A stretch of 64,000 bases of DNA, taken from the NCBI GenBank assembly GCA_963664405.1, contig OY761158.1, positions 352,001-416,000 of the forward strand. The letters are read 5' to 3'. Origin of the DNA: Thermoanaerobaculia bacterium (GTDB lineage Bacteria > Acidobacteriota > Thermoanaerobaculia > Multivoradales > Multivoraceae). Numbering within the stretch: position 1 is the stretch's first letter; every line of letters begins with the position of its first letter. Shown here piece by piece: positions 1 through 64,000 of this stretch. The position numbers were made by a program, and so were the translations under genes. Below the pieces are notes generated by a model. It worked only from the letters and a program-made list of their open reading frames with translations. It was not told where the DNA came from and ran no database searches.

Positions 1-870
1 GCGATAGGTCAGCAAAGGGTTGACCCGCGAGGGTACGAAGATGAGGCCTCCGGCGACGACCGGCGACGCCACGACCCGATAGTTGGCTCTGCCGCGAGGG
101 TTGAGTCCGCCGCCGCGCCAGATCTCGCGGCCGGTCGCGGGGTCGTGCCCAGTCACGTAATCGGCGCCGCTGATGACGATCTGTTGCCCCTCGCCGGTCT
201 CCACCACTGCCGGAGTCGTGTAGGCATCGGGCGATTCCATCACCGCGTCGGAAGGCCGCTCGACCCGCCAGCGATTCTTGCCGGTGGCGGCATCCAGAGA
301 AAGAACATAGGAAGGGTCGTCGGTCTTCATGCCGTGAATCACTTGCACGATCAAGGCGTCACCCATGAGCAGCGGCGAAGATGCATATCCCCACTGGATC
401 CCGATCGGCCCGTACTCCTCCGGAAGATTCCGCGTCCACAGCTCCTCTCCCCTGAAGTCGAAGGACTTCACCAAGCCGGTCCCCGTCACCACCCAGACGC
501 TCTCGCCGTCGGTGACCGGAGACGGCGAGGACATGTTCTGCTTTCGCATCATGTGATTGCGATCGCCGAGCTGGCGGCGCCACAAGATCTCGCCAGTGCC
601 GCTATCGATCGCCCAGAGAAAAAGCTCCTCCCCCTGCCCAACGTTGAGAAAGAGGTGGCGCCCCCAGATGATGGGTGTCGACCCGGACAAGGCCGGCAGC
701 TCGAGCTTCCACGACACGTTCTCGCCTTCCGACCAAGAGGTCGGCAAGCCGGTCTCGCCGCTCGCTCCGGTGGCCTTCGGGCCGCGCCAGTGGGGCCAGT
801 TCTCAGCTGCCACGTCAAAAGCTCCGAACAACACGAGCAACACGACGCAAGCCGCCGTTCGAAGGCTCAC
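1..870 (-). CDS. PQQ-binding-like beta-propeller protein (BamB-like), runs off the window start
   Basis: Manual translation from GTG at 870 (GTGA overlap with the upstream stop): [31 protein letters not shown]...[17 protein letters not shown]. Signal peptide plus WPxWRGP motif; paralog of 17800-19173. Missing from the ORF track because it lacks a stop in the window. Confidence 0.85.
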
Positions 871-3764
871 TGGCTCTCCTCCTCCTTCGATGCCAGGTGC
901 TCGGGCAGGAGCACTACTTCGACGTAGTTCTTTTCGTCGAGCCACTTACGCGCCGAAGCTCTGATCTTCTTGGCGCTGAGCCCTTGGATCCAGGTCTCCA
1001 AGTCGAGAATCTGCTCTACATCCTCACCGTGATAATCGTAAAAACGAAGCGTCCTCAACCAGAAGCCGTTGCGCTTGACGTCGGTCTCTCGCCGGCGTCG
1101 CTGGGTCTCCTGGATCTTGCTCACCAACTCGTCTTCTACCCGCTTCTTCTTGAGCACCCGGATCTCGGAAAAAACGCGCGCCACCAGCTCGTCGACGCGA
1201 TCGGGCGCGCAGCCGAAGCTGACCATGAAGCGGTAAGACTCGCGAGGATAGTGGCTGGTACTCGGGAATGCGCTCACTCCGTAGGTTCCGCCGAGCTCCT
1301 CGCGGAGGGCGTCGCGTAGGCGCATGCTCAACGCCTGCGCCATCGACGCCATCAGATAGCGACTCTCTCGACCCCACTCGAAGTCACCGTTGAAGGTGAT
1401 CCGCACCTGGCTCTTGTCCTCGAGCCCTCGATACACCCTCTCGCGCACAACTCCGCGCGGCGCTCTCACACCAACATCGCGGTAGGTCTCCTCTCGGCCG
1501 GCAGCCGGAAGATTGCCGAGATAGCTCCGAACCAGCGGCTCGATCGTCGCCAGATCGAAAGCGCCAACAAAGAAGAAGGCAGCATCGCCCAGGTCGGCGA
1601 AACGCTCTCGGTAGATCGCCATTGAGCGATCGAGATCCATCTCTTCGAGCAGTTCTGTGGTGAACGGACGGCGTCGAGTATGCCCTTGGCTCAGAATCGA
1701 CCGTAGACGGTCGCCGAATAGGGTCTCGGGTCGTGCCTCGCGGTTCTCCACCGCAGCCTCGAGACGTGACAGGTACGAAGAGAAGGCCATCTCGTCTCGG
1801 CGGGGCTCGGTGGCATAGAGATAGATCAGCTGAAAGAGGGTCTCGAGGTCCTCTGGCGAGCCACCCCCCGAGATTCCCTCCTCGAGCTCCGAGATGTAAG
1901 ACGAAACCTGCACCACCTTCCCCGACAACTTCTTGCCGAGCTCGATGAGGTCGAAGTCGCCGACACCCGCTAACCCGGCCACTCCGTCGGCCGTCATCGC
2001 CGCCACCCAGTCTTCGTCGGCGACCAGAGAATGCCCCCCTGGACTGTAGGAAGTGAAGCTGACTTCGTCGTTCTTGAAGTCGGTTGGCTTCAGGAAGACG
2101 CGGACTCCGTTTGCGAGCTTCCACTGATGAACCCCCAGGCTCTCGATCTCGACGCGCTCGACGATCGCCACCTCGGGAAGCTCGGCCGACAACAGCGGCG
2201 CCTCGGAGACATGATCGTTCCATGGCGCAATGTCGGCAGCCTCGACGCGGCGGAACACGGCGAGCAGCTCCTCTTCCGTGGGCGGCGAGTCGGTGGCGCT
2301 CTCGGGTGCCGACACCAGAATCACGCGATTACTCTCGCCCAGAAACTGTGAGGCAAGGGTATTGACCTCCTCGACCCCGATGCCCGGAAGCATCTCTTCG
2401 GCGAGCGCGCGCTCGTAAGCGATGCCTGGAGTGCTCTCGCCGTCGAGAAAGACGCGAATGTACTCGGAAGCGTAGGAGCGCGACTCAGTTTTGTCTCGCT
2501 CGTTGAAGGCACGCTCGTAGGAGCGCAACAGGGAGACCCGCTGGCGCTCCAGCTCGCTGTGGAGAAACCCGTGGCGTCGTACTCGCTCCGCCTCCGTGAG
2601 CACGGCTTCGAGTCCACGGTCCAGTCCGCCTTCGCGGACTCCGGCACCCAGCGTATTCATGTCCTTGGTGCGGGCGAAAGAACCACCCCCGACAGAAGCG
2701 CCGAGGTAAGGTGGGTCCGCCTCTTGGGATCGCTCCGCCAGCCGCGCATTGAGCATGCTGTAGTAGAGCGACTCGACAAACGAGCGTCGGTAGTCACCAA
2801 CGGTCCCCTGGGGAGCCTTTTCGCGCTTGAAAGCGACGCTCACCGAGGTCCGGGTGAGCTCCGGATCCGTGGCAATCGAGATCAGGGTCTCATCGTGATC
2901 AGGCACCTCGGCCTCTTCTCGCGGGCGGGGGTTCTCGGGACCGCGAAGCGCTCCGAAGGTCGAGCGAACTAGAGACTCCAACTTTGAGGTCTCGACATCG
3001 CCAACCGCCACAACCGCCATCAGCTCGGGGCGGTACCACTCACGGTAGAAACGGCGTAGCTCTTCGTGGGGAAAGCCCTCGAGCACCTCTTTGGTGCCGA
3101 TCGGGAGCCTCTCCGCATAACGCGAGCCCTTGAACAGAACCGGGTACTGCTGGTCTTGAATGCGCTGGGCGGCACCACGGCGACCGCGCCACTCCTCGAT
3201 CACCACGCCTCGCTCCGCGTCTATCTCCTCACCATCGAGTCTGAGGCCCTGCGCCCAATCGCCGAGGATCTCAAAACCCTTGGCGAGGGTGGACTCCTCA
3301 TCGGTCGGCACCTGCAGGATGTAAACGGTCTGATCGAATGAAGTGTAGGCATTGAGGTCGGCGCCGAAACGCATGCCGATGGACTCGAGGTAATTCACCA
3401 GATCCTGCTTGGCGAAGTGAGTGGTCCCGTTGAAGGCCATGTGCTCGACGAAGTGCGCGAGCCCCTGCTGACTCTCGTCTTCGAGAATGGAGCCCACGTT
3501 GAGTACGAGCCGAAGCTCGAGCCTCTTCTCCGGTTTGGGATTCTCACGGAGGTAGTAGCGCAAACCGTTGTCGAGTCGACCCGTAACCAGCGCGGAATCG
3601 ACAGGAAGAGGCTTACTGAGCTCTAAAGCTGTGGGACCCTCTGCGACTGCGGCGCCCTGCTGAGCATCTGCAGAGACGCTCAATAGCGCTGCGAGAGCCA
3701 AGGCGAGCGCAAACAGCCTGTTCAGAAGGCGAGTGCTTCCTACGTTGCGATGGGGCATCCCCAA
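867..3764 (-). CDS. M16 family zinc metallopeptidase (PqqL-like insulinase)
   Basis: Inverted zinc motif HFVEH (GLAHFVEHMAFNGT), NAYTSFDQTVY, signal peptide, 965 aa. Confidence 0.93.
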   Translation of the reverse strand: MGMPHRNVGSTRLLNRLFALALALAALLSVSADAQQGAAVAEGPTALELSKPLPVDSALVTGRLDNGLRYYLRENPKPEKRLELRLVLNVGSILEDESQQGLAHFVEHMAFNGTTHFAKQDLVNYLESIGMRFGADLNAYTSFDQTVYILQVPTDEESTLAKGFEILGDWAQGLRLDGEEIDAERGVVIEEWRGRRGAAQRIQDQQYPVLFKGSRYAERLPIGTKEVLEGFPHEELRRFYREWYRPELMAVVAVGDVETSKLESLVRSTFGALRGPENPRPREEAEVPDHDETLISIATDPELTRTSVSVAFKREKAPQGTVGDYRRSFVESLYYSMLNARLAERSQEADPPYLGASVGGGSFARTKDMNTLGAGVREGGLDRGLEAVLTEAERVRRHGFLHSELERQRVSLLRSYERAFNERDKTESRSYASEYIRVFLDGESTPGIAYERALAEEMLPGIGVEEVNTLASQFLGESNRVILVSAPESATDSPPTEEELLAVFRRVEAADIAPWNDHVSEAPLLSAELPEVAIVERVEIESLGVHQWKLANGVRVFLKPTDFKNDEVSFTSYSPGGHSLVADEDWVAAMTADGVAGLAGVGDFDLIELGKKLSGKVVQVSSYISELEEGISGGGSPEDLETLFQLIYLYATEPRRDEMAFSSYLSRLEAAVENREARPETLFGDRLRSILSQGHTRRRPFTTELLEEMDLDRSMAIYRERFADLGDAAFFFVGAFDLATIEPLVRSYLGNLPAAGREETYRDVGVRAPRGVVRERVYRGLEDKSQVRITFNGDFEWGRESRYLMASMAQALSMRLRDALREELGGTYGVSAFPSTSHYPRESYRFMVSFGCAPDRVDELVARVFSEIRVLKKKRVEDELVSKIQETQRRRRETDVKRNGFWLRTLRFYDYHGEDVEQILDLETWIQGLSAKKIRASARKWLDEKNYVEVVLLPEHLASKEEESQ

Positions 3765-3772
3765 CCCCCTTC

Positions 3773-4510
3773 CTACTCGCTCGGCTCGGCGAGCTTACCC
3801 TCGGGGATCACGGCCCGAAGCGCCTCGGCCGCCTTATCGATGCACTCCTGGTCGGTACCGTCGACCGTCAACATGACTCGATAGTCGGTGCGGTCGGACA
3901 CGGGGTAGCTGCCGATCGAGACTTGGTCGTGGAGCGCTGCGATTCGAGCCAGCGGTCTCGCCAGCTCACCCTCATCGCACAGGGTATAGACCGCCCTGCT
4001 ACGAAACGGCCTCTCGCTTCCCCGCAGCTCATCGACCAGCCCAGGAAGCTTCATCCGGAAAACCTTGGGCAGCCCCGGAAGAACGAAAACGTTCTCCATC
4101 ACCACGGTCGGCCAGCGCACGTCCTCCGAGCGCATCAAGGTCGCCCCCTCGGGGATGTCCGCCATCAACAGATGGCCATCGGAGCAACGGTCACCCAGGA
4201 GCCCACGAATCAGCTCCGCCAGCTCCGTACTGCGGACCAGCTTTTTCCCGAACGCCTTCGCTACTGCCACGTGTGTCACATCGTCGTGAGTGGGGCCGAC
4301 GCCGCCGGTGGTAAAGACCACGTCATGGCTCGCCCGCAGCGCGTTGAGGTCGGCCACGATGACGTCGACTTCGTCGCGACAGATCACCACTCTCTCGAGT
4401 GAGATCCCGAGATCGAAGAGCTCGGTGGCGAGATCCCGCACATTCGTCTCCTGGATCTTTCCAGTGAGGATCTCGTTGCCAATTATCAAGGCCGCCGCGG
4501 TACGCGCCAT
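3773..4510 (-). CDS. CinA-like molybdopterin-binding domain protein
   Basis: IIGNEILTGKIQETN, TTGGVGPTHDDVT and LPGLP motifs. Confidence 0.88.
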   Translation of the reverse strand: MARTAAALIIGNEILTGKIQETNVRDLATELFDLGISLERVVICRDEVDVIVADLNALRASHDVVFTTGGVGPTHDDVTHVAVAKAFGKKLVRSTELAELIRGLLGDRCSDGHLLMADIPEGATLMRSEDVRWPTVVMENVFVLPGLPKVFRMKLPGLVDELRGSERPFRSRAVYTLCDEGELARPLARIAALHDQVSIGSYPVSDRTDYRVMLTVDGTDQECIDKAAEALRAVIPEGKLAEPSE

Positions 4511-4580
4511 CCCGCCGATAATAGCGTAGTGGGAGCCACCGGCTTAACTGGAGTAGAATAGCCGGCGAGGAAAAGAGAAA

Positions 4581-5198
4581 ATGACGATTACGATCACCCC
4601 CAGCGCAAAAGAACAGATTCTCACTTCAATCGGCGAAGAGAAGCGCAGCGAGGAGCTCGGCTTGCGCATCGCCATTGTGGGCCGGGGCCCTGGAGGCTTC
4701 CAGTACTCCCTAGACTTGGTGGGCCCGAGCGAGAGGGTCGAAGGGGACATCACGATCGACCTCGGGGACCTCAGCGTCTACATCGACAAGAAGAGTGCTC
4801 CCAAGCTCGAGGGCACAACCATCGACTTCGTATCCCGTCTGCAGGAGAGCGGATTCAAGTTCGACAACCCGAACTCGGTGTGGGGCGACGAAAAGGCGCA
4901 GGCGGTGCAACAGGTCATCGACGCGAAGATCAACCCATCGATCGCCTCCCACGGCGGTTTCGTCACCTTGCTCGACGTCAAGGAAGACATCGCTTACATA
5001 TCCTTCGGTGGCGGCTGCCAGGGCTGCGGCATGGTCGACGTAACCCTGAAGCAGGGCGTCAGCGTGATGATCAAAGAGGCGGTGCCGGACCTCGCCGAGG
5101 TTCTCGATACGACGGATCATGCTGCGGGGGCCAACCCCTACTACGATGGGCCGCCCCCGGACGGCACGTCTCCTGTAGCCGAGAGCCCTAGCGGCTAA
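4581..5198 (+). CDS. nfuA: Fe-S cluster biogenesis protein NfuA-like
   Basis: Degenerate A-type carrier N-domain (FKFDNPN) plus NifU-C domain INPSIASHGG...GGCQGC. Confidence 0.85.
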   Translation: MTITITPSAKEQILTSIGEEKRSEELGLRIAIVGRGPGGFQYSLDLVGPSERVEGDITIDLGDLSVYIDKKSAPKLEGTTIDFVSRLQESGFKFDNPNSVWGDEKAQAVQQVIDAKINPSIASHGGFVTLLDVKEDIAYISFGGGCQGCGMVDVTLKQGVSVMIKEAVPDLAEVLDTTDHAAGANPYYDGPPPDGTSPVAESPSG

Positions 5199-5221
5199 GC
5201 GAGGCCTTCGTAAACGGGCCG

Positions 5222-6115
5222 ATGGCGCGCGTCCTGATCGCCGGCTGCGGCTACGTCGGGACTGAGCTAGGTCTACGCCTCGTCGACCGCGGCCACGCTG
5301 TGTGGGCAGTGCGGCAACGTGCGTCCCTGCTACCGCCGGAGCTCCACCCTCATTCCGCCGATCTGACGGATCCCGACGCCGTCGCCAAGCTCCCCTTCCC
5401 TTTCGACTTCGTCGTTTTCGCCGCCGCCCCCGCGGCCGGCACCGAGGAGGCCTACGAACAGGCGTACATTCACGCCCTGAGCAGGGTCCTCGAGGCCGCG
5501 AGCAACGGGCGGCCCCCAAAGCGGGTGCTTCTCACTTCCAGCACCAGCGTTTATGCACAAAGCGACGGCGGGTGGGTCGACGAGAGCTCACCGACCCACC
5601 CTTCGAGCTTCAGGGGCACCATCGTATTGCAGGCCGAAGAGATCCTCCGCCAGTCGGGAAGCTCTTTTTCCATTCTGCGGCTCGGTGGCATTTACGGACC
5701 GGAGCGCACCAGCCTACTCGACCGCGTCTTGGCAGGGGAGGCTGTTTTGACGCCTGGCTCGTCGAAGTACACGAATCGGATCCATCGCGACGATGCAGCA
5801 TCAGCCCTCCTCCACCTCCTGGAGCTGGACCCATGCGCAGAGGTCTACGTTGGCGTGGACGAAGAGCCGGCAAGGCTCGACGAAGTTCTGCAGTGGGTCG
5901 CCGCGCGTACCGGATCGCACCTCCTGGAAGGCAACTACCCCGGTCCCGAGTCGCCGCCGAACCACGCTTCCCGCGGTCTCAACAAACGCTGCTCCAGCGC
6001 ACTACTTCGCGCCAGCGGTTTTCAATTCCTGTATCCCAGCTATCGACAGGGATACTCAGACCTCCTAGCTCGGGAGCTGCCCGAGCTCGGAGACTTGACC
6101 CTGGAATCGCCATGA
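5222..6115 (+). CDS. NAD-dependent epimerase/SDR (YeeZ-like)
   Basis: IAGCGYVG Rossmann motif, TSSTSVY, LRLGGIYGP, NRIHRDD. Confidence 0.88.
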   Translation: MARVLIAGCGYVGTELGLRLVDRGHAVWAVRQRASLLPPELHPHSADLTDPDAVAKLPFPFDFVVFAAAPAAGTEEAYEQAYIHALSRVLEAASNGRPPKRVLLTSSTSVYAQSDGGWVDESSPTHPSSFRGTIVLQAEEILRQSGSSFSILRLGGIYGPERTSLLDRVLAGEAVLTPGSSKYTNRIHRDDAASALLHLLELDPCAEVYVGVDEEPARLDEVLQWVAARTGSHLLEGNYPGPESPPNHASRGLNKRCSSALLRASGFQFLYPSYRQGYSDLLARELPELGDLTLESP

Positions 6116-6921
6116 CCGACCCCATCCTCGATTTGGACGCATATCTGGGCCGGATCAGGCTCAGCGCTACACTGGGAGTGAACGAGGATCGTCTGGAGGC
6201 GCTCCACCGCGCGCAGGTCTACACCATCCCTTTCGAGAATTTCGACATCCTGCTTGGCCGAGGCATCGCACTCGAGCCTGAGGCCCTGGTAGACAAGCTG
6301 GTCCATCACCGGCGCGGCGGCTACTGTTTCGAGCTCAACGCCCTCTTGCGACTTGCTCTCGAAGCGAGCGGCTTCGAAGTACGCCGCCTGCTCGCTCGCG
6401 TCCATATGGGACGAGGGCCCAGCGCCCGGACCCACCAACTCGGCCTGGTAACTCTAGGCTCGCGCGAGTGGATCGTCGACGTAGGCTTCGGCAGAGGGAG
6501 CCTGCGCGCGCCCATGCCCTTCGAGCTTGGCAGGGAGTCGTTGCAAGACGGCGTGCCCTACCGGATCATTGACGCGGCGAAGTGGGGCTTCATGCTGCAA
6601 AGTCAGGAGGAAGGAGAGTGGCAGGATCTGTACAGCTTCGAGCTCGCAACAGTCACCGACGCCGACATCGCATGCGGCAACCACTACACCTCCACCCATC
6701 CCGAGTCCTTCTTTACCCAGCTCAAGACGGCATCCCTGGCCAAGCCTGACGGCCGGGTCTCCCTCCTCGACTTCAGCCTACAAACGGTGTCGGCAGGCCA
6801 CTCAGAGACCCAGCAACTGGCTCCCGACGAGAGCTTTCTCGCGGCGCTCGAGACTCACTTCGGCATCGAGCTTGGAGTGTCATACGATGCAATCCAGCCG
6901 CTGCACCAGCGAGAAAGTTGA
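6112..6921 (+). CDS. Arylamine N-acetyltransferase
   Basis: ATG at 6112 overlaps the previous stop (ATGA); IPFENFD, RGGYCFELN (catalytic Cys), THQ, VDVGFG triad. Confidence 0.92.
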   Translation: MTDPILDLDAYLGRIRLSATLGVNEDRLEALHRAQVYTIPFENFDILLGRGIALEPEALVDKLVHHRRGGYCFELNALLRLALEASGFEVRRLLARVHMGRGPSARTHQLGLVTLGSREWIVDVGFGRGSLRAPMPFELGRESLQDGVPYRIIDAAKWGFMLQSQEEGEWQDLYSFELATVTDADIACGNHYTSTHPESFFTQLKTASLAKPDGRVSLLDFSLQTVSAGHSETQQLAPDESFLAALETHFGIELGVSYDAIQPLHQRES

Positions 6922-6931
6922 GGGAACCAGC

Positions 6932-7302
6932 TTGGAGTTCTACTTTCGAGGCGTGAATCGCGAGGTGCTCGTTCTGTCGGCCGACGGCGGCCTGGGCTCG
7001 GATACTGCCGCTCACTTCGTCGACGAGCTCAAGGAGCTGATTCGAGGCGGCGCCACCAAGCTACTGGAGGAGGAAGCGCCATCGACTGCACCCAACTCAC
7101 CCACATTTCGAGTCTCGGCCTCGGCATTCTGGTCCGGCTCCACCACACCATGGCAAAACAAGGTGGCGACGTGAAGCTGGCCGCAGTGCGAAGCCTGGTC
7201 GTCGACCTCCTCGGCCACCTCAATCTCGACCGCCTCTTCGAGATCTATCCCGACGTCGACTCGGCCATGGAGGCCTTCGACTCCGAACGGGAGAGCACCT
7301 AG
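6932..7302 (+). pseudogene. STAS-domain anti-sigma factor antagonist, frameshifted by a 14-nt insertion
   Basis: Frame 1 reads LEFYFRGVNREVLVLSADGGL...GATKLL; frame 2 reads IDCTQLTHISSLGLGILVRLH...KLAAV...FEIYPDVDSAMEAF*. Deleting 7067-7080 (gaggaggaagcgcc) joins them in frame. Confidence 0.8.
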
Positions 7303-7463
7303 ACCAGCGTTTCCAAAGTTCGCGCACACATCTCGGCCCCTTCTGCCCGCTGGCGGCGTTGCGCCTCCTCGACATATTGCCCAATATGCCTGCGTCGCCG
7401 CGCCTGGCCAGCGAACAGAATGACCTCGAGCTGTGTGCACGAACTTTGGAAACGCTGGTCTAG
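7299..7463 (-). repeat. CTAG-bounded palindromic element E1 (arm type A, conserved hairpin core)
   Basis: Arms ctagaccagcgtttccaaagttcg / cgaactttggaaacgctggtctag; core catattg-cc-caatatg at 7373-7388. Confidence 0.9.
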
Positions 7464-7523
7464 TTCGGCTCTGCTGCTAACCTAGGCTTTGGCTGTAACC
7501 ATCTCGACTGGAGGTATTGCCGA

Positions 7524-8048
7524 ATGAAGAAGGTTCTAAGCATCGCAATCGCCTTGTCTCTGTGGGCAGCTATCGGAATCGCAGCCGACGAGAAGGCTCT
7601 CATCGCCGACGCTCTCAGCGCCGCGCCGCCAGCGATCACCGACGGCGCAACGGTCAAAGACGGCGATGGCAACGTGCTCAAGAAGGGCTCGAACGGATGG
7701 ACCTGCTACCCAGGAAACAAGGCCATCGGACCGATGTGTAACCAGGCTCAGTGGGACGCCGTGCTCGCCGCTCTCGGCGAGAAGAAGGATCCCCAGGTCA
7801 AGGAGCTCAGCATCTCCTACATGCTCGCGGGCGAGGGCGAGGCGATCGGGGTGAGCAACTCCGACCCCTATGCGTCAGATCCCCACGCCCACGGCGACTT
7901 CGTCAAGGAAGGCCCTCACCTGATGATCGTGGTGCCTGACAAAGCAGCACTGAAGGGCCTGTCGACTGACCCCAACGACCCAGTCTACGTCATGTGGGGC
8001 GACACGCCCTATGCCCACATCATGGTGAAAATCGCTCCAGCCGAGTAG
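7524..8048 (+). CDS. Secreted hypothetical protein
   Basis: Signal peptide, RBS ggagg upstream, ALSAAP...GWTC...PMC...GPHLMI...YAHIMV pattern, typical codon usage. Confidence 0.75.
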   Translation: MKKVLSIAIALSLWAAIGIAADEKALIADALSAAPPAITDGATVKDGDGNVLKKGSNGWTCYPGNKAIGPMCNQAQWDAVLAALGEKKDPQVKELSISYMLAGEGEAIGVSNSDPYASDPHAHGDFVKEGPHLMIVVPDKAALKGLSTDPNDPVYVMWGDTPYAHIMVKIAPAE

Positions 8049-8125
8049 ACCCTGGACCGAGCCGAAGATACACGAAGCTTCGATCGACCCATCCGGGCGC
8101 GGGCGCCCGGGTGGGCTCGCTCGCG

Positions 8126-9028
8126 TTACTGCGAGGCGCGCTCTTTGATGCGCCGTCCGAGCTCCCTGAGCTCGGCCGTGTCCTCCTCGGATGCCGACCG
8201 CCAGTGCACCTCGCGGCCGGCAAGGAGGCGGTCGAGGCGCCGCCACAGCTCGGTATTCTTGATCTCGCCCCCGTCCTTGGTGCGCCATCCTCTCGTCTTC
8301 CAGGCCGACATCCAAACCGAGGCGCCCTTGCGCAAGTAGTCCGAGCCGCCACGCACCAGAAGGGAGGAGTCCCTCGGCACGGCGGTGAGAATCTGCGCAG
8401 CCGCGACCAGCTCGAGCTGGTTCGCGGTCACTCCACTCATCCCTCCGCCCAAGACTTCCTCGGCCTTCTTCTCACGCAATCTCGCGGCCCACCCGCCCCA
8501 GCCTTTACGACAGGTGACCTTGAGAAGGACCTCAACGTCGACGTCGGTCTCGAGCTCGTCGACCTCGACGAAAGTCGCGGCTTCGCCCCTGATCTTTGCG
8601 ATCTCGGCGGTGGCCAGAGTGTCCGCTCGCTCGTTGTGCTCATGTCCGGAGTGCCCCTTGACCCAGCGCCAGTCGATCTCGTGTCGAAAGCTCGCCGCTG
8701 CGAGGCGCCGCCAGAGGTCGGCGTTCTTGACCGGCTCGCCATCACGCCGCCTCCAACCTGCGGCCTGCCACCCGGGCAGCCACTCGCTGATTCCACGACG
8801 CACGTAAGTGGAATCCGTGAAGATCTCCACATCGCAGCTGTCGTTCAGCGCCTCCAACGCCTCGATTGCGGCCATGAGCTCCATGCGGTTATTCGTCGTT
8901 TTGAGCGCGCCGCCGGAGATCTCTCGACTCTCGCCGGCGACGCTGTGAAGTAGAACCGCCGCCCAGCCGCCCGCCCCCGGATTGGGGACCGCGCCTCCAT
9001 CGGTGTAGATCACCACTCTTGCAGCCAT
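8126..9028 (-). CDS. rnhA: Ribonuclease HI with a second, degenerate RNase H domain
   Basis: [37 protein letters not shown]; the second half repeats GGWAA...NQLEL...DYLRKG...W...[16 protein letters not shown]. Start taken at ATG 9028. Confidence 0.88.
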
Positions 9029-9144
9029 CGGGGCGAGAGTAGCCGAAACGGGCCTTCCGACCAAGACCTGTTTGGCCCTCGGCTCGATCCGACGTAACAT
9101 CACTCGGCGACGCCGCCTCCGGCCCAGTGGGAGAATGGAAACCG

Positions 9145-10815
9145 ATGTCCCGAACAAGACTCGCTTGGCGAATACCCCTGCTCCTTCTGGCCGCCCTCGG
9201 CTGTCAGAAGAGCCCTGAACCGCCGCCCTCGCTGCCTGTGGTGCAGAGCGGACCTCGTCTCCTTCTTCTTGTCGCTGTCGATCAGCTCGCCTTCGAATAC
9301 CTCGGTCGCTTCGACCCCTTCTTCGAGGGAGGGTTGCGACAGCTCATGGATCAGGGTGTCCTTTTCGAGAACGCGAACTACGACCATGCGCTCACAGCCA
9401 CGGCAGCGGGGCACACGGCGATGGCCAGTGGCCTCCATCCCGCGAGCTCCGGCATCATCGGCAACGAGTGGTACGACCGTGGCCTGAGGTCGAGCCTCTA
9501 CAGCTTCGAAGGTCGCGAGCATCTGCGCTCGCCCCAGAATCTGAATGGCACCGGGCTGGCGGACTGGCTCAAAGAGCTCGACCCTCGCTCGAAAGCCTTC
9601 ACCGCGAGTGCCAAGGACCGTTCTGCGATCGCCATGGGCGGCCACGCCGCCGATGCCGCCTACTGGTTCGACAAAGAGACCGGGGCCTTCATCACCGGGA
9701 GCTACTACACTGACAGGCCCCCAGAGTGGGTCGAAGACTTCAACCGCAGCCGTCTCACCGACCGCATCTTCGGCGACCCCTGGGAACCGCTCCCGCTCAC
9801 CGACGAGGAGCTCGACCAGCTCGGAATCGTCGAGATCGATGAGGGGCTCTTTCCTCGACGCTTCCCTCACTCCATCGGCAACCAGAGCGTTGCCCCCGGT
9901 GGCTCGTTTTACCAAGGCATCTACGCCTCGCCTTTCGTCGACACTCATCTGCTCGAATTCGCCGAAGCCCTGGTCGACGCAGAGCAGCTGGGCCAGAGAG
10001 AGCATCTCGACTTCCTCGCCCTCGGCTTGTCGGCCCTGGACTCTGTCGGGCACAGCTTCGGGCCCCATAGTCGCGAAGCCGCGGATGTAGTCTTGCGACT
10101 CGATCGTAATCTCGGTCGCTTCCTCGAATTTCTCGACGCCCGGATCGGCCTCGAGCGAGTGGTCATCGCTCTCACTGCCGATCACGGCGTGCTGCCCGTG
10201 CCCGAGTACACGAGCTCGCTGGGGCTTCCCGGAGCTCGGATGGGTGCCGAAGATCGCGTCTGCTTCCAACGTGCGGGGCGCGCTATCGCCCAACGCTTCT
10301 TCCTGGAGGACTGGGTGATGTCCGGCTTCTACCTCGATCGAGAGATGATCGAGGGTGCGGGCGCTGACCCCGAGGAGGTCGAGGCCGCACTGGCCAGGGA
10401 GCTCGAGGGCTGCGCCATCGTCGAGCGGGTGTGGACCCGTGCCGAGCTCATGAATACGCGGATGGACGAGCCCGACCGGATGCGTCGTCTCTATCGCCAC
10501 AGCTTCCACGAGGAGCGGAGCCCGGACCTTCTGGTGCAGAAGATTCCCCACGCCATCTCCAGCGGGAGCGTCTTGGCCACCCACGGCTCACCCTACGAAT
10601 ACGACACCCACGTGCCCCTGTTCTTCCTCGTGCCTGGTGTTCCCGGGGGTCGCGTTGCGGAACCCGTCCGTATCGTAGACCTGGCTCCGACCCTGGCAGC
10701 CTTGGTGGGTATTCCCACTCCCGAGCGTCTCGACGGGCGAGAATTGACCAGCCTTCTCGAGGGTACGGCGCAGCAAGCTCCCTTTCTCCCCGCCTACAAA
10801 GAACAACGACGCTGA
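9145..10815 (+). CDS. Alkaline phosphatase superfamily lipoprotein (PafA/NPP-like)
   Basis: Lipobox [15 protein letters not shown] (Thr nucleophile), [25 protein letters not shown]. Confidence 0.88.
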
Positions 10816-10905
10816 TGAGGAGCTCGACGTCACCTAGAGTTCTTCGAGACTCCTGATCTCTCCAGGCGAGGTTTCCTCTAAGCCTCACACAGTGTCCAAT
10901 CCGGT

Positions 10906-11865
10906 ATGGGGAAACTCACCGGATGGCTACCGCGAGACCCTCGGACATGCCAGACCGCGGCACTGTCGCTCTTCCTCCTCTACGGCGTTACTCGGCTGCG
11001 TCTGCCCCTGAGCGCCGGCGACGTCACGCTTACGATTACAAGCGCGCTCGCCACTCAGTTCTTCTTCTCGCGCGCCTACCGCCTAGCTCACTTCGACCCA
11101 CGCAGTGCTCTGATCACGGCACTCTCGCTCTGCCTCCTTCTCCGTAGTGCGACTCCCGTCGGCATGATGCTCGGCGCCGCAATCGCGGTCGCCAGCAAAT
11201 TCGTCGTGCGTGTCGGCGGCCGGCACCTTTTCAACCCCTCCAATCTGGCGCTCGTCCTCATGATCGCCGTGGGCTGGGGCTGGGTGACTCCGGGCCAGTG
11301 GGGCAACATCGGCATCACCGCCGTCGTTCTCGCCGGCGCCGGAGCCTGGGTGGTGACGCGCGCGGCGCGGCTCGACCTCAGCCTCGCCTTCCTCGGGTTC
11401 TGGGCCCTGATCCTTATCGGCCGCGGCTGGATCCTCGGCGATCCCCTCGAGATCGCCCTTCACAGCCTCAAGAGCGGCTCTCTTGTTCTCTTCGCCTTCT
11501 TCATGCTCTCGGACCCCAAGACCACGCCCCGAGGACGCCTCCCCCGCGTCGCCTTCGCTCTCGCGATAGCCCTTGGTGGATACCTAGTGACCTTCTGGCT
11601 TTTCGAGCCCCACGGGTTCCTCTGGTCGCTCGTCTTCTGCACACCCCTCGCACCTCTATTCGACCGGATTCCGGGCCTTGGGCCCGACCCGCTTCCGGGC
11701 CTTCGGCCCACAAAGGAGAATCGAAATGAAGAAACTCTTTCTTGCGCTCATCCTCACCGCCACCTGGCCTGGCAGCGTCTCGGCCTTCTGCGGCTTCTTC
11801 GTCGCCAAGGCGGACACTCGCCTCTTCAACAGCAGCTCTCGCGTGGTCCTCGCACGGCACAATGA
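10906..11865 (+). CDS. RnfD/NqrB-like membrane protein
   Basis: Multi-TM; SALITALSLCLLLR, SKF...HLFNPSN, FFMLSDPKT motifs; the 3' end overlaps the next gene by about 140 nt. Confidence 0.75.
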   Translation: MGKLTGWLPRDPRTCQTAALSLFLLYGVTRLRLPLSAGDVTLTITSALATQFFFSRAYRLAHFDPRSALITALSLCLLLRSATPVGMMLGAAIAVASKFVVRVGGRHLFNPSNLALVLMIAVGWGWVTPGQWGNIGITAVVLAGAGAWVVTRAARLDLSLAFLGFWALILIGRGWILGDPLEIALHSLKSGSLVLFAFFMLSDPKTTPRGRLPRVAFALAIALGGYLVTFWLFEPHGFLWSLVFCTPLAPLFDRIPGLGPDPLPGLRPTKENRNEETLSCAHPHRHLAWQRLGLLRLLRRQGGHSPLQQQLSRGPRTAQ

Positions 11866-13039
11866 CCGCACCGTAGTCACCATGGAGAATGATTATCGCG
11901 GCGATCCTCGCGAATTCGCGATGGTGGTTCCGGTGCCGACCGTGCTCAGCCGCGGCCAGATTCACGTCGGCGAGACCAAGGTACTGGACCACCTCGACGC
12001 CTACACTGCCCCTCGACTGGTCGAATATCACGACCCCGACCCCTGTGAGGTGGAGCGGCGCATGCGTCGATCTCTCGACGCTGTCAGCGAGAGTGTGGTT
12101 TTGCCGGCAAGCGCTCAGCCGGGCCGGGCCTCGGGAGTCACGGTCGAGGCTCGCTATTCAGTGGGAGAGTACGATGTCGTCATTCTGTCGGCCACCGAGA
12201 GTAACGGACTCGAGGGCTGGCTACGAGCCAACGGGTACCGCCTTCCACCGGCGGCCGGCCGCATCCTCGGAAGCTACATTCGCCAAGGCCTCCACTTCTT
12301 CGTGGCCAAGGTAAATCTCGAGCGTCATCAAGGTCTCGGCCGGAGCACTCTCCGACCGCTCCAGATCGCTTACGAGAGCTCTCGCTTCATGCTCCCCATT
12401 CGCCTCGGCACCTTGAACGCAGACGGCCCGCAGGAGCTCTTTGTGTTCACTCTCACTCGCGCCGGACGTGTCGAGCCGGTCAACTACAGAACTGCCAGGC
12501 TGCCCACCGGCATGAACATCCCGGTCTTCATCAAAAACGACTTCGCGAGCTTCTATCGCGATATGTTCGACCGTCAGGTCAAGACCGAAGGAATGCGACC
12601 GGTCTTCCTCGAGTACGCCTGGGACATGGCGTGGTGCGATCCCTGCGCCGCCGACCCGCTCAGCGCCAAAGAGCTACGACAGCTCGGCGTCTTCTGGGCC
12701 GAAACGCCATCCCAGAGCGGAGCGCAGAACGTATTCGTCACCCGTATGCACCTCCGTTACGACGCGACCACCTTTCCTCAAGACCTGATCCTCCACGAGA
12801 CCGCCGATCGAACCAACTTCCAGGGCCGCTACGCCCTGCAGCACCCCTGGCAGGGTGAGAGCCGCTGTGCCGCCTCGGAGACCTATTTGGCACAACTCCC
12901 CGCTCGTTGGGATCGAGAGGCTCTCACCCTTGCCGAGCTCACCGGATGGACTCTAGAGGAGATCAACCGACGGATGGATCGTAAGGTACTCACCGTCGAG
13001 CCCAGTCCGACTTGGTGGCAGCGTCTCTGGAAACAGTGA
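11726..13039 (+). CDS. DUF2330 domain secreted protein
   Basis: RBS aaggag, signal peptide then AFCGFFVAKAD, FAMVVPVP, YTAPRLVEY, CDPCA. Confidence 0.85.
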   Translation: MKKLFLALILTATWPGSVSAFCGFFVAKADTRLFNSSSRVVLARHNDRTVVTMENDYRGDPREFAMVVPVPTVLSRGQIHVGETKVLDHLDAYTAPRLVEYHDPDPCEVERRMRRSLDAVSESVVLPASAQPGRASGVTVEARYSVGEYDVVILSATESNGLEGWLRANGYRLPPAAGRILGSYIRQGLHFFVAKVNLERHQGLGRSTLRPLQIAYESSRFMLPIRLGTLNADGPQELFVFTLTRAGRVEPVNYRTARLPTGMNIPVFIKNDFASFYRDMFDRQVKTEGMRPVFLEYAWDMAWCDPCAADPLSAKELRQLGVFWAETPSQSGAQNVFVTRMHLRYDATTFPQDLILHETADRTNFQGRYALQHPWQGESRCAASETYLAQLPARWDREALTLAELTGWTLEEINRRMDRKVLTVEPSPTWWQRLWKQ

Positions 13040-13092
13040 CGACGAGCGAGAGGGCGCCGTAGTAGAGGTAGACTCCCGGCGAAGCCAGGCTC

Positions 13093-14508
13093 ATGAGCGA
13101 CCTTCTACGACTCAGCCTTCTCGATCTCGTCACCCACCTGCACCAAAAGCAGGTATCACCGGTCGAGCTCATGTCCATCACTCTCGACCGCATCGACGCC
13201 ACCCACGACACGTTGAACGCGGTGGTTTCCAGGCGAGAGAGGGACGATCTGCTCGAAGATGCTCGCGCGAGCGGGGACCGTATCCAGCGCGGAGAGGCGC
13301 GCCCCCTCGAAGGCATTCCCCTTGGGGTCAAGGACCTAGAAGACGTCGCCGGGATGACCACCAGCTTCGCTTCGGTGCCTTTTCGCAACAACCTGGCAGC
13401 GACCGACTCCACTCAAGTCGGTCGCCTGCGAGCGGCGGGCGCCATCGTCGTCGCCAAGACCAACACCCCGGAGTTCGGCTTCACCGCGATCACCAAAAAC
13501 ATGCTCTTCGGAGACACCCGGTCACCATGGAATCCCACTCGCTCGCCAGGGGGCTCGAGCGGTGGCTCGGCAGCGCTCCTGGCGGGGTGTGTGCTCCCTC
13601 TCGTTACCGGCAGCGACGGCGGCGGATCGATTCGAATACCGGCTAGCTTCGTGGGAGCTTTCGGTCTCAAGCCGAGTTACGGGCGGGTTCCCAAGGGCCC
13701 CTCCACCCGTTGGGACTGGGCCGCCAACGCCGCTTTCGGGCCTCTCACCAAGACAGTCGAAGATGGAGCCTTCTTTCTCGACATCGTCGCGGGTCACTCT
13801 GAGGACGATCCTGCGAGCCTGCCGGATCCTCCGTTCTCTTATCTCCAAGAAGTCCGACGACCCCTGACCGAGAAGCTACGAATAGCCTACTCGCCCGATC
13901 TCGGCTACGCCGCTGTCCAATCAGACATCGCCGGCGCGGTTCGGGACGCGGCACTTGCTCTGGCTGACCTCGGGCACGAGCTGACTACGATCGAAGGGGG
14001 GCCGCCGCAGCTGGGAGGAGAATGGTCCTCCATCATGTATCTAGATCTGGCTGGGGTGCTGGCACCCTTTCTGCCGGAGCAGGAAGACACGATCACACGC
14101 TTTCTCATGAATGGCATACGAGAGACGCGAGGAATCGAACCGATGGCGTGGGACGAGATGCGTCGCAAACGCGCTCTACTAAACCAGTGGACGGCGGATC
14201 TCTTCCGCGACTACGACCTCTTGCTCACACCGACCGTCTCTTTCGACCCGCCGCCGAGCCGCGGACCTTTCCCGACCGAGATCGAGGGTAGAGAGCAGCC
14301 GCCCGCCGCCGCCGGGGCCCTGACCATCCCTTTCAATATGTCGTGGAATCCGGCAGCAACAGTCCGAGTGGGGCTGTCGAAGGCGGGTCTTCCGGTCGGC
14401 ATGCAGATCGTGGGCCCAAGGCTTCGAGACGACCTTGTGCTGCGCGCAGCTCGGGCTTTCGAGCAGGTTCGGCCGTGGCACCCGGATTGGCCCTCCGACT
14501 ATGCTTAG
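13093..14508 (+). CDS. Amidase signature family protein
   Basis: GVKDL, KTNTPEFG, PGGSSGGS, GSDGGGSIRIPAS. Confidence 0.93.
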   Translation: MSDLLRLSLLDLVTHLHQKQVSPVELMSITLDRIDATHDTLNAVVSRRERDDLLEDARASGDRIQRGEARPLEGIPLGVKDLEDVAGMTTSFASVPFRNNLAATDSTQVGRLRAAGAIVVAKTNTPEFGFTAITKNMLFGDTRSPWNPTRSPGGSSGGSAALLAGCVLPLVTGSDGGGSIRIPASFVGAFGLKPSYGRVPKGPSTRWDWAANAAFGPLTKTVEDGAFFLDIVAGHSEDDPASLPDPPFSYLQEVRRPLTEKLRIAYSPDLGYAAVQSDIAGAVRDAALALADLGHELTTIEGGPPQLGGEWSSIMYLDLAGVLAPFLPEQEDTITRFLMNGIRETRGIEPMAWDEMRRKRALLNQWTADLFRDYDLLLTPTVSFDPPPSRGPFPTEIEGREQPPAAAGALTIPFNMSWNPAATVRVGLSKAGLPVGMQIVGPRLRDDLVLRAARAFEQVRPWHPDWPSDYA

Positions 14509-14917
14509 AGCCGGCCTGCCGCGCGGACTCCTAGCCCTCTTCATTTTTCTCGTCTTTGCCGCCTGCAGTTCTCCCAACCGGGGCTGGTGGCAGGGCAGCT
14601 TCGAAGGTGACGTGGCCGGTACGATGGAGCTCTCGATCAACGCCCGCGGAACCAAGGCCAAGGGAGAGGTGACCGGGCGTCTGAGTAGCGGCGAGGGCTT
14701 TCGAGCTGAGTTCGAAGGGACCCTCAATCAGGGATTTCTCCGCGCCGAGCTCACCGGATCGAGCGAGACCAGCGTGGGCCTACGAGCCGGCTTCGAAGGT
14801 CTCATCACAGGCGACCTCGCCGCCGGCAAGGGCGCCGGCCAGTGGAAGGCCGACCTAAAGCCGGCCGGCCGCCAACTCGAGGGGGAGTGGCAGGCCAGTC
14901 AGGATCCTACTCGCTAG
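14501..14917 (+). CDS. Hypothetical lipoprotein
   Basis: Lipobox FAAC after a hydrophobic stretch; Gly-rich beta-strand pattern; overlaps the amidase stop. Confidence 0.6.
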   Translation: MLRAGLPRGLLALFIFLVFAACSSPNRGWWQGSFEGDVAGTMELSINARGTKAKGEVTGRLSSGEGFRAEFEGTLNQGFLRAELTGSSETSVGLRAGFEGLITGDLAAGKGAGQWKADLKPAGRQLEGEWQASQDPTR

Positions 14918-14936
14918 GCGGAGAAGCAGATCGGTC

Positions 14937-15611
14937 TCAGCCGTCGAAGCGATAGCCGACACGGTGTTGAGTGACGATCCATTGTGGCTGCGCCGGGTCT
15001 TCTTCGATCTTCTTGCGTAGCTTCGCCACATGCATATCGACAGTGCGAGTATTGGAGCCGCCGCTGTAGCCCCACACGGCCTCGAGCAGCTGGCGCCGGC
15101 TGAGCACCTCACCGCGGTGCTCGATCAGGTAGGCCAGAAGCTCGAGCTCACGCGCGGAGATCGGCACTCTCACTCCGCTCCGAGTAACCTCATGGCGCCT
15201 GAAATCGACAACGACCGATCCGAAACTATGGCTGCTGTCCTCCGCGCCCCGAGTTCGCCGCAAGACCGCCTCCATCCGCGCCGTGAGCTCGAGAAAGCCG
15301 AAGGGCTTGCTCAGATAATCGTCTGCGCCGGCGCGAAGACCCTGAACCTTGTCCAGCTCCTGGCTGCGTGCCGTGAGCATGATGATCGGCACTTCCTTCC
15401 CCTGGCTGCGCAGCTTCCGGCACACCGACAGGCCACTCATCCGTGGCAGCATGACGTCGAGAAGGATCAGGTCGGGTAGGGTTTCGCCAGCGAGACGCAA
15501 GCCGTCCTCGCCATCGCTGGCAACGGCGACCCTATAACCCTCGTACTCGAGCCCATCCCTGAGCGCGATCGCCATCGCTGTGTCGTCTTCAACCACCAAA
15601 ACGTTCTTCAT
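14937..15611 (-). CDS. OmpR-family response regulator
   Basis: [22 protein letters not shown], winged helix [15 protein letters not shown]...VGYRF. Confidence 0.93.
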
Positions 15612-17271
15612 TGTGCCCCCTCAGCCGCGGCCAGCTCAGCCCCTTCGAGAGCGAGGGGGAATCGCACGACAAAGGTGCTTCCCCGGCCAGGCGCGCTCTC
15701 GACCACGATATCGCCGCCGTGTTCCTCGACAATGTGATGGACGATGGACAGGCCTAATCCGCTTCCGCGAACCTCCCGCACAAGGCCATTGCCCACCCGG
15801 TGAAAGCGGTCGAATATCTTCGCTTGCTCCTGTTTCGAGATCCCGACCCCGAAGTCCTGAACCAAGAGTCGAGCGAAGCCATCGTCCTCGTCGAGTCTGA
15901 GCCGGATCTCCCTACTGGTACCGGAGAACTTGAAGGCATTGTCCAAGAGGTTGGTCAACACCTGGGCGACCGCCTGCCGGTCCGCTCGCACCCATAGCGG
16001 CCCCGTAGGCCTCTCCTCCAGGACGACCTGGAAACCTGCCTCTCGAGCGCGGATCTCGAAGGTAGCGAGCACGTCGGCCACCGCGGCAGCAAAATCGACT
16101 TTCTCGAAGCGATAACTCCGTTCACCGGACTCGATGCTCGAGAAGTCGAGGATATTTCCGATCAGGTCTCCCAGTCGCCGACTCTCGGTCTCGATGTAGT
16201 CGCCGTACTCCCGGGCGCGCCCCCCGTCTTTCACCTTGCCGCGGCGCAGAAGCTCACCGAAGGCCTGGATGGAAGCTAGTGGGTTCGCAGCTCGTGAGAC
16301 ACGTTGGACACGAAATCGCTCTTCATCTCCGACAAGCGAACCTCACGAGCCGCAGTACGCAAGGTAAACACAGAGCCACCGATCAAGAGCACGCCGAGCA
16401 GGCCCGAAAGAGTGAGATTCAGCAAGAAATTGGTTCTCGCCCACTCTTCTGCACTCCCGCCATGCCTCTGGACCGCCACTCCCCAATCTTTGAAGATGAA
16501 CCCGAACGGCCTCGTCGCCGCCATCAAGACTTCGAGGTCTTCCTCGCCTCCGTCGGGGCGGCTGCTGGTGTAAAGAAGGTCGCCACCCCCGTCTTCGACC
16601 TGCACCATGAAATGGGTCAGCGGGTTCTCGGAAAAGAACTTCGGCAGCGATTTCTCGATAGCGGCTGGCAGAACGAGCTCTCGAAACTCGTCCGGGTCGA
16701 CGATCATGCCGGCGATCCCGACTACATGCCTGGCTTCATCCGTAATCGGGTTGAGAATCGTCCTCGTCCCGACGTTGCGCTCGTCGACGTGAAGGCCGCC
16801 GCTGCCGAGAATCGTCCCCTGCTGGGCGAGCATCAGCCAGGGTGCTGCGGCAACATGAACCGCCTGCACTTGCTCGTCGGGAGGCTCCCCCCAGCACTCG
16901 CAACGGGGGTCGAAGAACACCGTCCGCGCCTCCCCGCCCTCGGCCGGGTAGGCGATAAAGAGCCAGTTCGCGCCATCGAACACACGCTGGCGGAAGTACT
17001 TGAGTGCCTCGTCCAGATCGGGCTCGCCATCGAAGAGAGAGGGCGGCAGATTCAGCCCCCGCTCAGCAAGCGCCGAGTAGTGGTAACGAACCTCGCTGGT
17101 GACCGCCTCCAGATAGTTCTCCAAGGTAGCTCGCCGCGCGATCGCCGAGTCTTGCGCCAGGGTAGCCAGCCAGCGGAACTGAAAGCCCAAGAGAACGAGA
17201 AGAGGCCCAAGTACGGCAAAGAAGCCGATCCATAGGGCTGACCTTCTCGACAGTCTTCTCAGGCGCCGCAT
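15608..17271 (-). pseudogene. Sensor histidine kinase, frameshifted at the H-box (or an assembly error)
   Basis: Two TM helices then FVSNVSHELRT; adding one base to ggg at 16281-16283 restores PLASIQAFGELL, in frame with the HATPase NLLDNAFKF/DFGVG/GSGLGL. Confidence 0.85.
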
Positions 17272-17403
17272 CAGGCAAGGGGCCCCAACATCGCGAGACC
17301 CTTACCTAGAACTACGTAGCTCGGCCTAATACGTTTCCCAAGAGGTGAAGATCGCGGTGAGGAAAGCGCGGCATGCCTCTTGCCTCTGTCAGCAGCCGGC
17401 AGG

Positions 17404-17570
17404 CTAGTGTCCTGTAACAGTAGTTCGTCACACAACTCGCTGGCCCTTTCGCGCGCTGCCGTCGTTGCTCCTCCTCGACATATTCCCCAATATGCCTGCG
17501 TCGTAGCGCCTTGGCAGCACCCAAAATGACTGCGCGATTTATGCAACGAACCACTGTTACAGGACACTAG
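17404..17570 (-). repeat. CTAG-bounded palindromic element E2 (arm type B)
   Basis: Arms ctagtgtcctgtaacagt / actgttacaggacactag; core catatt-cccc-aatatg at 17479-17494. Confidence 0.9.
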
Positions 17571-17745
17571 ACCAGCGTTTCCAGAGTTCGTGCTGCATAG
17601 CTCGAGCTCATTCTGTTCGCTGGCCAGGCGCGCCGACGCAGGCATATTGGGCAATATGTCGAGGAGCGCGGGGGCGCCTAGCCAACGCCGGCAGCGGGCA
17701 GAAGGGGCCGAGATATGTGCGCGAACTTTGGGAACGCTGGTCTAG
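17567..17745 (+). repeat. CTAG-bounded palindromic element E3 (arm type A), sharing a CTAG with E2
   Basis: Near-identical to the reverse complement of E1, plus an extra internal segment; core at 17643-17658. Confidence 0.9.
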
Positions 17746-17799
17746 AATCATCTCGAGACCAGTCGGCGCGACTGCGAGGAACGGTCTCAGGAGGCGACG

Positions 17800-19173
17800 A
17801 TGTCTATCGAATCAGGCTCGCATTCGACCCCCTTCCGCCATCACTCTTTCGACAGGCGGACCAGATACCTGCTGTTTGCGGTGGCGCTGCTCCCTCTTCT
17901 TGCCGACCCAGCGCCGTTGCAGGGAGCGGAAGAAGTTCCCATCATGATTCCAGCCCCGGCTCCCGGAGATCAATACTGGCCTCGCTGGAGAGGCCCTTCC
18001 GGCCAGGGCCTGGTCAAGGGCAGTGGCTACCCCGATCGGTGGTCCGCGACCGAGAATGTGCTGTGGAAGGTGGAGGTGCCGGGCCGCGGACACTCCTCAC
18101 CAATCATCTGGGGCCGGCATCTCTTTCTCACCACCTCCTACGAGCAGGGCCGGCGGCGTTCGATGCTCGCCTTCGATCGCAGCAACGGGCGTCTGATGTG
18201 GGAGAGCTTCGTACCCCAGACAGGCCCCTCGAGAATCCACAGCAAGAACAGCTATGCCTCGAGTACGCCGCTAACCGATGGCGAACGCATCATCGGCTAC
18301 TTTGGGAACGATGGCCTGGCCGCGTTCGATTTCGACGGAAAGCTGCTCTGGCATCAGAGCTTCGGCGACGTCCCCACCCGTCACGGCACCGCCGGCTCAC
18401 CCCTCTTGTACGAGGATCGAGTGATCCTCTACCAGGACCACAACGGCCCGAAGGGCTCCTTCATCGCCGCTTATGCGAAGGAAACGGGTAAGCAGCTGTG
18501 GCTGACCCCTCGACGGGAGACGGTCGGTTGGGGAAGCCCGGTCGCAGTGCGCCTGGCCGACCACGACGAGATCATCGTCAGCGGGCAGCGAGCGGTCTAT
18601 GGCTACGCTCCCTCAACGGGCGCCGAGCTCTGGACTGTGAAGGGCAACCTCAGCGAGGTGACGCCGACGCCGGTAGTTGGCGCAGGACTGGTCTTCTCGA
18701 CTTCCGGCCGGGCCGGTCCAACACTCGCCATCCGCCCCGGCGGTCGTGGCAACGTCACCAGCACCCATATCGCCTGGAGCACCACTAAGGGATCTCCATT
18801 CATTCCGTCGCCGCTGATTTACCAGGACCGCCTCTATACGATCAACGACATGGCCAGTGTCGCAACCTGCTATCGCGCTAGCGACGGTGAGCTGCTATGG
18901 CAGGGCCGACTGGGAGAGGCTCGCCGAGAGAGCTTCTCGGCCTCCCCGATCGCGGTCGACGGAAAGGTCTTCCTGACCAATGACGAAGGCGACACCTTCG
19001 TTCTGCGCGCCGGCGACGATTTCGAGCTCCTTCACACCAACAGCCTCGACGAGGTGACTCTCGCCTCGCCGGCACTGGTAGACGGCCAATGGTTTTTCCG
19101 CACCGCTCGCCAACTCCTTTGTATCGGCGAGGCGAAGAAAAGGGCCCTAGGGGCCACGGCAGCGGCTCGATAG
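17800..19173 (+). CDS. PQQ-binding-like beta-propeller protein
   Basis: WPRWRGPSGQG, GHSSPIIWG, YASSTP, repeated Trp-docking motifs; RBS aggagg. Confidence 0.88.
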   Translation: MSIESGSHSTPFRHHSFDRRTRYLLFAVALLPLLADPAPLQGAEEVPIMIPAPAPGDQYWPRWRGPSGQGLVKGSGYPDRWSATENVLWKVEVPGRGHSSPIIWGRHLFLTTSYEQGRRRSMLAFDRSNGRLMWESFVPQTGPSRIHSKNSYASSTPLTDGERIIGYFGNDGLAAFDFDGKLLWHQSFGDVPTRHGTAGSPLLYEDRVILYQDHNGPKGSFIAAYAKETGKQLWLTPRRETVGWGSPVAVRLADHDEIIVSGQRAVYGYAPSTGAELWTVKGNLSEVTPTPVVGAGLVFSTSGRAGPTLAIRPGGRGNVTSTHIAWSTTKGSPFIPSPLIYQDRLYTINDMASVATCYRASDGELLWQGRLGEARRESFSASPIAVDGKVFLTNDEGDTFVLRAGDDFELLHTNSLDEVTLASPALVDGQWFFRTARQLLCIGEAKKRALGATAAAR

Positions 19174-19189
19174 GCCTGGGCCGCCCTCC

Positions 19190-21055
19190 ATGTTCGGCCC
19201 ACACGAGCTACTAGCGCCGCCACCGCAGCGCTGTCGCGTCTCCGAAGAGGCGCTAGCTCTACCTCGACACATCGCCTACTCGCCGCTTCCCGAGGAGGCG
19301 GCTGCGCCCCTCGAGAGGCTCGATCGCGCTCTTCGGCGCGTCGGCTCCGAGCTCTCATCCGCCTCCACGACCCAAGAGCCGTTTCTTCGCTGTGAGAGCG
19401 GAGCTGAAGGACTTCCGGCGCAGGGTTACAGGCTAAGGGTGGGTCCATCCGGAATCGACATCGCGGCTCGGGATCGTCCGGGCCTCCACTACGCGATCTC
19501 CACCCTTGCGCAGTGGTGCCGACTCCACGAGGGCCGCGCGGCGCCGTCCCTTGGAGCCCTCGAGATCGAGGACGCGCCTGACATCGAGAACCGCGGCGTG
19601 ATGCTAGACATCAGTCGCAACAAGGTACCGAGGCTCGAGACCCTATTCGACCTCGTCGACCTCCTAGCCGGCTGGAAGATCAACCAGCTCCAGCTCTACA
19701 CCGAGCACACCTTCGAGTACCGCGGACACGAGGCAGTTTGGCGCCATGCCAGCCCGCTCACGCCTGACGACATCCGCGCCCTCGACGCCCACTGTAGGGC
19801 TCGCTGCATAGAGCTCGTTCCCAACCAAAACAGCCTCGGACACATGCATCGCTGGCTGGTACATGAGCCCTATCGTCAGCTTGCGGAGTGCCCCGAGGGT
19901 ATCGAGCACCCCTTCAGCAAGGTTCGCGAGCCCTTCAGCCTGTGTCCGACCGACCCCGGCTCTCTGGCGCTCCTTGACGACCTCTACGCTCAGCTCCTTC
20001 CCTGCTTCACCAGTGATCTCTTCAACGTCGGCCTCGACGAGACTTTCGACCTGGGTAAAGGACGCTCCGGGGAGCCTTGCGGCGAGCTGGGCGGGGCGCG
20101 TGTCTATCTCGACTTCCTGCGCGCTGTCCATCAACGCGTGGAGGCTCATGGCAGAAGGATGATGTTCTGGGGAGACGTCATCCTCGACCACCCCGAGCTG
20201 GTCTCCGAGCTCCCGAAACGGGCGGTCGCTCTGCTCTGGGGCTATGAGGCGACCCACCCCTTCGCCGAGCAAGCCGCGATCCTGGCAGCTTCGCCTTTAG
20301 ACTTTTATCTATGCCCCGGCACCAGCAGCTGGCGAAGCTTTTCGGGGCGCTGGCGGAATGCGGTTCTCAACCTCGGAGCCGGCGCCACCGCCGCCCATGA
20401 TCACGGCGCCCTCGGCTACCTGATCACGGACTGGGGAGATAACGGCCACCTTCAAGTACTCCCGATCAGCTATGCGGGCTTTCTGGCCGGTGCTTGCTTT
20501 GCCTGGAGAATCCAGAGCGCAAGAGCGCCACTCGAGTTACCGTTGGCGCGCCTACTCGACCTTCATGCCTTCGACGGCCTCAGCCTCGGCGCCGTCACCG
20601 AAGCTCTCGGCAACGCCTACCTCGAGAGCGGCGCCGAGCTGCTGAACGGTACCGCGCTATTCCATCTGTTGATGTCGGCCGATTCTCCGTTCTCCGACCG
20701 AGGTCTCGACAAGCTGGACCCGAAAGCTCTGGCAAGAACCGCCGAGTCGCTGCAGGCTCAACTCGAGCTCCTGCGCGAGCTCAGCCCGACCGGCGCGGAG
20801 GACACCCGAGTCCGGGATGAGCTGACATGGACCGCGGAGGCACTCCTCCTTGCCTGCGATCTAGGGCTCGAGCGCCTGGCTAGGCCGGAGGCGCGCCTGG
20901 CGGAACTGGGGCGCGACACGCGCGTGGCGCTAGCTCAGCGAGTCGAGGGTCTCGTCGAGCGGCGACGCAAGCTATGGTTGGCTCGAAACCGTCCCGGCGG
21001 AATGGAGGACTCCCTCGCACTTCTAGGGAGCCTGCTCGAGCTGCTCGCGCTCTAG
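19190..21055 (+). CDS. Glycoside hydrolase family 20 (beta-N-acetylhexosaminidase-like)
   Basis: RGVMLDISR, KINQLQLY, NSLGH, catalytic GLDET, TDWGD. Confidence 0.85.
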   Translation: MFGPHELLAPPPQRCRVSEEALALPRHIAYSPLPEEAAAPLERLDRALRRVGSELSSASTTQEPFLRCESGAEGLPAQGYRLRVGPSGIDIAARDRPGLHYAISTLAQWCRLHEGRAAPSLGALEIEDAPDIENRGVMLDISRNKVPRLETLFDLVDLLAGWKINQLQLYTEHTFEYRGHEAVWRHASPLTPDDIRALDAHCRARCIELVPNQNSLGHMHRWLVHEPYRQLAECPEGIEHPFSKVREPFSLCPTDPGSLALLDDLYAQLLPCFTSDLFNVGLDETFDLGKGRSGEPCGELGGARVYLDFLRAVHQRVEAHGRRMMFWGDVILDHPELVSELPKRAVALLWGYEATHPFAEQAAILAASPLDFYLCPGTSSWRSFSGRWRNAVLNLGAGATAAHDHGALGYLITDWGDNGHLQVLPISYAGFLAGACFAWRIQSARAPLELPLARLLDLHAFDGLSLGAVTEALGNAYLESGAELLNGTALFHLLMSADSPFSDRGLDKLDPKALARTAESLQAQLELLRELSPTGAEDTRVRDELTWTAEALLLACDLGLERLARPEARLAELGRDTRVALAQRVEGLVERRRKLWLARNRPGGMEDSLALLGSLLELLAL

Positions 21056-21217
21056 TGTTGTGTCTCCGACATGGCTTGCCAAGAGCTCGAGATCATTTTA
21101 TTCGCTGTCAAGGAGCGACGAGGCAGGCATATTGGGAATATGTCGACGAGTCGCGACGACGGCAGCGGGCAAAAGGGGCCGAGATATTGGTAAGCCATGT
21201 CGGAGACACGGCACTAA
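21052..21217 (+). repeat. Palindromic element E4 (arm type C; CTAG...CTAA)
   Basis: Arms ctagtgttgtgtctccgacatggctt / aagccatgtcggagacacggcactaa; core catatt-ggg-aatatg at 21128-21142. Confidence 0.88.
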
Positions 21218-21225
21218 CAGGGTCG

Positions 21226-22290
21226 TCAGGGCGTGAAGTCGCGATCGGCCGCCATCGAGCTCACGAACGCGGAGAGCAGCCGCGCGGCCGCATCGAGGTC
21301 GTCGAGTGAGATCATTTCGACGGGAGTATGCATGTAGCGATTCGGGATGCCGAGGGCCGCGGTCACCACCCCCGCGCGCGTGAGCTGGAGTACGTTGGCA
21401 TCGTTGGGAGTCCCCCTTGGCGCGCCTTTGTGCTGCAGCGGAATATCCTCCTTCTCCGCCACGGTGCACAGGAGGTCCCACAGGCGCGGGTTGATATTCG
21501 GCCCCCGGAAGAGTACTGGCCCCTTGCCCAGCTCCACTTCGCCATGCTCGCGACGATCTATCGTCGGGCAATCGGTGGCGTGAGTGACGTCGACTCCGAT
21601 TCCGATGTCCGGGTCGATACCATAGGCCGCCGTGGTGGCGCCGCGCAGGCCGACCTCCTCCTGAACGGCCGAAACCACGAAGAGGGAACCGTCGAAGCGG
21701 GCCTTGGCCAGACGACGAAGGGTCTCGCAGACGACGAAGAGGCCGGCGGTATTGTCCATCTTGGGTCCGGCAAGCCTCCGATTCGGGAGGTCCACCGAAC
21801 CGAGGCGGAGGGTCACCGGATCTCCGATGCGCACACTCTCACGCGCCTCTTCCGCCGAGACCGCGCCGATGTCTATCCACAGATCGGAGATCTTGGTCGC
21901 CTTCCTCGCTTCCTCGGCGGAGAGAAGGTGTTTCGGCTTGCGGCCGATGACACCCGCTAGCGCCCCTGCGCCGCTCCACACCACGACGGCTTGGCCCAAC
22001 AAGATGGGCAGGTCCCATCCTCCTATCGGCTGCACGTAGAGGAAACCGTGTTTATCGATGTGTTGCACCATGAGACCGATCTGATCGCAATGGCCATCCA
22101 GAAGGATTCTCGGTCGCCCGCCCGCGTTGAGGGTCGCGATCACGTTGCCATGAACATCGGTGCACACCTCATCCGCGTACTCGTCCATCCAACGACGGAC
22201 TATGGCCTGCGCCTGCTCTTCGTACCCCGAGGGGCTAGCGGTATTGAGTAGCTCGTCCAGCAACTGTCTCGATTCTTGCTCGATCGTCAT
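21226..22290 (-). CDS. M42 family metallopeptidase
   Basis: SPSGYE, GHCDQIG, DNTAG, QEEVGLRGA, DVTHATD, RYMHTPVE; ATGA overlap with the upstream gene. Confidence 0.9.
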   Translation of the reverse strand: MTIEQESRQLLDELLNTASPSGYEEQAQAIVRRWMDEYADEVCTDVHGNVIATLNAGGRPRILLDGHCDQIGLMVQHIDKHGFLYVQPIGGWDLPILLGQAVVVWSGAGALAGVIGRKPKHLLSAEEARKATKISDLWIDIGAVSAEEARESVRIGDPVTLRLGSVDLPNRRLAGPKMDNTAGLFVVCETLRRLAKARFDGSLFVVSAVQEEVGLRGATTAAYGIDPDIGIGVDVTHATDCPTIDRREHGEVELGKGPVLFRGPNINPRLWDLLCTVAEKEDIPLQHKGAPRGTPNDANVLQLTRAGVVTAALGIPNRYMHTPVEMISLDDLDAAARLLSAFVSSMAADRDFTP

Positions 22291-23264
22291 CCCCAAAGCT
22301 CCCTAGGTGGTGGTGAAAGGACGCCGCGGTCGTAGCGAAGACACGGCAGCCGATCCTCCGCAAGTAAGAGCGGACCGTCTAGATCGACAAACTCGCAATT
22401 CTGCCCGATCAGAGAAGCGGGCGCCATCGCCAACGACGTACCAAGCATGCAACCCACCATCAGGCGAAGCCCCCGGCTCTGTGCATCTTCAGCGAGAGCA
22501 AGAGCCTCGGTCAGGCCCCCGGTCTTGTCGAGCTTTATGTTGATGAACTGGTAGCGGCCCTCGACCGCATCCAGCGAGCCGCGATCCAGGCAGGACTCAT
22601 CGGCCGCCACCGGTAAGGGGAGGCGGAGAGAATCGAGCGCAGCGTCTTCCCCAGCGGGCAGAGGTTGCTCGATGAGCTCGACACCGAGTGCGTCGAGACG
22701 CTCCGCCGCATCCTCCAGGATATCGGCGGTCCAGGCCTCGTTCGCATCGACGATGATTCGACTCTGCGGAGCGGCCTCACGCACAGCGCGCACTCGGGCG
22801 ACGCTCCCCTCTCGGCCGAGCTTGACCTTCAACAACGGGCGATCCGCGACACCCCCCGCCTGCTCAGCCATCAGCGCAGGCTCGTCGAGGCTGATGGTGT
22901 AAGCGGTGACGATCTCCCTCAGACCGTCGAGACCTGCGAGTCGCCACGCCGGAACATCCTCGCGCTTCGACTGCAGATCCCAGAGGGCGCAGTCGAGGGC
23001 ATTGCGAGCGGCGCCCGCACCGAGAAGCTCCTGGAGCTGGTCTCGATCGAGCCCGCCCTCGACCCGCGGACGCAAGTCCTCCAACTCGGTCCTGGAGCGC
23101 TCGATCGTCTCGCCAGAGATTCGGAATGGGCAAGCTTCGCCCCGCCCGACGAGCCCGTCCTCCTCGACCTCGACAACAAGCACTTCAACAGAGGTCACAG
23201 CACCTCGGGAGATCCGAAATACGCCTGCAACCGGCCATATCTCTTGCGACAATGTCAGCTTCAC
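22287..23264 (-). CDS. dgcA: Enolase-superfamily epimerase (N-acetyl-D-Glu racemase DgcA / L-Ala-D/L-Glu epimerase)
   Basis: KVK, DANEAW, EQP, ADES, NIKLDKTGG, DLDGPL; adjacent to DUF1611. Confidence 0.82.
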   Translation of the reverse strand: MKLTLSQEIWPVAGVFRISRGAVTSVEVLVVEVEEDGLVGRGEACPFRISGETIERSRTELEDLRPRVEGGLDRDQLQELLGAGAARNALDCALWDLQSKREDVPAWRLAGLDGLREIVTAYTISLDEPALMAEQAGGVADRPLLKVKLGREGSVARVRAVREAAPQSRIIVDANEAWTADILEDAAERLDALGVELIEQPLPAGEDAALDSLRLPLPVAADESCLDRGSLDAVEGRYQFINIKLDKTGGLTEALALAEDAQSRGLRLMVGCMLGTSLAMAPASLIGQNCEFVDLDGPLLLAEDRLPCLRYDRGVLSPPPRELWG

Positions 23265-24265
23265 GAAGTCTCCAAGCGATCTACCAGCGCGGCCACGCCG
23301 GTCCTGATCGGGTCCACACAGGGTAAGTCGAGTCTACGGCCGATTTCGTCGAGAAGGTTCTCGGCCGCGGCCGTGCTCATCCCCTCGGTGTTGACAGAGA
23401 TACCGACGCACTCTGCCTTGGGGTTGGTGAGACGCGCCGCCTCCACATTGCGGGTAGCGCACTCACCAAGGCTCGGCAGGCCGAACTTCTCGAACCCGTG
23501 GACTCGTTCGCGACCGGCTCGGTGGCAGAGCACCAGAGCATCCGGCTGACTACCATGGATGAGGCCGAGAGTGACTCCAGCATAGCCGGGGTGAAAGAGA
23601 GACCCCTGGCCTTCGATTACATCCCAATGGTCGGGATCATTCTCCGGTGATAGCCACTCGGCGGCTCCCGAAACGAAGTCCGAAACGACGGCGTCCACCG
23701 AGACTCCTCCGCCCGCGATCAGAATGCCGGTCTGCCCCGTTCCCCGAAAGTTCGAGCTCATTCCTCGCCTACGCATCTCTCTGTCGATCGCGAGCGCGGA
23801 ATACATCTTGCCGACCGAACAGTCGGTGCCAACGGTTAGAAGACGCTTGCCCGCACGCCTCTCCCCGGTGCCAACCGGAAAGGTGCGCCCAGGGTTTCGG
23901 ACGTCGAAGAGGCGGCGGCCGTAGCGCTCGGCAACAGTCCGCACCGACTCCAGATCGCGCAATCGTGCGTGCAGTCCGGAGGCTACATCGAGACCGCAGC
24001 GCAGGGCGTCGACGACTGAGCTCTGCCAGTGCTCCGGAATGACCCCGCCCACGTTTGCGACACCGACCACCATGGTTCTGGCACCCAGATCACTGGCCTC
24101 GGCGGGAGTGAGCTCGGGCAGACCGAGATCCGAGCCGACGCCGCCGATGCGTAGTTGACCGATGCACGCCTCGGGGCACCAATGGGCGAGGCCACGAGCC
24201 GTTTTGGCGAGAGCCGAGCTCTCCTCGTCTCCCAAGAAAAGGAGGTAGGGGGTAAGGATCTCCAT
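23261..24265 (-). CDS. dgcN: DUF1611 protein (D-glutamate N-acetyltransferase DgcN-like)
   Basis: PYLLFLGD...AKTA, VGTDCSVGKM, TGQTGILI, EGQGSLFHP. Confidence 0.85.
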   Translation of the reverse strand: MEILTPYLLFLGDEESSALAKTARGLAHWCPEACIGQLRIGGVGSDLGLPELTPAEASDLGARTMVVGVANVGGVIPEHWQSSVVDALRCGLDVASGLHARLRDLESVRTVAERYGRRLFDVRNPGRTFPVGTGERRAGKRLLTVGTDCSVGKMYSALAIDREMRRRGMSSNFRGTGQTGILIAGGGVSVDAVVSDFVSGAAEWLSPENDPDHWDVIEGQGSLFHPGYAGVTLGLIHGSQPDALVLCHRAGRERVHGFEKFGLPSLGECATRNVEAARLTNPKAECVGISVNTEGMSTAAAENLLDEIGRRLDLPCVDPIRTGVAALVDRLETS

Positions 24266-24314
24266 GCTCTTGCGCGGCAGGCGAGTATACAGTCTGGCGA
24301 TGGCCGCAGCTCCG

Positions 24315-25664
24315 ATGTCCAGACTCACGACCCTCTCTCTCGCCGCGGGACTCCTCTTAGGCTGTTCGCCACAGCCCCCTGTTTCACCACCACCTCAGAA
24401 CGTCATTCTGCTCTTGGTCGACACGCTTCGAGCAGACCACCTCGGCACCTACGGATACTCTCGCTCGACAAGCCCGGGTCTCGACAGGCTCGCCGAGAAC
24501 ATGGTGGTCTTCGAGAATGCTCTGAGCCAGGCCGCCTGTACCTTTCCGTCGGTCAATTCCATCTTCACTTCGCGCTATCCCGCCAGTTTCAGGCCCTCTT
24601 CGCCGGGGGATTGGAGCATTCCGGCGAGTCTCGCCACCTTGCCCGAGATTCTGCTCGAGAGGGGCTACTCGACGATAGCCATCTCTGCCAGTCCCGTGGT
24701 CCGACGAACACCTTCCCATCACAACACCACCGGCGGCTACGATCGAGGTTTCTCGGTATTCGACGAGACCTGCCTCGGCAAAGACGCGAGCTGTATCGGT
24801 CAGCGGGCCCGCCATCTGCTGACCGAGCCGGACGCTCCGGTCTTTCTCTACCTCCACTATATGGAGCCGCACAACCCCTACCAGCCTCCCCCCCATCATC
24901 GGCGCCGCTTCGCCACCGCCTCGAGGCCAACGCCTTTCATTCGACGTGGGAATCTGGGGCCGATCAGCCGAATGCTCTATCTCGGCGGCGACGCGGTCGA
25001 TGTAGGAGCCGAGGATCGGCGCCACCTCGTGGACCTCTACGACGACGAGATCTCTTATCTCGACAGCTCTGTGACCGCACTGCTCCAAGACATCGATCGT
25101 ACACTCGACCCCGCCGAAACGATCCTGGTCATCGCCTCTGACCATGGTGAAGAGCTCTTCGACCACGGTGAGGTGAGTCACTGCCGCGATCTTGCCTGGC
25201 AGAGCGTCCTCCATGTGCCGCTGGCCTTTCGCATTCCGCGCGTCTCCGGCCGGCGACGAAGCTCACCCGTCGAGAACCTCGACATCGTTCCCACCATCCT
25301 CGACTATCTTCGCTTCCCCTCGTCGGCCCTCGCGCTCGAGGGCCGGAGCCTGCGCCCTCTGATCGAGGGTAACGAGGCCGTCCACCAATATGTCTTTGCC
25401 GCTCAGGGGCGTTATCGCGTGGTCAGTGACGGCCGCTTCAAGCTGCGCCTTGACCTCGCTACCCAAGCGCAGTCTCTCTACGACCTGGAGGCGGACCCCG
25501 GCGAGATCAACGACCTCAGCGGCCAGGGCAGAGACCATGAGGATCTCTTGTCGGAGGCGCTACGGCAGTGGCTTGGTGGCCAAGAGCAGCTCGGCGCGAC
25601 GGCCGATGCGCTCGAGCAGGCCAGAGAGACGCAGCGCCAGCTCGACGCCCTCGGCTACCTTTAG
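24315..25664 (+). CDS. Sulfatase-like lipoprotein
   Basis: Lipobox LLGC, VDTLRADHLG, HYMEPHNPY, SDHGEE; the canonical CxPxR is replaced by CTFPSV. Confidence 0.85.
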   Translation: MSRLTTLSLAAGLLLGCSPQPPVSPPPQNVILLLVDTLRADHLGTYGYSRSTSPGLDRLAENMVVFENALSQAACTFPSVNSIFTSRYPASFRPSSPGDWSIPASLATLPEILLERGYSTIAISASPVVRRTPSHHNTTGGYDRGFSVFDETCLGKDASCIGQRARHLLTEPDAPVFLYLHYMEPHNPYQPPPHHRRRFATASRPTPFIRRGNLGPISRMLYLGGDAVDVGAEDRRHLVDLYDDEISYLDSSVTALLQDIDRTLDPAETILVIASDHGEELFDHGEVSHCRDLAWQSVLHVPLAFRIPRVSGRRRSSPVENLDIVPTILDYLRFPSSALALEGRSLRPLIEGNEAVHQYVFAAQGRYRVVSDGRFKLRLDLATQAQSLYDLEADPGEINDLSGQGRDHEDLLSEALRQWLGGQEQLGATADALEQARETQRQLDALGYL

Positions 25665-26245
25665 AATCCCTCTTCGCCCTCGACCGCGCTCTGGAAGTCC
25701 TCGACCTTGTGACTCATCATCACCAAGTCGTGACTGTTGCCATCCAAATCCTTGACGTGGTCCTTGAGCAGGGCCTCCGGGCGGAAACCAAGGGACTCGA
25801 AGACCGAGATCGCTCCCTTCTGATCCACCGTCATGCGCGCCACCATCTTCTCTATACCGCTGCGCAGGGCGGTCTTGAAGCCCTCTTGCGTCAGCAGCCG
25901 CCCCAGGCCCTTGCCTCTCACCGCTGGAGACACGACCACTCGAAGCTCAGCGACATGCGCGGACCATCGAAGCGCGTTGCGGTGAATGGTGCCATAGCCC
26001 ACTACTTCATCGTCCGAGCGGGCGAGAACGGTCAGCGCATCTCCGGACTCGACATCACGGAGCCAGTCCTCGATCACCTCGAGCTGAGTGATATCGCGCC
26101 TCAAGAAGAGTAAGTCGTGCTCCTCCAGCCCTTGGGAAAAGGCGAGCACTGCCTCCGCGTCCTTGGCGCTCATGTACGACAGAATGACTTGCAGCTCACC
26201 AAGCTGCCGGATCGCCGGGTAATCAGGATCTCGTTCCAAGCTCAT
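25661..26245 (-). CDS. GNAT family N-acetyltransferase
   Basis: VSPAVRGKGLG acetyl-CoA motif, FESLGF. Confidence 0.85.
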   Translation of the reverse strand: MSLERDPDYPAIRQLGELQVILSYMSAKDAEAVLAFSQGLEEHDLLFLRRDITQLEVIEDWLRDVESGDALTVLARSDDEVVGYGTIHRNALRWSAHVAELRVVVSPAVRGKGLGRLLTQEGFKTALRSGIEKMVARMTVDQKGAISVFESLGFRPEALLKDHVKDLDGNSHDLVMMSHKVEDFQSAVEGEEGF

Positions 26246-26435
26246 AAACAACGCTCCGCAAGCCACACATCACTGGCCGCATCCATGAGGGGGTAGCCGA
26301 AACTCTGGGGAGGGTCCTTGTCACTCATCGAGTCGCTCAGGCTCACGACTGGAGCCGGCAGTCTATCCCGAGATCGATCTCCTGCGGCACCGCCGGCCTC
26401 AGTTGAAATTTGGCATCTTCACCCAGACGACCTAG

Positions 26436-27989
26436 GAGTCTGCGCGGCAGAAACGGAGTGTTTAGTGAAGAGATCGAAGACGGAGTAGAGTTGTGGCATG
26501 CCAACGTCATTTCGTCCGTATGCCCCGGATCAGCTGTATCTGTTAGCTCCGAGCCCTCGTGACTGGTTGCCGGAGGGTCACTTGGTGTACTTCATCTCCG
26601 AGACGGTGGAGGCGCTGGATCTGTCGTCGTTCTACGCTCGTTACGAGGGGGATGGTCGTCGGAATCAGCCGTTCGATCCTCGGATGATGGTGAAGGTTTT
26701 GCTGTATGCGTATGCGACGGGGACGTATTCGTCGCGTGGCATCGCGCGCAAGCTCGAGGAGGACGTGGCCTATCGTTTTCTGGCGGCGGGCAACTCTCCG
26801 GCGCATCGCACGATTTGTGAGTTTCGTCAGCTTCATTTGGCGGCCTTCCACGCACTGTTCGTGCAGGTGGTGCAGATCGCGCGTGAGGCCGGGGTGTTGC
26901 GTCTGGGGACGTTGGTGGTGGACGGTACGAAGGTCAAGGCCAACGCGAGCAAGCGCAAGTCGATGAGCTACGGTCGAATGCTGGAGGAGGAGAAGCGTCT
27001 GGAGGAGGAGATCGCCGCGCTGATGGCGCAGGCCGAGGCGGTGGATACGGCTGAGGATGCCGAGCATGGAGCGCAGCTGCGCGGCGATGAGCTGCCGGCC
27101 GAGCTGCAACGGCGCGAGCAGCGCTTGGCGAAGATCCAGGAGGCGAAGGCGCGCCTCGAGGCGCGCCAGGCCGAGAAGGACCGCGCGCGCGGCCGTACGG
27201 AGGATGACGACGACGATCCGCCTCGTCGCGGACGCCCCTTCGCGCGCGATTTCGGTGTTCCGGAGGACCGGGCCCAAGACAACTTCACCGATCCGCAGAG
27301 TCGGATCATGAAAACGGTCCATGGCTACGATCAGTGCTACAACGGCCAGTTGGCGGTGGAGGAAGAGTCGCAGATGATCGTCTCGACGAGCCTGACGAAC
27401 AACGCCGCGGACGTGGACCAGATGATGCCGTTGCTCTCCCGGGCGAAGGCGGCGCTGGGGGAGGATCCCGAGCAGGTCTTGGCGGACGCGGGGTATCGCA
27501 GCGAGGCGACATTCCTCGAACTCGAGGAGCGAAGCATTGACGCTCACATCTCCTTGGGTCGAGAGGGAAAGAAGTGGGAAGTGAGTACGCAGCTCGAAGC
27601 GTCTCACCGCATGCAGATCAAACTCGCCAGCGAGGCCGGCAAGCAACGCTACCGACGGCGCAAGGCGGTCGTGGAACCGGTGATCGGGTGGATCAAAGAG
27701 GTGCTGGGCTTCCGACGATTCAGCCTCCGGGGCCAAGACAATGTCGGCCACGAGTGGGATCTGGTGTGTCTGGCCGTCAACTTGAAGCGCTTCCACGTCC
27801 TCCAAGCGGCTTCATGAGCCGCTCCGGGCCATGCCACCGAGTTAGAGCTCACTATACGACCCGCATCGCGCTTCCTGACGCCTCGTCAGGCTTGCTCAAC
27901 GCACTCTCCGCCATCCGAAACCCAATGCGGCGTCCATTCTGCAGCGCGATCGAAGCTTCACCGTACCCGCACTCCTGCCGCGCAGACTC
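26436..27989 (+). mobile_element. IS1182-family insertion sequence, copy 1
   Basis: TIR gagtctgcgcggcag / ctgccgcgcagactc; CTAG duplication at 26432-26435 and 27990-27993; 1554 bp, matching 51462-53015. Confidence 0.93.
26498..27817 (+). CDS. IS1182-family DDE transposase
   Basis: DUF772-type N-terminus (FDPRMMVKVLLYAY), VDGTKVKANAS, NFTDPQSRIM, LADAGY, VEPVIGWIK. Confidence 0.93.
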   Translation: MPTSFRPYAPDQLYLLAPSPRDWLPEGHLVYFISETVEALDLSSFYARYEGDGRRNQPFDPRMMVKVLLYAYATGTYSSRGIARKLEEDVAYRFLAAGNSPAHRTICEFRQLHLAAFHALFVQVVQIAREAGVLRLGTLVVDGTKVKANASKRKSMSYGRMLEEEKRLEEEIAALMAQAEAVDTAEDAEHGAQLRGDELPAELQRREQRLAKIQEAKARLEARQAEKDRARGRTEDDDDDPPRRGRPFARDFGVPEDRAQDNFTDPQSRIMKTVHGYDQCYNGQLAVEEESQMIVSTSLTNNAADVDQMMPLLSRAKAALGEDPEQVLADAGYRSEATFLELEERSIDAHISLGREGKKWEVSTQLEASHRMQIKLASEAGKQRYRRRKAVVEPVIGWIKEVLGFRRFSLRGQDNVGHEWDLVCLAVNLKRFHVLQAAS

Positions 27990-28186
27990 CTAGCCTGGAT
28001 TATTCATGAGGTCCGTAGCGAGGTGCCGCAGATGCCCGGAGATACAAGGCGTCGCGACCGAGGGCACCGCAGGCGTATTTGGCAATACGTCGAGGGGCGC
28101 GATGGGGACGCCCAGTCCGAGCGCAACGAAGTAGATTCGGGCAGCTGCGGCACCGCAGTAGGAGCTTCATGAACAATCCAGGCTAG
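27990..28186 (+). repeat. CTAG-bounded palindromic element E5 (arm type D)
   Basis: Arms ctagcctggattattcatga / tcatgaacaatccaggctag; core cgtatt-tggc-aatacg (compensatory variant) at 28074-28089. Confidence 0.88.
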
Positions 28187-28198
28187 GATACGCAGGCC

Positions 28199-29257
28199 AT
28201 GAGTGAGACTCCTAGAGCTGGGCAGGTAGTGGCGGTAGTCGGCGCGACGGGAGCCGTCGGTGCGGTCCTGCTCGAGGTTCTCGAGGAGCGTTCGTTTCCG
28301 GTGGCCGAGTTACGCCCACTGGCCAGCGCGAGATCCGCAGGCTCGACGATCGAATTCTGCGGTCAGCAAGTGCGGGTCGAAGAAGCGACGCCTGAGAGCT
28401 TCGATGGCGCCGACTTCGTTTTTTTCGCCGCGACTGGTTCTCTTTCTCGTGATCTCGCACCAGAAGTCGCCCGTCGGGGCGGCGTGGCCATCGACAAGTC
28501 CTCGACCTGGCGTATGGATCCGCGGGTGCCATTGGTGGTTCCTGAAATCAACGCCGACAGCCTCGAAGGTCACGAGGGGATCATCTCCTGCCCCAACTGC
28601 ACCACCATCGGTCTGGTCATGGCACTCGAGCCCCTGCGCCGAATGGCCGGTCTTCGCAGTGTCGTCGTTACGACTCTTCAAGCCGTCAGTGGCGCGGGCC
28701 TTCCCGGTCTCGAAGAGCTCCGCGAGCAGCAAGTGGCTCTCCAGGCCGGCGAGTCGGTGCCTGAGCCCGAGACCTTTGCCGCACAGATCGCGGATAACGT
28801 AGTCGCTCTGTGCGACACGCTTGGCGACGACGGCTACACCGCCGAGGAGAACAAGCTTCTTGACGAGACTCGAAAGATCCTCACCCTGCCTGATCTACCG
28901 GTCAGCATGACCTGTGTGCGGGTACCCGTTCCCGTCGGTCACTCGGCCACTGTGCTGGTCGAGACCGAGCAAGAGCTCGACCTCGACGCCGCCCGAGAGG
29001 CTCTCGCTGCCTTCCCCGGCGTTGAGGTGTTGACCGACGACCAGCTCCCTTCTCCAGCTGCCGTCGCCGGCCGTGACGAAGTGCTCATCGGCCGAGTCCG
29101 GCGCGACCTCCACAGCAGTCGGATCTGGCTCTGGGAGGTCAGCGACAACCTCCGCAAGGGCGCTGCGACCAACGCGGTTCAGATAGCTGAAGAGTTATTG
29201 CGACGAAACCTAGCCGGTGTTCGTGAAGACGCCGCCATATTGGCACCTCTTTCTTAA
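28199..29257 (+). CDS. asd: Aspartate-semialdehyde dehydrogenase
   Basis: VGATGAVG, PLVVPEIN, PNCTT, QAVSGAG, CVRVPV..GHS, DNLRKGAATN. Confidence 0.95.
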   Translation: MSETPRAGQVVAVVGATGAVGAVLLEVLEERSFPVAELRPLASARSAGSTIEFCGQQVRVEEATPESFDGADFVFFAATGSLSRDLAPEVARRGGVAIDKSSTWRMDPRVPLVVPEINADSLEGHEGIISCPNCTTIGLVMALEPLRRMAGLRSVVVTTLQAVSGAGLPGLEELREQQVALQAGESVPEPETFAAQIADNVVALCDTLGDDGYTAEENKLLDETRKILTLPDLPVSMTCVRVPVPVGHSATVLVETEQELDLDAAREALAAFPGVEVLTDDQLPSPAAVAGRDEVLIGRVRRDLHSSRIWLWEVSDNLRKGAATNAVQIAEELLRRNLAGVREDAAILAPLS

Positions 29258-29323
29258 ACGCAATTAGCCTTCCCTCCCCCCCCCCCGGTACCGAGGCGGC
29301 TCGGAGTGTTTGCCACTCCAATT

Positions 29324-29338
29324 TGGCACGGTTCTTGC
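29324..29338 (+). promoter_or_regulatory. Sigma-54 (-24/-12) promoter upstream of the TonB gene
   Basis: TGGCACG-gttc-TTGC matches the RpoN consensus TGGCACGNNNNTTGC, in an intergenic region. Confidence 0.7.
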
Positions 29339-29496
29339 GAAAATTTGGCTATCCGTGGCCGAGAGCTTCGGCAGAGAACCTCGACCCGGTTTCAAGCGTA
29401 GATAGTAGTGAGAGGCAGCCGATACAACATCCAAGCAGTGCAGCTCCTAAGCAGGCGGCCCTAGATCCCAGTAACTAACCTTTTGTAGGTCTCGAC

Positions 29497-30246
29497 ATGG
29501 CACTAAGACTCGAACGAAAATACGACCAGCGCTTCAGCAACAGCTCTCCTTCGCGCTCCACTTCGAGAAGTCTCGCGCTCGGAGTTCCGTCCTTCATTCT
29601 GGACACTCAGAAAGACGATCGCGTCATGTTCTGGGCCGTGGGGGCAGCCGCTCTCTTTCACGCCGTTCTCTTCATGGTGACCTTTCCTTCTTTCCGCAAT
29701 ACAGAGCCACGGACGCTGAAGAGCTCGCAAAAGGCGTATGTCATCCAGCAGGTACGTTTCAAACAACCAGAGCCGGTCAAGGCCAATCCTCTACCCAAGA
29801 AGCGAGTCAAGAAAATACCGATTCCAGACCCGACACCCGATCTTCCCGAGCCCATCCGCACCTACGAGTACGAAGCCCCGGAGATTGACGTTCCAGAGAT
29901 CGGCGACTTCGAGATTGCCGGTCTCCCGGACGCTCCCCCGGGCGCCGGCGTTCCTGGGGCCATATCAATGGGTGGCGAGGTCGACCCTCCGGAAAAGCTC
30001 TTCGCGCCTCAGCCGGGGTACACCGAGGAGGCGCGCCAAGCCCGTGTACAGGGCGTCGTGATCCTGCAAGCGGTGATCGACGCGCTCGGCCAAGTGACGA
30101 ACATCAAGGTGCTCAAGGGGCTTCCTCAGGGCCTCGCCGATGCCGCGGTGATGACCGTCGCGACCTGGAGGTTCAAGCCCGCCACGCTCAAGGGCAAGCC
30201 GGTACCGGTGTACTACAACTTCACCGTCAACTTCTCGTTGCAGTAG
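29497..30246 (+). CDS. TonB family energy transducer
   Basis: TM anchor, Pro-rich linker, C-domain PGYTEEARQARVQGVV...WRFKPA. Confidence 0.88.
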   Translation: MALRLERKYDQRFSNSSPSRSTSRSLALGVPSFILDTQKDDRVMFWAVGAAALFHAVLFMVTFPSFRNTEPRTLKSSQKAYVIQQVRFKQPEPVKANPLPKKRVKKIPIPDPTPDLPEPIRTYEYEAPEIDVPEIGDFEIAGLPDAPPGAGVPGAISMGGEVDPPEKLFAPQPGYTEEARQARVQGVVILQAVIDALGQVTNIKVLKGLPQGLADAAVMTVATWRFKPATLKGKPVPVYYNFTVNFSLQ

Positions 30247-30293
30247 TCGGGGCGTAGAGCTCTTGCGCCCCGCGGACCGTGGGTCGTCCGGCG

Positions 30294-32030
30294 CTACGGA
30301 GGTGTCCAGTTGCCCGGCGGCCGGAAGTACAGAGTCATTCTCGCGCGGCGCGCGCGGCCGGATGACTGATTGTGAAAGCTGGCGTGGATCAGCGTGACGG
30401 TCGGTGTCCGCTCGATCATCGGGTTGCTCACCCAACGAGCCTCGCCAATGGCGCAAGGCTCGACCCCGAAGCAGTCTCCCCGGCCACCCTCATCCTCCGC
30501 CTCATAGCGAAAGCCGATAAAGCGAGCGCCCTGCGGAAGAACGCCAATGAGGTCCTGACAGGCTCCCTTCTGCTCCGCCAGCTCCGCGACCAGAGTTCTC
30601 CCGCTCTCGCTCAGAAGCGTTGCTGGAAGCGAGTTGCCCCAGGGATCCGCGACGACTCCGCCAAACGCACTTGCGCTCGCCGCGGCTGGACCGAAGACCT
30701 CGTCACGCAAAATCCGAATCCGCTCGTCCCGTAGATCTCCGCACGATTCGGGCGCCGGCGTCACGGAAGCCTCGGCTTCGACAACCAACGCCCACTCGCC
30801 AGGCTTGCACTCGGGACACGCCCCACCGCGAAAGAAAACCGGGTGAGACTGGAGCGACGGCACCGTGGGAGCCGGCGCCCGAGGAAGAGGAGTGGTGGGC
30901 GACGCGGGCGGGTCTTCTCGTACCACTTCCGCTGGGCGTGGAACACCCCTCACATCAAGCGGGCTCGCGTCGGCCAGCCGCACCGGCGGAGCAGCGGGAG
31001 GGACCACGGGTGGCACCGGCGGAAGAGGCTCGACGTTGACGGCCGGAAAGACCGGCGGTGCCTTGGGGACAGGAGGCGGCGCCGGCTCAGCCGGCGGCGC
31101 GGCCTCAGCGGGCGGTGGAACGGAGCGCGGCGGGGGAGGTGGAGGTGGAGGTGAGGGCGGCGGTGGCTCAGCGACAGACTGCGTCGGCGGGACCTCCACC
31201 TCAGCAGCCGGCGACGAAAGAGCGGTGACCGCAGGCGGAGACTGTGCCTCCCTCTCGGCGACTTCCTCTACCGGCACCGGCGGCGGAGCCTCAGGAGCCG
31301 GAGGTGCCACGGGCTCGGCAGCCAGAGTCGCTGGTGCAGAAGGAGGTGCTGCCACCGGTGCCGAAGGCGGTACGGGAGCCGGGGAGGGCGCGGGAGCTGG
31401 AGGAGGAGGAGCTGGAGGAGGAGGAGGAGGAATGGCCCCAGGAGGCGGTTCGGCCTCGGCTACCTGAGGGGGCGTGAGCACCGCGACGTCGACGCCTCGA
31501 GTGGGCTTCCTATGCCGCCGCTGCTCAGCCCTCTTGACCGCCTTCTCGTCCTGCTTCGCCAGCTTCCGAGACTGGGCCCGACGTTTCTTCTCTTCCTTGC
31601 GCTCGGACTTAGTGCCGGCGACCAGAACCACATCTCCACTACCGGGGTGAAAGAAACGAACTTCGAGAGGCTCCCAAAAGGTCCCAGTCCTCTGGCGGGA
31701 GCTGAAGCCGATCACCGGGGGCGCACTCACGCTCAGCTTCAAGTAGCTGTTGAAGATCATGTACCCTGCAGCCCTCACCTCGACCTGCCATTCGCCCTCG
31801 GCTAGATGGAGAACCTCCACCTGGCCACCCTCGTCGGTAAAAACGAAGGGCGGCGACGAATCCGCGGAGCCGGTCTCGCGGATCAGGACTACGGCAGCTC
31901 CTGGAATCGACCGACCAAGCTCGTCGCGCACTTCGATACCGACCGACGCTTCGCCGATCCAGTCCTGGGCGCTCAGGGGTGCGCAGAGCAGCAGCGAGGA
32001 GACCAAGACGAACGCAGACTTCGGGAGCAT
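30294..32030 (-). CDS. Secreted proline-rich protein with an N-terminal carboxypeptidase-regulatory-like domain
   Basis: Signal peptide, IPGAAV...TDEGG...AAGY, long Pro/Ala linker, Cys-containing C-domain (CPEC). Confidence 0.7.
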   Translation of the reverse strand: MLPKSAFVLVSSLLLCAPLSAQDWIGEASVGIEVRDELGRSIPGAAVVLIRETGSADSSPPFVFTDEGGQVEVLHLAEGEWQVEVRAAGYMIFNSYLKLSVSAPPVIGFSSRQRTGTFWEPLEVRFFHPGSGDVVLVAGTKSERKEEKKRRAQSRKLAKQDEKAVKRAEQRRHRKPTRGVDVAVLTPPQVAEAEPPPGAIPPPPPPAPPPPAPAPSPAPVPPSAPVAAPPSAPATLAAEPVAPPAPEAPPPVPVEEVAEREAQSPPAVTALSSPAAEVEVPPTQSVAEPPPPSPPPPPPPPRSVPPPAEAAPPAEPAPPPVPKAPPVFPAVNVEPLPPVPPVVPPAAPPVRLADASPLDVRGVPRPAEVVREDPPASPTTPLPRAPAPTVPSLQSHPVFFRGGACPECKPGEWALVVEAEASVTPAPESCGDLRDERIRILRDEVFGPAAASASAFGGVVADPWGNSLPATLLSESGRTLVAELAEQKGACQDLIGVLPQGARFIGFRYEAEDEGGRGDCFGVEPCAIGEARWVSNPMIERTPTVTLIHASFHNQSSGRARRARMTLYFRPPGNWTPP

Positions 32031-32235
32031 CTGGGCAGTTTAACAGTCTCTACCGAGCCTGTCGGGAAGCCTCTTCGTAGCCGTCGAAGACCGATGCCAC
32101 GAAGCCGAGTGCGCGCTCGTTTTCCGCCGCCGCAGTGGAAAAGTCTGTTGAAATGTGCCCCTCGACAAGCTCGAACTTCAACGCCCCTCGCGACGATATG
32201 CACTCTGCACAATTCCTTGAGCGGAGTGTCTACTT

Positions 32236-33585
32236 TCAAGGTGTCGACGAGGCCATGCGCCGAAAATAGTCTCGTGTTCCAGCCATCACTCGAGGCGCCA
32301 AGAAGAGCGCCGCGATCATGTTCGGGAGCGCCATCAGCGCGAAGGCGATATCGACGAGATTGACTGCCGCCTCGGCGCTGAACAGCGCCCCCAGAAAGAG
32401 ACCGCCGAGAAAGATGATGTCGTAGCGGCGTGCGTTCTCAGCACCGAAGAGGTAGCTGAAGCATTTGCGTCCGTAATAGGAATAGCCGACCATCGTCGAC
32501 GCGCCGAAGAAGATCACCGCCGCAATCAGCAACAGACGACCGCCCCCCCCGAGCGCGGCCTCGAAAGCCTGCCCGGTCAAGGAGACGCCGCGCACCTCCT
32601 GCGTTGTCCACAAGCCGCTCGAAAGGATGACGAAGGCCGTCAGCGAGCAGATCACGATGGTGTCGACGAACGGCCCGAGCATCGCGATCAGCCCCTCGCG
32701 CACCGGCTCCGAGGTCCTGGCTGCGCCGTGTGCCATAGGCGCGGTACCGATACCCGCCTCGTTCGAGAACGCCGCTCTTCTCACCCCAATCCGCATCACC
32801 GTCGCCACCGTGATGCCGGCGGCGCCTCCGGTTGCCGCGGTACCGTTCCAGGCATCGTGAAAGATCTGATGGAGCACGCCGGGCAAGAGCTCGACATTGA
32901 GCGCCAAGACCCACAGCGAACCGAGCAGATAGATGCCACACATCAACGGTACGAGCCGGCTGGTAACTCGGCCGATACGCTCGATGCCTCCCCAGGCCAC
33001 CGCCATCACGAAGGAGACGCCGAGAGCTCCGGTCAACCAGCGCGGGATGCTGTAGGCCTGGTCGAGAATCTCCGCCATCTGATTGCTCTGGAACATGGGC
33101 AGGCAGCCGACCAGACCACAGGAGGCAAAGATGACAGCAAGGATTCGGAAACGCTTTCCCATCCCCTCCTCTATGTAGTACATCGGTCCGCCCTGAAGCT
33201 GCCCCAGGCTGTCGCGCCCCCGATACATAACCGCAAGGGTGCAGGTGAAAAACTTGGTCGCCATACCCACCAATGCCGCCACCCACATCCAGAACACGGC
33301 CCCCGGGCCACCCTGGGTAATGGCCACCGCCACACCGCCGATGTTGCCTAGGCCAATCGTCGAGGCAAGCGCGGTAGAGAGCGCCTGAAGGTGGGAGATC
33401 TGCCCTGGGTCGTTCTCGTCATCGAACTCACCGCGCAGGATCCTGATGGCGTGGCCCGCCTTCAGTAGGGGTAGAAAGCGAGCGTACAGGCTAAGAGCGA
33501 GCCCACCCCCGACTACCAGGACGACGAGCGGCGGTCCCCATGCCAGGTCGACCGCAGTCGCCAGAAAGTGATTGATGCGGTCCAA
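32236..33585 (-). CDS. Alanine/glycine:cation symporter (AGCS family)
   Basis: GLGNIGGVA..GGPGAVFWMW, GGPMYYI, FSNEAGIG; TTG start at 33585 with RBS gaggggag. Confidence 0.92.
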   Translation of the reverse strand: MDRINHFLATAVDLAWGPPLVVLVVGGGLALSLYARFLPLLKAGHAIRILRGEFDDENDPGQISHLQALSTALASTIGLGNIGGVAVAITQGGPGAVFWMWVAALVGMATKFFTCTLAVMYRGRDSLGQLQGGPMYYIEEGMGKRFRILAVIFASCGLVGCLPMFQSNQMAEILDQAYSIPRWLTGALGVSFVMAVAWGGIERIGRVTSRLVPLMCGIYLLGSLWVLALNVELLPGVLHQIFHDAWNGTAATGGAAGITVATVMRIGVRRAAFSNEAGIGTAPMAHGAARTSEPVREGLIAMLGPFVDTIVICSLTAFVILSSGLWTTQEVRGVSLTGQAFEAALGGGGRLLLIAAVIFFGASTMVGYSYYGRKCFSYLFGAENARRYDIIFLGGLFLGALFSAEAAVNLVDIAFALMALPNMIAALFLAPRVMAGTRDYFRRMASSTP

Positions 33586-33643
33586 GCTCTCCCCTCTCGA
33601 ACTGGGCGCGAGCCCTGCGCGCGAAGTCCCGATTCGTCTCTGA

Positions 33644-34630
33644 TCAGGTCGCGATAACGGACAGCACGGACGGCATGCCTGACGCGACAAGACTCCATTC
33701 AGCGTCGTTGCTCACACGCCACAGCTCTCCGCTATCGGTTCCGATCATCACGCCGCCTGGGACGGCCGGATCCGGCGCCAGACCATGAATGTTCTCGCGC
33801 GCAGGCGAGTGCGCCTCGTCACACAGCGAGCGCCAGGACCTGCCGCCGTCCTCCGAGCGGAAGAGCATCGCCTGCGCTCCCCCATCGTCTCTGTAACTCG
33901 AGAACGCCGTCGGCGCGCTGGCCACGCTGAGCCCATAGGGCGGACGGGGATCAATGCACATGGGACGCGAATAGCGCGGCGTAATTCCGTGCCAGGCGTA
34001 CTGCCACGTAGCTCCGCCGTCTTCGGAACGAAAGACGCCAGCATTTCCTTCCACCATCTCCGCGACACCATCGAGGCGGCCGTAACCGGCGGAGGCGAAC
34101 AGCACTTCCGGTCGGTCTGGCTGTGCACACATCATGTGCAGATCAGGGTTGTCGCGCGGCAGAGTGAACTCCCAACGATCGCCACCGTCGGCGGTGTGCA
34201 TGATGCCGCCGACCTCAACTCCGACCCACAACCTCCTCGGATCCTCTCTGTCGACTACCAGTGCGCGAGCGCGGCCGGGCAGCGGCGGCCGAACCGGCAC
34301 ACACCACTCCTTGGCCCGCGGATGCCGAGCGAAGGAGTCGATTTCGGCCCAGGTGCTACCGCCATCGCCGCTGCGAAAGAGTCCGGCGGGCTGGGTCACC
34401 GCGTAAACGACTCCGTTTCCGGCGCCGCGAGTCTGCCAGACCTCGCGGTCCTCCATCCCGGCCAGAGACCAGGTCTCACCGGCATCATCGGAGAGAAACA
34501 GCCCGGCACCTGTGCCCGCGAACAGTCTGTCTCCGTCACTCGACAGGTCGCGTACGGCGCCGCTCTCGAGCACTTGGCGCGCCTCACCGCGGTGGATCGA
34601 GTAGATACCCCTGGTGGTTCCTGCCAACAC
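33644..34630 (-). CDS. BNR/Asp-box repeat beta-propeller protein
   Basis: Repeated SxDxGxTW boxes (SDDAGETW, SGDGGSTW, SEDGGATW, SEDGGRSW). Confidence 0.8.
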   Translation of the reverse strand: MLAGTTRGIYSIHRGEARQVLESGAVRDLSSDGDRLFAGTGAGLFLSDDAGETWSLAGMEDREVWQTRGAGNGVVYAVTQPAGLFRSGDGGSTWAEIDSFARHPRAKEWCVPVRPPLPGRARALVVDREDPRRLWVGVEVGGIMHTADGGDRWEFTLPRDNPDLHMMCAQPDRPEVLFASAGYGRLDGVAEMVEGNAGVFRSEDGGATWQYAWHGITPRYSRPMCIDPRPPYGLSVASAPTAFSSYRDDGGAQAMLFRSEDGGRSWRSLCDEAHSPARENIHGLAPDPAVPGGVMIGTDSGELWRVSNDAEWSLVASGMPSVLSVIAT

Positions 34631-34954
34631 TTCGATTGCTCCGAGGCTTCGCTGAGGTGCCGACGTGGATCATAGCGCGATGCCTCGCAGTCAGTTTGAT
34701 GCAGGAGATCTCAATCACGAAGGTCGGGCACTCGGCTCCAGCGATTGGTGAAGTACACGGTGAGCTCCTCACCCGGCCATGCCAGCTCGAGGGTTTCCTC
34801 GAACGGGAATGGATCGGACATCTCGACCGTGAGTCGAGAGCGCATGCCAGTACCCGGCAGGTCCATCCACGCCCATCCAACGAGTGCGCTAAGATCGCCC
34901 ACCGTGTCATTCACGACCTGCTCCTCTGGCGCTAGTGCGGCTTCTCGGCTCATC

Positions 34955-35971
34955 GTGAGCTTCAGATCGCTCGCCGCCTGCGCGCTTCTCGTCTTCGCCT
35001 CTGCCCTCCCTACGATCGCCGCATCTCCGCGGACGATTCGCTTCACCTACGAAGTCGAGATCGGGCCCCTGACCGGCGGCTCGGAGCCCGCGCACATCTT
35101 CGTGCCGCTGGCCCAGAGCGACGAGCACCAGCGCGTGCTTTCGCGCGAGATCACCGCCAGCATCCTGGGCGTACTGGGCCACGAGGCGCAGCACGGCAAC
35201 GTCTTCTGGCACGGCCAGCTCGCGCGGCCGGAGGGCGAGACCGTCCACGTGCGCGTTGACTACGTAGTCGAGCGCCGGCCGTACCGGAAGGACGGCCTCG
35301 CCGGTGAGAGCCGCGGCGACGTGCTCTCTCCGGCCGAGGAGCGGCGAGCTCAGCAGTACCTGGACGGGAGCAGCCTCGTGCCCGTGAACCACCCCATGCT
35401 CGCGCCGGTGCTCGCGGAGATCCGGCTCCAGGCTCCGGTCGACGACAAGGCCCGTACCGCCCGCGCCATTTACGACTGGCTGATCGACAACCTGGAGTAC
35501 AAGAAGGTCGGCAGCGGCTGGGGCAACGGCGATGCCTTCTGGGCCTGCTCGGAACGCTATGGCAACTGCACGGACTTCCACTCGCTCTTCAACGCCCTGG
35601 CCCGCAGTTCTAAGATCCCGGCGCGCTTCGAGATCGGTTTCCCGATCCCGGAGGACCGCGGAAGAAGCAGCATCGGTGGCTACCATTGCTGGGCGCAGTT
35701 CTTCCTCCCAGGCGTCGGATGGGTGCCAGTCGACGCCTCGGAGGCCTTCAGGCGCCCAGAGCGACGCGAGGAGTTCTACGGAGGCCAGGGTGCCGATCGC
35801 ATCCGTTTCACGACGGGCCGCGACCTGGAGCTCGGTCCACAGCACACGAGCGGTCCGCTCAACTACTTCATCTATCCGCACGTCGAGCTGGCTGGCGAGA
35901 CGTGGAAGGGACCGATCGAGAAGAAGTTCACCTTCGAAGATGTCCCGACGGACGAGCTGGCGAAAAAATAG
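34955..35971 (+). CDS. Secreted transglutaminase-like cysteine protein
   Basis: Signal peptide from GTG 34955; triad GNCTDFH / YHCW / VDAS. Confidence 0.82.
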   Translation: MSFRSLAACALLVFASALPTIAASPRTIRFTYEVEIGPLTGGSEPAHIFVPLAQSDEHQRVLSREITASILGVLGHEAQHGNVFWHGQLARPEGETVHVRVDYVVERRPYRKDGLAGESRGDVLSPAEERRAQQYLDGSSLVPVNHPMLAPVLAEIRLQAPVDDKARTARAIYDWLIDNLEYKKVGSGWGNGDAFWACSERYGNCTDFHSLFNALARSSKIPARFEIGFPIPEDRGRSSIGGYHCWAQFFLPGVGWVPVDASEAFRRPERREEFYGGQGADRIRFTTGRDLELGPQHTSGPLNYFIYPHVELAGETWKGPIEKKFTFEDVPTDELAKK

Positions 35972-35982
35972 TTCCAGAGGAG

Positions 35983-37035
35983 ATGGTGCTGAAGCGAAGG
36001 CCAAGCCTCACGAGCCTGGCAAAGACGTGCGGCTGAGCGGCCAAGCTGAGCCCGGTCGGGCTCTCGGAGTTGCTCTCGGCGCTTCCGCGCCCACAGGATC
36101 CCGCTCTCCTCGTGGGCTTCGAGACGAGCGACGACGCGGCGGTGTACCGCCTCGCGGAGAACCAGGCGGTCGTCTCGACGGCCGATATCATCACGCCGCC
36201 GGTGGACGACCCAGACACCTTCGGCCGGATCGCGGCGGCCAACGCGCTCTCGGACGTCTATGCCATGGGCGCCCGGCCGATCATGGCCCTCAGCCTCGTC
36301 GGCTTCCCCTCGAAGAAGCTCGACGGGGCCGTGCTGATCGACATGATCTCGGGCCTCCAGGAGATCGTCGAGGACGCGGGTGCCGTGCTCGCTGGCGGAC
36401 ACACGACCGAGGACGAGGAGCCCAAGCTCGGCCTGTCGGTCACCGGCCTGGTACACCCCGAAGAAGTGTGGCGCAACGTCGGCGCGCGCGCCGGTGACGC
36501 GCTGGTCCTGACCAAGCCGCTCGGCTCGGGCGTGCTGTTCAACGCGAACCTCAAGGGGAAGGTGTCGGCGGCGGCTCTCCAGACCTGCCTCGACGCTCTC
36601 ACGACCCTCAACGCGCGGGCCGCCGACGTCCTTCGCGGCTTCGAGGTGCACGCGGTGACCGATGTCACAGGCTTCGGCCTCGCCGGCCACGTACTCGAGA
36701 TCGCCCAGGGCTCGGGCGTGACTTGCGTGCTTGATCTGGACGCCCTGCCTATCTTCGACGAGGCGCTGGCCTGCTATAAGCAGGGCGTGACGACAGGTGC
36801 CAACGCCGCCAACCGTGAGCTCGTTGCGCCGCAGGCGCGTTTCGCGCGGCAACTGCCGGCCTGGCGCGAGGAGATCGTCTTCGACCCCCAGACCAGCGGT
36901 GGGCTGCTCGCCGCCGTGCCGAGCCATCAGACGAAGCAGCTGCTGGCCGCTCTCGCTGACGCAGGGGTGGAGGATGCCCGAGAGGTCGGGCGCGTAACGC
37001 CCAGCGACGGAATTCTGTCGCTGGTCTTCGAGTGA
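35983..37035 (+). CDS. selD: Selenophosphate synthetase (SenC), predicted selenoprotein with UGA=Sec at 36034-36036
   Basis: ATG 35983 after RBS gaggag; KTCG-UGA-AAKL at the catalytic position; DDAAVY, ANALSDVYAMG, GGHT, TDVTGFGLAGH, DPQTSGGLL. Confidence 0.92.
36048..36063 (+). promoter_or_regulatory. Candidate bacterial SECIS hairpin
   Basis: GAGCCC-GGTC-GGGCTC, separated from the in-frame TGA by 11 nt. Confidence 0.75.
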
Positions 37036-37045
37036 GGTCGCTTCG

Positions 37046-38353
37046 ATGAACGGGCCGGATGCAGCGACTCTCGCCAGCTGGATCGCGGACTCGCGTGAGT
37101 GCACGCTCGCCGTCCTCGACGAGCTCGACGACTCACACTTGGACATCCCTCCGTACCTGCCGACCGTGAACCCCTTCCGATGGGAGCTCTGCCACCTCGC
37201 CTGGTTCCAGGATCACTTCGTGCTCCAGCACGGGCTCGGGCTCGACCCGACCGACCCGGAGGCGGCGCGACTCTTCGACTCGGCAGCGGTGGGCCACGAA
37301 CGGCGCTGGCGACAGGAACCGCTGTCGCGCGCCCGCGTGCGCTCCTACCTCATGGCGGTGCGCGACCGGGTGCTGGACGAGCTCGGACGGCGCGAGCCGA
37401 CGGCCGAGCTCCGCGACCTCGTGCTGCTGGGCGTATTCCACGAGGACATGCACGGCGAAGCGTTCACGTATACGCGCCAGGCGCTCGGCCTGCAGCCACC
37501 GAACTCGGCCGTCCTTCCCTCCGGCGCGGTGTCCGGCGTGGCGGGTCGGGCGCCGGGTGGCGACGTCGAGGTGCCGGGCGGTACCTTCCGCCTGGGAGCG
37601 GAGGACGACGGCCGCTTCGCCTTCGACAACGAGCGCTGCGCGCACACCGTGGAGCTGGCGCCGTTCCGGATCGCGCGCCTGCCGGTCAGCCAGGGCGAAC
37701 TGGAGGCCTTCGTCGGCGAGGGAGGCTACGAGCGACCCGAGGTCTGGAGCCCCGCGGGCTGGCAGTGGCGCCAGGCGGTCTCCGCAGAGCAGCCGCTGTA
37801 CTGGAAGCGCGACGGCGAGGGCGGCTGGCTGCGCCGGCACTTCGGCGATCTGCAGCCGGTCGAGCCTGAGCTACCGGCCGTGCACGTCTCCTGGTACGAG
37901 GCCGATGCCTGGTGCCGCTGGGCGGGGCGGCGACTGCCTTCGGAGGCCGAGTGGGAGGCTGCCGCCGCGGCTGAGATCGCGGGCGGCGGGCTCGCAACGA
38001 GCAAGCGCGCGCACCCGTGGGGCGAGGCCCCACCGGACAGATGGCTCGCCAACCTCGACGCGCGCGTGATGGGGTGCGTTCCTTGCGGCGCCCACGCGGC
38101 CGGCGATACGCCGCTGGGGTGCCGCCAGCTCTACGGCAACGTCTGGGAATGGACCGAATCGACCTTCTCGCCGTACCCGGGCTTTGTGCCCGGCGTCTAT
38201 GCCGACTATTCCGAGCCTTGGTTCGGCGCCCGCAAGGTGCTGCGCGGTGGCTCCTGGGCAACGCGCGCCCGCATGCTTCGGAACACGCTACGTAACTTCT
38301 TCACGCCCGAGCGCCGCGACGTCTACGCGGGCTTCCGAACGTGCGCACGGTAA
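37046..38353 (+). CDS. senA: Selenoneine synthase SenA (EgtB homolog)
   Basis: DinB-like domain WELCHLAWFQ and FHEDMHGEA, FGE-sulfatase domain RLPSEAEWE, GNVWEW, RNFF; lies between selD and senB. Confidence 0.88.
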   Translation: MNGPDAATLASWIADSRECTLAVLDELDDSHLDIPPYLPTVNPFRWELCHLAWFQDHFVLQHGLGLDPTDPEAARLFDSAAVGHERRWRQEPLSRARVRSYLMAVRDRVLDELGRREPTAELRDLVLLGVFHEDMHGEAFTYTRQALGLQPPNSAVLPSGAVSGVAGRAPGGDVEVPGGTFRLGAEDDGRFAFDNERCAHTVELAPFRIARLPVSQGELEAFVGEGGYERPEVWSPAGWQWRQAVSAEQPLYWKRDGEGGWLRRHFGDLQPVEPELPAVHVSWYEADAWCRWAGRRLPSEAEWEAAAAAEIAGGGLATSKRAHPWGEAPPDRWLANLDARVMGCVPCGAHAAGDTPLGCRQLYGNVWEWTESTFSPYPGFVPGVYADYSEPWFGARKVLRGGSWATRARMLRNTLRNFFTPERRDVYAGFRTCAR

Positions 38354-39300
38354 TCGTCACGCCGACGCAGCCGGGCTCGCTGACGGGCAATCGCGTCACG
38401 GCAGAGCGCTGGGCGCAGCGGCTCACCGAGCTCGCCCACGACGTGTGCGTCCTCACCGCGTGGGACGGCGAGTCGGCCGATCTTCTCGTCGCTCTCCACG
38501 CCCGCAGGAGCCACGCCTCGGTCGTCCGTTTCAGCGAACGCTTTCCCGGCGCTCCGCTCGTCGTCGGGCTCACGGGCACCGACATCTACGTCGAGCTTCA
38601 CGACGGCGAAGAGTCGCTCGACTCGCTCTACCGGGCAAGACGTCTGGTGGCATTGCAGCGACTCGCGGTGTATCGGCTGCCGCCAGACCTGCGCGACCGC
38701 GTGCGCGTCATCCACCAGTCTGCGGAGCCTCCGGCCGACCGCCCGCCGCCGGCGACGGACGCCTTCGAGGTGTGCGTCCTCGCTCACCTGCGTGCTGTGA
38801 AGGATCCGCTGCTCGCGGCTCGCGCCGTGCGCCGGCTGCCGGCCGACTCGCGGCTGCGCGTCCGTCACGCGGGCCAGGCGCTGGACGAGGATCTCGCCGA
38901 CGCGGCGAGGCATGAGGAGTGCGCCAACCCGCGCTACCGTTGGCTGGGGCCGCTGCCACGCGCCCAGGCCCGGCGACTGTTGGCCTCCAGCCGGGTGCTC
39001 GTCCTGTGCTCGGCCTCCGAGGGCGGCGCCAACGTCGTCTCCGAGGCGATCGCCTGCGGCGTGCCGGTGCTGTCGACGCGAATCGACGGTTCGGTCGGCC
39101 TATTGGGCGAAGACTACCCGGGATACTTCGGCGTCGGCAACGAGTCCGAGCTGGCGGAGCTGCTGCAGCGCGTCGAGACGGACGCCGGCTTCCTCGGCGA
39201 GCTGCGTCGCCGCTGCGACGCCCTCGCGCCGCTGTTCACGCGAGAGGCCGAGCGCCAGGCCTGGCGCGACCTACTGTTCGAGCTCTCCGCGGCCTCATGA
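38341..39300 (+). CDS. senB: Selenosugar synthase SenB (GT-B glycosyltransferase)
   Basis: VTP...GNRVTAERW, ALHARRS, LTGTDIY, HLRAVKDP, EGGANVVSEA. Confidence 0.9.
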   Translation: MRTVIVTPTQPGSLTGNRVTAERWAQRLTELAHDVCVLTAWDGESADLLVALHARRSHASVVRFSERFPGAPLVVGLTGTDIYVELHDGEESLDSLYRARRLVALQRLAVYRLPPDLRDRVRVIHQSAEPPADRPPPATDAFEVCVLAHLRAVKDPLLAARAVRRLPADSRLRVRHAGQALDEDLADAARHEECANPRYRWLGPLPRAQARRLLASSRVLVLCSASEGGANVVSEAIACGVPVLSTRIDGSVGLLGEDYPGYFGVGNESELAELLQRVETDAGFLGELRRRCDALAPLFTREAERQAWRDLLFELSAAS

Positions 39301-39485
39301 TCTCCCATATCGAGAAGGAGTTCGCGACCACAGGCTTATTTAGCCAACGCCGCCCTCGTGCGGCTCATACGGGATTCGATCATCGTATCCCCCTAGGCGT
39401 TCGGCCGGAGCCCGTCCTGTCCGAAAAGTCCGCCGCGCCGTAAGTACCTGCCAAATCAGTGTTTGATGACAGCTAGAATCTCGGA

Positions 39486-40493
39486 ATGAGAGCCGTCCTG
39501 TACCTCGCTCACCTGCTCCTAATCTCTCTCGCTGCCTGGATCAACCGCCATCAGCAGGAGGTGCTGGAATACCTTGTCGAAGAGAACCGGGTGCTGAAAG
39601 AGCAGCTCAGTGGAAGCCGCCTTCGCCTGAACGACGATCAGCGTCGACGACTCGCCGCAAAGGGAAAGAGAATCGGGCGCCAGGCGCTCAACCAAGTAGC
39701 GACCATCGTCACTCCCGACACCCTCATGCGGTGGCATCGACGATTGATCGCCCTGAAGTGGACGTTTGAGGGCAAGGCGTACGGGGCGCCCAGGCATTCT
39801 CAAAGAGATCAAGCGGCTGATCGTGAAGATGGCGACCGCCAACTCGACTTGGGGCTACAGCCGCATCCAAGGCGAGCTGAAAGGGTTGGGCCACCGCGTG
39901 GCCCGAACCACGATCGCTTCGGTCCTCAAGGAGAACGGGATCGGGCCCGCCCCGGAACGCCCCTCGTCCTGGCGGTCGTTTCTGAGGGCTCACTGGGGAG
40001 ACGCAGCCGCCATCGACTTCTTCACCACAGAAGTCTGGACTCGCTCGGGTCTGGCGACGTACTACGTTCTCTTCGTGATCGATCGGAAGAGCCGGCGAGC
40101 CCATCTGGCGGGCGTGACCAGGCATCCGGAGGAGGGCTTCATGGCTCAGGTGGCCCGCAACCTCGCGGACTGCATGCATGGCTTCCTTCGTCTCCACAAA
40201 GACCTGAGGCTGGTGTCAAAGTTGTCCGGAGGCCCCCACGGGCACCAAACGGCAACGCCTTTGCGGAGCGATTCGTGCTCTCGATCAAGTCCGAGTGTCT
40301 TGATCGCATGATCTTCTTCGGCGAGTCCTCACTGCGTCACGCACTAAAAGAGTATCTGGAGCACTACAACCAGGAGCGCGCTCACCAGGGAATTGGAAAC
40401 GAGGTGATCGAACCCCGTCCACTAGGCCGAGGTGATGTCCGTTGCCGCGAGCGACTGGGCGGGCTGCTCAAGCACTACCAACGGGCCGCCTGA
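39486..40493 (+). pseudogene. Integrase-core (DDE) transposase, frameshifted and internally deleted
   Basis: ENRVLKEQL...TPDTLMRWHRRL, frame change near 39770, WGYSRIQGEL...IDFF, second shift near 40200, NAFAERFVLSIKSECLD, HYNQERAHQG. Confidence 0.85.
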
Positions 40494-40495
40494 CC

Positions 40496-40844
40496 GTGAA
40501 TCTGGTCAACCAGTCGGCGAGCATCCTGAAGCCCAAGCGACCGTTCCTCGAATGGTCGAAGCAAGATGACGCAGAGGGGCTCGCCGAATCGGTCTGCGAG
40601 GCACTTCACGAGGAACCGAACGTCTAGCTCCTGCCTGAATACGAGGACGCCTCTTCTCAGCAGGAGCTATTGAAGGAGTTCTGGCCCGGGTTGTTCGAGG
40701 CCATGCTCGAGGGATGGGTGACGGACGAAGCATGCTGGCCGAGAAAATCGGACCCTCGAGATGTTCCAGGAGTGGTTCGAGATCCAGATGACTTCCGTGG
40801 TTGAGGATCTCGACCTCGACGAGCCACTCCAGCTCCTAGAGTAG
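40496..40844 (+). pseudogene. Conserved acidic hypothetical protein, pseudogene
   Basis: VNQSASILKPKRPFLEW...NV*LLPEYE...FEAMLEGWVTDEACWP then a frameshift to MFQEWFEI; in-frame TAG at 40625-40627. Confidence 0.65.
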
Positions 40845-40920
40845 AAGGACTCAATCGGCGTTGGTGGTAGGAACCGGCCGGCCAAGTTTCTGGACAGGAC
40901 GGGCTCCATAACCGGCTCAA

Positions 40921-42483
40921 TTAGGTCCGTCGCGAAAGGCCAGACCTGGAAGCAGAATGACCGACAGCGACGAGGAACATCACGCTCTTGCCCTCGGCAT
41001 GCGGAGAGAAGAATCCGACGACCTCCTCATCGAGGAAGGTGAGGCCGGTAGCACCGAAGCGCTGAGCGTACGCCGCCAGGTACAAGCGTCCTCCTCGGAT
41101 ACCGCCCTCCAGCTGAGCGGCGCGATAGCCACGATTGCCCCACGTTTTCAAGACCCGGTCGAGATCGGTGAGGCAGTAAATATTTGCTGCGGCGTCTGCG
41201 GGCAGCTCTTGAAACAGTCCAAGTCTTCCAGCAGCGTTGCGGAAATCTCCTTCGCGCAGCAGCTCCAGCGAGGCGGCCTCCCGTTGGTAGTAATAGGCAC
41301 CCGCCGGCAATTGCTCCACCGCGTGGACGATCAGGTAGAAATCGATGAGCGGCTCACTCCCGCACGCGAGGAAGTCGGCGGCAAGCTCGCTGCTGGCTCT
41401 ATCGAGAAGGGTGGCAAGCTGCTCAAGCGAGATCGAGGCCTCTCGTTCGAAGGCCCGTGTCGAGCCACGGCGTCGGATGATGGCCTCGATCGACTCGGAC
41501 GGAGCCTCCTGGTTCGCCAGGGGCTCGAGCGAGTACACGCGCCCTTCTACCGTTGGGGACCTGTCATCCCGGGCCGCCTGTCGCCAAGCGGCGGCCTCGG
41601 CACCCGACTCGAGCGACGATGCTGCATGCATCTGACGAATGGCAGGGTAATCGACTTCGGTTGGCGAGAGCGGAGCCGTTTCGAAGTGAATCTCGGGAAC
41701 GTCGCGAAGCGGAGGCGCGTCGGCTTCGCTCCATCCCAGGGGCACAAGCGTGAGGGCCCCCTCCTTCTTCGGGTCGAGCCCTAGCAGATGTTCCACCGGA
41801 CGGTCTGCGAAACCGATCACGACTCGTGGTGCGAGGCCCTCTGCCCCTGCTACAGCCAGGAAATTCGCGTGAAGGGTACCGGCGTCCCAGAAACAGTGGC
41901 GGTAAGCTCTCGCTTGATACTTCCAGGAATTGCGCCAGTAGGTGGACACGGACACGACGATCACCGGTGCATGTGCCAGCGCAGGCTCCTGACCACTGGC
42001 ATCGATGAGAACGGCGCGGTGATCGCCCTCTCTCAGCCGCCTCAGGGCGAAGTCATGCGGCCCGAAATGGTAGACGCCGGCGGGCAGGTCGGGAAGATCT
42101 TCGCAGACGAGATAGAGATCGATGTGATAGAGGGCCCCCGTGTTGGGATGGGCCCGGAAGGAAATCACACCACCCGGGTAGGGCTTCTGCTTGGTAATGC
42201 CAGCCGACAAGTAGAGAACTCGGGAGAGACCGCAAAGATCAGGGATCTTCTCCCGACTGTCCTCCCGGGCCGACCCTTCGGAGTTAGAGATCGCCTCGAG
42301 CGCGGGTACCTCGAGCGTCGAGCGTTCCCCTACGAGGGGAATAGGCTGGAGGGTGGTGTAGATCTTGAGCGGCTGCGGCTGGTTGTCGTAGTCCAGGTAG
42401 TGAGGGCTCTCTAAGAGCCTTCGCTCATTGTGCTGAGTCGCCTCGTGGTATGTGTATGCGGCCTCGATGTCTCGGTTGCGCAT
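40921..42483 (-). CDS. SagB/ThcOx-family tandem nitroreductase-fold dehydrogenase
   Basis: YHEAT, FRAHPNTGALY, WKYQARAYRHCFWDAG; second domain IRRRGSTR...RGYRAAQLEGG. Confidence 0.85.
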   Translation of the reverse strand: MRNRDIEAAYTYHEATQHNERRLLESPHYLDYDNQPQPLKIYTTLQPIPLVGERSTLEVPALEAISNSEGSAREDSREKIPDLCGLSRVLYLSAGITKQKPYPGGVISFRAHPNTGALYHIDLYLVCEDLPDLPAGVYHFGPHDFALRRLREGDHRAVLIDASGQEPALAHAPVIVVSVSTYWRNSWKYQARAYRHCFWDAGTLHANFLAVAGAEGLAPRVVIGFADRPVEHLLGLDPKKEGALTLVPLGWSEADAPPLRDVPEIHFETAPLSPTEVDYPAIRQMHAASSLESGAEAAAWRQAARDDRSPTVEGRVYSLEPLANQEAPSESIEAIIRRRGSTRAFEREASISLEQLATLLDRASSELAADFLACGSEPLIDFYLIVHAVEQLPAGAYYYQREAASLELLREGDFRNAAGRLGLFQELPADAAANIYCLTDLDRVLKTWGNRGYRAAQLEGGIRGGRLYLAAYAQRFGATGLTFLDEEVVGFFSPHAEGKSVMFLVAVGHSASRSGLSRRT

Positions 42484-42504
42484 CGGAAGGGGGTTCTCCC
42501 GGTT

Positions 42505-42816
42505 CTAAGGGATCTCCACTTGGATGCCCTCCTCGTCCACTTTCACCTCGTAGCATGCCACCTCCTGCGGTGCGGGAGGGCTGAGGTTCTTCCCGGTGCA
42601 CAGGTCAAAACTCGCTCCGTGCCACGGGCAGGTGACGGTCGTCCCATCGAGTGAGCCTTCGGAGAGCGGGCCTCCTCTGTGAGTGCATTTTCCGCCGATG
42701 ACATAGAACACCCCATCCACGTTAAAAAGGGCGATCTCTTGGCCCCCGACCTCAACAGCCTTGCCCTGTCCATGGGCGAGGTCATTCGCTTCCGCTACCT
42801 TGTGAAAAGTTCCCAC
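42505..42816 (-). CDS. Rieske (2Fe-2S) ferredoxin
   Basis: CTH...CPWH motifs; RBS aggagg. Confidence 0.9.
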   Translation of the reverse strand: MGTFHKVAEANDLAHGQGKAVEVGGQEIALFNVDGVFYVIGGKCTHRGGPLSEGSLDGTTVTCPWHGASFDLCTGKNLSPPAPQEVACYEVKVDEEGIQVEIP

Positions 42817-42954
42817 AGAATGCCTCCTTTGAGCGAGTAGTAACCGACACTATCGATGGAGTTTCCAGCCTGGTCGGCTCCGGAAGACCCCGATCGCCTT
42901 GACCCCTTGTTTCTAGGTCCTAGAAGGGATTCCCGTTGAGAGCCATCCGATGGC

Positions 42955-43206
42955 TCATGGAGCTTCGATGTCGAAGGCTACGTAGTTCTTGGCGATCCAG
43001 GACTGCCACTTTTCGGGAACGTCCTCCTCGGTGACGATGGCTTCCACTGGGCAGGCATCGATGCAGAGTCCGCAGTCGATGCACTCTTCCGGGTGGATGA
43101 GCAGCGTATCCCACTCGTCTCTGTCGTAGATGCAATCCACCGGGCAGACCTCGACACAGGCCGTATCTTTGACGCCGACGCAGGGCTCCATAATGATGTG
43201 AGTCAA
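42955..43206 (-). CDS. 7Fe/8Fe ferredoxin (FdxA-like)
   Basis: C..KDTACVEVCPVDCI and CIDCGLCIDACP; RBS aaggag. Confidence 0.9.
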   Translation of the reverse strand: MTHIIMEPCVGVKDTACVEVCPVDCIYDRDEWDTLLIHPEECIDCGLCIDACPVEAIVTEEDVPEKWQSWIAKNYVAFDIEAP

Positions 43207-43279
43207 ATCGAGCTCCTTTATCCTTGCTCACTGCCTAAAAGAAGGGCAGAACCTCTCCCTCCTTTCGCAGGTCTCAGTG

Positions 43280-43401
43280 GGCTATTGTCAACTTGAGCCG
43301 GAGTGCCTATGGAGCCCCACTAGATGTAGCGGTCTAAGTTCCCGGTGAACTACACCATATGGTAGTCCGAGTCGGCACCAGGAACTCAAGTTGACAGTAC
43401 C
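43280..43401. mobile_element. Miniature inverted-repeat element (about 120 bp)
   Basis: IR tgtcaacttgag / ctcaagttgaca; abuts the point where the integrase copy is truncated. Confidence 0.65.
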
Positions 43402-43819
43402 ATCTTCACTATCAGCCGCTTGATCTCTTTGAGAATGCCTGGGCGCCCCGTACGCCTGGCCCTCAAACGTCCACTTCAGGGCGATCAATCGTCGATGCCA
43501 CCGCATGAGGGTGTCGGGAGTGACGATGGTCGCTACTTGGTTGAGCGCCTGGCGCCCGATTCTCTTTCCCTTTGCGGCGAGTCGTCGACGCTGATCGTCG
43601 TTCAGGCGAAGGCGGCTTCCACTGAGCTGCTCTTTCAGCACCCGGTTCTCTTCGACAAGGTATTCCAGCACCTCCTGCTGATGGCGGTTGATCCAGGCAG
43701 CGAGAGAGATTAGGAGCAGGTGAGCGGGGTACAGGACGGCTCTCATTCCGAGATTCTAGCTGCCATCAAAACACGAAGTGGCAGGCACTTACGGCGCGGC
43801 GGACTTTTCGGACAGGACG
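43402..43819 (-). mobile_element. Truncated inverted copy of the 39.4-kb integrase-core IS (left end plus 5' part of the gene)
   Basis: Near-identical reverse complement of about 39412-39832. Confidence 0.88.
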
Positions 43820-43944
43820 CCCTCGACACCGGCTACCTCCGGTACCTTGGAACTTTCATCCGCGACAGCAGCCAAGACCCAGACCATCATTTACTGTGAT
43901 CAGCCCGCCATCGATTACCGTGATCACTCTCACCTGGATACTGC

Positions 43945-44184
43945 TGGTGGCCAAAGATCATTTCCTTCTTGGGATACGATCCGATTCCAACCTCAGACAT
44001 GCCGAGCCGATTGAAGACGGTTCGAAGAAGGCTAGGTATCTCGCAGAAGAAGCTCGCGAGCATCCTCGACGTTGATCCCGGGACCGTCCGGAAGTGGGAG
44101 GATGGAAAAGGCGTGCCGATGACGTGGCGTGGTGATGCGCTCGCAGACCTGTTTGAGCAGGTAGGGCTCACGCAGCCTCACTGA
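43945..44184 (+). pseudogene. XRE-family HTH protein, 3' remnant (copy 1)
   Basis: WWPKIISFLGYDP...RLKTVRRRLGISQKKLASILDVDPGTVRKWE; no convincing start. Confidence 0.7.
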
Positions 44185-44326
44185 TTCTTGCCCGGAGGCC
44201 TGCGGCGCAGACTTGGCTCCTAACATGATGTGGGTTTCGGTCGCTTCGCGTCGGAAAGAGTGATGACGGCCTGCCCTCGCTCCTAGAATGACCAGGGGGA
44301 TCCTAAGGGTCGGCGCGGAAATAACT

Positions 44327-45088
44327 TCACATTATCGCCGGAGCGTGTGAGGCCGAGGCGCCACAGGGCGGTCGCTGCATTGGAGGTGGTGGTGAGCTGA
44401 GCCCAGGCTGTGGGGCAAGCTCTTCCTGCTCGGTTCGCGGTCTCGGCGAGAGGGTGTAGTTCCACTTTCCTAGGAAGTCGCTCCTGGCCACCGCGAGCTG
44501 CAGCATTTCCTTGTCCGATACCCTGACTCCTTTCTGGTATTGGCGTTGATCACGGCACGGCTCGACGCGCAGTCCGGTGGATGTCGTCGTGTTGCGGACG
44601 AGGTTGACGAGGATCTCGAAACTCTCGAGAGGAACTCCGGCCCAGTTCTTGCTGATCTCGCTGAACATCCTGTGCTCGATGGGATTCCATTTACTGGTGC
44701 CAGTTGGATAGTGGGCGACGGTGATGATGAGGCCGCACTTGTCTACGAGCTTCTCCTGGAGGTACTTCTTCCAGGCTCGAAGCCGTGCGCCGTTGCTTGC
44801 GCCGCTGTCGGCAAGAATGAGGAGACGCTGAGACGCCGGATAGTGAGATCGACCGTATTTGAGCCACCAGGTCGCGATGCTGTTGACAGCGAACTCCGGC
44901 GTGTCCGACGACTGTCCGAGGACGAGAACGCCGAAGTTCCTCTGAAGATCGTAGATCCCATAGGGGGAGGCGATGGCGAGAGCTTCGGACCGGAAGTCGT
45001 GATCCTTGACCCGCTTGGCCTCGCGGCACCATGTCTGTCCCTGGTTCTTGAACCGACCGATCAGCTCCTTCTTCTTCGTATCGACGCT
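44327..45088 (-). pseudogene. ISAzo13 transposase, C-terminal part
   Basis: DTKKKELIG, HDF, PYGIYD, LILADSG, HYPTGTSKWNPIEHRMFSEIS, WNYT. Confidence 0.88.
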
Positions 45089-45100
45089 TGTTATCGGCGG

Positions 45101-45454
45101 TCATAAAGTGCGGGATTCCGGCTGTGTAGTGGCGCTTTTGGTTTCATCCTCCTCGAGAAGGGACCGGTGCCGAAGGAGGATGTAGCGGACGTATTGAGGG
45201 TCGAGCTCGTCGTTGGTCAGGGCTCGATGTACGGAGCGGTAGTAGGCAAGTGAGTGAATCTGCGGCAGCGGATCGGTGCTGAGGCGCCGTCGCAAGGTGG
45301 CGAGTCGAATGGCATGGGCAAGCTCTTCGAGGGGGACGTTGGCTTGATAGAGCTTGTCGGCGATGGCCCAGTCTCGGCGCCGAGGTCTAGGCGGGGTTTT
45401 AGGAGCGTCGAGGTAGAGGCGGATGAGCTCGGCGCGATACTCCTGTCGGATCAC
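45101..45454 (-). CDS. IS-borne hypothetical protein downstream of istB
   Basis: GTG overlaps the istB stop (GTGA); LYLDAPKTPPRPRRRDW...IHSLAYY; ends within the IR. Confidence 0.65.
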   Translation of the reverse strand: MIRQEYRAELIRLYLDAPKTPPRPRRRDWAIADKLYQANVPLEELAHAIRLATLRRRLSTDPLPQIHSLAYYRSVHRALTNDELDPQYVRYILLRHRSLLEEDETKSATTQPESRTL

Positions 45455-46224
45455 GAGGTCTTCGCACTGCGCCGTCGAGGGCGAGTGCCGCTTCGGCGGG
45501 CCGAAGCGCGCTTCTTGGCGTGCTCCTTGGACTCCTTGAGCCGATAGGAATCGCCCTCGATGTTGACGAGCTCGCAGCGATGGACGAGGCGATCGACGAT
45601 GGTGACGACGGTAGTAGCGTTGGGGAAGACCTCTCCCCATTCTCCAAAGGACTTGTTTGTGGTGATGAGAAGGGACTTATTTTCGTACCTGCGGGAAACG
45701 ACCTCGAAAAGTAGATCGGCGTGGCGCGTGTCGTAGGACAGATATCCGAGCTCGTCAATGCAGAGCAGGGATGGGCGCGCAAAGAGCGCGAGCTTGCGCT
45801 GAAGGCTGGTCGAGGAGTCTTGTTCGGCGAGGGTGTTGAGCAGCTCCGAGGCGGTGAGGAATCGGGCGGTGGCTCCACGTAGTACGGCTTGATGGGCGAG
45901 ATTCTTGGCAATGAGCGTCTTGCCGATGCCGTTTGGCCCTATCAAGACAGCGTTGTGCCCTCGGGCGAGCCACTCGAGCCGAAAGAGATCTTCGATCTGC
46001 TCGCGGTCGATCTTCTTGGGCCAATTCCAGTCGAAGTCGGCCAGCGGCTTGAAGGTGCCGAGCCGGGCCCGACCCAGGCGTCGCTCCAGTCCGCGACGGG
46101 CTCGCTCCTGCTCTTCCCAGTCGAGCAGGTCGGGGAGCCAGGGTTGGTTGGCGACCTCATCCCAGTGGGCTAGGAGGCCATGGAGTTTCAGGGCTGTGGC
46201 ACGCTCTTGGTCGGTGTTGTTCAT
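45451..46224 (-). CDS. istB: IS21 helper ATPase IstB
   Basis: Walker A GPNGIGKT, Walker B LCIDELGY, ITTN, DRLVH, GDSYR. Confidence 0.93.
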   Translation of the reverse strand: MNNTDQERATALKLHGLLAHWDEVANQPWLPDLLDWEEQERARRGLERRLGRARLGTFKPLADFDWNWPKKIDREQIEDLFRLEWLARGHNAVLIGPNGIGKTLIAKNLAHQAVLRGATARFLTASELLNTLAEQDSSTSLQRKLALFARPSLLCIDELGYLSYDTRHADLLFEVVSRRYENKSLLITTNKSFGEWGEVFPNATTVVTIVDRLVHRCELVNIEGDSYRLKESKEHAKKRASARRSGTRPRRRSAKTS

Positions 46225-47720
46225 TCGTCGTCCTCCTCGTCGTTGGGGTTGTCGTAGTCGGCCAGTGCATGGGGAGTGACCGTGAGCTCCCGGATCCTGG
46301 GATCGTCGGGGAGCTGGACAGGCAGCGCGGGTAGGAGTCCCCGCTCGTGGCGCCGACGATCGAGGATGAGTCGCACCGCTTCGGGATGCGGGGATCCTTT
46401 TTCGAGGGCCTCGTCGATCGCCACTGCAAGCTCCCTGGGTCCACTCTCGGCAAGGAGCTCGAGGAGTCTGGCGACGGCACTCGAGAGTCGTCTCTGCCGT
46501 CGGGCCAGCTCCCGCAGGAGCTCTTCGGCCTGGGGCACCGTACGCAGCAGGTAGTCCTGGCCGCGCTGTGTACGTGCCTCGCGTTTCTGTCGTTCCAGCT
46601 CTTCTAGGTGACGGGGGTCTTCGATGATCTGGCCCTTGTCCCAGGACCTTGTGTGCTCGGCGATGAGCTGCTCGCGATCGAAGATGCGCACACGCTCCGG
46701 GTCTGCGGCGATCTGTAGCGAGCGGGCGATGCGATCATGCGGGATCGAGTAGCGATTCGCATCGAAGCTCAGGTAAGGAGTGCGCCGCGTGATCCGCTCG
46801 ACCCATTCGTGGCAGGGGAAAGGCTGCGCCGGAAGGCTCACGAGATGAGAGCGCTCCTCGAGATAGGCCTGCTCGACGGTGCGACGCCGGTCCTGGGGCC
46901 ACGGGCGCTTCATCGCTCGGTCGCGACACCACTCCAGAGCGTCCCGGTTCAGCGCTTCTCTGTCCCAGGTGCGACGCAGCGGAAAGAAGGAAGTTCTGAC
47001 AAAACGAATGGCTCGTTCGACGCGACCTTTTTCATTTCCTCGTCTGGGAGCAACGGGCCTTGGATCAAAGCCGTAGAAGTCGGCGAGCTCGAGAAGCCGT
47101 GGATGAAAGCGAATGGCGCTGCGGCGCCGCTCGAGCACAGCGCTGCGCAGATTGTCGTAGAGGTGGATCTTGGCCAGACCCTCAAAGAAGGAGAAGGCGA
47201 GGACATGCCCGGTCAGGAAGCTCGGCAGACGAGCGTCGTAGAAGAAGTGCAGAAAGAGAGCTCGCGAGTAGCTCAGCACCATGACGAAGGCGTAGAGACG
47301 GCGCTCTCCGCCATCGACCTTTCGGGTGCCGAAGTGAGCCCAGTCCACCTGGGCCTGTTCGCCGGCAAGCGTACGGAGCACAAAGAAAGCCTCAGGCGCC
47401 TTGCGGGGGCGCAGGCCGAGCTCGGCAATGCAGTGGCGGAAGTGATCCTCCCCACCGGGATAGTCACGCTTCTTGACCATCTCGTAGAGCACGCTCGCCG
47501 GCAGCTCCGGGTAGCGCTCAAAGACTTCCTGGATGAAGGGGACGAAGCGATCGACCATGGACGCTCGTCGCGGCGATCGAGGCCGGCTCAGCCCTTCGCG
47601 TCGAAGGACTCGAGTGACCGTCGAGTGATGGATTCCCAGATGGCGGGCGATCGTGTTGCGCCGCCAGCCCTCCGACTCATAGAGACGGCGGATCTCGGCG
47701 GCGAGCTCGGGAGAGATCAT
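46221..47720 (-). CDS. istA: IS21 transposase IstA
   Basis: N-terminal HTH, GEQAQVDW, YDNL, KGRVER, NRYSIP; ATG 47720. Confidence 0.92.
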   Translation of the reverse strand: MISPELAAEIRRLYESEGWRRNTIARHLGIHHSTVTRVLRREGLSRPRSPRRASMVDRFVPFIQEVFERYPELPASVLYEMVKKRDYPGGEDHFRHCIAELGLRPRKAPEAFFVLRTLAGEQAQVDWAHFGTRKVDGGERRLYAFVMVLSYSRALFLHFFYDARLPSFLTGHVLAFSFFEGLAKIHLYDNLRSAVLERRRSAIRFHPRLLELADFYGFDPRPVAPRRGNEKGRVERAIRFVRTSFFPLRRTWDREALNRDALEWCRDRAMKRPWPQDRRRTVEQAYLEERSHLVSLPAQPFPCHEWVERITRRTPYLSFDANRYSIPHDRIARSLQIAADPERVRIFDREQLIAEHTRSWDKGQIIEDPRHLEELERQKREARTQRGQDYLLRTVPQAEELLRELARRQRRLSSAVARLLELLAESGPRELAVAIDEALEKGSPHPEAVRLILDRRRHERGLLPALPVQLPDDPRIRELTVTPHALADYDNPNDEEDDE

Positions 47721-48201
47721 CCCGCGCCCGCCTGCGCACCGGGCGTACTCGGCGCGATCGCAAGAAGTCGTGGCGGACAATCGGCTCGCAAGGATGGCGG
47801 CACAGCCTGCAGAGAAGCTCCTCGTTCCGACCTCCAACGGACAAGCCTTGCAAAAACAACGGAAGCGGCGCGGTGGGCCATGACGCCACCGTCGCAGGGC
47901 AGCCCCCGGTGCGGCAACTGTGATGCGTCACTTTCTTTGAGCCTTGCTGCTTGCGATCTCGATAGGCCTGCTGACGACGAGCATGCAAGCGGCGCCCTCG
48001 CGGCGTCTGCTGATAGCGACGCCCGGCCCCGCGAAGGCTGTGGCGCCGAGCCTCATCCCGGCACTCCGGCGTGCAATAACGATGGCCGCGATCGCACCAA
48101 GAGCAAATGTAGACAGCTTGCCGGCAACGATCGCAAACGAAACGGCGACAATCGGGACGGCGGCGCACGGCCCAGGCCTCCTTCGGCCTGGACTTCGCCA
48201 C
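47677..48201 (-). CDS. IS-borne Cys-rich basic (putative zinc-finger) protein upstream of istA
   Basis: CDRC...ICSWCDRGHRYC..EC and CRLC...C motifs; start uncertain. Confidence 0.65.
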   Translation of the reverse strand: MAKSRPKEAWAVRRRPDCRRFVCDRCRQAVYICSWCDRGHRYCTPECRDEARRHSLRGAGRRYQQTPRGRRLHARRQQAYRDRKQQGSKKVTHHSCRTGGCPATVASWPTAPLPLFLQGLSVGGRNEELLCRLCRHPCEPIVRHDFLRSRRVRPVRRRARDDLSRARRRDPPSL

Positions 48202-48414
48202 CCGCAGGCGGAATACTCCCTCTTCTGGGGCGTCATACCCCAGGCCTTCCGGCGGTGGGCGGTCACCTTGCTTGGAGTCGCCCCCGCCGGTCTCCCCATA
48301 CTCCCACCTGCCACGCTGCTCGCGCGCTCGCGCGCGACGATGATGCTGAAGAGACTCTCAGCAGGAAACGCGGTCAGAAAGCCGGGATCGCGCGCTTCTT
48401 AAGCGCCGTTGACA

Positions 48415-48725
48415 ACGCTGATGATCGGGTCGCCAGCGCTTGTGAAATCCTCGCGCAGTCGCTTGATGGCCTTGAACTGTGCATCACGATCTGGGGAGTT
48501 CCCCGAAGACAGACATTTCCTATTGCTCTTGAGGGAATAGTTCAGGTCTGCGAGCAATCGACGCACCACCGTAGCCGATACGATGATGTCAAGGCGTTCG
48601 GCAAGGCATTGGGCCACCTTTGCAGCGGTCTCGTGCGTCCATCTTTTTGATGACATGGGATCACCAGCTATATCGGCCTCGAGTATGGAATGGATTCCAT
48701 CGACTATCTCGGGCGTTTTTTTTCC
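48415..48725 (-). pseudogene. ISAzo13 transposase, middle part
   Basis: AGDPMS..WT, YSLKSNRK, DRDAQF, PIISV; joins DTKKK once the IS21 is removed. Confidence 0.85.
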
Positions 48726-49486
48726 ACTCGTTGGTTGCCACCGCCTGCTCTTCGAACTCTTCCGCGCTCCACGGAGCCGCCGAAGAGCTCGCGACGTCCT
48801 TTTGCGACTGTATGAGGGTCCAGGTCCAGAAGATCGGCGATCTTCCGGTCGCCGCCATGCCCGAGCTTGGTCGCTTCCAGGCCAGCGAAGAGCCGCCGCT
48901 GGCGTTCGTCTAGCAGGCTGAAGAATAAAACGATGGCAGCCCTGAGCTCCTCGGGGAGCACTTCTGGAACGAGGCTGGCAGCTACATCCTGGAGAGCCTG
49001 CCGTTCGTTGCGCATCAGCTTCTGCTGACGACGGCGCCCTGTTTCCGAGCACAAGTATACGAACCTCTTCCCAACTCTGGATCGTACGATTCTCTTGCGA
49101 CGAACGAGGTGCAACATCGCGTGCTTGACCTCGACCTGCAGCAGGAGCTCGAGTTCAGAAGCCGTATAGCCGGCAGCGGACCGGTCCACGGCAGCCACCG
49201 CAGTTTCGAGGAGGCTGCCATGCCGACTGAACCTCGCCGAACCGCACGACCACAAACCCAGATCGTCGAAATCGGGAATCTCGTTCAAGGTATAGAACCG
49301 CCCTCGATCCGAGTAGCTGGCCAAATAGCCCAATCGAGACAGCGAACGGTAGACCGTCATGGTGGCTCGGGTTCCCATGGCGTCCTTGAGCTCATCCATG
49401 GTGGCCATCTGTTCGCTCATCAAGAGCTCGCGCACTGTTGCATCACGATCTTCGGCTCGTACCATTTGGTATAGTTCCCCTTCCAA
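48704..49486 (-). CDS. ISAzo13 upstream ORF (transposase N-terminal part, linked by a probable -1 frameshift)
   Basis: LDERQRRLFAGLEA..LGHGG...TVAKGRREL...RVRRAGGG, followed by an A8 run (T8 at 48716-48723). Confidence 0.8.
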   Translation of the reverse strand: MEGELYQMVRAEDRDATVRELLMSEQMATMDELKDAMGTRATMTVYRSLSRLGYLASYSDRGRFYTLNEIPDFDDLGLWSCGSARFSRHGSLLETAVAAVDRSAAGYTASELELLLQVEVKHAMLHLVRRKRIVRSRVGKRFVYLCSETGRRRQQKLMRNERQALQDVAASLVPEVLPEELRAAIVLFFSLLDERQRRLFAGLEATKLGHGGDRKIADLLDLDPHTVAKGRRELFGGSVERGRVRRAGGGNQRVEKKRPR

Positions 49487-51461
49487 AAGAGGTGACAGGG
49501 AAAACTATACCAAATGCGGGCAGGGCTATGCTAGCTCTAAACCTTGCAAACAAGGCGCGTACCGGAGGATTATGCGGTGGCTGAAGAAGGGGGCAGTGGT
49601 ATGGTCACCCCAGATACTGGAAACTTATTTCCGCGCCGACCCTAAGCGTATTCAGGGTCTTGCATTCGGGCGGTTAGGACTCATTAGCATGTTGGCAGGG
49701 CCGGGCGCCGGAGTGGGGCTTGTGAACTCTACGTGCACGTGGAACAGCTCGGTGTTTCCGCACCGTATCAGCTCCCGCCACTCGATCTCCGAGCCAAGCT
49801 CGCGTGACGTCAGCGTCGCCCACTTCGTGGCGGGGCGCTTTCTTCTTGGGCAGCGCTGCACTTCCCGCCACCTCCACATCCTTGTATCCATAGGCGGCCT
49901 TCCTGAGGCACAGTAATGCGAAACGCCGAACAGCCCGATGACGTGCCCATGCTACGCCCTATGGCACCGCCCGGCCTATCGCTTGGGGCCGGTGCTACAC
50001 TGGCATCCACTTTGGGTCTTGTTCTCCTCGCCTTCGTCTATCTCGCCACCGTCCTCGTCCTCACCGCGGCTCTACGACTCTCCGGGACTCAGCTCTCCAC
50101 GCCGCACGCGCTCATTCTCGGCGCCCTTCCCCTAGCTTTCACGTTTCAGGGCTTTCTGCCAGGCCGCACACTCTCGCCGACCCCCCTGCTCCTCGGTGTC
50201 GCTCCGTGGGCGGAGGAAAGTGCGGTGGCGGCAGCAGAGGCCCGATCCTCCCCCCGCAACCCCCTTCTCTTAGATCCCATGAGCCAGATGATCCCCTGGC
50301 GGCGTGCCGCCAGGGACGATCTCCTATTCAACCCAGCACAGGGGGGCGGGGCGGCGTTGCTCGGCAACGCTCAGTCCGCGCTGCTCTTCCCCAGCGAGCT
50401 GGTAAGCCGCTTGTTGACGCCGTTCCGCGCAGTCACCTACAGCCAAGCAGCGCGCCTCCTGATCGCCGCTTTCGGCATGTTTCTTCTCGCGAGTAACCTT
50501 GACTTTTCTCCCTTGTCCGCCCTAATTGGCGCGACGGTCTTTGTCTCTTCGGGTTTCCTGCAGCTTTGGCGGCTCCACCCACATTCGCTTGTGGCAGCGA
50601 TGCTACCCTGGGTTCTTGCGGCCGGCGTGGCTCTGTGGCGGAAGCCGGGGCCGCGGACAGCCGTTCTCCTTGCCCTTGCCGGCACTACGGCATTCTTCGG
50701 TGGGCACCCCGAGACCCTTCTTCATGGGCTCCTCTTCGCCGCTGTGACGGTCCCACTGCTCGCCACCTGGCGGCCCCGGGTCGGTTCGGCGTCAGATGAG
50801 GATAGCCACCGCTGCCGAAAGCGCTCGGCGTGGAGCGCAGCTTCTTGCGCGTTGGCAGTGTTGATGGCCGCGCCGGCCTTGCTCGCAGTGGTGGAGAATC
50901 TGCGCGTATCGGCAGAGTGGGAGCTTCAGCGGGAAGCACGACGTGCCCAGATCGAGGTGCCGTTGCAATCGGCTCTCGAGCGCCTACGCCCCGTCGCGGC
51001 GCTCTTGGCCCTCGGTGATCCGTTGGACGAAAGCTTTGCTGGGCCCGACAACCTGGCCGAACTTGGCGGAGGCGCCCTCGGCGCTGGCGCCCTGACCCTC
51101 GTCCTCGTCGGCTGTGTCGGCAACCGCTGGCGCCACGGTGCCTCGCTAGCGCTGGTGGGAGCGGCAGGCCTCCTCTTCGCCGTCCACATGCCGCTGGTGA
51201 GCGCACCCCTGGCCTGGGTGCCGCTGCTACGGGACACTCTTCTCAAGCGCCTATGCTTGTGGTGGGTCGTGGCCGGTTCCCTGCTGGCCGCCGCTGGTGT
51301 CGATAAAGTCAGGAGATCGCAGTCCGGCTGGTCAATACTGGCAGTACCCGGTGCCTCCCTTCTCATTACTGCCATCGTTGTCCTGGCCAGCTCGGAGACC
51401 TCCAGCGTAATCAAGCGCCGGATCTGGGTCATCGAGGGAGGCGGCGTTCTTCTCGCGCTAG

Positions 51462-53015
51462 GAGTCTGCGCGGCAGAAACGGAGTGTTTAGTGAAGAGAT
51501 CGAAGACGGAGTAGAGTTGTGGCATGCCAACGTCATTTCGTCCGTATGCCCCGGATCAGCTGTATCTGTTAGCTCCGAGCCCTCGTGACTGGTTGCCGGA
51601 GGGTCACTTGGTGTACTTCATCTCCGAGACGGTGGAGGCGCTGGATCTGTCGTCGTTCTACGCTCGTTACGAGGGGGATGGTCGTCGGAATCAGCCGTTC
51701 GATCCTCGGATGATGGTGAAGGTTTTGCTGTATGCGTATGCGACGGGGACGTATTCGTCGCGTGGCATCGCGCGCAAGCTCGAGGAGGACGTGGCCTATC
51801 GTTTTCTGGCGGCGGGCAACTCTCCGGCGCATCGCACGATTTGTGAGTTTCGTCAGCTTCATTTGGCGGCCTTCCACGCACTGTTCGTGCAGGTGGTGCA
51901 GATCGCGCGTGAGGCCGGGGTGTTGCGTCTGGGGACGTTGGTGGTGGACGGTACGAAGGTCAAGGCCAACGCGAGCAAGCGCAAGTCGATGAGCTACGGT
52001 CGAATGCTGGAGGAGGAGAAGCGTCTGGAGGAGGAGATCGCCGCGCTGATGGCGCAGGCCGAGGCGGTGGATACGGCTGAGGATGCCGAGCATGGAGCGC
52101 AGCTGCGCGGCGATGAGCTGCCGGCCGAGCTGCAACGGCGCGAGCAGCGCTTGGCGAAGATCCAGGAGGCGAAGGCGCGCCTCGAGGCGCGCCAGGCCGA
52201 GAAGGACCGCGCGCGCGGCCGTACGGAGGATGACGACGACGATCCGCCTCGTCGCGGACGCCCCTTCGCGCGCGATTTCGGTGTTCCGGAGGACCGGGCC
52301 CAAGACAACTTCACCGATCCGCAGAGTCGGATCATGAAAACGGTCCATGGCTACGATCAGTGCTACAACGGCCAGTTGGCGGTGGAGGAAGAGTCGCAGA
52401 TGATCGTCTCGACGAGCCTGACGAACAACGCCGCGGACGTGGACCAGATGATGCCGTTGCTCTCCCGGGCGAAGGCGGCGCTGGGGGAGGATCCCGAGCA
52501 GGTCTTGGCGGACGCGGGGTATCGCAGCGAGGCGACATTCCTCGAACTCGAGGAGCGAAGCATTGACGCTCACATCTCCTTGGGTCGAGAGGGAAAGAAG
52601 TGGGAAGTGAGTACGCAGCTCGAAGCGTCTCACCGCATGCAGATCAAACTCGCCAGCGAGGCCGGCAAGCAACGCTACCGACGGCGCAAGGCGGTCGTGG
52701 AACCGGTGATCGGGTGGATCAAAGAGGTGCTGGGCTTCCGACGATTCAGCCTCCGGGGCCAAGACAATGTCGGCCACGAGTGGGATCTGGTGTGTCTGGC
52801 CGTCAACTTGAAGCGCTTCCACGTCCTCCAAGCGGCTTCATGAGCCGCTCCGGGCCATGCCACCGAGTTAGAGCTCACTATACGACCCGCATCGCGCTTC
52901 CTGACGCCTCGTCAGGCTTGCTCAACGCACTCTCCGCCATCCGAAACCCAATGCGGCGTCCATTCTGCAGCGCGATCGAAGCTTCACCGTACCCGCACTC
53001 CTGCCGCGCAGACTC
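51462..53015 (+). mobile_element. IS1182-family insertion sequence, copy 2
   Basis: Same TIRs and length as copy 1; CTAG duplication at 51458-51461 and 53016-53019. Confidence 0.93.
51524..52843 (+). CDS. IS1182-family DDE transposase
   Basis: Translation identical to 26498-27817. Confidence 0.93.
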   Translation: MPTSFRPYAPDQLYLLAPSPRDWLPEGHLVYFISETVEALDLSSFYARYEGDGRRNQPFDPRMMVKVLLYAYATGTYSSRGIARKLEEDVAYRFLAAGNSPAHRTICEFRQLHLAAFHALFVQVVQIAREAGVLRLGTLVVDGTKVKANASKRKSMSYGRMLEEEKRLEEEIAALMAQAEAVDTAEDAEHGAQLRGDELPAELQRREQRLAKIQEAKARLEARQAEKDRARGRTEDDDDDPPRRGRPFARDFGVPEDRAQDNFTDPQSRIMKTVHGYDQCYNGQLAVEEESQMIVSTSLTNNAADVDQMMPLLSRAKAALGEDPEQVLADAGYRSEATFLELEERSIDAHISLGREGKKWEVSTQLEASHRMQIKLASEAGKQRYRRRKAVVEPVIGWIKEVLGFRRFSLRGQDNVGHEWDLVCLAVNLKRFHVLQAAS

Positions 53016-54158
53016 CTAGCCGCGCTTACCCTGTTTACTCTTGCGAACGCCCCAGAGACCACTTCCAGGCTCCGACGATATGGTTCAGCCGCGGCAATCC
53101 TCCTTGCGCTCGTCCTTCCCCGGGCGATCCTCTTCTCTGGGTGGGTACCGGTCACGGGGCCTGACAGCTTCTACCCGGACACCTCAGCGGTAAAGGTGGT
53201 GAAAGAGATGCTCTCCAAGCAGGACCCAGCCGGCTACCGAGTCTCTGGCGTAGGCGGGAGTCTGCTGCCTCAGTCAGCCGCATTCTTTAGTCTGGAGGAA
53301 ATCAGGGCCTACGATCCGATCACCTTCATGCCCTATGATCGATTCCTTGAGGCCGTCGGAGAGCATGGGCGACCTGGGTGGGTGAACATTCTTGACCCCA
53401 CGCTACCGGCCCTTGCCTTCCTCGGAGTGCGCTATATCTTCGACCAGCCGCAGCCTCCACGCCGGCTTCGCCGTCTCGAGCGTGAGCGCCGAGGCTTCGC
53501 CGACATCGTTTACCGCGGTCACGACGCCGTCGTCTGGGAAAGGCCAGACGCATTACCCAGGGTCTTCTTCCCGCATCGGCTGTTGATTGAGCCCGACACA
53601 AACGCTGCACTCCGGCAAGCAAGGCAACTGGAGGACTTCGCCGCCGTTGCCGTCGTGGATCGCCCGGCGGAGGCATCCTCAGCAGACTCAGGTGCCTCGG
53701 AGGCAGGCGCTCTGGTGAAACCACAGTCCGAAGACGCCGCTATAGAGAACCAGGGGGCAACCGTCGAGGATCTCACGGTCGGCCGCGGGTACCTCCATGC
53801 TCGGGTCTGGGCGCCGTCTCCAGCTATCTTGGCATCGAGTCAGCCCGCGATACCCGGCTGGGAGCTCAAGATCGACGGCCGCCGGAGCGGGCAACACCTG
53901 CGCAGGATCAACGGCGCCTTTCTCGGAGTCGCGATCCCCAGCGGCTCATCGGATGTTGTGCTCCACTACGCGCCGCGGTCTTGGCACCTCGGCCTCACTC
54001 TGGCCCTAACCGGCGGGCTCTGCTGCGCTTTTCTCTGGCGATCTCCCTCTCGGGTTCGGTCCCGAGCTGCTCTTTCCGGGGCGCGTCTTCATTAGCCCAA
54101 TGGAAAGAAGTCTAGGCGTGGGGGCAGGGAGAAGGACAAGCGCTGGCCGGGCTACCAG

Positions 54159-54416
54159 TGGTGGCCGAAGATCATTTCCTTCTTGGGCTACGATCCGATT
54201 CCAACCTCAGAGGACATGCCGAGCCGATTGAAGACGGTTCGAAGAAGGCTCGGTATCTCGCAGAAGAAGCTCGCGAGCATCCTCGACGTTGATCCCGCGA
54301 CGATGAGGAGGTGGGAGCTTGGAAAAGGAGCACCGATGGAGTGGCGAGGTGACGAGCTACGGGTTCTATTCGAGCGAGCCGAACTCACACTCCCCAGGAA
54401 ACGAGAGTCGCAATGA
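54159..54416 (+). pseudogene. XRE-family HTH protein, 3' remnant (copy 2)
   Basis: WWPKIISFLGYDPIPTSEDMPSRLKTVRRRLGISQKKLAS; diverged direct repeat of 43945-44184. Confidence 0.7.
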
Positions 54417-54513
54417 TCCCAACAAGTGGGTGAAGGATTCGAGTACCCGCCGTAGGAGCCTGCTTCCTAGGCGGCTGTGTCGGCATCTCGGTCTCCTTCA
54501 GAAGAACGTAGCT

Positions 54514-56227
54514 AGTTCTCGTCCGGAATCGTGTAAGTTGTTTTGCGTCAGTGGCTTGCGAGGGAGGCAGGGCTGGTAATTCTCCGCGGAGCTTGATAGA
54601 GTCTAGGTGACGAAACCGTTGATTCTAAATAGCTTACGCCGAGAAGGAGCCAGCCCGAGATGCGACAAGCCGTCAGTATTCAGCCTGATCTCACCGAAAA
54701 GTGGCTCGATCTGGACCATGCCAAAGAACTCGAAGCGATCTCTCGCCTCCTCGACAGGGATCCTAGAATCTACGAGCTTGCGTGGCAAGACCTGCAGCTA
54801 CAGGCTGGAGGCAAAGGCCAGAGCACCGGGGCGCGAGGCATGTCGGGCGAGCAGGTGGTCCGGGCCCTGATCGTGAAGCAGATGGGCGGTTTCAGTTATT
54901 CGGAGCTCGCCTTCCACCTTGAGGATTCCCGTAGCTACCGGACCTTCTGCCGCCTCGGCCTCGTCGGGTGGACGCCGAAGAAGTCGACGCTGGCCCAGAA
55001 CATCAAGGCACTGACGTGCGCCACCCTGGAGGCGATTCACAAGCGAATCGTGGCCCTGGCACTCGACACGGGAGTGGAGCGAGGCAACAGAGTCCGGGTG
55101 GACGCCACCGTGGTGGAGTCCAACATCCATCATCCGACCGACTCCGAGCTGCTCTGGGATTGCGTTCGGGTGCTTACCCGATTGCTCGCAAGGGCGCGAG
55201 GCCTGCTGGGCAGCGAGCACTTCTCGTTCCGCGACCGATCGCGGCAAGCCAAGAGGCGGCGCAAGAAGATCAACGACTCGCGCACCAAGGATATGCGGCT
55301 CCAGCCCTACCGCGACCTGATCCAGATCACCGAGAAAGTCCAAGATTCAGCCAAGGCGGCCCGGAATGTGCTCGCCAAGCAGGGGCCTTCCCAGGAATCC
55401 GGCGCCCGTGGACTCCTCGAGGAGCTCGACTGTTTCCTCGAGCGCACCGCCACGGTCATCGACCCGACACGCCGTAGAATTCTCGACGGCGAAACGGTCC
55501 CCGCGAGCGAGAAGATCGTCTCGATCTTCGAGGAGCACACCGCGATCATTCGCAAAGACGCCAGAGAAACGCTCTACGGCCACAAGGTCTGCCTCACCGC
55601 CGGCTCCTCGTCCCTTGTCCTGGATCTCGTGATCCTCCAGGGAAACCCGCCCGACTCCAGCCTCGCCACGACCATGGTCCAGCGCCACATCGCCAACCAT
55701 AGCCAACCCCCGCGCCAGATCGCCTTCGACGGCGGGTTCGCCTCCAAAGCCAATCTCGAAGAGATCAAGCAGATGGGAGTGCACGATGTCGTCTTCAGCA
55801 AGGGCCGGGGCCTTCAGGTCAGTGACATGGCCCAGAGCTCCTGGGTCTACAAGCGGCTGCGCGACTTTCGCGCCGGTATCGAAGGCATCATCTCCTTTCT
55901 CAAACGCGCCTTTGGACTCAAGCGATGCACTTGGAGATCCTGGCCTTCCTTCCAGAGCTACGCTTGGGCGAGTGTGATCACCAGCAACCTCCTCGTCACC
56001 GCAAGGCACCTCATCAACTGAAATAGGGCATCGCACACCGTTCGATTCACCCCCAGCACTGCTGGAGAAACGGAGCACCAACCCCGCAATACGCCGTCAA
56101 AGCAGCCGAGCCTTCCTGATCCAGCGAACCAGGTACAGAAAACCTGGAATCGCACGCAACAGGCCTCGAAAAAAAGCTCGATGAGACCCGGACACCACTC
56201 TATTTCGTCCGTTTCCGGACGCGATCT
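54514..56227 (+). mobile_element. ISNCY-type insertion sequence
   Basis: IR agttctcgtccggaatcg / cgtttccggacgcgatct; TAGCTAG occurs at both junctions once the IS110 is removed. Confidence 0.8.
54660..56021 (+). CDS. ISNCY-family DDE transposase
   Basis: ELAFHLEDSRSYRTF, VDATVVESNIHHPTDS, YGHK, FDGGFAS, FRAGIEGIIS. Confidence 0.85.
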   Translation: MRQAVSIQPDLTEKWLDLDHAKELEAISRLLDRDPRIYELAWQDLQLQAGGKGQSTGARGMSGEQVVRALIVKQMGGFSYSELAFHLEDSRSYRTFCRLGLVGWTPKKSTLAQNIKALTCATLEAIHKRIVALALDTGVERGNRVRVDATVVESNIHHPTDSELLWDCVRVLTRLLARARGLLGSEHFSFRDRSRQAKRRRKKINDSRTKDMRLQPYRDLIQITEKVQDSAKAARNVLAKQGPSQESGARGLLEELDCFLERTATVIDPTRRRILDGETVPASEKIVSIFEEHTAIIRKDARETLYGHKVCLTAGSSSLVLDLVILQGNPPDSSLATTMVQRHIANHSQPPRQIAFDGGFASKANLEEIKQMGVHDVVFSKGRGLQVSDMAQSSWVYKRLRDFRAGIEGIISFLKRAFGLKRCTWRSWPSFQSYAWASVITSNLLVTARHLIN

Positions 56228-56228
56228 C

Positions 56229-57635
56229 CTAAGTAACTTCCTCTGTCTGTAGCGAGCCGCGATCGAGCGGCAGAAGGGAGAAGCCGAGACGTTTAGCGTT
56301 GCGTTTGAGGTTCTTGAGGACACGTTTTCGATACTCGGTCTCGTAGTAGTCCTGTGACTTCGCAGCGTACTCGGTTCCGTATCGGAGCATCGAGTAGATG
56401 ATGCGTGCGAGCTTGTGAGCGGTTGCGGTGATGGCCTCCGGTCTTCCGATCTGACCCTTCTTGCGACGGAGAAAGGCGCCGAGAGAGCTGTGCGAGTTAT
56501 GCAGGCCATTCGCGGCGAATCGCAGGGCGGAGGCAGCCCGATTCGCCGAGGCTTTCGAGCGACTACTCAGCTGCTTGCCGCCGGTGATCTTGCTCCCGGG
56601 ACAGAGCCCGAGCCACGACGCGAAATGCTTCGAGTTGGGCCATCGAGTCATGTCGAGTCCGATCTCACCGATGACTTTCAGTGCCGTGTGCGCCTGAATT
56701 CCCTCGATCGCTGTGAGGTCGACCCCTGTCATGCGGAACAGATGAGAGCGCGCATCGAAGCCCAACCCGGTCCGGGTCTGCTTCTCCTTGGCCTTCTTCG
56801 GTGGGGTTTGTCCGCCCGATTGGTCTTCGAAACCTTCGAGGTAGGTCTCGATCTTCTGGTCGCACTCGCCGACTTTCTGGTGGTAGATATCGAAAAGCTC
56901 CACCGCCTGCCGGAGCTCGAAGAGATGTTCTTCACGCCAATGACCTTCCAGCGCCTTGGCGATCGTCGCCTCGCTGTTCTTGCATCGACCATCTCGCATC
57001 TGGGCCAATCGTTTTGGATCCTGCTCACCCTCGAGAATCGCTCGGATGATCCGCATCCCGGTCGCCCCCGTGATGTCGCTGACCACATGCTGGAGTTTGA
57101 TGTTCATCTGGGTCATCGCCTTTTGCATGTGTTGAATATGCTGGCCTGCGTACGAGACCAGCATCGCGCGCTGTCGCAGGTAGCTGCGCAGAACACAGAT
57201 TTGATCGTCCGGCCGAAACGCTCCCCCCAACAGCCCAAAGGTGTGCAGCTGCTGAAGCCATTGGCAATCCAGCACGTCGCTCTTGCGACCAGGAACCTGG
57301 CGAAGACGATGAGGGTCGACCAACTTCACCTCGAAACCCCGCTCCTCGAGCACCTCCATCAATGGAATCCAGTACACACCCGTCGACTCCATCACCACCG
57401 TGTCGATCCCACACGCCAGAAGATGCTCGGCCAGCGAGTACAGATCCGCCGTGAACGCTCCGAACTTCCGAACCGGCTGCGAATCCCGGTCTTCGGGCAC
57501 CGCCACCCAATGCTCCGTCGCTCCGATATCGATCCCGGCAGCATTCAGGTTGACCTGCTCAAGGCTTGCCGGCAGCTGGGATCGACGGCGCTTCGAATCA
57601 CCCGCCGACCGACGACGCTCTTTCTTCCGAGACAT
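56229..57635 (-). CDS. IS110-family DEDD recombinase
   Basis: GIDIG, VMESTGVYW, KSDVLD, GLCPG..TGG, ATAHKLAR; ATG 57635 with RBS gaggagg. Confidence 0.92.
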   Translation of the reverse strand: MSRKKERRRSAGDSKRRRSQLPASLEQVNLNAAGIDIGATEHWVAVPEDRDSQPVRKFGAFTADLYSLAEHLLACGIDTVVMESTGVYWIPLMEVLEERGFEVKLVDPHRLRQVPGRKSDVLDCQWLQQLHTFGLLGGAFRPDDQICVLRSYLRQRAMLVSYAGQHIQHMQKAMTQMNIKLQHVVSDITGATGMRIIRAILEGEQDPKRLAQMRDGRCKNSEATIAKALEGHWREEHLFELRQAVELFDIYHQKVGECDQKIETYLEGFEDQSGGQTPPKKAKEKQTRTGLGFDARSHLFRMTGVDLTAIEGIQAHTALKVIGEIGLDMTRWPNSKHFASWLGLCPGSKITGGKQLSSRSKASANRAASALRFAANGLHNSHSSLGAFLRRKKGQIGRPEAITATAHKLARIIYSMLRYGTEYAAKSQDYYETEYRKRVLKNLKRNAKRLGFSLLPLDRGSLQTEEVT

Positions 57636-57644
57636 ACATCCTCC

Positions 57645-57877
57645 TCTTGTGCGCAAACCGCACAGGAGTGGGAGCCGCACACTCTGGCACTCTCCTAAAC
57701 GGGATCACGATCTCTCGTGTCGCCACTGTCTTCTACGCAACGCTCCCAGGACCACGCTAGCTAACGGGCACGAAGCACCAATGCTCTTCCGGCCTTCTTC
57801 TCCCCGTGCGGTGCCAACAGAGTATCCTGACTGCGCACCGTTACTTCCCGTCTCCAAGTCGTCCCGACGTACCTACG
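57645..57877 (-). ncRNA. Candidate IS110 bridge RNA (non-coding end upstream of the recombinase)
   Basis: About 230 nt of non-coding end containing short copies of both element junctions (57754-57763, 57691-57698). Confidence 0.55.
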
Positions 57878-57889
57878 CTAGCTAGGCTC

Positions 57890-58150
57890 ATCATCTTGCT
57901 CAACTTCTGGCGGCTCTGAATCTTGAGACGACAACGGTGCTGGTCTTCGGCGAGGACGGAGAGACGCCTGCCGAGCGCTACTGGGGATTGGGCCACCGAG
58001 GCCGGGTCTTCGACGAGCAGATTCGCGTTTCCCTTGTTTCCTACGTACCAGGGAGCGACCCACGAGTCGTGGACGAGTTCGTCGAAACCGTGGATCTTCT
58101 TCCTACGTTACGTGCCGCGGTCGGGGTTCCGCCATCAGATCTCCACTGCA
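57890..58150 (+). pseudogene. Sulfatase-like C-terminal fragment
   Basis: TTVLVFGEDGE...GHRGRVFDEQIRVSL...VDEFVETVDLLPTL resembles the SDHGE...H...VPL...DIxPT region of 24315-25664. Confidence 0.6.
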
Positions 58151-58157
58151 GGGCCGG

Positions 58158-58260
58158 ATGATGGCGCGGCTCCCGGGCCATCAGGTCTTCGCCTACGCTG
58201 GACCGGTGGACGTGCGCAAGGGGTACGACAGCCTGGCGGCCCTGGTGGAGCAGGGTCTCG
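58158..58260 (+). pseudogene. IS66 accessory TnpB N-terminal fragment
   Basis: VFAYAGPVDVRKGYDSLAALVEQGL matches the PVDMRKGFDGL motif, after which similarity is lost. Confidence 0.65.
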
Positions 58261-58412
58261 ATTCGGGACGTCTTGTCCGGAGAATCTCGACTCGACCCTC
58301 CGTACCTCCGCTACATCCAGCTCCGCCACCGCTCCCTTCTCGACGAGAACGAAGCCAAAAGCGCGACTACACAGCCGGAATCGCGCGCTTTATGACCGTC
58401 GACAACAAATGG

Positions 58413-59955
58413 TTACGAGGATCCGGCATCGACAGCGAGGACCCGGCTCAGAAACTTAGCGATTTCTTCCGCGGCCAGCGCGTTGCCCGCGATATTCCAA
58501 TGCGTGTCTTGAGGTTTAAACAGCCTGGCGTCGTTCCGCCGCATGATGGGCAGGAGATCGTGATGTGCTATTCCGAGTGCCGCCAGGGCCTCGGTGAGCT
58601 TCACGTTGGGAAGGTCAAAGTCGACGTTCTCGTCGTGGTAGACCGGAAAGCGGTCGGCCAAGCGGCGCCGAAGGTCCGGGTCAACCTGGGTCTCCTCAGG
58701 AATCAACACAATAGACAGGCTAATGCCACGGCTGGAACACAGGTCGCGAATCTGGCGCATCAATTCTTCCACGATCGGAAGAACCCTCGGCAGGGTCCCA
58801 TCTTGTTTTTGAAAAATTCGGTCCCGACGCGCGAGGATTTCGAGGTGGCGGTCGGGCCCGATCGACGGCCGCTCGTCGTCATAGTGGGGCGCATTTCTGA
58901 GTTCCCGCGGATCGAAGTGCGGCGCTATGCGAGCGATGAGAGTGAGCACGATAATCGATGGGAATGTTGGCCATTCTGAGCACGGTAGGTGAGGGAAGGG
59001 TGTTTGGTCCCTCAAGTAGTGTGCTCAAGACTAGGTCCGTCGGCATCATCCCCGCCGAAGGCGGGCCGTCGGGGCCTGACGCGCAGTCCATACTTGTTCT
59101 TTCGCTGATCACGCTGAACGAGGGCTGACACGCAGCGATGGGATGAACGGCACGCTATCTGATGGGCGATCGAGGCGGTTCGCCGAGCTTCCATCGCGCT
59201 TGGGCCCCTGGTTGCGCCCTCAGATACCTTGAACGGAACACCCATTCCCACCAGACAACGTGATCGGGTTTCCTCGAATCGCCATCAAATACTGTGAACA
59301 AGACCGTCTGAGGCAAGTGGCAGCGAAACGCAGCTTCGGCTAAGTCCTTCAAAAGGCTACGCGACCATCACTTATCGTGATCGGACCGCCATCGATTATC
59401 GTGCTCACTCTCAGCGAGATAGACGATCAATGTTGCAACGAAAGAGTGCTCCCACCATTCTTGGTCAGCAAGCCACGGGCGCTCGACTTCGATGAAGTCA
59501 TTGCCGATGAAGAACGAGAGCAAGACGTGGTCAGGGTCGAGCTGCAGTCCCTCCCTCGCCAGTAGACTTAGGTACTCGTTGGGTCCTATACGGGGAATCC
59601 CCATGTTGATCACTTCGACGCCTCGCCCCAAACGCCGTTCAAGCGTACCCTCCAGCAGGGTTAGGTAGTTGTGCGCGTAAGGCACCACGCCGGTCGCGAA
59701 TGAATCTCCTAGAGCGACAATGCGGTAGTCCCTCTTGGGGCTCTCGGGCTCGAGATCGTGAAAACCGAGTGAGTTGACGCGAAAGCCGTAGAACACCGTG
59801 TCAGGTGAGAGTCTGAAGCGATGGTCATCATCAGAGAAAAAGACAAAGCTGGGTCTTCGCCAATGAACGATTCTAAGAGCCAGCTCCGAGACACCCAAGC
59901 TCAAAGCCAACATGGCCAGCACTTTGGTCAGTGTAGCTAGTCGCCCAAGTGCCAT
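58413..59955 (-). pseudogene. SGNH hydrolase (AlgX/AlgJ-like) interrupted by a MITE
   Basis: N-half ELALR, NSLGF, LGDSFA, FFIGND; C-half LIP, DTHWNIAGN; removing the insert gives VYLARIAP in frame. Confidence 0.85.
58937..59413. mobile_element. 477-bp non-autonomous element (MITE)
   Basis: Perfect 25-bp TIR tgagagtgagcacgataatcgatgg; 4-bp duplication GCGA at 58933-58936 and 59414-59417; no transposase inside. Confidence 0.88.
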
Positions 59956-60376
59956 TTCGCTCGTTCGTGACTCATCTGTATTTCAAGTCCCGGAGAGACA
60001 ACCGTCAACTGGAGCTCATCCGGCTGCGGAGAACGAATGTCCTAACTCCCAGCCAAGGCCCTGCAGTAGCGCTTAGCACGTAGCCTATCGCGTGGCAGAG
60101 TCTCTCTACACCCCCGGCAGCCTTCGGCTGCCACAGGTACCACCCACTTCGAAGAACCCGAAGGAACCTCGCGAAAAGCAAACCCATGTCGGGCACCTAA
60201 GAAGAGACGAAAGGCCCGAAAAGGGACAAGTCGCCGGCTCTCGTGTTGGTAAGACGAGTTGCAAGCGTCTCTGGGCACTCGAGACCTGATCACGGAGCGC
60301 ACTTTCCCTGGCGGCACACCCCCGACGTTGGAGGAGGGTAACCATTTGTCCTCGATCTGCGGTGAGGCCGGCGCGC

Positions 60377-61312
60377 CTAAGGCCCCGCCCGAGCCTCGGG
60401 CACGTACGGCAATCCCGGAGGGAAGAAGCCGGGCGGGAAGACCGCATCAAGGACTCCGTACTTAAGCAGCTCGGCGGCCTCACGGTAGGCATTGACGAAC
60501 TCCCGATACAGCTCTCGGAGCTTCTCATGGTGCTCTCTCGAGACTGCGTGAAAAGCCGGTGCGGGTGAGTTGCTCGATGTCTCCGGTCGCGAGTGCGGAT
60601 CCTGCCGCAGGATCTTCTTCCTCCCCAGCGGCGGCTTCCCCGTCTCGTCTCTCCGCCGGCGAGCAACCGCGCTGATGTCGCGCAGCAGATCCACCATGAG
60701 CTCGATTCTCCGCCGATGGGGCCAATCCACCAGACAGGGGACGGGACTCAGAATCACCGTCTCCTCGGACAGAAAGTCCTCTGGATTCAGGTCCTTACCT
60801 CCGCGGCCAGCGTTGTACTCCCCGGTCTGATTGCGCCACACCCCGCCTCCCATCTCGGCGTAGCCTCGGCTCAGCGCACCCACCGACTGGACCCCGGGCC
60901 AATCCGCCGAGTCACGGACCAGACCTTCTTTCACTCCTTGGGAGAAGAGGTACCTCAGGCGTCCGATCTGAGCCTCCGGCTCGTCGGAGACGATGATGTG
61001 ACTGTAGGGTCGATGCCAGAACTTTCCCGACCAGCCGTGGAGCGTACCGACCTTGCGAGCGATCAGGCCGTTCACGTACTCCATGAAGTCGCTCAACTGC
61101 TTGGTGCTCTCAGGGACAACGAGCATGTGGTAGTGATTAGAGAGAACGGCGAGGCCACAAATCTTCATCCCCGTGCGCTTCTGAGCACGAGCGATCACGC
61201 CGAGAATGATCCGATTCACCTCCGGCGATGGACGGAGTAGGAAGCGCTCCTGCTGCGTTCGTGTTGTGACCTCAACAAGGCGATTGGCTACCAGTCCTCT
61301 GCGTTTTCGCAC
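60377..61312 (-). CDS. HUH Y1 (RAYT/IS200-like) tyrosine transposase
   Basis: EVTTRT..ERFLLRP, VLSNHYHMLV (HUH), FWHRPY, LRY; start uncertain (the open frame extends to 61432). Confidence 0.8.
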   Translation of the reverse strand: MRKRRGLVANRLVEVTTRTQQERFLLRPSPEVNRIILGVIARAQKRTGMKICGLAVLSNHYHMLVVPESTKQLSDFMEYVNGLIARKVGTLHGWSGKFWHRPYSHIIVSDEPEAQIGRLRYLFSQGVKEGLVRDSADWPGVQSVGALSRGYAEMGGGVWRNQTGEYNAGRGGKDLNPEDFLSEETVILSPVPCLVDWPHRRRIELMVDLLRDISAVARRRRDETGKPPLGRKKILRQDPHSRPETSSNSPAPAFHAVSREHHEKLRELYREFVNAYREAAELLKYGVLDAVFPPGFFPPGLPYVPEARAGP

Positions 61313-61499
61313 CTCTTGGCAATTCCTTCTGCCTTTGAGGACGCATTCGAGGCCCAAGACCTTGCCAGAGCGGATGGTGCGTACGGAGACACCAAATCTG
61401 GGGACTCCCCCAACTAAGAGGGTGGTAGGCATTGTCAGTAGGCAGTGTCAGCAGGCATTGCCTGCAAGCCACGAAGGGCAAATGTCGTCTTCAAAGGGC

Positions 61500-63017
61500 A
61501 TGCTCGCGCTTGCGACTGCCGCGACTCCATGGGGTATCGAGGCCTGCCGTGTCCAGGTCGAGGTCGACGTGCGCCTGGGAATGCCCCAGATGCACCTCGT
61601 CGGGTTACCCGATACCGCCGTGCGGGAAAGCAAGGAACGAGTCGCATCGGCGATTCGTAACTGCGGCTTCGAGCTGCCGCCACGCAGAGTGTTGATCAAT
61701 CTCGCTCCCGCGAACCTTCGCAAGGAGGGCAGTCATCTCGACCTGGCGATCGCCCTGGCCCTGCTTTCCGCCCACGAAAAGCTGCCCGCCGACTCGCTCG
61801 AAAACCTTCTCGTCTGTGGCGAGCTGGGACTCGACGGCACTCTGCGACCGGTAAGAGGCGGCCTGGCAATTGCCAGTCTCGCGCGCGAGCTCGGATTGCG
61901 CGAGTTGCTGGTGCCGACACAGAGCGCAAATGAGGCCGCCGCACTCCCGGGCGTCGATGTCATTGCCGTCGCCTCGCTCACCGAGACCATCGAGCACATC
62001 GCCGGTCTTTGCACCTTGCCGCCGGTCCGGCCGCGCCCGAGAGCGCAGCACCGAGGCGGCCCAGACCTTGCCGAGGTTCGCGGTCAGCCCGCTGCGAAGC
62101 GAGTTCTCGAGATCGCCGCCGCGGGGAACCATAATGTTCTTTTCATAGGCCCACCCGGCTGTGGCAAGACCATGCTCTCGAGGTGCCTACCCGGCCTGCT
62201 GCCTCCGCTCGCCAACGACGAAGCGATCACGGTGACCAAGATCCAGTCGATAGGAGGCGCCGCGCCGCCGGACGGACTGGTCCGAACACGACCGTTCCGT
62301 AGCCCCCACACCGACACCACCACGGCTGGAATGATTGGAGGCACGGCCTCCGCTCGCCCCGGCGAGGTCACCCTCGCCCACGCCGGCGCACTCTTTCTCG
62401 ACGAGCTTCCAGAGTTTCGCCGCGAGACCCTCGAGGCTCTCCGTCAACCCTTGGAAGACGGAGAGGTCACCGTCGTCAGGGCCGCGGCCCGCTTCACCTA
62501 CCCCGCGCGCTTCCTCTTGATCGCCGCGATGAACCCATGCCCTTGCGGCCACCTCGGCAACCCCCGCCGGGAGTGTCGCTGCCCGCCCGGGTCGATCGAG
62601 CGCTACCGCGCGCGCATCTCCGGACCACTACTGGACCGGATCGATCTCCAGGCCGAGGTGCCGGCGCCGAGTCTCGAAGAGCTGGCTCATCCGCCAGGAG
62701 AAACGAGTTTCGCAGTCGCCGCTCGCGTCGAGGCCGCCCGCGAAGTACAGGCGGAACGCTTTGCGGATACGGCGCGGACACTTCTCAACGGAGCGATGGA
62801 CACCCAGCGAATCCACCGGCACTGCCGGCTCGGCGACGAGGCCCGCACTCTCCTCCACCGCGCGTACGAGCGCCTGGGCCTCTCGGCGCGCTCCCTGCAC
62901 CGCGTCCAAAGGGTGGCACGAACGATCGCAGACCTCGATCAGGCACAAGACATCGCAGCCGGCCACCTCGCCGAAGCACTGCAATACAGATCGCTCGATC
63001 GGAGCTCGATGCTCTAG
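61500..63017 (+). CDS. comM: ComM/YifB Mg-chelatase-like AAA+ ATPase
   Basis: VGLPDTAVRESKERV, INLAPA, GPPGCGKTML, LFLDELPEF, AMNPCPCG, SGPLLDRID. Confidence 0.92.
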   Translation: MLALATAATPWGIEACRVQVEVDVRLGMPQMHLVGLPDTAVRESKERVASAIRNCGFELPPRRVLINLAPANLRKEGSHLDLAIALALLSAHEKLPADSLENLLVCGELGLDGTLRPVRGGLAIASLARELGLRELLVPTQSANEAAALPGVDVIAVASLTETIEHIAGLCTLPPVRPRPRAQHRGGPDLAEVRGQPAAKRVLEIAAAGNHNVLFIGPPGCGKTMLSRCLPGLLPPLANDEAITVTKIQSIGGAAPPDGLVRTRPFRSPHTDTTTAGMIGGTASARPGEVTLAHAGALFLDELPEFRRETLEALRQPLEDGEVTVVRAAARFTYPARFLLIAAMNPCPCGHLGNPRRECRCPPGSIERYRARISGPLLDRIDLQAEVPAPSLEELAHPPGETSFAVAARVEAAREVQAERFADTARTLLNGAMDTQRIHRHCRLGDEARTLLHRAYERLGLSARSLHRVQRVARTIADLDQAQDIAAGHLAEALQYRSLDRSSML

Positions 63018-63980
63018 CTGCATGTACCAGCTGGGAGCGGCGACACAGGTCCTGGCAATCGCCTCCAGATGGCGGTGATCCGTGCCGTAGCAGCCGCCGA
63101 GAACGGTCAGGCCTGGAAGAAGGTCGCGAAGGTCTCGATACTCCCAGGCAAGCGCTTCAGGATCTCCCTCATCGAGATCGGTCGCCGCATCCAGCTTTGC
63201 ATGGCTGAGGGTCGAGGCGTTGGCGCGAAGACCCCGGATCCGCTGCGCCCAGGCCGGGCCGGGCTCCAGCAAAGGACCGAAGTGGGTGGGATGGGCGCAA
63301 TTGATCATGTAGTACGCGGGGGCGGACCCAGTCTCAGCATCGACCTGCTCGATTGCCTCGCCTAGCGACTGGCCGGCGGGTAGGCGGCCGTCGGTCTCGA
63401 CGGTAAACGATATCGCGGAGGGCATCCCGAGGTTCCGCGCAGCTCGTGCGATTCCAATCGCTTCTTCGACATAGGCCAGGGTCATCGCAGTGACCATATC
63501 GGCATCGGTCGCGGCGAAGGTCTCGATCTGGGCCCTGTGATACTCGGTGGCCTCGTCGGCCGACATGCAGCCCTCGGCAGCATAGCCATCGCCTCTCGGG
63601 CCGATACAGCCACTCACGACCATCGGTACCTCATCCGTCGCCCAATCTTGACGGAGCTCCTCGAGTAGAGCGATCGCTAGGCGGTTCACTTCAGCGAGAG
63701 CCTTGCTGGAGTAGCCCAGCTTGTTCCCCCAGTCGGAGCTCGCACGCCAGGTCGCGCTCTCCAACACAAACCCACATCCGAATTGTAGAGCTATCGACCC
63801 GTAGGACTGATAGTAGCGACGAAGACGCGCGAGGCCCGCCTCATGGGCGAGCATGGGGAATGTCGCAGAGAATGGAAGATCGATCCCGTCGTGAAAAACG
63901 AAGGTCGTCTCCATGCCGCCGTCGGTGAGAAATACTCCGTCACTCAATTGGGGCAGCCTCTCTCGATACCGACTACTCAT
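62628..63980 (-). CDS. Homocysteine S-methyltransferase family protein with an aberrant C-terminus
   Basis: LTDGGMET, GPRGDGY, INCAHP, RANAS, GGCYGT; RBS ggaggagg; the frame runs about 390 nt into comM. Confidence 0.85.
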   Translation of the reverse strand: MSSRYRERLPQLSDGVFLTDGGMETTFVFHDGIDLPFSATFPMLAHEAGLARLRRYYQSYGSIALQFGCGFVLESATWRASSDWGNKLGYSSKALAEVNRLAIALLEELRQDWATDEVPMVVSGCIGPRGDGYAAEGCMSADEATEYHRAQIETFAATDADMVTAMTLAYVEEAIGIARAARNLGMPSAISFTVETDGRLPAGQSLGEAIEQVDAETGSAPAYYMINCAHPTHFGPLLEPGPAWAQRIRGLRANASTLSHAKLDAATDLDEGDPEALAWEYRDLRDLLPGLTVLGGCYGTDHRHLEAIARTCVAAPSWYMQLEHRAPIERSVLQCFGEVAGCDVLCLIEVCDRSCHPLDAVQGARREAQALVRAVEESAGLVAEPAVPVDSLGVHRSVEKCPRRIRKAFRLYFAGGLDASGDCETRFSWRMSQLFETRRRHLGLEIDPVQ

Positions 63981-64000
63981 GACCTCCTCCTAGAGCTCGA

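Follow-up and report, generated by a model that had tools for sequence, protein, structure and literature searches.

Bacterial MITEs with at least seven classes of ends around one conserved, covarying hairpin core

Introduction

MITEs are non-autonomous DNA transposons that are usually defined by their ends, while their interiors are treated as junk differing between families and genera. IS630-derived MITEs are known from several bacteria and include RUP in pneumococcus, Nezha in cyanobacteria and MITEEc1. In animals, the CORE-SINEs, V-SINEs and Deu-SINEs combine a conserved central domain of unknown function with exchangeable mobilisation modules. Integron attC sites and the REP/BIME sequences with their RAYT transposases show neither terminal inverted repeats nor a target duplication, and REPs are mobilised by single-strand enzymes.

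According to a bioRxiv report (10.1101/2024.01.18.576219), in which MITEEc1_IS630 is named, 97.4% of MITE clusters are confined to one genus. Coral CMITEs show reversed conservation, the interior being better kept than the ends, with a short terminal motif in common; the authors suspect that the internal region plays a part in transposition (PMC2872659). MITEPsy1 of Pseudomonas syringae, as described in PMC3189936, is derived from the IS5 family and targets CTAG or YTAA, duplicating 4 nt on insertion. REPs are given in PMC3733652 as 20-40 bp sequences with a GTAG or CGTC head.

Five loci in the window, the 64,000-nucleotide stretch of an uncultured Acidobacteriota genome analysed here, are copies of a MITE superfamily. 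Like the IS630-derived MITEs they are small, non-coding and multi-copy, with IS630-like terminal repeats, a probable TA target and the capacity to form a hairpin over their whole length. They differ in having a single body with seven or more end classes, and in conserving the centre instead of the ends from class to class and from phylum to phylum. They share with the CMITEs an interior that exceeds the ends in between-family conservation (here 77-86% versus 31-44%). However, the CMITEs are eukaryotic, piggyBac-related and known from a single genus, and the passages of PMC2872659 consulted report no core that folds and covaries, whereas the present elements are bacterial, take their ends from different IS families and cross phyla. 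The resemblance to CORE-, V- and Deu-SINEs lies in the conserved centre and the exchangeable mobilisation modules, although those are retroposons relying on LINE machinery and these are cut-and-paste DNA elements. MITEPsy1 follows the same target logic as class-F-like copies in a Pirellulaceae assembly, but it is 100 nt long and has a single end type, without a core common to other families in what is available of PMC3189936. With REP/BIME and attC the elements have in common strand-specific imperfect hairpins scattered between genes; they are set apart from REP/BIME by a length of 150-197 bp, terminal repeats and TA/CTAG flanks. No description of this MITE family or of its core was found in the main texts of the openly accessible literature searched.

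Elements of the window

Five imperfect palindromes with one core, bounded by CTAG except for a single end reading CTAA, lie exactly where a first-pass annotation had placed them. Their bodies are given here from G to C, with TA on either side. Element 1 (7302..7460, top strand on the minus strand) has ends of class A (GACCAGCGTTTCC...) and is flanked by TA at 7300-7301 and 7461-7462 inside CTAG; the ORF upstream takes its TAG stop from the left one of these, and the core hairpin of the element is at 7369..7393 (minus). Element 2 (17407..17567, top strand on the minus strand; core hairpin 17475..17499, minus) is of class C (GTGTCCTGTAAC...) and has one TA in common with element 3 (17570..17742, top strand on the plus strand; core hairpin 17638..17662, plus). 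The latter is a 172-173-nt variant of class A with a 13-nt extra stem inserted 3′ of the core. Element 4 (21055..21214, top strand on the plus strand) carries ends of class E (GTGTTGTGTCTCCGACATGG...), with CTAG at its left flank and CTAA at its right. Its core hairpin (21123..21146, plus) has a loop of 3 nt, and the core-hairpin loops in the window measure 3-4 nt. Element 5 (27993..28183, top strand on the plus strand) belongs to class F (GCCTGGAYTATTCATGAGG), and its core hairpin (28069..28093, plus) shows the stem variant that is frequent in other phyla, CGTATT/AATACG.

Next to element 5 lies an IS1182-family insertion sequence (26436..27989, plus strand) with a 439-aa transposase at 26498-27817 and the terminal repeat GAGTCTGCGCGGCAG. 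It is flanked by CTAG, and its right CTAG is also that of element 5. It was rejected as a partner of the MITEs because the ends differ, and represents a neighbour with the same target.

Copies and ends in the genome

The genome contains 235 arm-paired copies in at least seven end classes (139 in A, 30 in B, 21 in C, 11 in D, 16 in E, 10 in F and 8 in G). The copies are small (150-200 bp) and without a transposase gene. All 235 have terminal inverted repeats of about 13-30 bp, formed by the paired arms, and the remainder of each copy is an imperfect palindrome. Likeness within a class is 95-99%. The description of the window's arms as four unrelated types in the first-pass annotation went too far, since three of them begin alike, in the manner of IS630. 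Judged by eye, classes A-E and G begin with G[TA][GC]NNN[CT]GT after CTA, and class F alone differs throughout.

Conservation in classes A, C, D and E extends beyond the hairpin to about 100 nt, and only the terminal 16-30 nt differ. When class A is compared with C, D and E, the ends are identical at 5-7 of 16 positions (31-44%) and the middle at 76/99, 81/97 and 86/100 (77-86%). The reversal of the usual conservation pattern thus stands, though not as a case without precedent, since the coral CMITEs are alike in this respect (PMC2872659). Within a class the core is no better conserved than the rest, and decay is even along the copies. Selection acts on propagation: the core is unexceptional within a class and yet the sole part kept between classes and phyla.

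CTAG is found on both sides in 165 of 213 typed copies. In twelve copies both flanks fit YTAR and at least one of them departs from CTAG; 11 of these copies read xTAG...CTAy, as predicted by a TA duplication with element ends G...C. By their statistics the flanks are consistent with duplication of TA inside CTAG. CTAG would thereby be rebuilt on either side, many copies lie exactly on a TAG stop codon, and full-length IS630 relatives in other genomes are also flanked by cTA...TAg. No empty single-CTAG site, of the kind that the first-pass annotation proposed to look for, was found among the relatives compared, which share no flanking DNA. At each of four sites the contigs of four DNA runs break off within the arms, and there is no joint that bypasses an element; short-read assemblies break at every copy.

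Long arm pairs represent MITE copies split by other mobile elements. In class A the interruption is twice an IS91-like element with an integrase and in a further case an IS21 element. Besides sitting on stop codons, copies can carry cargo: a 2.7-kb composite is present twice.

The core hairpin

The pattern GCAGGCRTATT-N3-5-AATAYGTCGA has five matches in the window and none in 100 dinucleotide shuffles, which bears out the common core. The heart of the central module spans about 35 nt, C-GCA-[GGCRUAUU-loop-AAUAYGUC]-GA-GGAG, and is present in all end classes. It consists of covarying stems, a nearly invariant internal loop (GCA/GA) and a GAGGAG stretch; exact-pattern searching accounts for part of the core's apparent invariance. 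Element 1 folds into a near end-to-end rod of -112.7 kcal/mol for the top strand (z -13.3) and -95.3 for the bottom strand (z -12.0), and the top strand is the more stable by 4-37 kcal/mol in 7/7 class consensuses. Mismatches in the rod favour the top strand in classes A-E, with 33 G.T (G.U as RNA) versus 8 A.C, a bias that is not universal, being 4:6 in class F and 1:5 in one other Acidobacteriota family.

The apical covariation first noticed in the window (CATATT/AATATG versus CGTATT/AATACG) is real and is one of several compensatory switches among the copies. The covariation score is 0.254 versus 0.082 in shuffles, none of 500 shuffles reaching the observed value. For 33 model hits from other genomes, the alignment of which was fitted to the covariance model, the score is 0.336 versus 0.125, with slid controls at 0.112 or below, and both sides change in 11 of 15 pairs. 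The G.U pair at stem position 2 is found in 26 of 30 distinct sequences. Loop length ranges from 3 to 7 nt among exact-pattern hits and is longer in model-found variants, which does not allow for a double-stranded operator of fixed spacing. An optional extra stem occurs at the identical insertion place in three lineages, and the core is retained while composition shifts from AT-rich to GC-rich hosts. The absence of a named family is confirmed for Rfam 15, which has no match in the window at gathering thresholds; at E<=10 the five elements and eight foreign copies retrieve plant microRNA-precursor hairpin models and noise only.

Distribution and transposase partners

The heart recurs in multi-copy MITE-like repeats of at least seven phyla. 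A scan of a sequence collection gave at least 99 loci, and the record titles among the matches listed name seven phyla. The core is matched at E<=1e-3 in 24/151 genomes of Acidobacteriota, a count that takes in the window's own genome and the unpublished G086 with a single match. Matches occur in 6/121 genomes of Planctomycetota, and all five Smithella-type genomes (5/5) are multi-copy. One Pirellulaceae assembly has about 378 arm matches versus 0 for a control pattern. In its class-F-like copies the same core is combined with ends that produce a 4-bp YTAR duplication, the two flanks being identical in 53 of 67 pairs, of which 19 read TTAG/TTAG, and in genome G305 the core is joined to ISAzo13-like repeats. 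In all, three or more kinds of ends have retained the heart. Another Acidobacteriota genome, G037, contains copies of classes A, C and E that are 89-96% identical to those studied here, while the two genomes have a single coding match, at 67% identity, so horizontal transfer does occur. A distant blastn search of a plasmid collection with element 5 gave no match, and the exact core pattern has 0 matches in viral contigs.

Full-length IS630-family elements of 1105-1254 bp in related genomes score 223-284 bits against NF033545 (cut-off 100 bits). Arm B aligns with the terminal repeats of those in genomes G013 and G036, arm E with the terminal repeats of those in G024, and the matched elements are all without the core. 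The match of arm A is weak, and for arms C, D, F and G no partner was found among the IS630-family terminal repeats compared. Classes B and E thus have terminal repeats that belong to different lineages of the IS630 family, and these repeats identify IS630-type transposases as the predicted movers of both classes in trans. Together with the ISAzo13-like and YTAR ends elsewhere, this supports the early suggestion of a structured cargo that spreads by means of interchangeable IS-like ends.

In the genome under study there is no autonomous partner with matching ends, and no long arm pair encloses an IS630-family transposase. Its two IS630 copies and its ISAzo13 element, like the IS1182 element, have different ends. 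A class A arm beside an ORF in G024 looked IS-like at first and is a solo arm next to a gluconolactonase gene. No F arms are present at the IS630-type and DDE_Tnp_1 loci inspected in the Pirellulaceae assembly; an IS1634-family element there has only the first 6-8 bases in common with class F and is not claimed as its partner.

Discussion

The best explanation is probably a MITE superfamily with swapped IS ends and a core that may serve as a cis-acting fold-back module. New end classes would form when new terminal repeats join the abundant palindromic body, one possible route being template switching while an excised insertion sequence is repaired. Chimeras that retain the core would be those that multiply. 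That the core is a fold-back nucleus aiding the transposition of very short elements is a tentative proposal, which we hold at somewhat below even chances. The A/T-rich apical hairpin would start hairpin or cruciform formation of the palindrome of about 160 bp, and fold-back would bring both ends together for any matching DDE transposase. Such folding may be needed in an element whose shortness prevents looping, and the conserved internal loop may be read by a host or transposon protein. A cruciform role leaves unexplained the top-strand mismatch bias of classes A-E, the near-invariant GCA/GA loop and GAGGAG.

In a rival reading the core would be a functional RNA module of the top strand, such as a protein-binding, processing or catalytic motif, that hitch-hikes on MITEs and is retained for an effect of its transcript on behalf of the element or the host. 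Stems that covary about a near-invariant asymmetric internal loop, the G.U pair kept at stem position 2, the excess of G.U over the alternative mismatch in the rods of classes A-E and the better folding of the top strand in all seven consensuses point in this direction, as do the single insertion place of the extra stem in three lineages and the persistence of the core through the drift from AT-rich to GC-rich hosts. Yet there is no orientation bias towards flanking genes: crude gene calls give 51 co-directional versus 60 opposite copies in tandem contexts, and 38 sense versus 52 antisense at stop codons. The core is not conserved above the rest within a class, DDE transposition works without RNA and no Rfam family is matched, and we regard the RNA reading as rather unlikely. 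A broader proposal, somewhat unlikely as well but a little less so, is that the heart of about 35 nt is an undescribed, widespread structured motif acting as RNA or ssDNA with an activity of its own, either a general transposition enhancer or a protein-binding or catalytic RNA, which would have become a parasite of three or more families of DDE transposons across no fewer than seven bacterial phyla.

Even decay along the copies would also be expected if the core had no function and were the commonest palindromic filler, template-switched into new MITEs and carried across phyla by horizontal transfer of the elements. The highly similar copies in G037 and the patchy occurrence within phyla (24/151 and 6/121 genomes) agree with this. 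Across phyla, however, all but the heart has diverged and the flanking stems still pair through double changes, a signature of long purifying selection and not of recent transfer; the heart is, moreover, retained on several kinds of ends, so a functionless core is improbable. Very improbable is the suggestion, also raised at first pass, that the elements are substrates of a single-strand recombinase (HUH/Y1 or tyrosine), as are REP/BIME or integron attC. It can draw on the imperfect hairpins with strand-specific mismatches and on a modest orientation bias with replication direction (139/232, p=0.003). That bias is weak and could be explained if the hairpin of the top strand, the stronger of the two, is tolerated less well on the template of lagging-strand synthesis. 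Against this suggestion stand the clear terminal inverted repeats that match IS630 elements and the target duplications indicated by the flanks, both typical of DDE transposons, and a length of 150-200 bp, far above that of REP.

This MITE superfamily turns the usual view of these elements around: the folded core persists, terminal sequences of different transposase lineages replace one another and phylum boundaries are crossed. If the core promotes mobility, it would show what very short DNA transposons generally need in order to move and explain why so many MITEs are palindromic. If it is an RNA, it would represent a new and very abundant motif class. The core may serve as a compact probe for tracing horizontal transfer among distant soil and sediment bacteria. 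Should the heart be a motif with its own activity, it would provide a bacterial and experimentally tractable counterpart of the 'core' domains of CORE-SINEs and coral CMITEs.

Five elements and their genomic family

The five elements in the window, with bodies at 7302-7460, 17407-17567, 17570-17742, 21055-21214 and 27993-28183 (elements 1 to 5), lie where the first-pass annotation had placed them. As it described, each is an imperfect palindrome from end to end and is bordered by CTAG, except for the CTAA right flank of element 4. All five carry the proposed core GCAGGCRTATT-loop-AATAYGTCGA, a pattern with five matches in the window against none in 100 shuffles, and the 47 invariant columns of their alignment are concentrated at the centre and the CTAG flanks. 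Element 1 folds as a rod, at -112.7 kcal/mol (z -13.3) for the top strand, the one reading GCAGGC...GTCGAGG, and -95.3 (z -12.0) for the opposite strand.

The genome is a single 6.78-Mb contig of 62.6% G+C in which a relaxed core pattern has 223 matches. Arm-motif pairing, which is independent of the core, yields 235 elements, which sort by their ends into seven classes: A (139 copies), B (30), C (21), D (11), E (16), F (10) and G (8). The core sets the orientation of 232 of these 235, and copies within a class are 95-99% alike. The window holds class A twice (elements 1 and 3) and classes C, E and F once each (elements 2, 4 and 5). A single class A arm pair among the 139, at C1:3888782-3888909, has a 128-bp interior unrelated to the core body. 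The suggestion that conservation is reversed, with variable ends around a constant interior, holds between classes: compared with C, D and E, class A is identical at 5-7 of 16 positions at each end and at 76/99, 81/97 and 86/100 positions in the middle. The arms had also been called unrelated; the ends do differ between classes, but classes A-E and G share a start, read by eye as G[TA][GC]NNN[CT]GT after CTA. Further arm types are present in related Acidobacteriota.

Target site and mobilization

IS630 elements insert into the TA of CTAG. Judged from their sequence, the elements described here are MITEs (small non-autonomous DNA transposons), probably moved by IS630-type transposases. For the 213 of 223 core matches assignable to an arm class, CTAG lies on both sides in 165, and 11 of the 12 copies whose flanks are both YTAR-type but not both CTAG read xTAG...CTAy, a pattern that fits duplication of TA and element ends of G...C. 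This genome has no autonomous partner, its long arm pairs being only MITEs split by other mobile elements; its two IS630 copies are ruled out as partners by their different ends. Related genomes contain full-length IS630-family elements of 1105-1254 bp (223-284 bits against NF033545, cut-off 100 bits) flanked by cTA...TAg. Arm E aligns with one from genome G024 over about 26 nt, arm B with those of G013 and G036 over the first 13 nt, extending to about 29 nt for G013, and arm A weakly resembles a G034 element. The core is absent from all these insertion sequences. Since arms B and E match IS630-family ends and the insertion sequences lack the core, the arms appear to be borrowed transposase-recognition ends and the core their cargo, and the earlier idea of a structured cargo on interchangeable IS-like ends is upheld by arms B and E.

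Other ends occur on the same core. In a Pirellulaceae assembly the ends are class F-like and the four-base flanks are identical on the two sides in 53 of 67 copies (20 CTAG, 19 TTAG, 11 TTAA, 2 CTAA, 1 ATAA). These flanks indicate a 4-bp YTAR duplication, as is experimentally shown for the IS5-derived MITEPsy1 according to its report (PMC3189936). The ends of a planctomycete copy (L207 in G305) can be aligned over about 35 nt with those of an ISAzo13-family element that occurs in the window's genome. There this element, 2013 bp long and flanked by TAA/TTA, has 27 full copies (e.g., L187 562-2574; NF033519, 403 bits) and no MITE derivative. Copies in two other planctomycetes, G266 and G280, carry CTAG and GTGG-type arms and share, by eye, the outer stem and CAAGG/AACG loop with those of the window's genome.

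Placement in the genome

CTAG is three-fold rarer in the genome than expected (7502 observed, 23,230 expected). By crude gene calls, 90 element ends are exact TAG stop codon positions, and convergent-gene gaps hold 71 copies against 33 in divergent-gene gaps. The terminal G of the element restores the stop codon, so that such insertions would leave the protein unaltered. CTAG targets are also re-created at the borders of every insertion, which would produce the repeat pile-ups of this genome. At 17404-17745 two adjoining MITEs of different end classes have a single TA in common. A 1.55-kb IS1182-family insertion sequence (NF033551, 364 bits) at 26436-27989, with a second copy near 51460-53015 and at least eight copies in the genome, several 100% identical, is itself CTAG-flanked, and its right CTAG doubles as a flank of element 5. 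This insertion sequence has the same target as the MITEs and unrelated ends. A DDE_Tnp_1 transposase match at 55470-55991 (46 bits) has three genome copies. At C1:6272420-6275119 and C1:6758847-6761546 (L001 and L002) a class A MITE is interrupted precisely at the core's apical loop by a 2.5-kb insert with genes for a tyrosine integrase and an IS91-like Y2 transposase. The two composites are 97.4% identical and CTAG-flanked, and the genome has no solo copy of the insert; the alternatives are that the 2.7-kb unit moved by way of its MITE ends and that the insert has the hairpin loop as its target.

Structure and strand of the core

The core hairpin comprises an 8-bp apical stem and a 7-bp lower stem with a GCA/GA internal loop between them. 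The covariation noticed in the five copies extends to 29 diverse ones, which score 0.254 against 0.082 in shuffles (0 of 500 reached it) and at most 0.152 in slid controls. For 33 model matches from other genomes (30 distinct), in an alignment fitted to the model, the score is 0.336 against 0.125 and both bases are altered in 11 of 15 pairs. Several stem positions switch from AU to GC among the variants, and one copy has an apical stem that is longer and different throughout. The loop is 3-7 nt among exact-pattern matches and longer in model-found variants, and in three lineages an extra small stem is inserted 3' of the core, always at one position. Covarying stems, variable loops and an optional extra stem point to a core that works as a folded single strand rather than a double-stranded operator.

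For each of the seven class consensuses, the top strand folds more stably than its complement, with a margin of 4 to 37 kcal/mol. Its rod mismatches are G.T rather than A.C by 33 to 8 in classes A-E and by 86 to 52 over 16 representatives, some families having no bias. Top-strand orientation shows no preference relative to neighbouring genes (51 versus 60; at stop codons 38 versus 52). With the origin set by GC skew, the leading-strand template carries the better-folding strand in 139 of 232 elements (p=0.003), a modest bias that may mean that the stronger hairpin is less tolerated on the lagging-strand template. Cumulative MITE orientation peaks near 1.86 Mb, and GC skew reaches its minimum at 2.74 Mb.

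Distribution in other genomes

With one genome per species, the exact core pattern occurs at 99 or more loci, where pattern length and collection size give a chance expectation of about 4. The record titles of the matches listed name seven groups: Pirellulaceae, Acidobacteriota, Nitrospirae, Methylomirabilota, Akkermansia, Chlamydiae, and a set made up of Syntrophaceae, Smithella and other 'delta' MAGs. Similarity among the matches runs beyond the pattern itself, for instance in the closing C-G pairs and GAGG. The Pirellulaceae assembly has about 378 arm matches (0 for a control pattern), and five Smithella-type genomes have 7 to 47 matches apiece. With a covariance model of 65 positions, matches at E<=1e-3 occur in 24 of the 151 Acidobacteriota genomes sampled, counting the window's own and the unpublished G086 with its single match, and matches at E<=1e-4 in 6 of 121 genomes of Planctomycetota. 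The exact pattern has no match in viral contigs. Base composition of the rod tracks the host, AT-rich in the Chlamydiae copy and GC-rich here, while the roughly 35-nt heart of the core is constant. Class A, C and E copies are common to another Acidobacteriota genome at 89-96% identity, the sole coding match being 67%; on this comparison, horizontal transfer of the MITEs does take place.

Role of the core and precedents

Within a class the core is conserved no better than the rest of the element; across classes and phyla no other part is kept. Selection therefore seems to target which copies multiply, not each inserted copy. A role as binding site for a transposase is improbable, since the core persists alongside transposases from more than one family. 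Our best guess, held at rather less than even confidence, is that the core nucleates a fold-back or cruciform, joining ends that so short an element could not unite by looping. The palindrome, seeded at the core, would bring the ends together, and the conserved loop could be read by a common protein. New end classes might arise in post-excision repair by template switching onto the abundant palindromic body; GTTCG, common to class A, C and G junctions, may hint at microhomology. The likeliest of three rivals makes the core a functional top-strand RNA. Next comes a neutral filler that is abundant and has spread through horizontal transfer, and last a substrate for a single-strand recombinase, which the first-pass annotation had raised.

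The claim that no named family fits holds within the sources searched: Rfam 15 has no family like the core, and no description of the MITE family or its core was found in openly accessible papers. In a survey that covered 183,232 genomes of prokaryotes, 97.4% of MITE clusters are reported to lie within one genus (bioRxiv 10.1101/2024.01.18.576219; journal version PMC11602168). The closest precedent is eukaryotic, the coral CMITEs, whose interior is likewise conserved above the terminal repeats between families, for a cause that is reportedly unexplained (PMC2872659).

Follow-up and report, generated by a model that had tools for sequence, protein, structure and literature searches.

Why should the two strands of a palindromic DNA element differ in the mismatches that they tolerate? 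The question is raised by palindromic elements of the window (the whole 64,000-nucleotide stretch of DNA analysed here), whose arm mismatches are mostly G-T on the strand reading a conserved core as GCAGGCATATT, which we define as the sense strand. The elements belong to a family of MITEs, which are usually viewed as parasites made of duplex DNA and recognised by their terminal repeats, a pattern that the present family reverses. If confirmed, the interpretation presented below would provide a clear sequence-only case of single-strand constraint on a family of bacterial DNA transposons, and would add a widespread uncatalogued structured motif. The family is also relevant to annotation, as it contributes hundreds of repeats to soil and sediment Acidobacteriota genomes, lies on TAG stop codons and breaks short-read assemblies.

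The palindromic elements and their mobile family

The five palindromic elements reported in a preliminary description were all found at their positions, and the arm strings quoted there with wobbles (four for E2, two for E4 and one of the E1 type) held when checked by eye. The arms in the window are 27-37 nt long, with a complementarity of 86-89%. E2 (17404..17570, minus strand; type B, CTAGTGTCCTGTAACAG... arms) and E1 (17567..17745, plus strand; type A, with an optional 13-nt insert after GTCGAGGAG that occurs in 24 copies, cluster 6) were delineated as inverted repeats and have the terminal CTAG at 17567-17570 in common. E4 (21052..21217, plus strand; type C, CTAGTGTTGTGTCTCCGACATGG... arms), also an inverted repeat, starts with a CTAG that contains the TAG stop of the ORF 19190-21055, and ends with CTAA. 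A type-A hairpin MITE copy with CTAGACCAGCGTTTCC... arms (7299..7463, minus strand) was recognised by core matches and a full-length nhmmer hit. As had been claimed, the arm mismatches are mostly G-T on the sense strand, the G-T to A-C counts being 5:1 in the copy at 7.3 kb, 8:4 in E2, 8:2 in E1 and 8:3 in E4. E5 (27990..28186, plus strand) is a diverged relative of 197 nt whose core is degenerate. The single exception noted in its arm was an understatement: the E5 subfamily (G-T 4, A-C 8; 10 full copies genome-wide by blastn) lacks the bias.

In this 6.78-Mb Acidobacteriota-like genome, the hairpin family amounts to 425 raw nhmmer hits, 264 of which are non-overlapping and 185 full-length. 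The full copies (159-179 nt, about 165 nt) are bounded by CTAG and fold from end to end into a hairpin of about 80 bp. They have the features expected of MITEs: they are short, dispersed in many copies, devoid of a transposase ORF and terminated by inverted repeats. CTAG..CTAG ends occur in 146/185 copies, and the non-palindromic variants are CTAG..CTAA (6 copies), TTAG..CTAG (4) and TTAG..CTAA (1); neither TTAG..TTAG nor CTAA..CTAA ends were found among the 185 full copies. This spectrum of end variants fits the duplication of 2 bp, TA, within a YTAR target and not one of 4 bp, and the informative copies number 11 for TA and 0 for the 4-bp duplication. Since TA is duplicated inside a preferred CTAG, as in IS630/Tc1 elements, the family, judged from its ends and copy structure, is one of transposase-less, TA-duplicating MITEs. 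Empty sites were sought in Logan contigs from other runs and none was found, these contigs breaking at repeats so that none spans an element; X1, a metagenome, contains only related repeats.

Passages of PMC2170065 describe the insertion of IS630/Tc1 elements at TA, with TA duplication, via double-strand cleavage, and its reference list cites a CTAG preference. The genome harbours a full and a truncated resident DDE_3 (IS630-like) element, and both sit in C-TA-G as the MITEs do. The right end of one of them, AGAACTTCCGTCCCGGAGTACTAG, resembles a type-E arm with partial identity (they have a GAACTT..CGG..ACTAG pattern in common), and an IS of another genome (G028) resembles the type-A arms, again with partial identity. 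It is worth noting that IS5-family subgroups can also yield short TA-containing duplications. We propose that the elements would be mobilised by a DDE transposase that binds their arms as duplex DNA, and that insertion would occur at TA, preferably within CTAG, with TA duplicated in the IS630/Tc1 fashion.

Two other candidate sources were rejected. In two 2.7-kb composites, the MITE is split in its apical loop by a unit comprising a tyrosine recombinase and an IS91-type Y2 transposase. This unit was rejected as the parent because the 2.5-kb insert is confined to these two copies and, elsewhere in the genome, a single 118-nt fragment, and because its relatives lack MITE ends: neither the element nor its half-motifs were found beside relatives of the Y2 transposase, whether at 29 loci drawn from 36 other genomes or at 5 further copies in the present one. 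It is probably an IS that inserted into the MITE and then moved along with it. The RAYT/REP system was rejected as well, since only one of the 13 PF01797 (Y1_Tnp) hits in this genome has an element within 1 kb.

Mismatches on the sense strand

Each element was aligned to its own reverse complement, and all transitions were scored alike so that neither strand was favoured. On the sense strand of the 185 full copies, we counted 11642 Watson-Crick pairs, 1208 G-T and 298 A-C. The preliminary description had proposed such a count over a larger set, and had regarded equal numbers of G-T and A-C as evidence against its claim; the asymmetry stands, save in the small diverged E5 subfamily. A second asymmetry, absent from that description, opposes 1601 purine-purine to 78 pyrimidine-pyrimidine mismatches. 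Besides G-T, the spectrum comprises 1038 G-A/A-G and 478 G-G, with only 7 C-C and 17 T-T.

Because the copies share ancestry, we also counted independent events, taken as departures from a Watson-Crick pair among copies of subfamilies no more than 5% diverged. The distinct events comprised 68 G-T vs 32 A-C (p=4e-4), and the singletons (private single-copy variants) 54 G-T vs 23 A-C (p=5e-4). The sense-strand changes behind the excess are A>G (37) and C>T (30), compared with T>C (18) and G>A (14). At the level of the subfamily consensus, several G-T pairs are common to 6-9 clusters. In other genomes, 44/101 loci were usable, from which one representative per arm cluster was retained (n=20 clusters). 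A permissive extension of the arms weakened the signal by taking in flanking sequence (191 G-T vs 144 A-C), and a stricter, strand-symmetric scoring was used instead. The 20 arm families then displayed 68 G-T vs 20 A-C (p=3e-7), or 28 vs 3 when isolated mismatches were considered, and in all of these 20 independent families the polarity of the bias follows the direction in which the conserved core is read.

Copies with the sense strand on the G-rich replication strand gave G-T to A-C counts of 25:11 and the other copies 29:12, and a replication-strand mutation bias was rejected on these figures. The sense strand occupies the G-rich replication strand in 75/185 copies (p=0.012). It is predicted to fold more stably than the antisense strand in 185/185 copies, whether with RNA parameters (-106.6 vs -83.8 kcal/mol) or DNA parameters (-58.6 vs -47.6); for E2, the predicted values are -97.4 (sense) vs -65.7 (antisense).

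Together, these data support the earlier argument that a duplex-binding transposase cannot generate an excess of G-T over A-C, and that a folded single strand is involved: the asymmetry survives de-duplication, is independent of replication orientation and recurs in 20 families. It suggests that selection operates on a folded single strand. Almost all of the tolerated defects are of types (G-T, G-A and G-G) that are stable on the sense strand and would be disruptive on the opposite strand (A-C, C-T and C-C), so that lineages appear to last only if their sense strand folds. We propose that both the persistence and the spread of a lineage would require that its sense strand can still fold.

The conserved apical module

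As judged from the subfamily consensus sequences, the outer arms (55-60 bp) differ between subfamilies yet stay complementary. What is conserved is an apical module of about 55 nt, in which the helices covary, the internal loops are rich in purines, and an AAC bulge and an invariant G-T pair are present. In E1, the apical core module (17624..17700, plus strand), defined by alignment and pair counts, comprises a GGCG/CGCC helix, a covarying 3-bp helix, an internal loop rich in purines (CGACGCAG / CGAGGAG) and an apical stem that includes a G-T pair.

The following lines of evidence support these helices. First, covariation is seen in both the apical stem and the 3-bp helix, with seven Watson-Crick combinations recognised by eye. 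Second, in the core alignment, paired cells reach 85.8% vs 68.5% in shuffles, and double-sided changes 232 vs 86.5. Third, two-sided changes occur at 13/19 pairs, several columns being fixed by the search pattern. Fourth, the covariation score is 0.372, as compared with 0.108 in shuffles and at most 0.087 in slid controls, again with several columns fixed by the pattern. Such compensatory changes are the criterion used for a generic structured non-coding RNA. In addition, position 36-55 is G-T in 77/78 sequences, although the search pattern permitted A-T. Searches with Rfam covariance models yielded no hit at the gathering score in the window, none at E<=1 for three loci, and just four sub-threshold, chance-level hits for ten further loci.

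The core occurs in MITE-like hairpins of records from Thermoanaerobaculia, Terriglobia, Vicinamibacterales, Brocadiaceae, Gemmatimonadota, Omnitrophota, Bdellovibrionaceae and Oscillospiraceae, some of which have 3-bp TAA or TCA flanks, not CTAG. The exact core pattern has a patchy distribution (5/200 other genomes of the phylum), which makes a housekeeping-RNA origin of the core unlikely. These data suggest that the strand polarity is set by the apical module common to several phyla, and we infer that it may stem from a strand-specific function of this module. A broader reading, which we regard as possible if rather doubtful, is that the module of about 55 nt is an undescribed, structured and strand-specific RNA (or ssDNA) motif, carried as cargo in MITEs of at least two end types (TA- and TNA-duplicating) and at least six bacterial phyla. 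The arms would evolve around the module so as to preserve a single long hairpin of the sense strand, given a module whose own activity (a processing signal, a ribozyme-like cleavage or a docking site for a conserved protein) would benefit the element.

Candidate explanations and related systems

We tentatively favour, with a confidence just short of even, the reading of the family as TA-inserting MITEs endowed with a strand-specific apical module, with a sense RNA as the putative functional form and a duplex DDE transposase acting on the arms. The module could then be a MITE-borne signal for protein binding or processing on RNA, and the putative sense-strand transcript is modestly preferred over ssDNA as the functional form. 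In passages of the review PMC2229807, bacterial MITE transcripts act as RNA hairpins. Placement at gene 3' ends was counted toward RNA, as was a contrast between private variants in sense-read (G-T:A-C 18:6) and antisense-read copies (14:10), which is not significant (Fisher p=0.36). Against the RNA reading, neither a sigma-70-like promoter nor an intrinsic terminator was found in E2/E1, and the sense orientation is random relative to the genes reading in. The absence of bias in the E5 subfamily and the partial likeness of the MITE arms to resident IS630-like ends speak against the favoured reading as a whole.

The next explanation, possible though on balance unlikely, is that the selected form is ssDNA: the sense strand would have to form a DNA hairpin while being replicated or in a strand-specific mobilisation step, and the apical module would be read on the folded ssDNA, as occurs with HUH enzymes and integron integrases. 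G-T, G-G and G-A are the most stable mismatches in DNA too, according to the nearest-neighbour literature, and the mismatch spectrum follows this order. As the sense strand is also the more stable one under DNA parameters in all 185 copies, ssDNA fits the asymmetry equally well. A role at the DNA level naturally fits the absence of gene-orientation bias, the deficit of sense strands on the G-rich replication strand hints at ssDNA folding in vivo, and a unit comprising a tyrosine recombinase and an IS91-type HUH enzyme sits exactly in the apical loop of two copies. However, the ends bear the mark of a family that moves by double-strand cut-and-paste, the relatives of the Y2 transposase at the 29 loci and 5 further copies have no flanking element or half-motif, just 1/13 Y1_Tnp loci is close to an element (within 1 kb), and the G-T to A-C ratio is alike in both replication orientations.

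A mutation or repair bias acting without selection on the fold is improbable. For instance, templated correction in a more readily extruded sense hairpin could leave G-containing mismatches; a process operating on one strand could in principle suffice to make C>T and A>G exceed G>A and T>C, and the purine-rich core loops make one strand intrinsically the better folder. Nevertheless, the similarity between both replication strands and the random gene orientation exclude the ordinary asymmetries linked to replication or transcription. Furthermore, the old, family-level mismatches (28:3 when isolated) are more skewed than the recent private ones (54:23), as predicted by filtering over time, and the invariant unpaired bases and fixed G-T pair beside covarying pairs indicate constraint.

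Slightly less probable still is a host-level RNA function like that proposed for ERIC and Correia elements, in which the hairpins would be retained for stabilising or processing the upstream gene's mRNA. Parts of the review PMC2229807 describe ERIC and Correia/NEMIS transcripts as long stem-loops affecting mRNA processing, with an orientation-dependent effect in the case of ERIC. Our elements are indeed enriched at gene 3' ends and TAG stop codons: 59/185 lie in convergent spacers, vs 19% of spacers genome-wide, and 32/185 share their TAG with the stop of the neighbouring ORF. Yet this 3'-end preference follows from the CTAG/TAG target itself, and the patchy spread is like that of a selfish element. 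Moreover, among genes reading in from at most 150 nt, 72 elements are sense and 76 antisense, as scored with our own crude ORF and GC3-filtered gene calls. These counts bear out the preliminary description, in which core orientation was not linked to the neighbouring gene, and such randomness is unexpected for an RNA function in host transcripts. Finally, a founder effect, in which a few master copies with chance G-T mismatches would have passed them on to all others, accounts for most of the raw 1208:298 excess as inherited subfamily consensus, but is contradicted by the singletons and by the 20 unrelated arm families elsewhere, and is very improbable.

A literature search by sequence strings and keywords turned up neither a description of the present family nor any MITE study with a G-T/A-C strand test; one 14-nt string of the family matched an unrelated Bifidobacterium paper. 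As portrayed in the review PMC2229807, RUP of Streptococcus pneumoniae and the IS630/Tc1-type Stowaway-like MITEs are similar in being non-coding, multi-copy elements of about 100-200 bp with terminal inverted repeats, TA termini and similarity to IS630-family inverted repeats. In contrast, the present arms are variable, the internal apical module is conserved across phyla and end types, and the whole element forms one hairpin with a strand-specific mismatch spectrum. The ERIC and Correia/NEMIS elements are, according to the same review, imperfect palindromes of 100-170 bp located near genes, with TA termini; they have no sequence relation to our elements, which show no gene-orientation bias and whose action at the RNA level is putative. 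In integron attC sites, structure is conserved more than sequence, and the active form is the folded state of one specific strand. However, the conserved part of an attC hairpin is its base and the variable part its centre, whereas in our elements the apex is conserved and the base varies, and there is no integron context here. REP/REPIN (RAYT, Y1 HUH) also have a short, conserved, structured unit for which single-strand folding is relevant. Our elements differ from them by the TA duplication, the long arms, the absence of a visible GTAG/CGTC tag and the Y1_Tnp genes of this genome, which are not flanked by elements (1/13 within 1 kb). The likeness to REPINs, in which two REPs are combined, extends to other Acidobacteriota elements with two inverted units; these longer elements contain a pair of oppositely oriented cores, and hence one sense core on either strand.

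Hairpin elements, their arms and their apical core

The window, G000:C1:352001-416000, contains five palindromic elements that are related to one another and end in CTAG or in a form differing from it by one letter: the 7.3-kb copy (7299-7463, − strand; G-T:A-C mismatches 5:1), E2 (17404-17570, −; 8:4), E1 (17567-17745, +; 8:2), E4 (21052-21217, +; 8:3) and a diverged relative, E5 (27990-28186, +). A single CTAG is common to the adjoining E2 and E1. Using a profile made from four of these five elements, we obtained 425 raw matches in the source genome (one contig of 6.78 Mb, 62.6% G+C), reduced to 264 once overlaps were removed, of which 185 are full-length copies of 159-179 nt (90 on the + strand, 95 on the −). 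Cut at 10% divergence, the full-length copies separate into 11 clusters (sizes 89, 24, 16, 13, 12, 11, 7, 6, 4, 2 and 1).

Whereas ordinary MITEs have conserved terminal repeats, this family has variable arms and a conserved apex. The arms are almost wholly different among subfamilies (CTAGACCAGCGTTTCC..., CTAGTGTCCTGTATCAG..., CTAGTGTTGTGTCTCCGAC... and CTAGTGTCCCGTGTGGG..., for example, or CTAGTGACCCGTCAACCG... in another genome, G028), and despite these differences they are complementary over their entire length. The apex reads ..AAGGCG-nnn-CGACGCAG-GC[stem-loop]GT-CGAGGAG-nnn-CAACGCC... In 78 distinct cores, the proposed structure has 85.8% of cells paired (68.5% in shuffles) and 232 double-sided changes (86.5 in shuffles), and sliding the partners by 1-3 columns, as a control, gave 25-52% pairing. 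Seven or more Watson-Crick versions of the 3-bp core helix occur. The apical stem varies at four positions; its second pair is G-T in 77 of the 78 sequences, A-T being also allowed by the search pattern. Many unpaired columns were fixed by that pattern, so that their invariance in the 78-core set proves nothing; the copies recovered through profile or BLAST searches conserve them as well. Rfam 15 gave no match for the element or core (window, three loci and ten further loci).

Of 30 relatives sampled from the same order, 11 have the core. A wider scan of GTDB species genomes with the exact degenerate core pattern gave at least 118 loci. Among the matches listed, most are from Acidobacteriota (Thermoanaerobaculia, Terriglobia and Vicinamibacterales), and others are in records labelled Brocadiaceae, Planctomycetia, Gemmatimonadota, Longimicrobiales, Omnitrophota, Bdellovibrionaceae and Oscillospiraceae. 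Acidobacteriota carry the exact pattern only patchily, in 5 of 200 other genomes. Some other superfamily members have 3-bp TAA or TCA flanks and other arm types, and in longer elements two inverted cores are present, giving each strand one sense core. Such two-core elements, of about 270 nt, occur in other Acidobacteriota (loci L132, L188, L138, L104 and similar); by eye, their downstream segment GCGTTGCTCGCTCC is able to pair with GAGGAGCGGCAACGC of the first core (15 pairs, one bulge), a possible alternative fold. An optional 13-nt insert, CGCGGGGGCGCCTAGCC, replaces about 4 nt after GTCGAGGAG in E1 (17667-17683) and 25 other genomic copies; its occurrence with two kinds of arm, type A (24 copies) and type B (2 copies), suggests module exchange among subfamilies.

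Strand asymmetry of the arm mismatches

The preliminary description had claimed that arm mismatches are mostly G-T on the core-sense strand, and had proposed to verify this by genome-wide folding and counting. Each element was aligned to its own reverse complement with every transition scored alike, so that neither strand was favoured, and mismatches were read on the strand carrying the core as GCAGGCATATT. The 185 copies gave 11642 Watson-Crick pairs, 1208 G-T and 298 A-C mismatches, which confirms the claim, as well as 1601 purine-purine versus 78 pyrimidine-pyrimidine mismatches. The sense strand is predicted to fold better in all 185 copies, under both RNA (−106.6 versus −83.8 kcal/mol for the antisense strand) and DNA parameters (−58.6 versus −47.6). 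Since copies share descent, the raw G-T and A-C totals overstate the effect. Distinct positions in cluster consensuses number 29 G-T and 15 A-C, most of the latter falling either in the apex, which pairs poorly, or in adjacent double mismatches. Variants off a Watson-Crick consensus pair within clusters of ≤5% divergence comprise 68 distinct G-T versus 32 A-C events (p=4e-4), with singletons at 54 versus 23 (p=5e-4); read on the sense strand, the changes include 30 C>T and 37 A>G, versus 14 G>A and 18 T>C. The E5 subfamily, with a degenerate core, lacks the G-T excess (4:8), which, for one small family, fits an asymmetry that needs an intact core.

In other genomes, pairing was extended outward from the core under strict strand-symmetric scoring, with at least 30 Watson-Crick pairs defining a hairpin. 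In this way 44 of 101 loci passed, falling into 20 clusters by arm sequence; a looser extension (G-T:A-C 191:144) was set aside because pairing overran the element ends. One representative per cluster (n=20) gave 68 G-T versus 20 A-C (p=3e-7), and mismatches with two Watson-Crick pairs on either side were 28 G-T, 3 A-C and 39 other. The asymmetry therefore belongs to the whole superfamily, always following core orientation.

By cumulative GC skew, replication starts near 2.74 Mb and ends near 6.76 Mb. The G-T excess is not explained by replication asymmetry, since singleton ratios are alike whether the sense strand coincides with the G-rich strand (25:11) or not (29:12). The sense strand is the G-rich (leading) strand in only 75 of the 185 copies (p=0.012), a shortage that may come from selection against placing the better-folding strand on the lagging-strand template. 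In our own crude gene set (4720 ORFs picked by length and GC3), genes that lie within 150 nt of an element and read into it do so in sense in 72 cases and in antisense in 76; core orientation is thus not fixed relative to the upstream gene, as initially described. Singletons are 18:6 in sense-read copies, 14:10 in antisense-read copies, 19:6 with both and 3:1 with neither, the sense-antisense contrast being non-significant (p=0.36).

Proposed selection on a folded strand and its alternatives

A duplex-binding transposase would be blind to G-T versus A-C, because these are the same base-pair difference viewed from opposite strands. From the following lines of evidence we propose, as the simplest account, purifying selection for the sense-strand fold at the level of element lineages. 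First, the bias is unrelated to replication and gene orientation, and follows the orientation of the core module. Second, it rises with age, from about 2.3:1 in private variants to about 9:1 in isolated family-level mismatches. Third, the core module shows hallmarks of a structured single-stranded nucleic acid. These features support the earlier suggestion that selection, or a bias, acts on a folded single strand rather than through a duplex-binding transposase.

The functional form may be a sense-strand RNA, in keeping with the character of the core motif, the location of elements at gene 3' ends, the two-core design, which supplies a sense core whichever direction is transcribed, and, weakly, the singleton ratios of sense-read and antisense-read copies. 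It may also be single-stranded DNA, a reading favoured by the unbiased orientation relative to genes, by the lack of a sigma-70-like promoter in E2 and E1, and by the finding that under half of the sense strands fall on the G-rich replication strand. Mutation or repair bias on its own is a less probable source of the G-T excess.

Ends, target and mobilisation

CTAG..CTAG ends occur in 146 of the 185 copies. The informative variants are TTAG..CTAG (4), CTAG..CTAA (6) and TTAG..CTAA (1), with no TTAG..TTAG or CTAA..CTAA among the 185 copies. Such ends are expected if insertion into a Y-TA-R target duplicates the 2-bp TA, the element itself running from G to C; a 4-bp target duplication does not fit the end variants. 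Among the sequencing runs searched, no RNA run contained the locus, and the DNA runs yielded no empty site. According to PMC2170065, TA is the insertion site of IS630/Tc1/mariner elements and becomes duplicated, and the elements are cut on both strands; the reference list of that paper cites a CTAG preference of IS630. The source genome has one complete IS630-like (DDE_3) element (G000:C1:5164180-5165423, L003 864-2107; ~1245 bp) and one 5'-truncated copy (L004) 88% identical to it. Both share the C-TA-G context with IS630-like elements of G028, and the ends of all these are only partly like MITE arms; the resident elements are candidate mobilisers. By ends and target, the palindromic elements are MITEs. 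They apparently form a new family of the known TA-duplicating class, one we found undescribed in a literature search outside subscription journals, with two uncommon features worth testing: the strand-specific mismatch spectrum, and a conserved structured core common to several phyla and end types.

The CTAG/TAG-containing target accounts for the placement of the elements: 59 of 185 lie between convergent genes (19% of spacers genome-wide), and the terminal TAG doubles as the stop codon of an adjacent ORF in 32 of 185, as for E4 and the ORF at 19190-21055. CTAG is scarce in the genome (7502 observed, ~23200 expected from base composition), and 1782 of the 4720 ORFs in the crude set end in TAG.

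In two 2.7-kb composites (L001, G000:C1:6758700-6761700; L002, G000:C1:6272300-6275250), a 2535-bp unit interrupts the apical loop of a type-A MITE exactly after GGGGAAT. The unit encodes a 299-aa tyrosine recombinase of the Phage_integrase family and a 398-aa Y2_Tnp/Zn_Tnp_IS91 transposase. Both composites have the same MITE arms, which match in full the consensus of a young subfamily with 12 copies and a mean divergence of 0.7%. Between the two inserts there are 71 differing sites, and 61 of these are concentrated in a single 400-nt patch close to the 3' end. Relatives of the unit elsewhere, at 29 loci from 36 other genomes and at five in this one, lack MITE ends, and we therefore read it as an insertion into the MITE, not its parent. 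A second IS91-family element, also without MITE ends, has five copies (G000:C1:35862-37049, 41717-42904, 597919-599106, 616183-617370 and 888238-889425) and a Y2 transposase 48% identical to that of the composites. Y1_Tnp (RAYT-like) mobilisation was rejected, the genome's Y1_Tnp genes showing no association with the elements; a weak Y1_Tnp (IS200-like/RAYT-like) match in the window (60965-61219, − strand; open frame 356 aa), one of 13 in the genome, has no MITE copy nearby. Lastly, the 3' arm of type-A copies (17716-17745 in E1) contains an outward-reading ATG (ATGTGCGCGAACTTTGGAAACGCTGGTCTAG) that could fuse about ten codons onto a downstream gene.

Follow-up and report, generated by a model that had tools for sequence, protein, structure and literature searches.

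An IS110-family element inserted at ISNCY ends carries a predicted bridge RNA of reversed polarity

How an insertion sequence (IS) comes to sit at the terminal repeat of another IS, and what directs it there, is the question raised by a locus in the genome of a Thermoanaerobaculia bacterium (assembly GCA_963664405.1). The window comprises the whole stretch of 64,000 nucleotides that was analyzed (contig OY761158.1, forward-strand positions 352,001 to 416,000), and positions given without a prefix count from its first letter. For IS621, the roles of the guides, the handshake guides and a CT core with a nearly invariant T have been described (PMC11208160, PMC11208158), and the guide order of the IS1111 and IS110 types is reported in PMC11187229. 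As judged from the DNA and its relatives, the element studied here is very probably an active or recently active IS110-family IS, the left end of which would encode a predicted bridge (seek) RNA of reversed polarity.

The host is an ISNCY-family element on the plus strand (54516..56225), with inverted repeats at 54514-54531 and 56210-56227 and a transposase gene at 54660-56021, the product of which reaches 438.5 bits against the NCBIfam model NF033593 (cut-off 325); further ISNCY copies are designated L004-L006. The IS110-family element, 1,652 bp including one core copy and with its gene on the minus strand, has the ISNCY right end on one side and the CTAGCTAG flank of the ISNCY element on the other. 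The initial annotation had proposed an insertion at the terminal repeat of another IS, and the adjoining sequence is indeed the terminal inverted repeat of an ISNCY element as called by NCBIfam. The genome contains three copies of the IS110-family element that are mutually 100% identical, the other two lying at G000:C1:5437589-5439248 and 5335102-5336760, and a comparison of their flanks revealed no shared sequence outside the element and core. Two copies of the host IS end without the insertion serve as empty sites and read ...gacgcgatCTAGCTAG.... Set against the flanks of the three copies, they narrow the boundary ambiguity to 2 bp (AG on the gene strand, CT on the plus strand), which bears out the rebuilt target ctagctAGatcgcg that had been deduced beforehand. 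The element body, delimited by the identical copies and by contig breaks, spans 56228..57877 (minus strand). It is bordered by a core copy at the right-end junction (56226..56227), seen in three copies and two empty sites, and by a second one at the left-end junction (57878..57879), placed by the copies' flanks and the empty sites. The same comparison places target-left, CTAGCT on the gene strand, at 57880..57885, while target-right, ATCGCG on the gene strand (56220..56225), consists of the final bases of the right ISNCY inverted repeat. From the element ends follows the predicted circle junction cttaggAGcgtagg, such that the abutted ends would read ...GTTACTTAGG-AG-CGTAGGTACG.... By analogy with the family, a circular intermediate would be expected. 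Assembly contigs from three sequencing runs end at 56226 and 57884, and the contigs of runs X1, X3, X5 and X8 contained breaks at the element ends and neither the circle junction nor a joint across the element. The only hint of a circular form is a right end-AG-left end junction on a metagenome contig of the relative L026.

The gene (56229..57635, minus strand) starts with an ATG after GAGGAGG (57640-57646) and codes for a recombinase/transposase of 468 aa. Its ORF is intact, with the stop codon falling within the donor-left sequence and the right end of the element following 2 bp past this codon, before the core copy. Pfam identified PF01548 (E 1.1e-16) followed by PF02371 (E 1.2e-11), and the NCBIfam model NF033542 scored 260.6 bits (cut-off 140), which confirms the family assignment made earlier. 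Consistent with IS110-family elements, the protein has DEDD/RuvC-like and Tnp domains, and the DNA has a 2-bp core at both junctions and no long terminal inverted repeats. A short subterminal inverted repeat of 5-7 bp is present, with its right-end arm GTTACTT (56231..56237, minus strand) located 3 bp from the core and its left-end arm AAGTAAC (57840..57846, minus strand) beginning 31 bp and finishing 37 bp in from the core. A complement of the right-end arm was found in the left end of 31 of 41 relatives, scored as a 6-mer (shuffles: mean 11.1, maximum 19). The nucleophile motif of the recombinase reads WLGLCPGSKITG, with Thr, not Ser, at the nucleophile position. This departure from the usual Ser, together with the finding that the best-matching target sites are empty, would suit an inactive relic, the three copies of which had arisen by duplication of larger segments and not by transposition. 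We regard such a history as very improbable, as the identical copies share only the element and core and retain an intact ORF. Moreover, of the 58 relatives with a locatable motif, 20 likewise have Thr at the nucleophile position, and IS1111 transposases are reported to have S(t)G (PMC11187229).

The region upstream of the gene contains a candidate for the choice of site. Relatives were found in Planctomycetes, Cyanobacteria, Proteobacteria and on clinical Enterobacteriaceae plasmids. The conserved motifs of the upstream region were detected in 54 of the 91 sources examined, whereas 37 were outside the strict motif pattern and were left out; in each of the two loops, AG or AA occupies the core position, in keeping with the AG core that the initial annotation had assigned to the gene strand. 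Upstream of the gene, the relatives carry a covarying predicted RNA, in which a closing stem would surround two stem-enclosed loops with an inner hairpin in each. The structure was evaluated on a long alignment (A2) of 43 of 46 eligible sequences, omitting the near-duplicates L024, L051 and L065, and on an alignment (A3) of 41 of 52 sequences, from which L011, L013, L024, L026, L027, L049, L050, L051, L062, L069 and L074 were omitted owing to long inserts or near-duplication. Across the structure, 85.5% of cells were paired as compared to 75.1% in shuffles, with slid controls reaching 37-52%, and the covariation score was 0.300 versus 0.140; none of 500 shuffles attained the pairing or the covariation value. 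On A2, RNAalifold recovered S1, HP1 and HP2, and missed S5 and S0 because their arms were misaligned, and these two helices were assessed instead by comparing cognate with non-cognate segments.

The individual helices, all on the minus strand, could be placed as follows. The closing stem S0 pairs ACCGCACGGGG (57802..57812) with TCCTGTGCGGT (57657..57667), which gives the predicted RNA a length of about 155 nt. It is represented by covarying helices at fixed places, with a mean score of 7.72 for cognate and 5.85 for non-cognate pairs, and was not counted on A3, since the S0 helix search had set the sequence ends of that alignment. S1, which closes the target-binding loop (loop 1), joins GGCCG (57790..57794) to TGGTC (57750..57754); RNAalifold pairs positions 258-262 with 305-309, and the helix is 97.6% paired. 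The inner hairpin of this loop, HP1 (TGGTGC...GCCCG, 57765..57780), is 99% paired and mostly invariant. S5, which closes the donor-binding loop (loop 2), pairs TGGGAGC (57742..57748) with GCTCCCA (57669..57675). Cognate helices for S5, for example GAAGTAT/ATACTTC and TGAGGAACG/CGTTCCTCA, were found 8-19 nt past guide 2 in most of 53 sequences, and its pairing in the MAFFT alignment was just 56.9%. HP2, the inner hairpin of loop 2 (57700..57725), is 92% paired across 41 sequences, with both-sided changes at 6 of 10 pairs, and its 3' arm includes CGTGATC. Folding of single sequences gave z = -0.98 and did not reliably reproduce the layout, and an Rfam search of 54000-60000 in E-value mode returned no match. 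By analogy with characterized members of the family, the region is probably transcribed. Scanning of 56100-58100 for promoters and terminators yielded none; a -10-like box, GATACT (57821..57826, minus strand), located 52-57 nt inside the left end, may represent a weak promoter of the predicted RNA, and in the alignment its position reads TATAAT, TATACT or TAGAAT in many relatives.

Three short motifs had been singled out as guides, namely TAGCTAG (57757-57763), CGTGATC (57703-57709) and TTAGGAG (57692-57698), and all three are present at these positions. When mapped onto the conserved structure, TAGCTAG and TTAGGAG fell into internal loops, as expected of guides, forming the 3' strands of loops 1 and 2, respectively, whereas CGTGATC fell into a stem. 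Guide 1, TTAGCTAG plus the tail CG (57755..57764, minus strand), equals target-left, the core AG and the first two left-end bases, and guide 2, TTTAGGAG plus the tail AG (57690..57699, minus strand), equals donor-left, that is, the right end of the element, followed by the core AG and a 2-nt tail. Both guides are coupled to the DNA they match. A second copy of the 7-mer that occupies the TAGCTAG place was found 105-180 nt upstream in 29 of 54 relatives, whereas 200 shuffles gave 2.3 on average and 6 at most. Among the 25 misses, 16 show a match with one mismatch at the distance expected, and in 6 the available upstream sequence is too short. For the 7-mer in the place of TTAGGAG, a second copy lies at the 3' end of the gene in 49 of 54 relatives (6.6 on average and 15 at most in shuffles), and both motifs thus recur more often than by chance. 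The tails show the same kind of relationship: in 19 of 29 cases, the tail of guide 1 is identical to the two bases that open the left end, a value that 0 of 2,000 shuffles reached, and in 11 of 47 the tail of guide 2 is identical to the two bases that open the right flank, which 16 of 2,000 shuffles reached.

For CGTGATC, the assignment as right-target guide had to be rejected, as the motif belongs to the covarying HP2 stem, and the covariation with the right target resides instead in the 5' strand of loop 1. Here, AGAGC (57783..57787, minus strand) pairs with the second core base and the first four flank bases of the gene strand. Diagonal complementarity was seen at this position across relatives, with a mean of 3.38 of 6 Watson-Crick pairs versus 1.98 in shuffles (maximum 2.47 in 2,000) and at least 5 of 6 pairs at 13 of 47 loci (shuffles: mean 0.9, maximum 5); in some relatives, the register is off by one. 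As AGAGC lies 5' of guide 1, the top-strand guide precedes the bottom-strand guide, and the earlier suggestion that the order fits an IS621-type bridge RNA does not stand. An IS621-style RNA with the order TAGCTAG / CGTGATC / TTAGGAG, distinguished by its AG core alone, is accordingly the least credible of the readings we considered. The three strings do occur in that order, and CGTGAT can pair with the ATCGCG of copy 1 with one wobble; yet CGTGATC makes up the 3' arm of a hairpin with compensatory changes, joined by a conserved A-TCCCG, it remains unpaired with the right targets of copies 2 and 3, and the right-target covariation in relatives maps to loop 1. For a guide to the left end, k-mer scans and position matrices over the relatives gave nothing consistent; a candidate beside S5 showed a weak signal (2.83 vs 2.41 +/- 0.22).

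These data also bear on whether the upstream region might be a structured mRNA leader or a set of protein-bound DNA repeats, with the protein choosing the site and the matches to the flanks arising as by-products. The covarying subterminal inverted repeat is possibly a protein site, and the right-target match is poor in this genome, where 2/4, 0/4 and 1/4 flank positions of the three copies are Watson-Crick paired. However, across relatives with different targets, the loop positions covary with the flanks while the stems stay paired, and characterized family members use such loops as guides (PMC11208160, PMC11187229). We therefore consider a leader or DNA-repeat function improbable, if slightly less so than a relic.

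In the bridge RNA that we favor, the closing stem S0 would hold two stem-closed loops, each with an inner hairpin. The 3' strand of loop 1, UUAGCUAG, reads like the left target plus core and would therefore pair with the opposite strand, whereas AGAGC on its 5' strand would pair, on the gene strand, with the second core base and four right-target bases. The 3' strand of loop 2, UUUAGGAG, resembles the right end of the element plus core. Both 3' guides end in AG. The next two bases match the opposite partner, which is the left end in loop 1 and the right flank in loop 2; the right guides of IS621, with their handshake dinucleotides, have this format, and the two-base tails here may act as handshake guides. 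The RNA would thus be built like the IS621 bridge RNA but, relative to the gene, read DNA with the opposite polarity: the CT (or TT) core would lie on the strand that does not code, and the long guides would be those on the 3' side. By analogy with characterized elements, the RNA would be bound by protein, and strands would be exchanged at the core.

As to the choice of target, the initial annotation had envisaged an element aimed at ISNCY ends and CTAGCTAG, which agrees with the genomic distribution: two of the three IS110 copies adjoin ends of this ISNCY element, and ISNCY ends account for 8 of the 15 CTAGCTAG sites of the genome. The best genome matches of the right-target guide are the ISNCY left ends, with TTCT, and the four best-matching sites are unoccupied by the IS110 element. 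The programmed site would be (C)TAGCT-AG-(T/C)TCT, that is, CTAGCTAG beside the ISNCY terminal repeat, so that the IS110 element would parasitize the ends of another IS. Homing of one IS to the ends of another by an RNA guide would here present a clean case, as far as sequence can tell, and ISNCY ends would serve as both a safe harbor for insertion and a hot spot of genome rearrangement.

Compared to characterized systems, the element combines features of several subgroups. With IS621 it shares the DEDD plus Tnp recombinase, an RNA region that precedes the gene in the left end, two loops in which each internal loop has an inner hairpin, a 2-bp core within the guides, and 3'-side guides that end in AG and are followed by two handshake-like bases matching the non-cognate partner. 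Once the other strand is read, the CT/TT core with a fixed T is also shared. However, IS621 has its CT core on the gene-sense strand, where this element and its relatives have AG or AA, and the order is reversed, with the guide for the gene (top) strand lying 5' of the bottom-strand guide. Here, long guides of 7-8 nt occupy the 3' side and a short one (~5 nt) the 5' side, the RNA has S0 as an additional closing stem, the -10-like box is found far within the left end and not at the junction, and the protein has 468 aa as compared to 315-330 aa in the IS621 branch (PMC11187229). The seekRNAs of IS1111 type (ISEc11, ISPa11, ISKpn4; Siddiquee 2024, PMC11187229) likewise have the top-strand complement 5' of the bottom-strand match, and the same source describes for IS1111 a subterminal inverted repeat whose right arm is separated from the end by 3 bp, a spacing that the repeat here has too, and the GL-P----S(t)G motif, also found here. 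In contrast, the IS1111 RNA lies downstream of the gene, the transposases have 330-350 aa, and the repeat measures 11-13 bp with 7-bp and 3-bp extensions (PMC11187229; 7-17 bp in PMC11208160), its left arm lying 7 bp inside the end, whereas the 5-7 bp repeat of our element has its left arm ~37 bp inside. Placement in a subgroup is based on length and motifs. ISEc21, of IS110 type, also has an upstream non-coding RNA and a conserved feature of another IS family as its target, but its bottom-strand match is 5' of the top-strand match, the reverse of the order here (PMC11187229). IS4321 and IS5075 of the IS1111 family belong to another subgroup and have another target, Tn21-family repeats, according to the title of a paper cited in PMC11208160.

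It is conceivable, at somewhat short of even odds, that this widespread clade represents a third guide-RNA layout of the IS110 family, encoded upstream and resembling IS621 loop for loop, but of opposite polarity relative to the gene. Such a layout would include a strongly asymmetric subterminal repeat and long 3' guides with handshake tails, and, given the CT/TT core on the non-coding strand, the first strand exchanged would probably be there too. We did not find the layout described in the literature searched, and the clade may already be included in the trees and tables that supplement Durrant 2024, Siddiquee 2024 and the preprint 10.64898/2026.10.21.760802. If the reading is correct, RNA location and guide order, the characters that separate IS110 from IS1111, would be separable, the cargo would have switched orientation at least once with respect to the recombination core, and a natural design with right-side guides of 7-8 nt would exist. 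Bridge and seek RNAs are under development as programmable recombinases, for which IS621/IS622 and a small number of IS1111 elements have supplied the design rules. These rules would be broadened by a natural clade in which the polarity is reversed, the 3' guides are long and the handshake positions are clear, and such a clade would put to the test whether the CT-strand rule belongs to the ribonucleoprotein rather than to gene orientation.

The IS110-family insertion that abuts the end of the ISNCY element encodes, on the minus strand (56229-57635), a 468-aa protein with both IS110-family recombinase domains (PF01548, E 1.1e-16; PF02371, E 1.2e-11), scoring 260.6 bits against the NCBIfam model 'IS110 family RNA-guided transposase' (cut-off 140). 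At the family level, it is an ordinary IS110 member. The position of the catalytic serine of IS110 recombinases is threonine in the protein encoded here (Thr-Gly codons in WLGLCPGSKITG, 56577-56582); among the 58 loci where the nucleophile motif WLGLCP....[S/T]G was located, serine occurs in 38 and threonine in 20. The source genome, a single contig of 6.78 Mb with 62.6% G+C, carries three copies that are 100% identical and whose flanks have nothing in common beyond the few bases adjoining the ends, and assembly contigs of sequencing runs only break at these ends, with no circle junction among them. When filled sites were compared with empty ones, only 2 bp could not be assigned to either side (plus strand CT, gene strand AG), so that the element measures 1,652 bp including one copy of this core. 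The same comparison confirmed the target rebuilt in the initial annotation, and the predicted circle junction is a logical consequence of the ends.

Protein searches yielded relatives at 10 loci on genome contigs (48-62% identity, including a partial hit at 39%) and 80 metagenome loci (48-66% identity). Upstream of the gene, a strict pattern matched 54 of the 91 sources, and the study of the RNA covered these 54. Its first part, 5' of the gene, reads TGGTG-small hairpin-CCCG, 6-7 variable bases, AG or AA, 2 bases and TGGTC; after a spacer of about 23 nt, the second part reads TGGYGA-variable hairpin-TCCCGT, 5 variable bases, AG or AA and 2 bases. The core position is mostly AG, with AA in a subset, and both loops agree except in L015 and L069. 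One relative of 52% identity with the same RNA and an AA core resides on the Citrobacter koseri plasmid NZ_CP026698.1 (L097, locus ~2230-3830), its type being common on Citrobacter and Enterobacter plasmids. Its guides are TAAAAAAA (guide 1) and TCAGGAA (guide 2), and it lies directly after a TTAAAAAA run; several AA-core metagenome relatives are likewise located after A-runs. On another plasmid (H56), the match overlaps an annotated IS3-like transposase, and we guess that the A-run could be a frameshift site of an IS3 element.

The variable blocks of this pattern behave like guides on the 3' strands of two predicted loops. Among the 54 loci, 29 carry the terminal 7 bases of block 1 (guide plus core, loop 1) a second time, 105-180 nt upstream, whereas shuffled assignments yield 2.3 on average and at most 6; the 25 misses comprise 16 with one mismatch at the expected distance, 6 with too little upstream sequence and 3 unexplained. 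For block 2 (loop 2), 49 of 54 loci have a second copy where the gene ends (3' end; shuffles: mean 6.6, maximum 15). In the window, block 1 (TTAGCTAG) contains TAGCTAG (57757-57763) and block 2 (TTTAGGAG) contains TTAGGAG (57692-57698), and these recurrences uphold the motifs as the guides originally proposed for left target plus core and for left donor plus core, respectively. For the left end of the element, k-mer scans and position matrices on the relatives yielded no convincing guide. Two metagenome loci (L063, L065) have rebuilt targets that form the loops of perfect hairpins (CCCCTCC-TTGAAAA-GGAGGGG), and thus some clade members home to palindromes that resemble terminators or REP sequences.

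Applied to 43 sequences, RNAalifold predicts a stem S1 (GRCCG/TGGTC) around block 1, an inner hairpin HP1 (TGGTGC...GCCCG) and a long hairpin HP2 (TGGYGA...TCCCG). Two further stems emerged when cognate segments were compared with segments from other sequences. In S5, which closes the donor loop, the bases right after TGGTC pair with a stretch 8-19 nt past block 2 (GAAGTAT/ATACTTC, TGAGGAACG/CGTTCCTCA, AGAATGAA/TTCATTCT), and S0 closes the entire predicted RNA (GATGTGCTTCGG/CCGAAGCACATC, GAGACGCATCG/CGATGCGTCTC), with a mean score of 7.72 for cognate and 5.85 for non-cognate segments. On a 41-sequence alignment, S1, HP1, S5 and HP2 together had 85.5% paired cells versus 75.1% after shuffling and a covariation score of 0.300 versus 0.140, neither observed value being attained in 500 shuffles; slid controls were 37-52% paired. 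S5 by itself reached just 56.9%, since the alignment places its 3' arm in the wrong register. TAGCTAG and TTAGGAG thus both sit on the 3' strands of stem-enclosed loops, as the initial annotation had asked of guides. By the same stem criterion, its candidate for the right target, CGTGATC (57703-57709), is refuted, for it coincides with the HP2 stem on its 3' side, together with the conserved A-TCCCG. A short G+C-rich hairpin (57860-57869) lies between the left terminus and the left arm of a subterminal repeat and recurs with different sequences in many relatives (columns ~85-125 of A2, the long alignment).

Complementarity to the right flank maps, in the relatives, to the 5' strand of loop 1, 3-7 bases 5' of the TGGTG of HP1. 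Pairing there averaged 3.38 Watson-Crick pairs of 6 versus 1.98 +/- 0.15 in shuffles (maximum 2.47 in 2,000), and at least 5 of 6 pairs formed in 13 of 47 loci (shuffle mean 0.9), the register being shifted by one in some. The corresponding guide in the window is AGAGC (57783-57787), with G-CTCT as ideal partner. The right flanks of the three copies differ (ATCGCG, TCTCGG and CAGACG on the gene strand), and at none of the 106 genomic TAGCTAG sites do all four flank bases match this guide. At five sites, three of the four match; four of these sites are ISNCY left ends (TTCT, with a first T capable of a G-T wobble), and all four stand empty. Copy 1, in the window, has the ISNCY right repeat on its right-target side (2 of 4 pairs); copy 2 occupies the CTAGCTAG bordering an ISNCY left end and has, towards its right target, a remnant that resembles an IS end, and copy 3 lies in an unrelated GTAGCTAG site. 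Recognition in this genome rests mainly on left target and core.

The left neighbour is itself an IS, with a transposase (54660-56021) of 438.5 bits on the NCBIfam ISNCY model (cut-off 325) and imperfect terminal repeats at 54514-54531 and 56210-56227; two uninterrupted copies of its end read ...gacgcgatCTAGCTAG.... This ISNCY-family element has four copies, with ends flanked by CTAGCTAG, but by GTAGCTAG at the left end in the window (flanks at window 54508-54515 and at 2971457, 2985134-2985145, 2986856-2986867 and 5435857 of the genome contig). Although such flanks offer the IS110 element targets already in place, none of the four left ends best matching the right-target guide is occupied. 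As CTAGCTAG is rare in the genome (15 occurrences where base composition predicts about 80), with 8 of its occurrences at ISNCY ends, the proposed tuning of the element to these ends holds.

The ends share a subterminal inverted repeat of 5-7 bp that covaries between them, its right arm GTTNCTT 3 bp from the core and its left arm AAGNAAC beginning 31 bp inward of the core. The 6-mer was present in 31 of 41 loci (shuffle mean 11.1, maximum 19). A -10-like box, GATACT, TATAAT-like in many relatives, lies 52-57 nt inside the left end just upstream of S0, and a promoter scan of 56100-58100 predicted no promoter. Judged by sequence, the RNA is probably transcribed from a promoter inside the element and not from one formed at the junction. 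In L026, a 2,115-bp metagenome contig, positions 2030-2115 comprise a right end, AG and then 73 nt identical to the left end, the arrangement that a circle of this relative, or two copies of it in tandem, would show.

Finally, we considered guide polarity. According to the main descriptions of IS621, the bottom-strand (left side) guide is 5' and the top-strand (right side) guide 3', the latter ending in the complement of the CT core, whose T is nearly invariant, followed by a 2-nt handshake guide (PMC11208160, PMC11208158); ISEc21 is described as following this order and IS1111-type seekRNAs as reversing it (PMC11187229). In the present clade, the guide for the top strand precedes that for the bottom strand, an order shared with IS1111, in an RNA encoded upstream. 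Both 3' guides end in AG (or AA) and then two bases matching the other partner: guide 1 has a tail identical to the initial two left-end bases in 19 of 29 loci (attained in 0 of 2,000 shuffles), and guide 2 one identical to the initial two right-flank bases in 11 of 47 (16 of 2,000), with no signal in the cognate controls. At the subgroup level, one defining feature is missing for each described type. RNA location agrees with the IS110 group, whereas core strand and guide order do not; guide order, the S(t)G motif and right-end geometry agree with IS1111, whereas RNA location, repeat length and protein size do not. Bridge-RNA diversity is stressed in published work, including Durrant 2024 (PMC11208160), and a 2026 preprint built 86 covariance models (10.64898/2026.10.21.760802). 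In the passages of main text consulted, no upstream RNA of reversed polarity is described, and the clade may well already be in the data sets of these studies. Read on the opposite strand, the core becomes CT/TT with a fixed T, and all features then fit the IS621 scheme. On our reading, the ribonucleoprotein would be canonical, and the cassette of gene and RNA may be inverted relative to core polarity, with the long guides on the 3' side.
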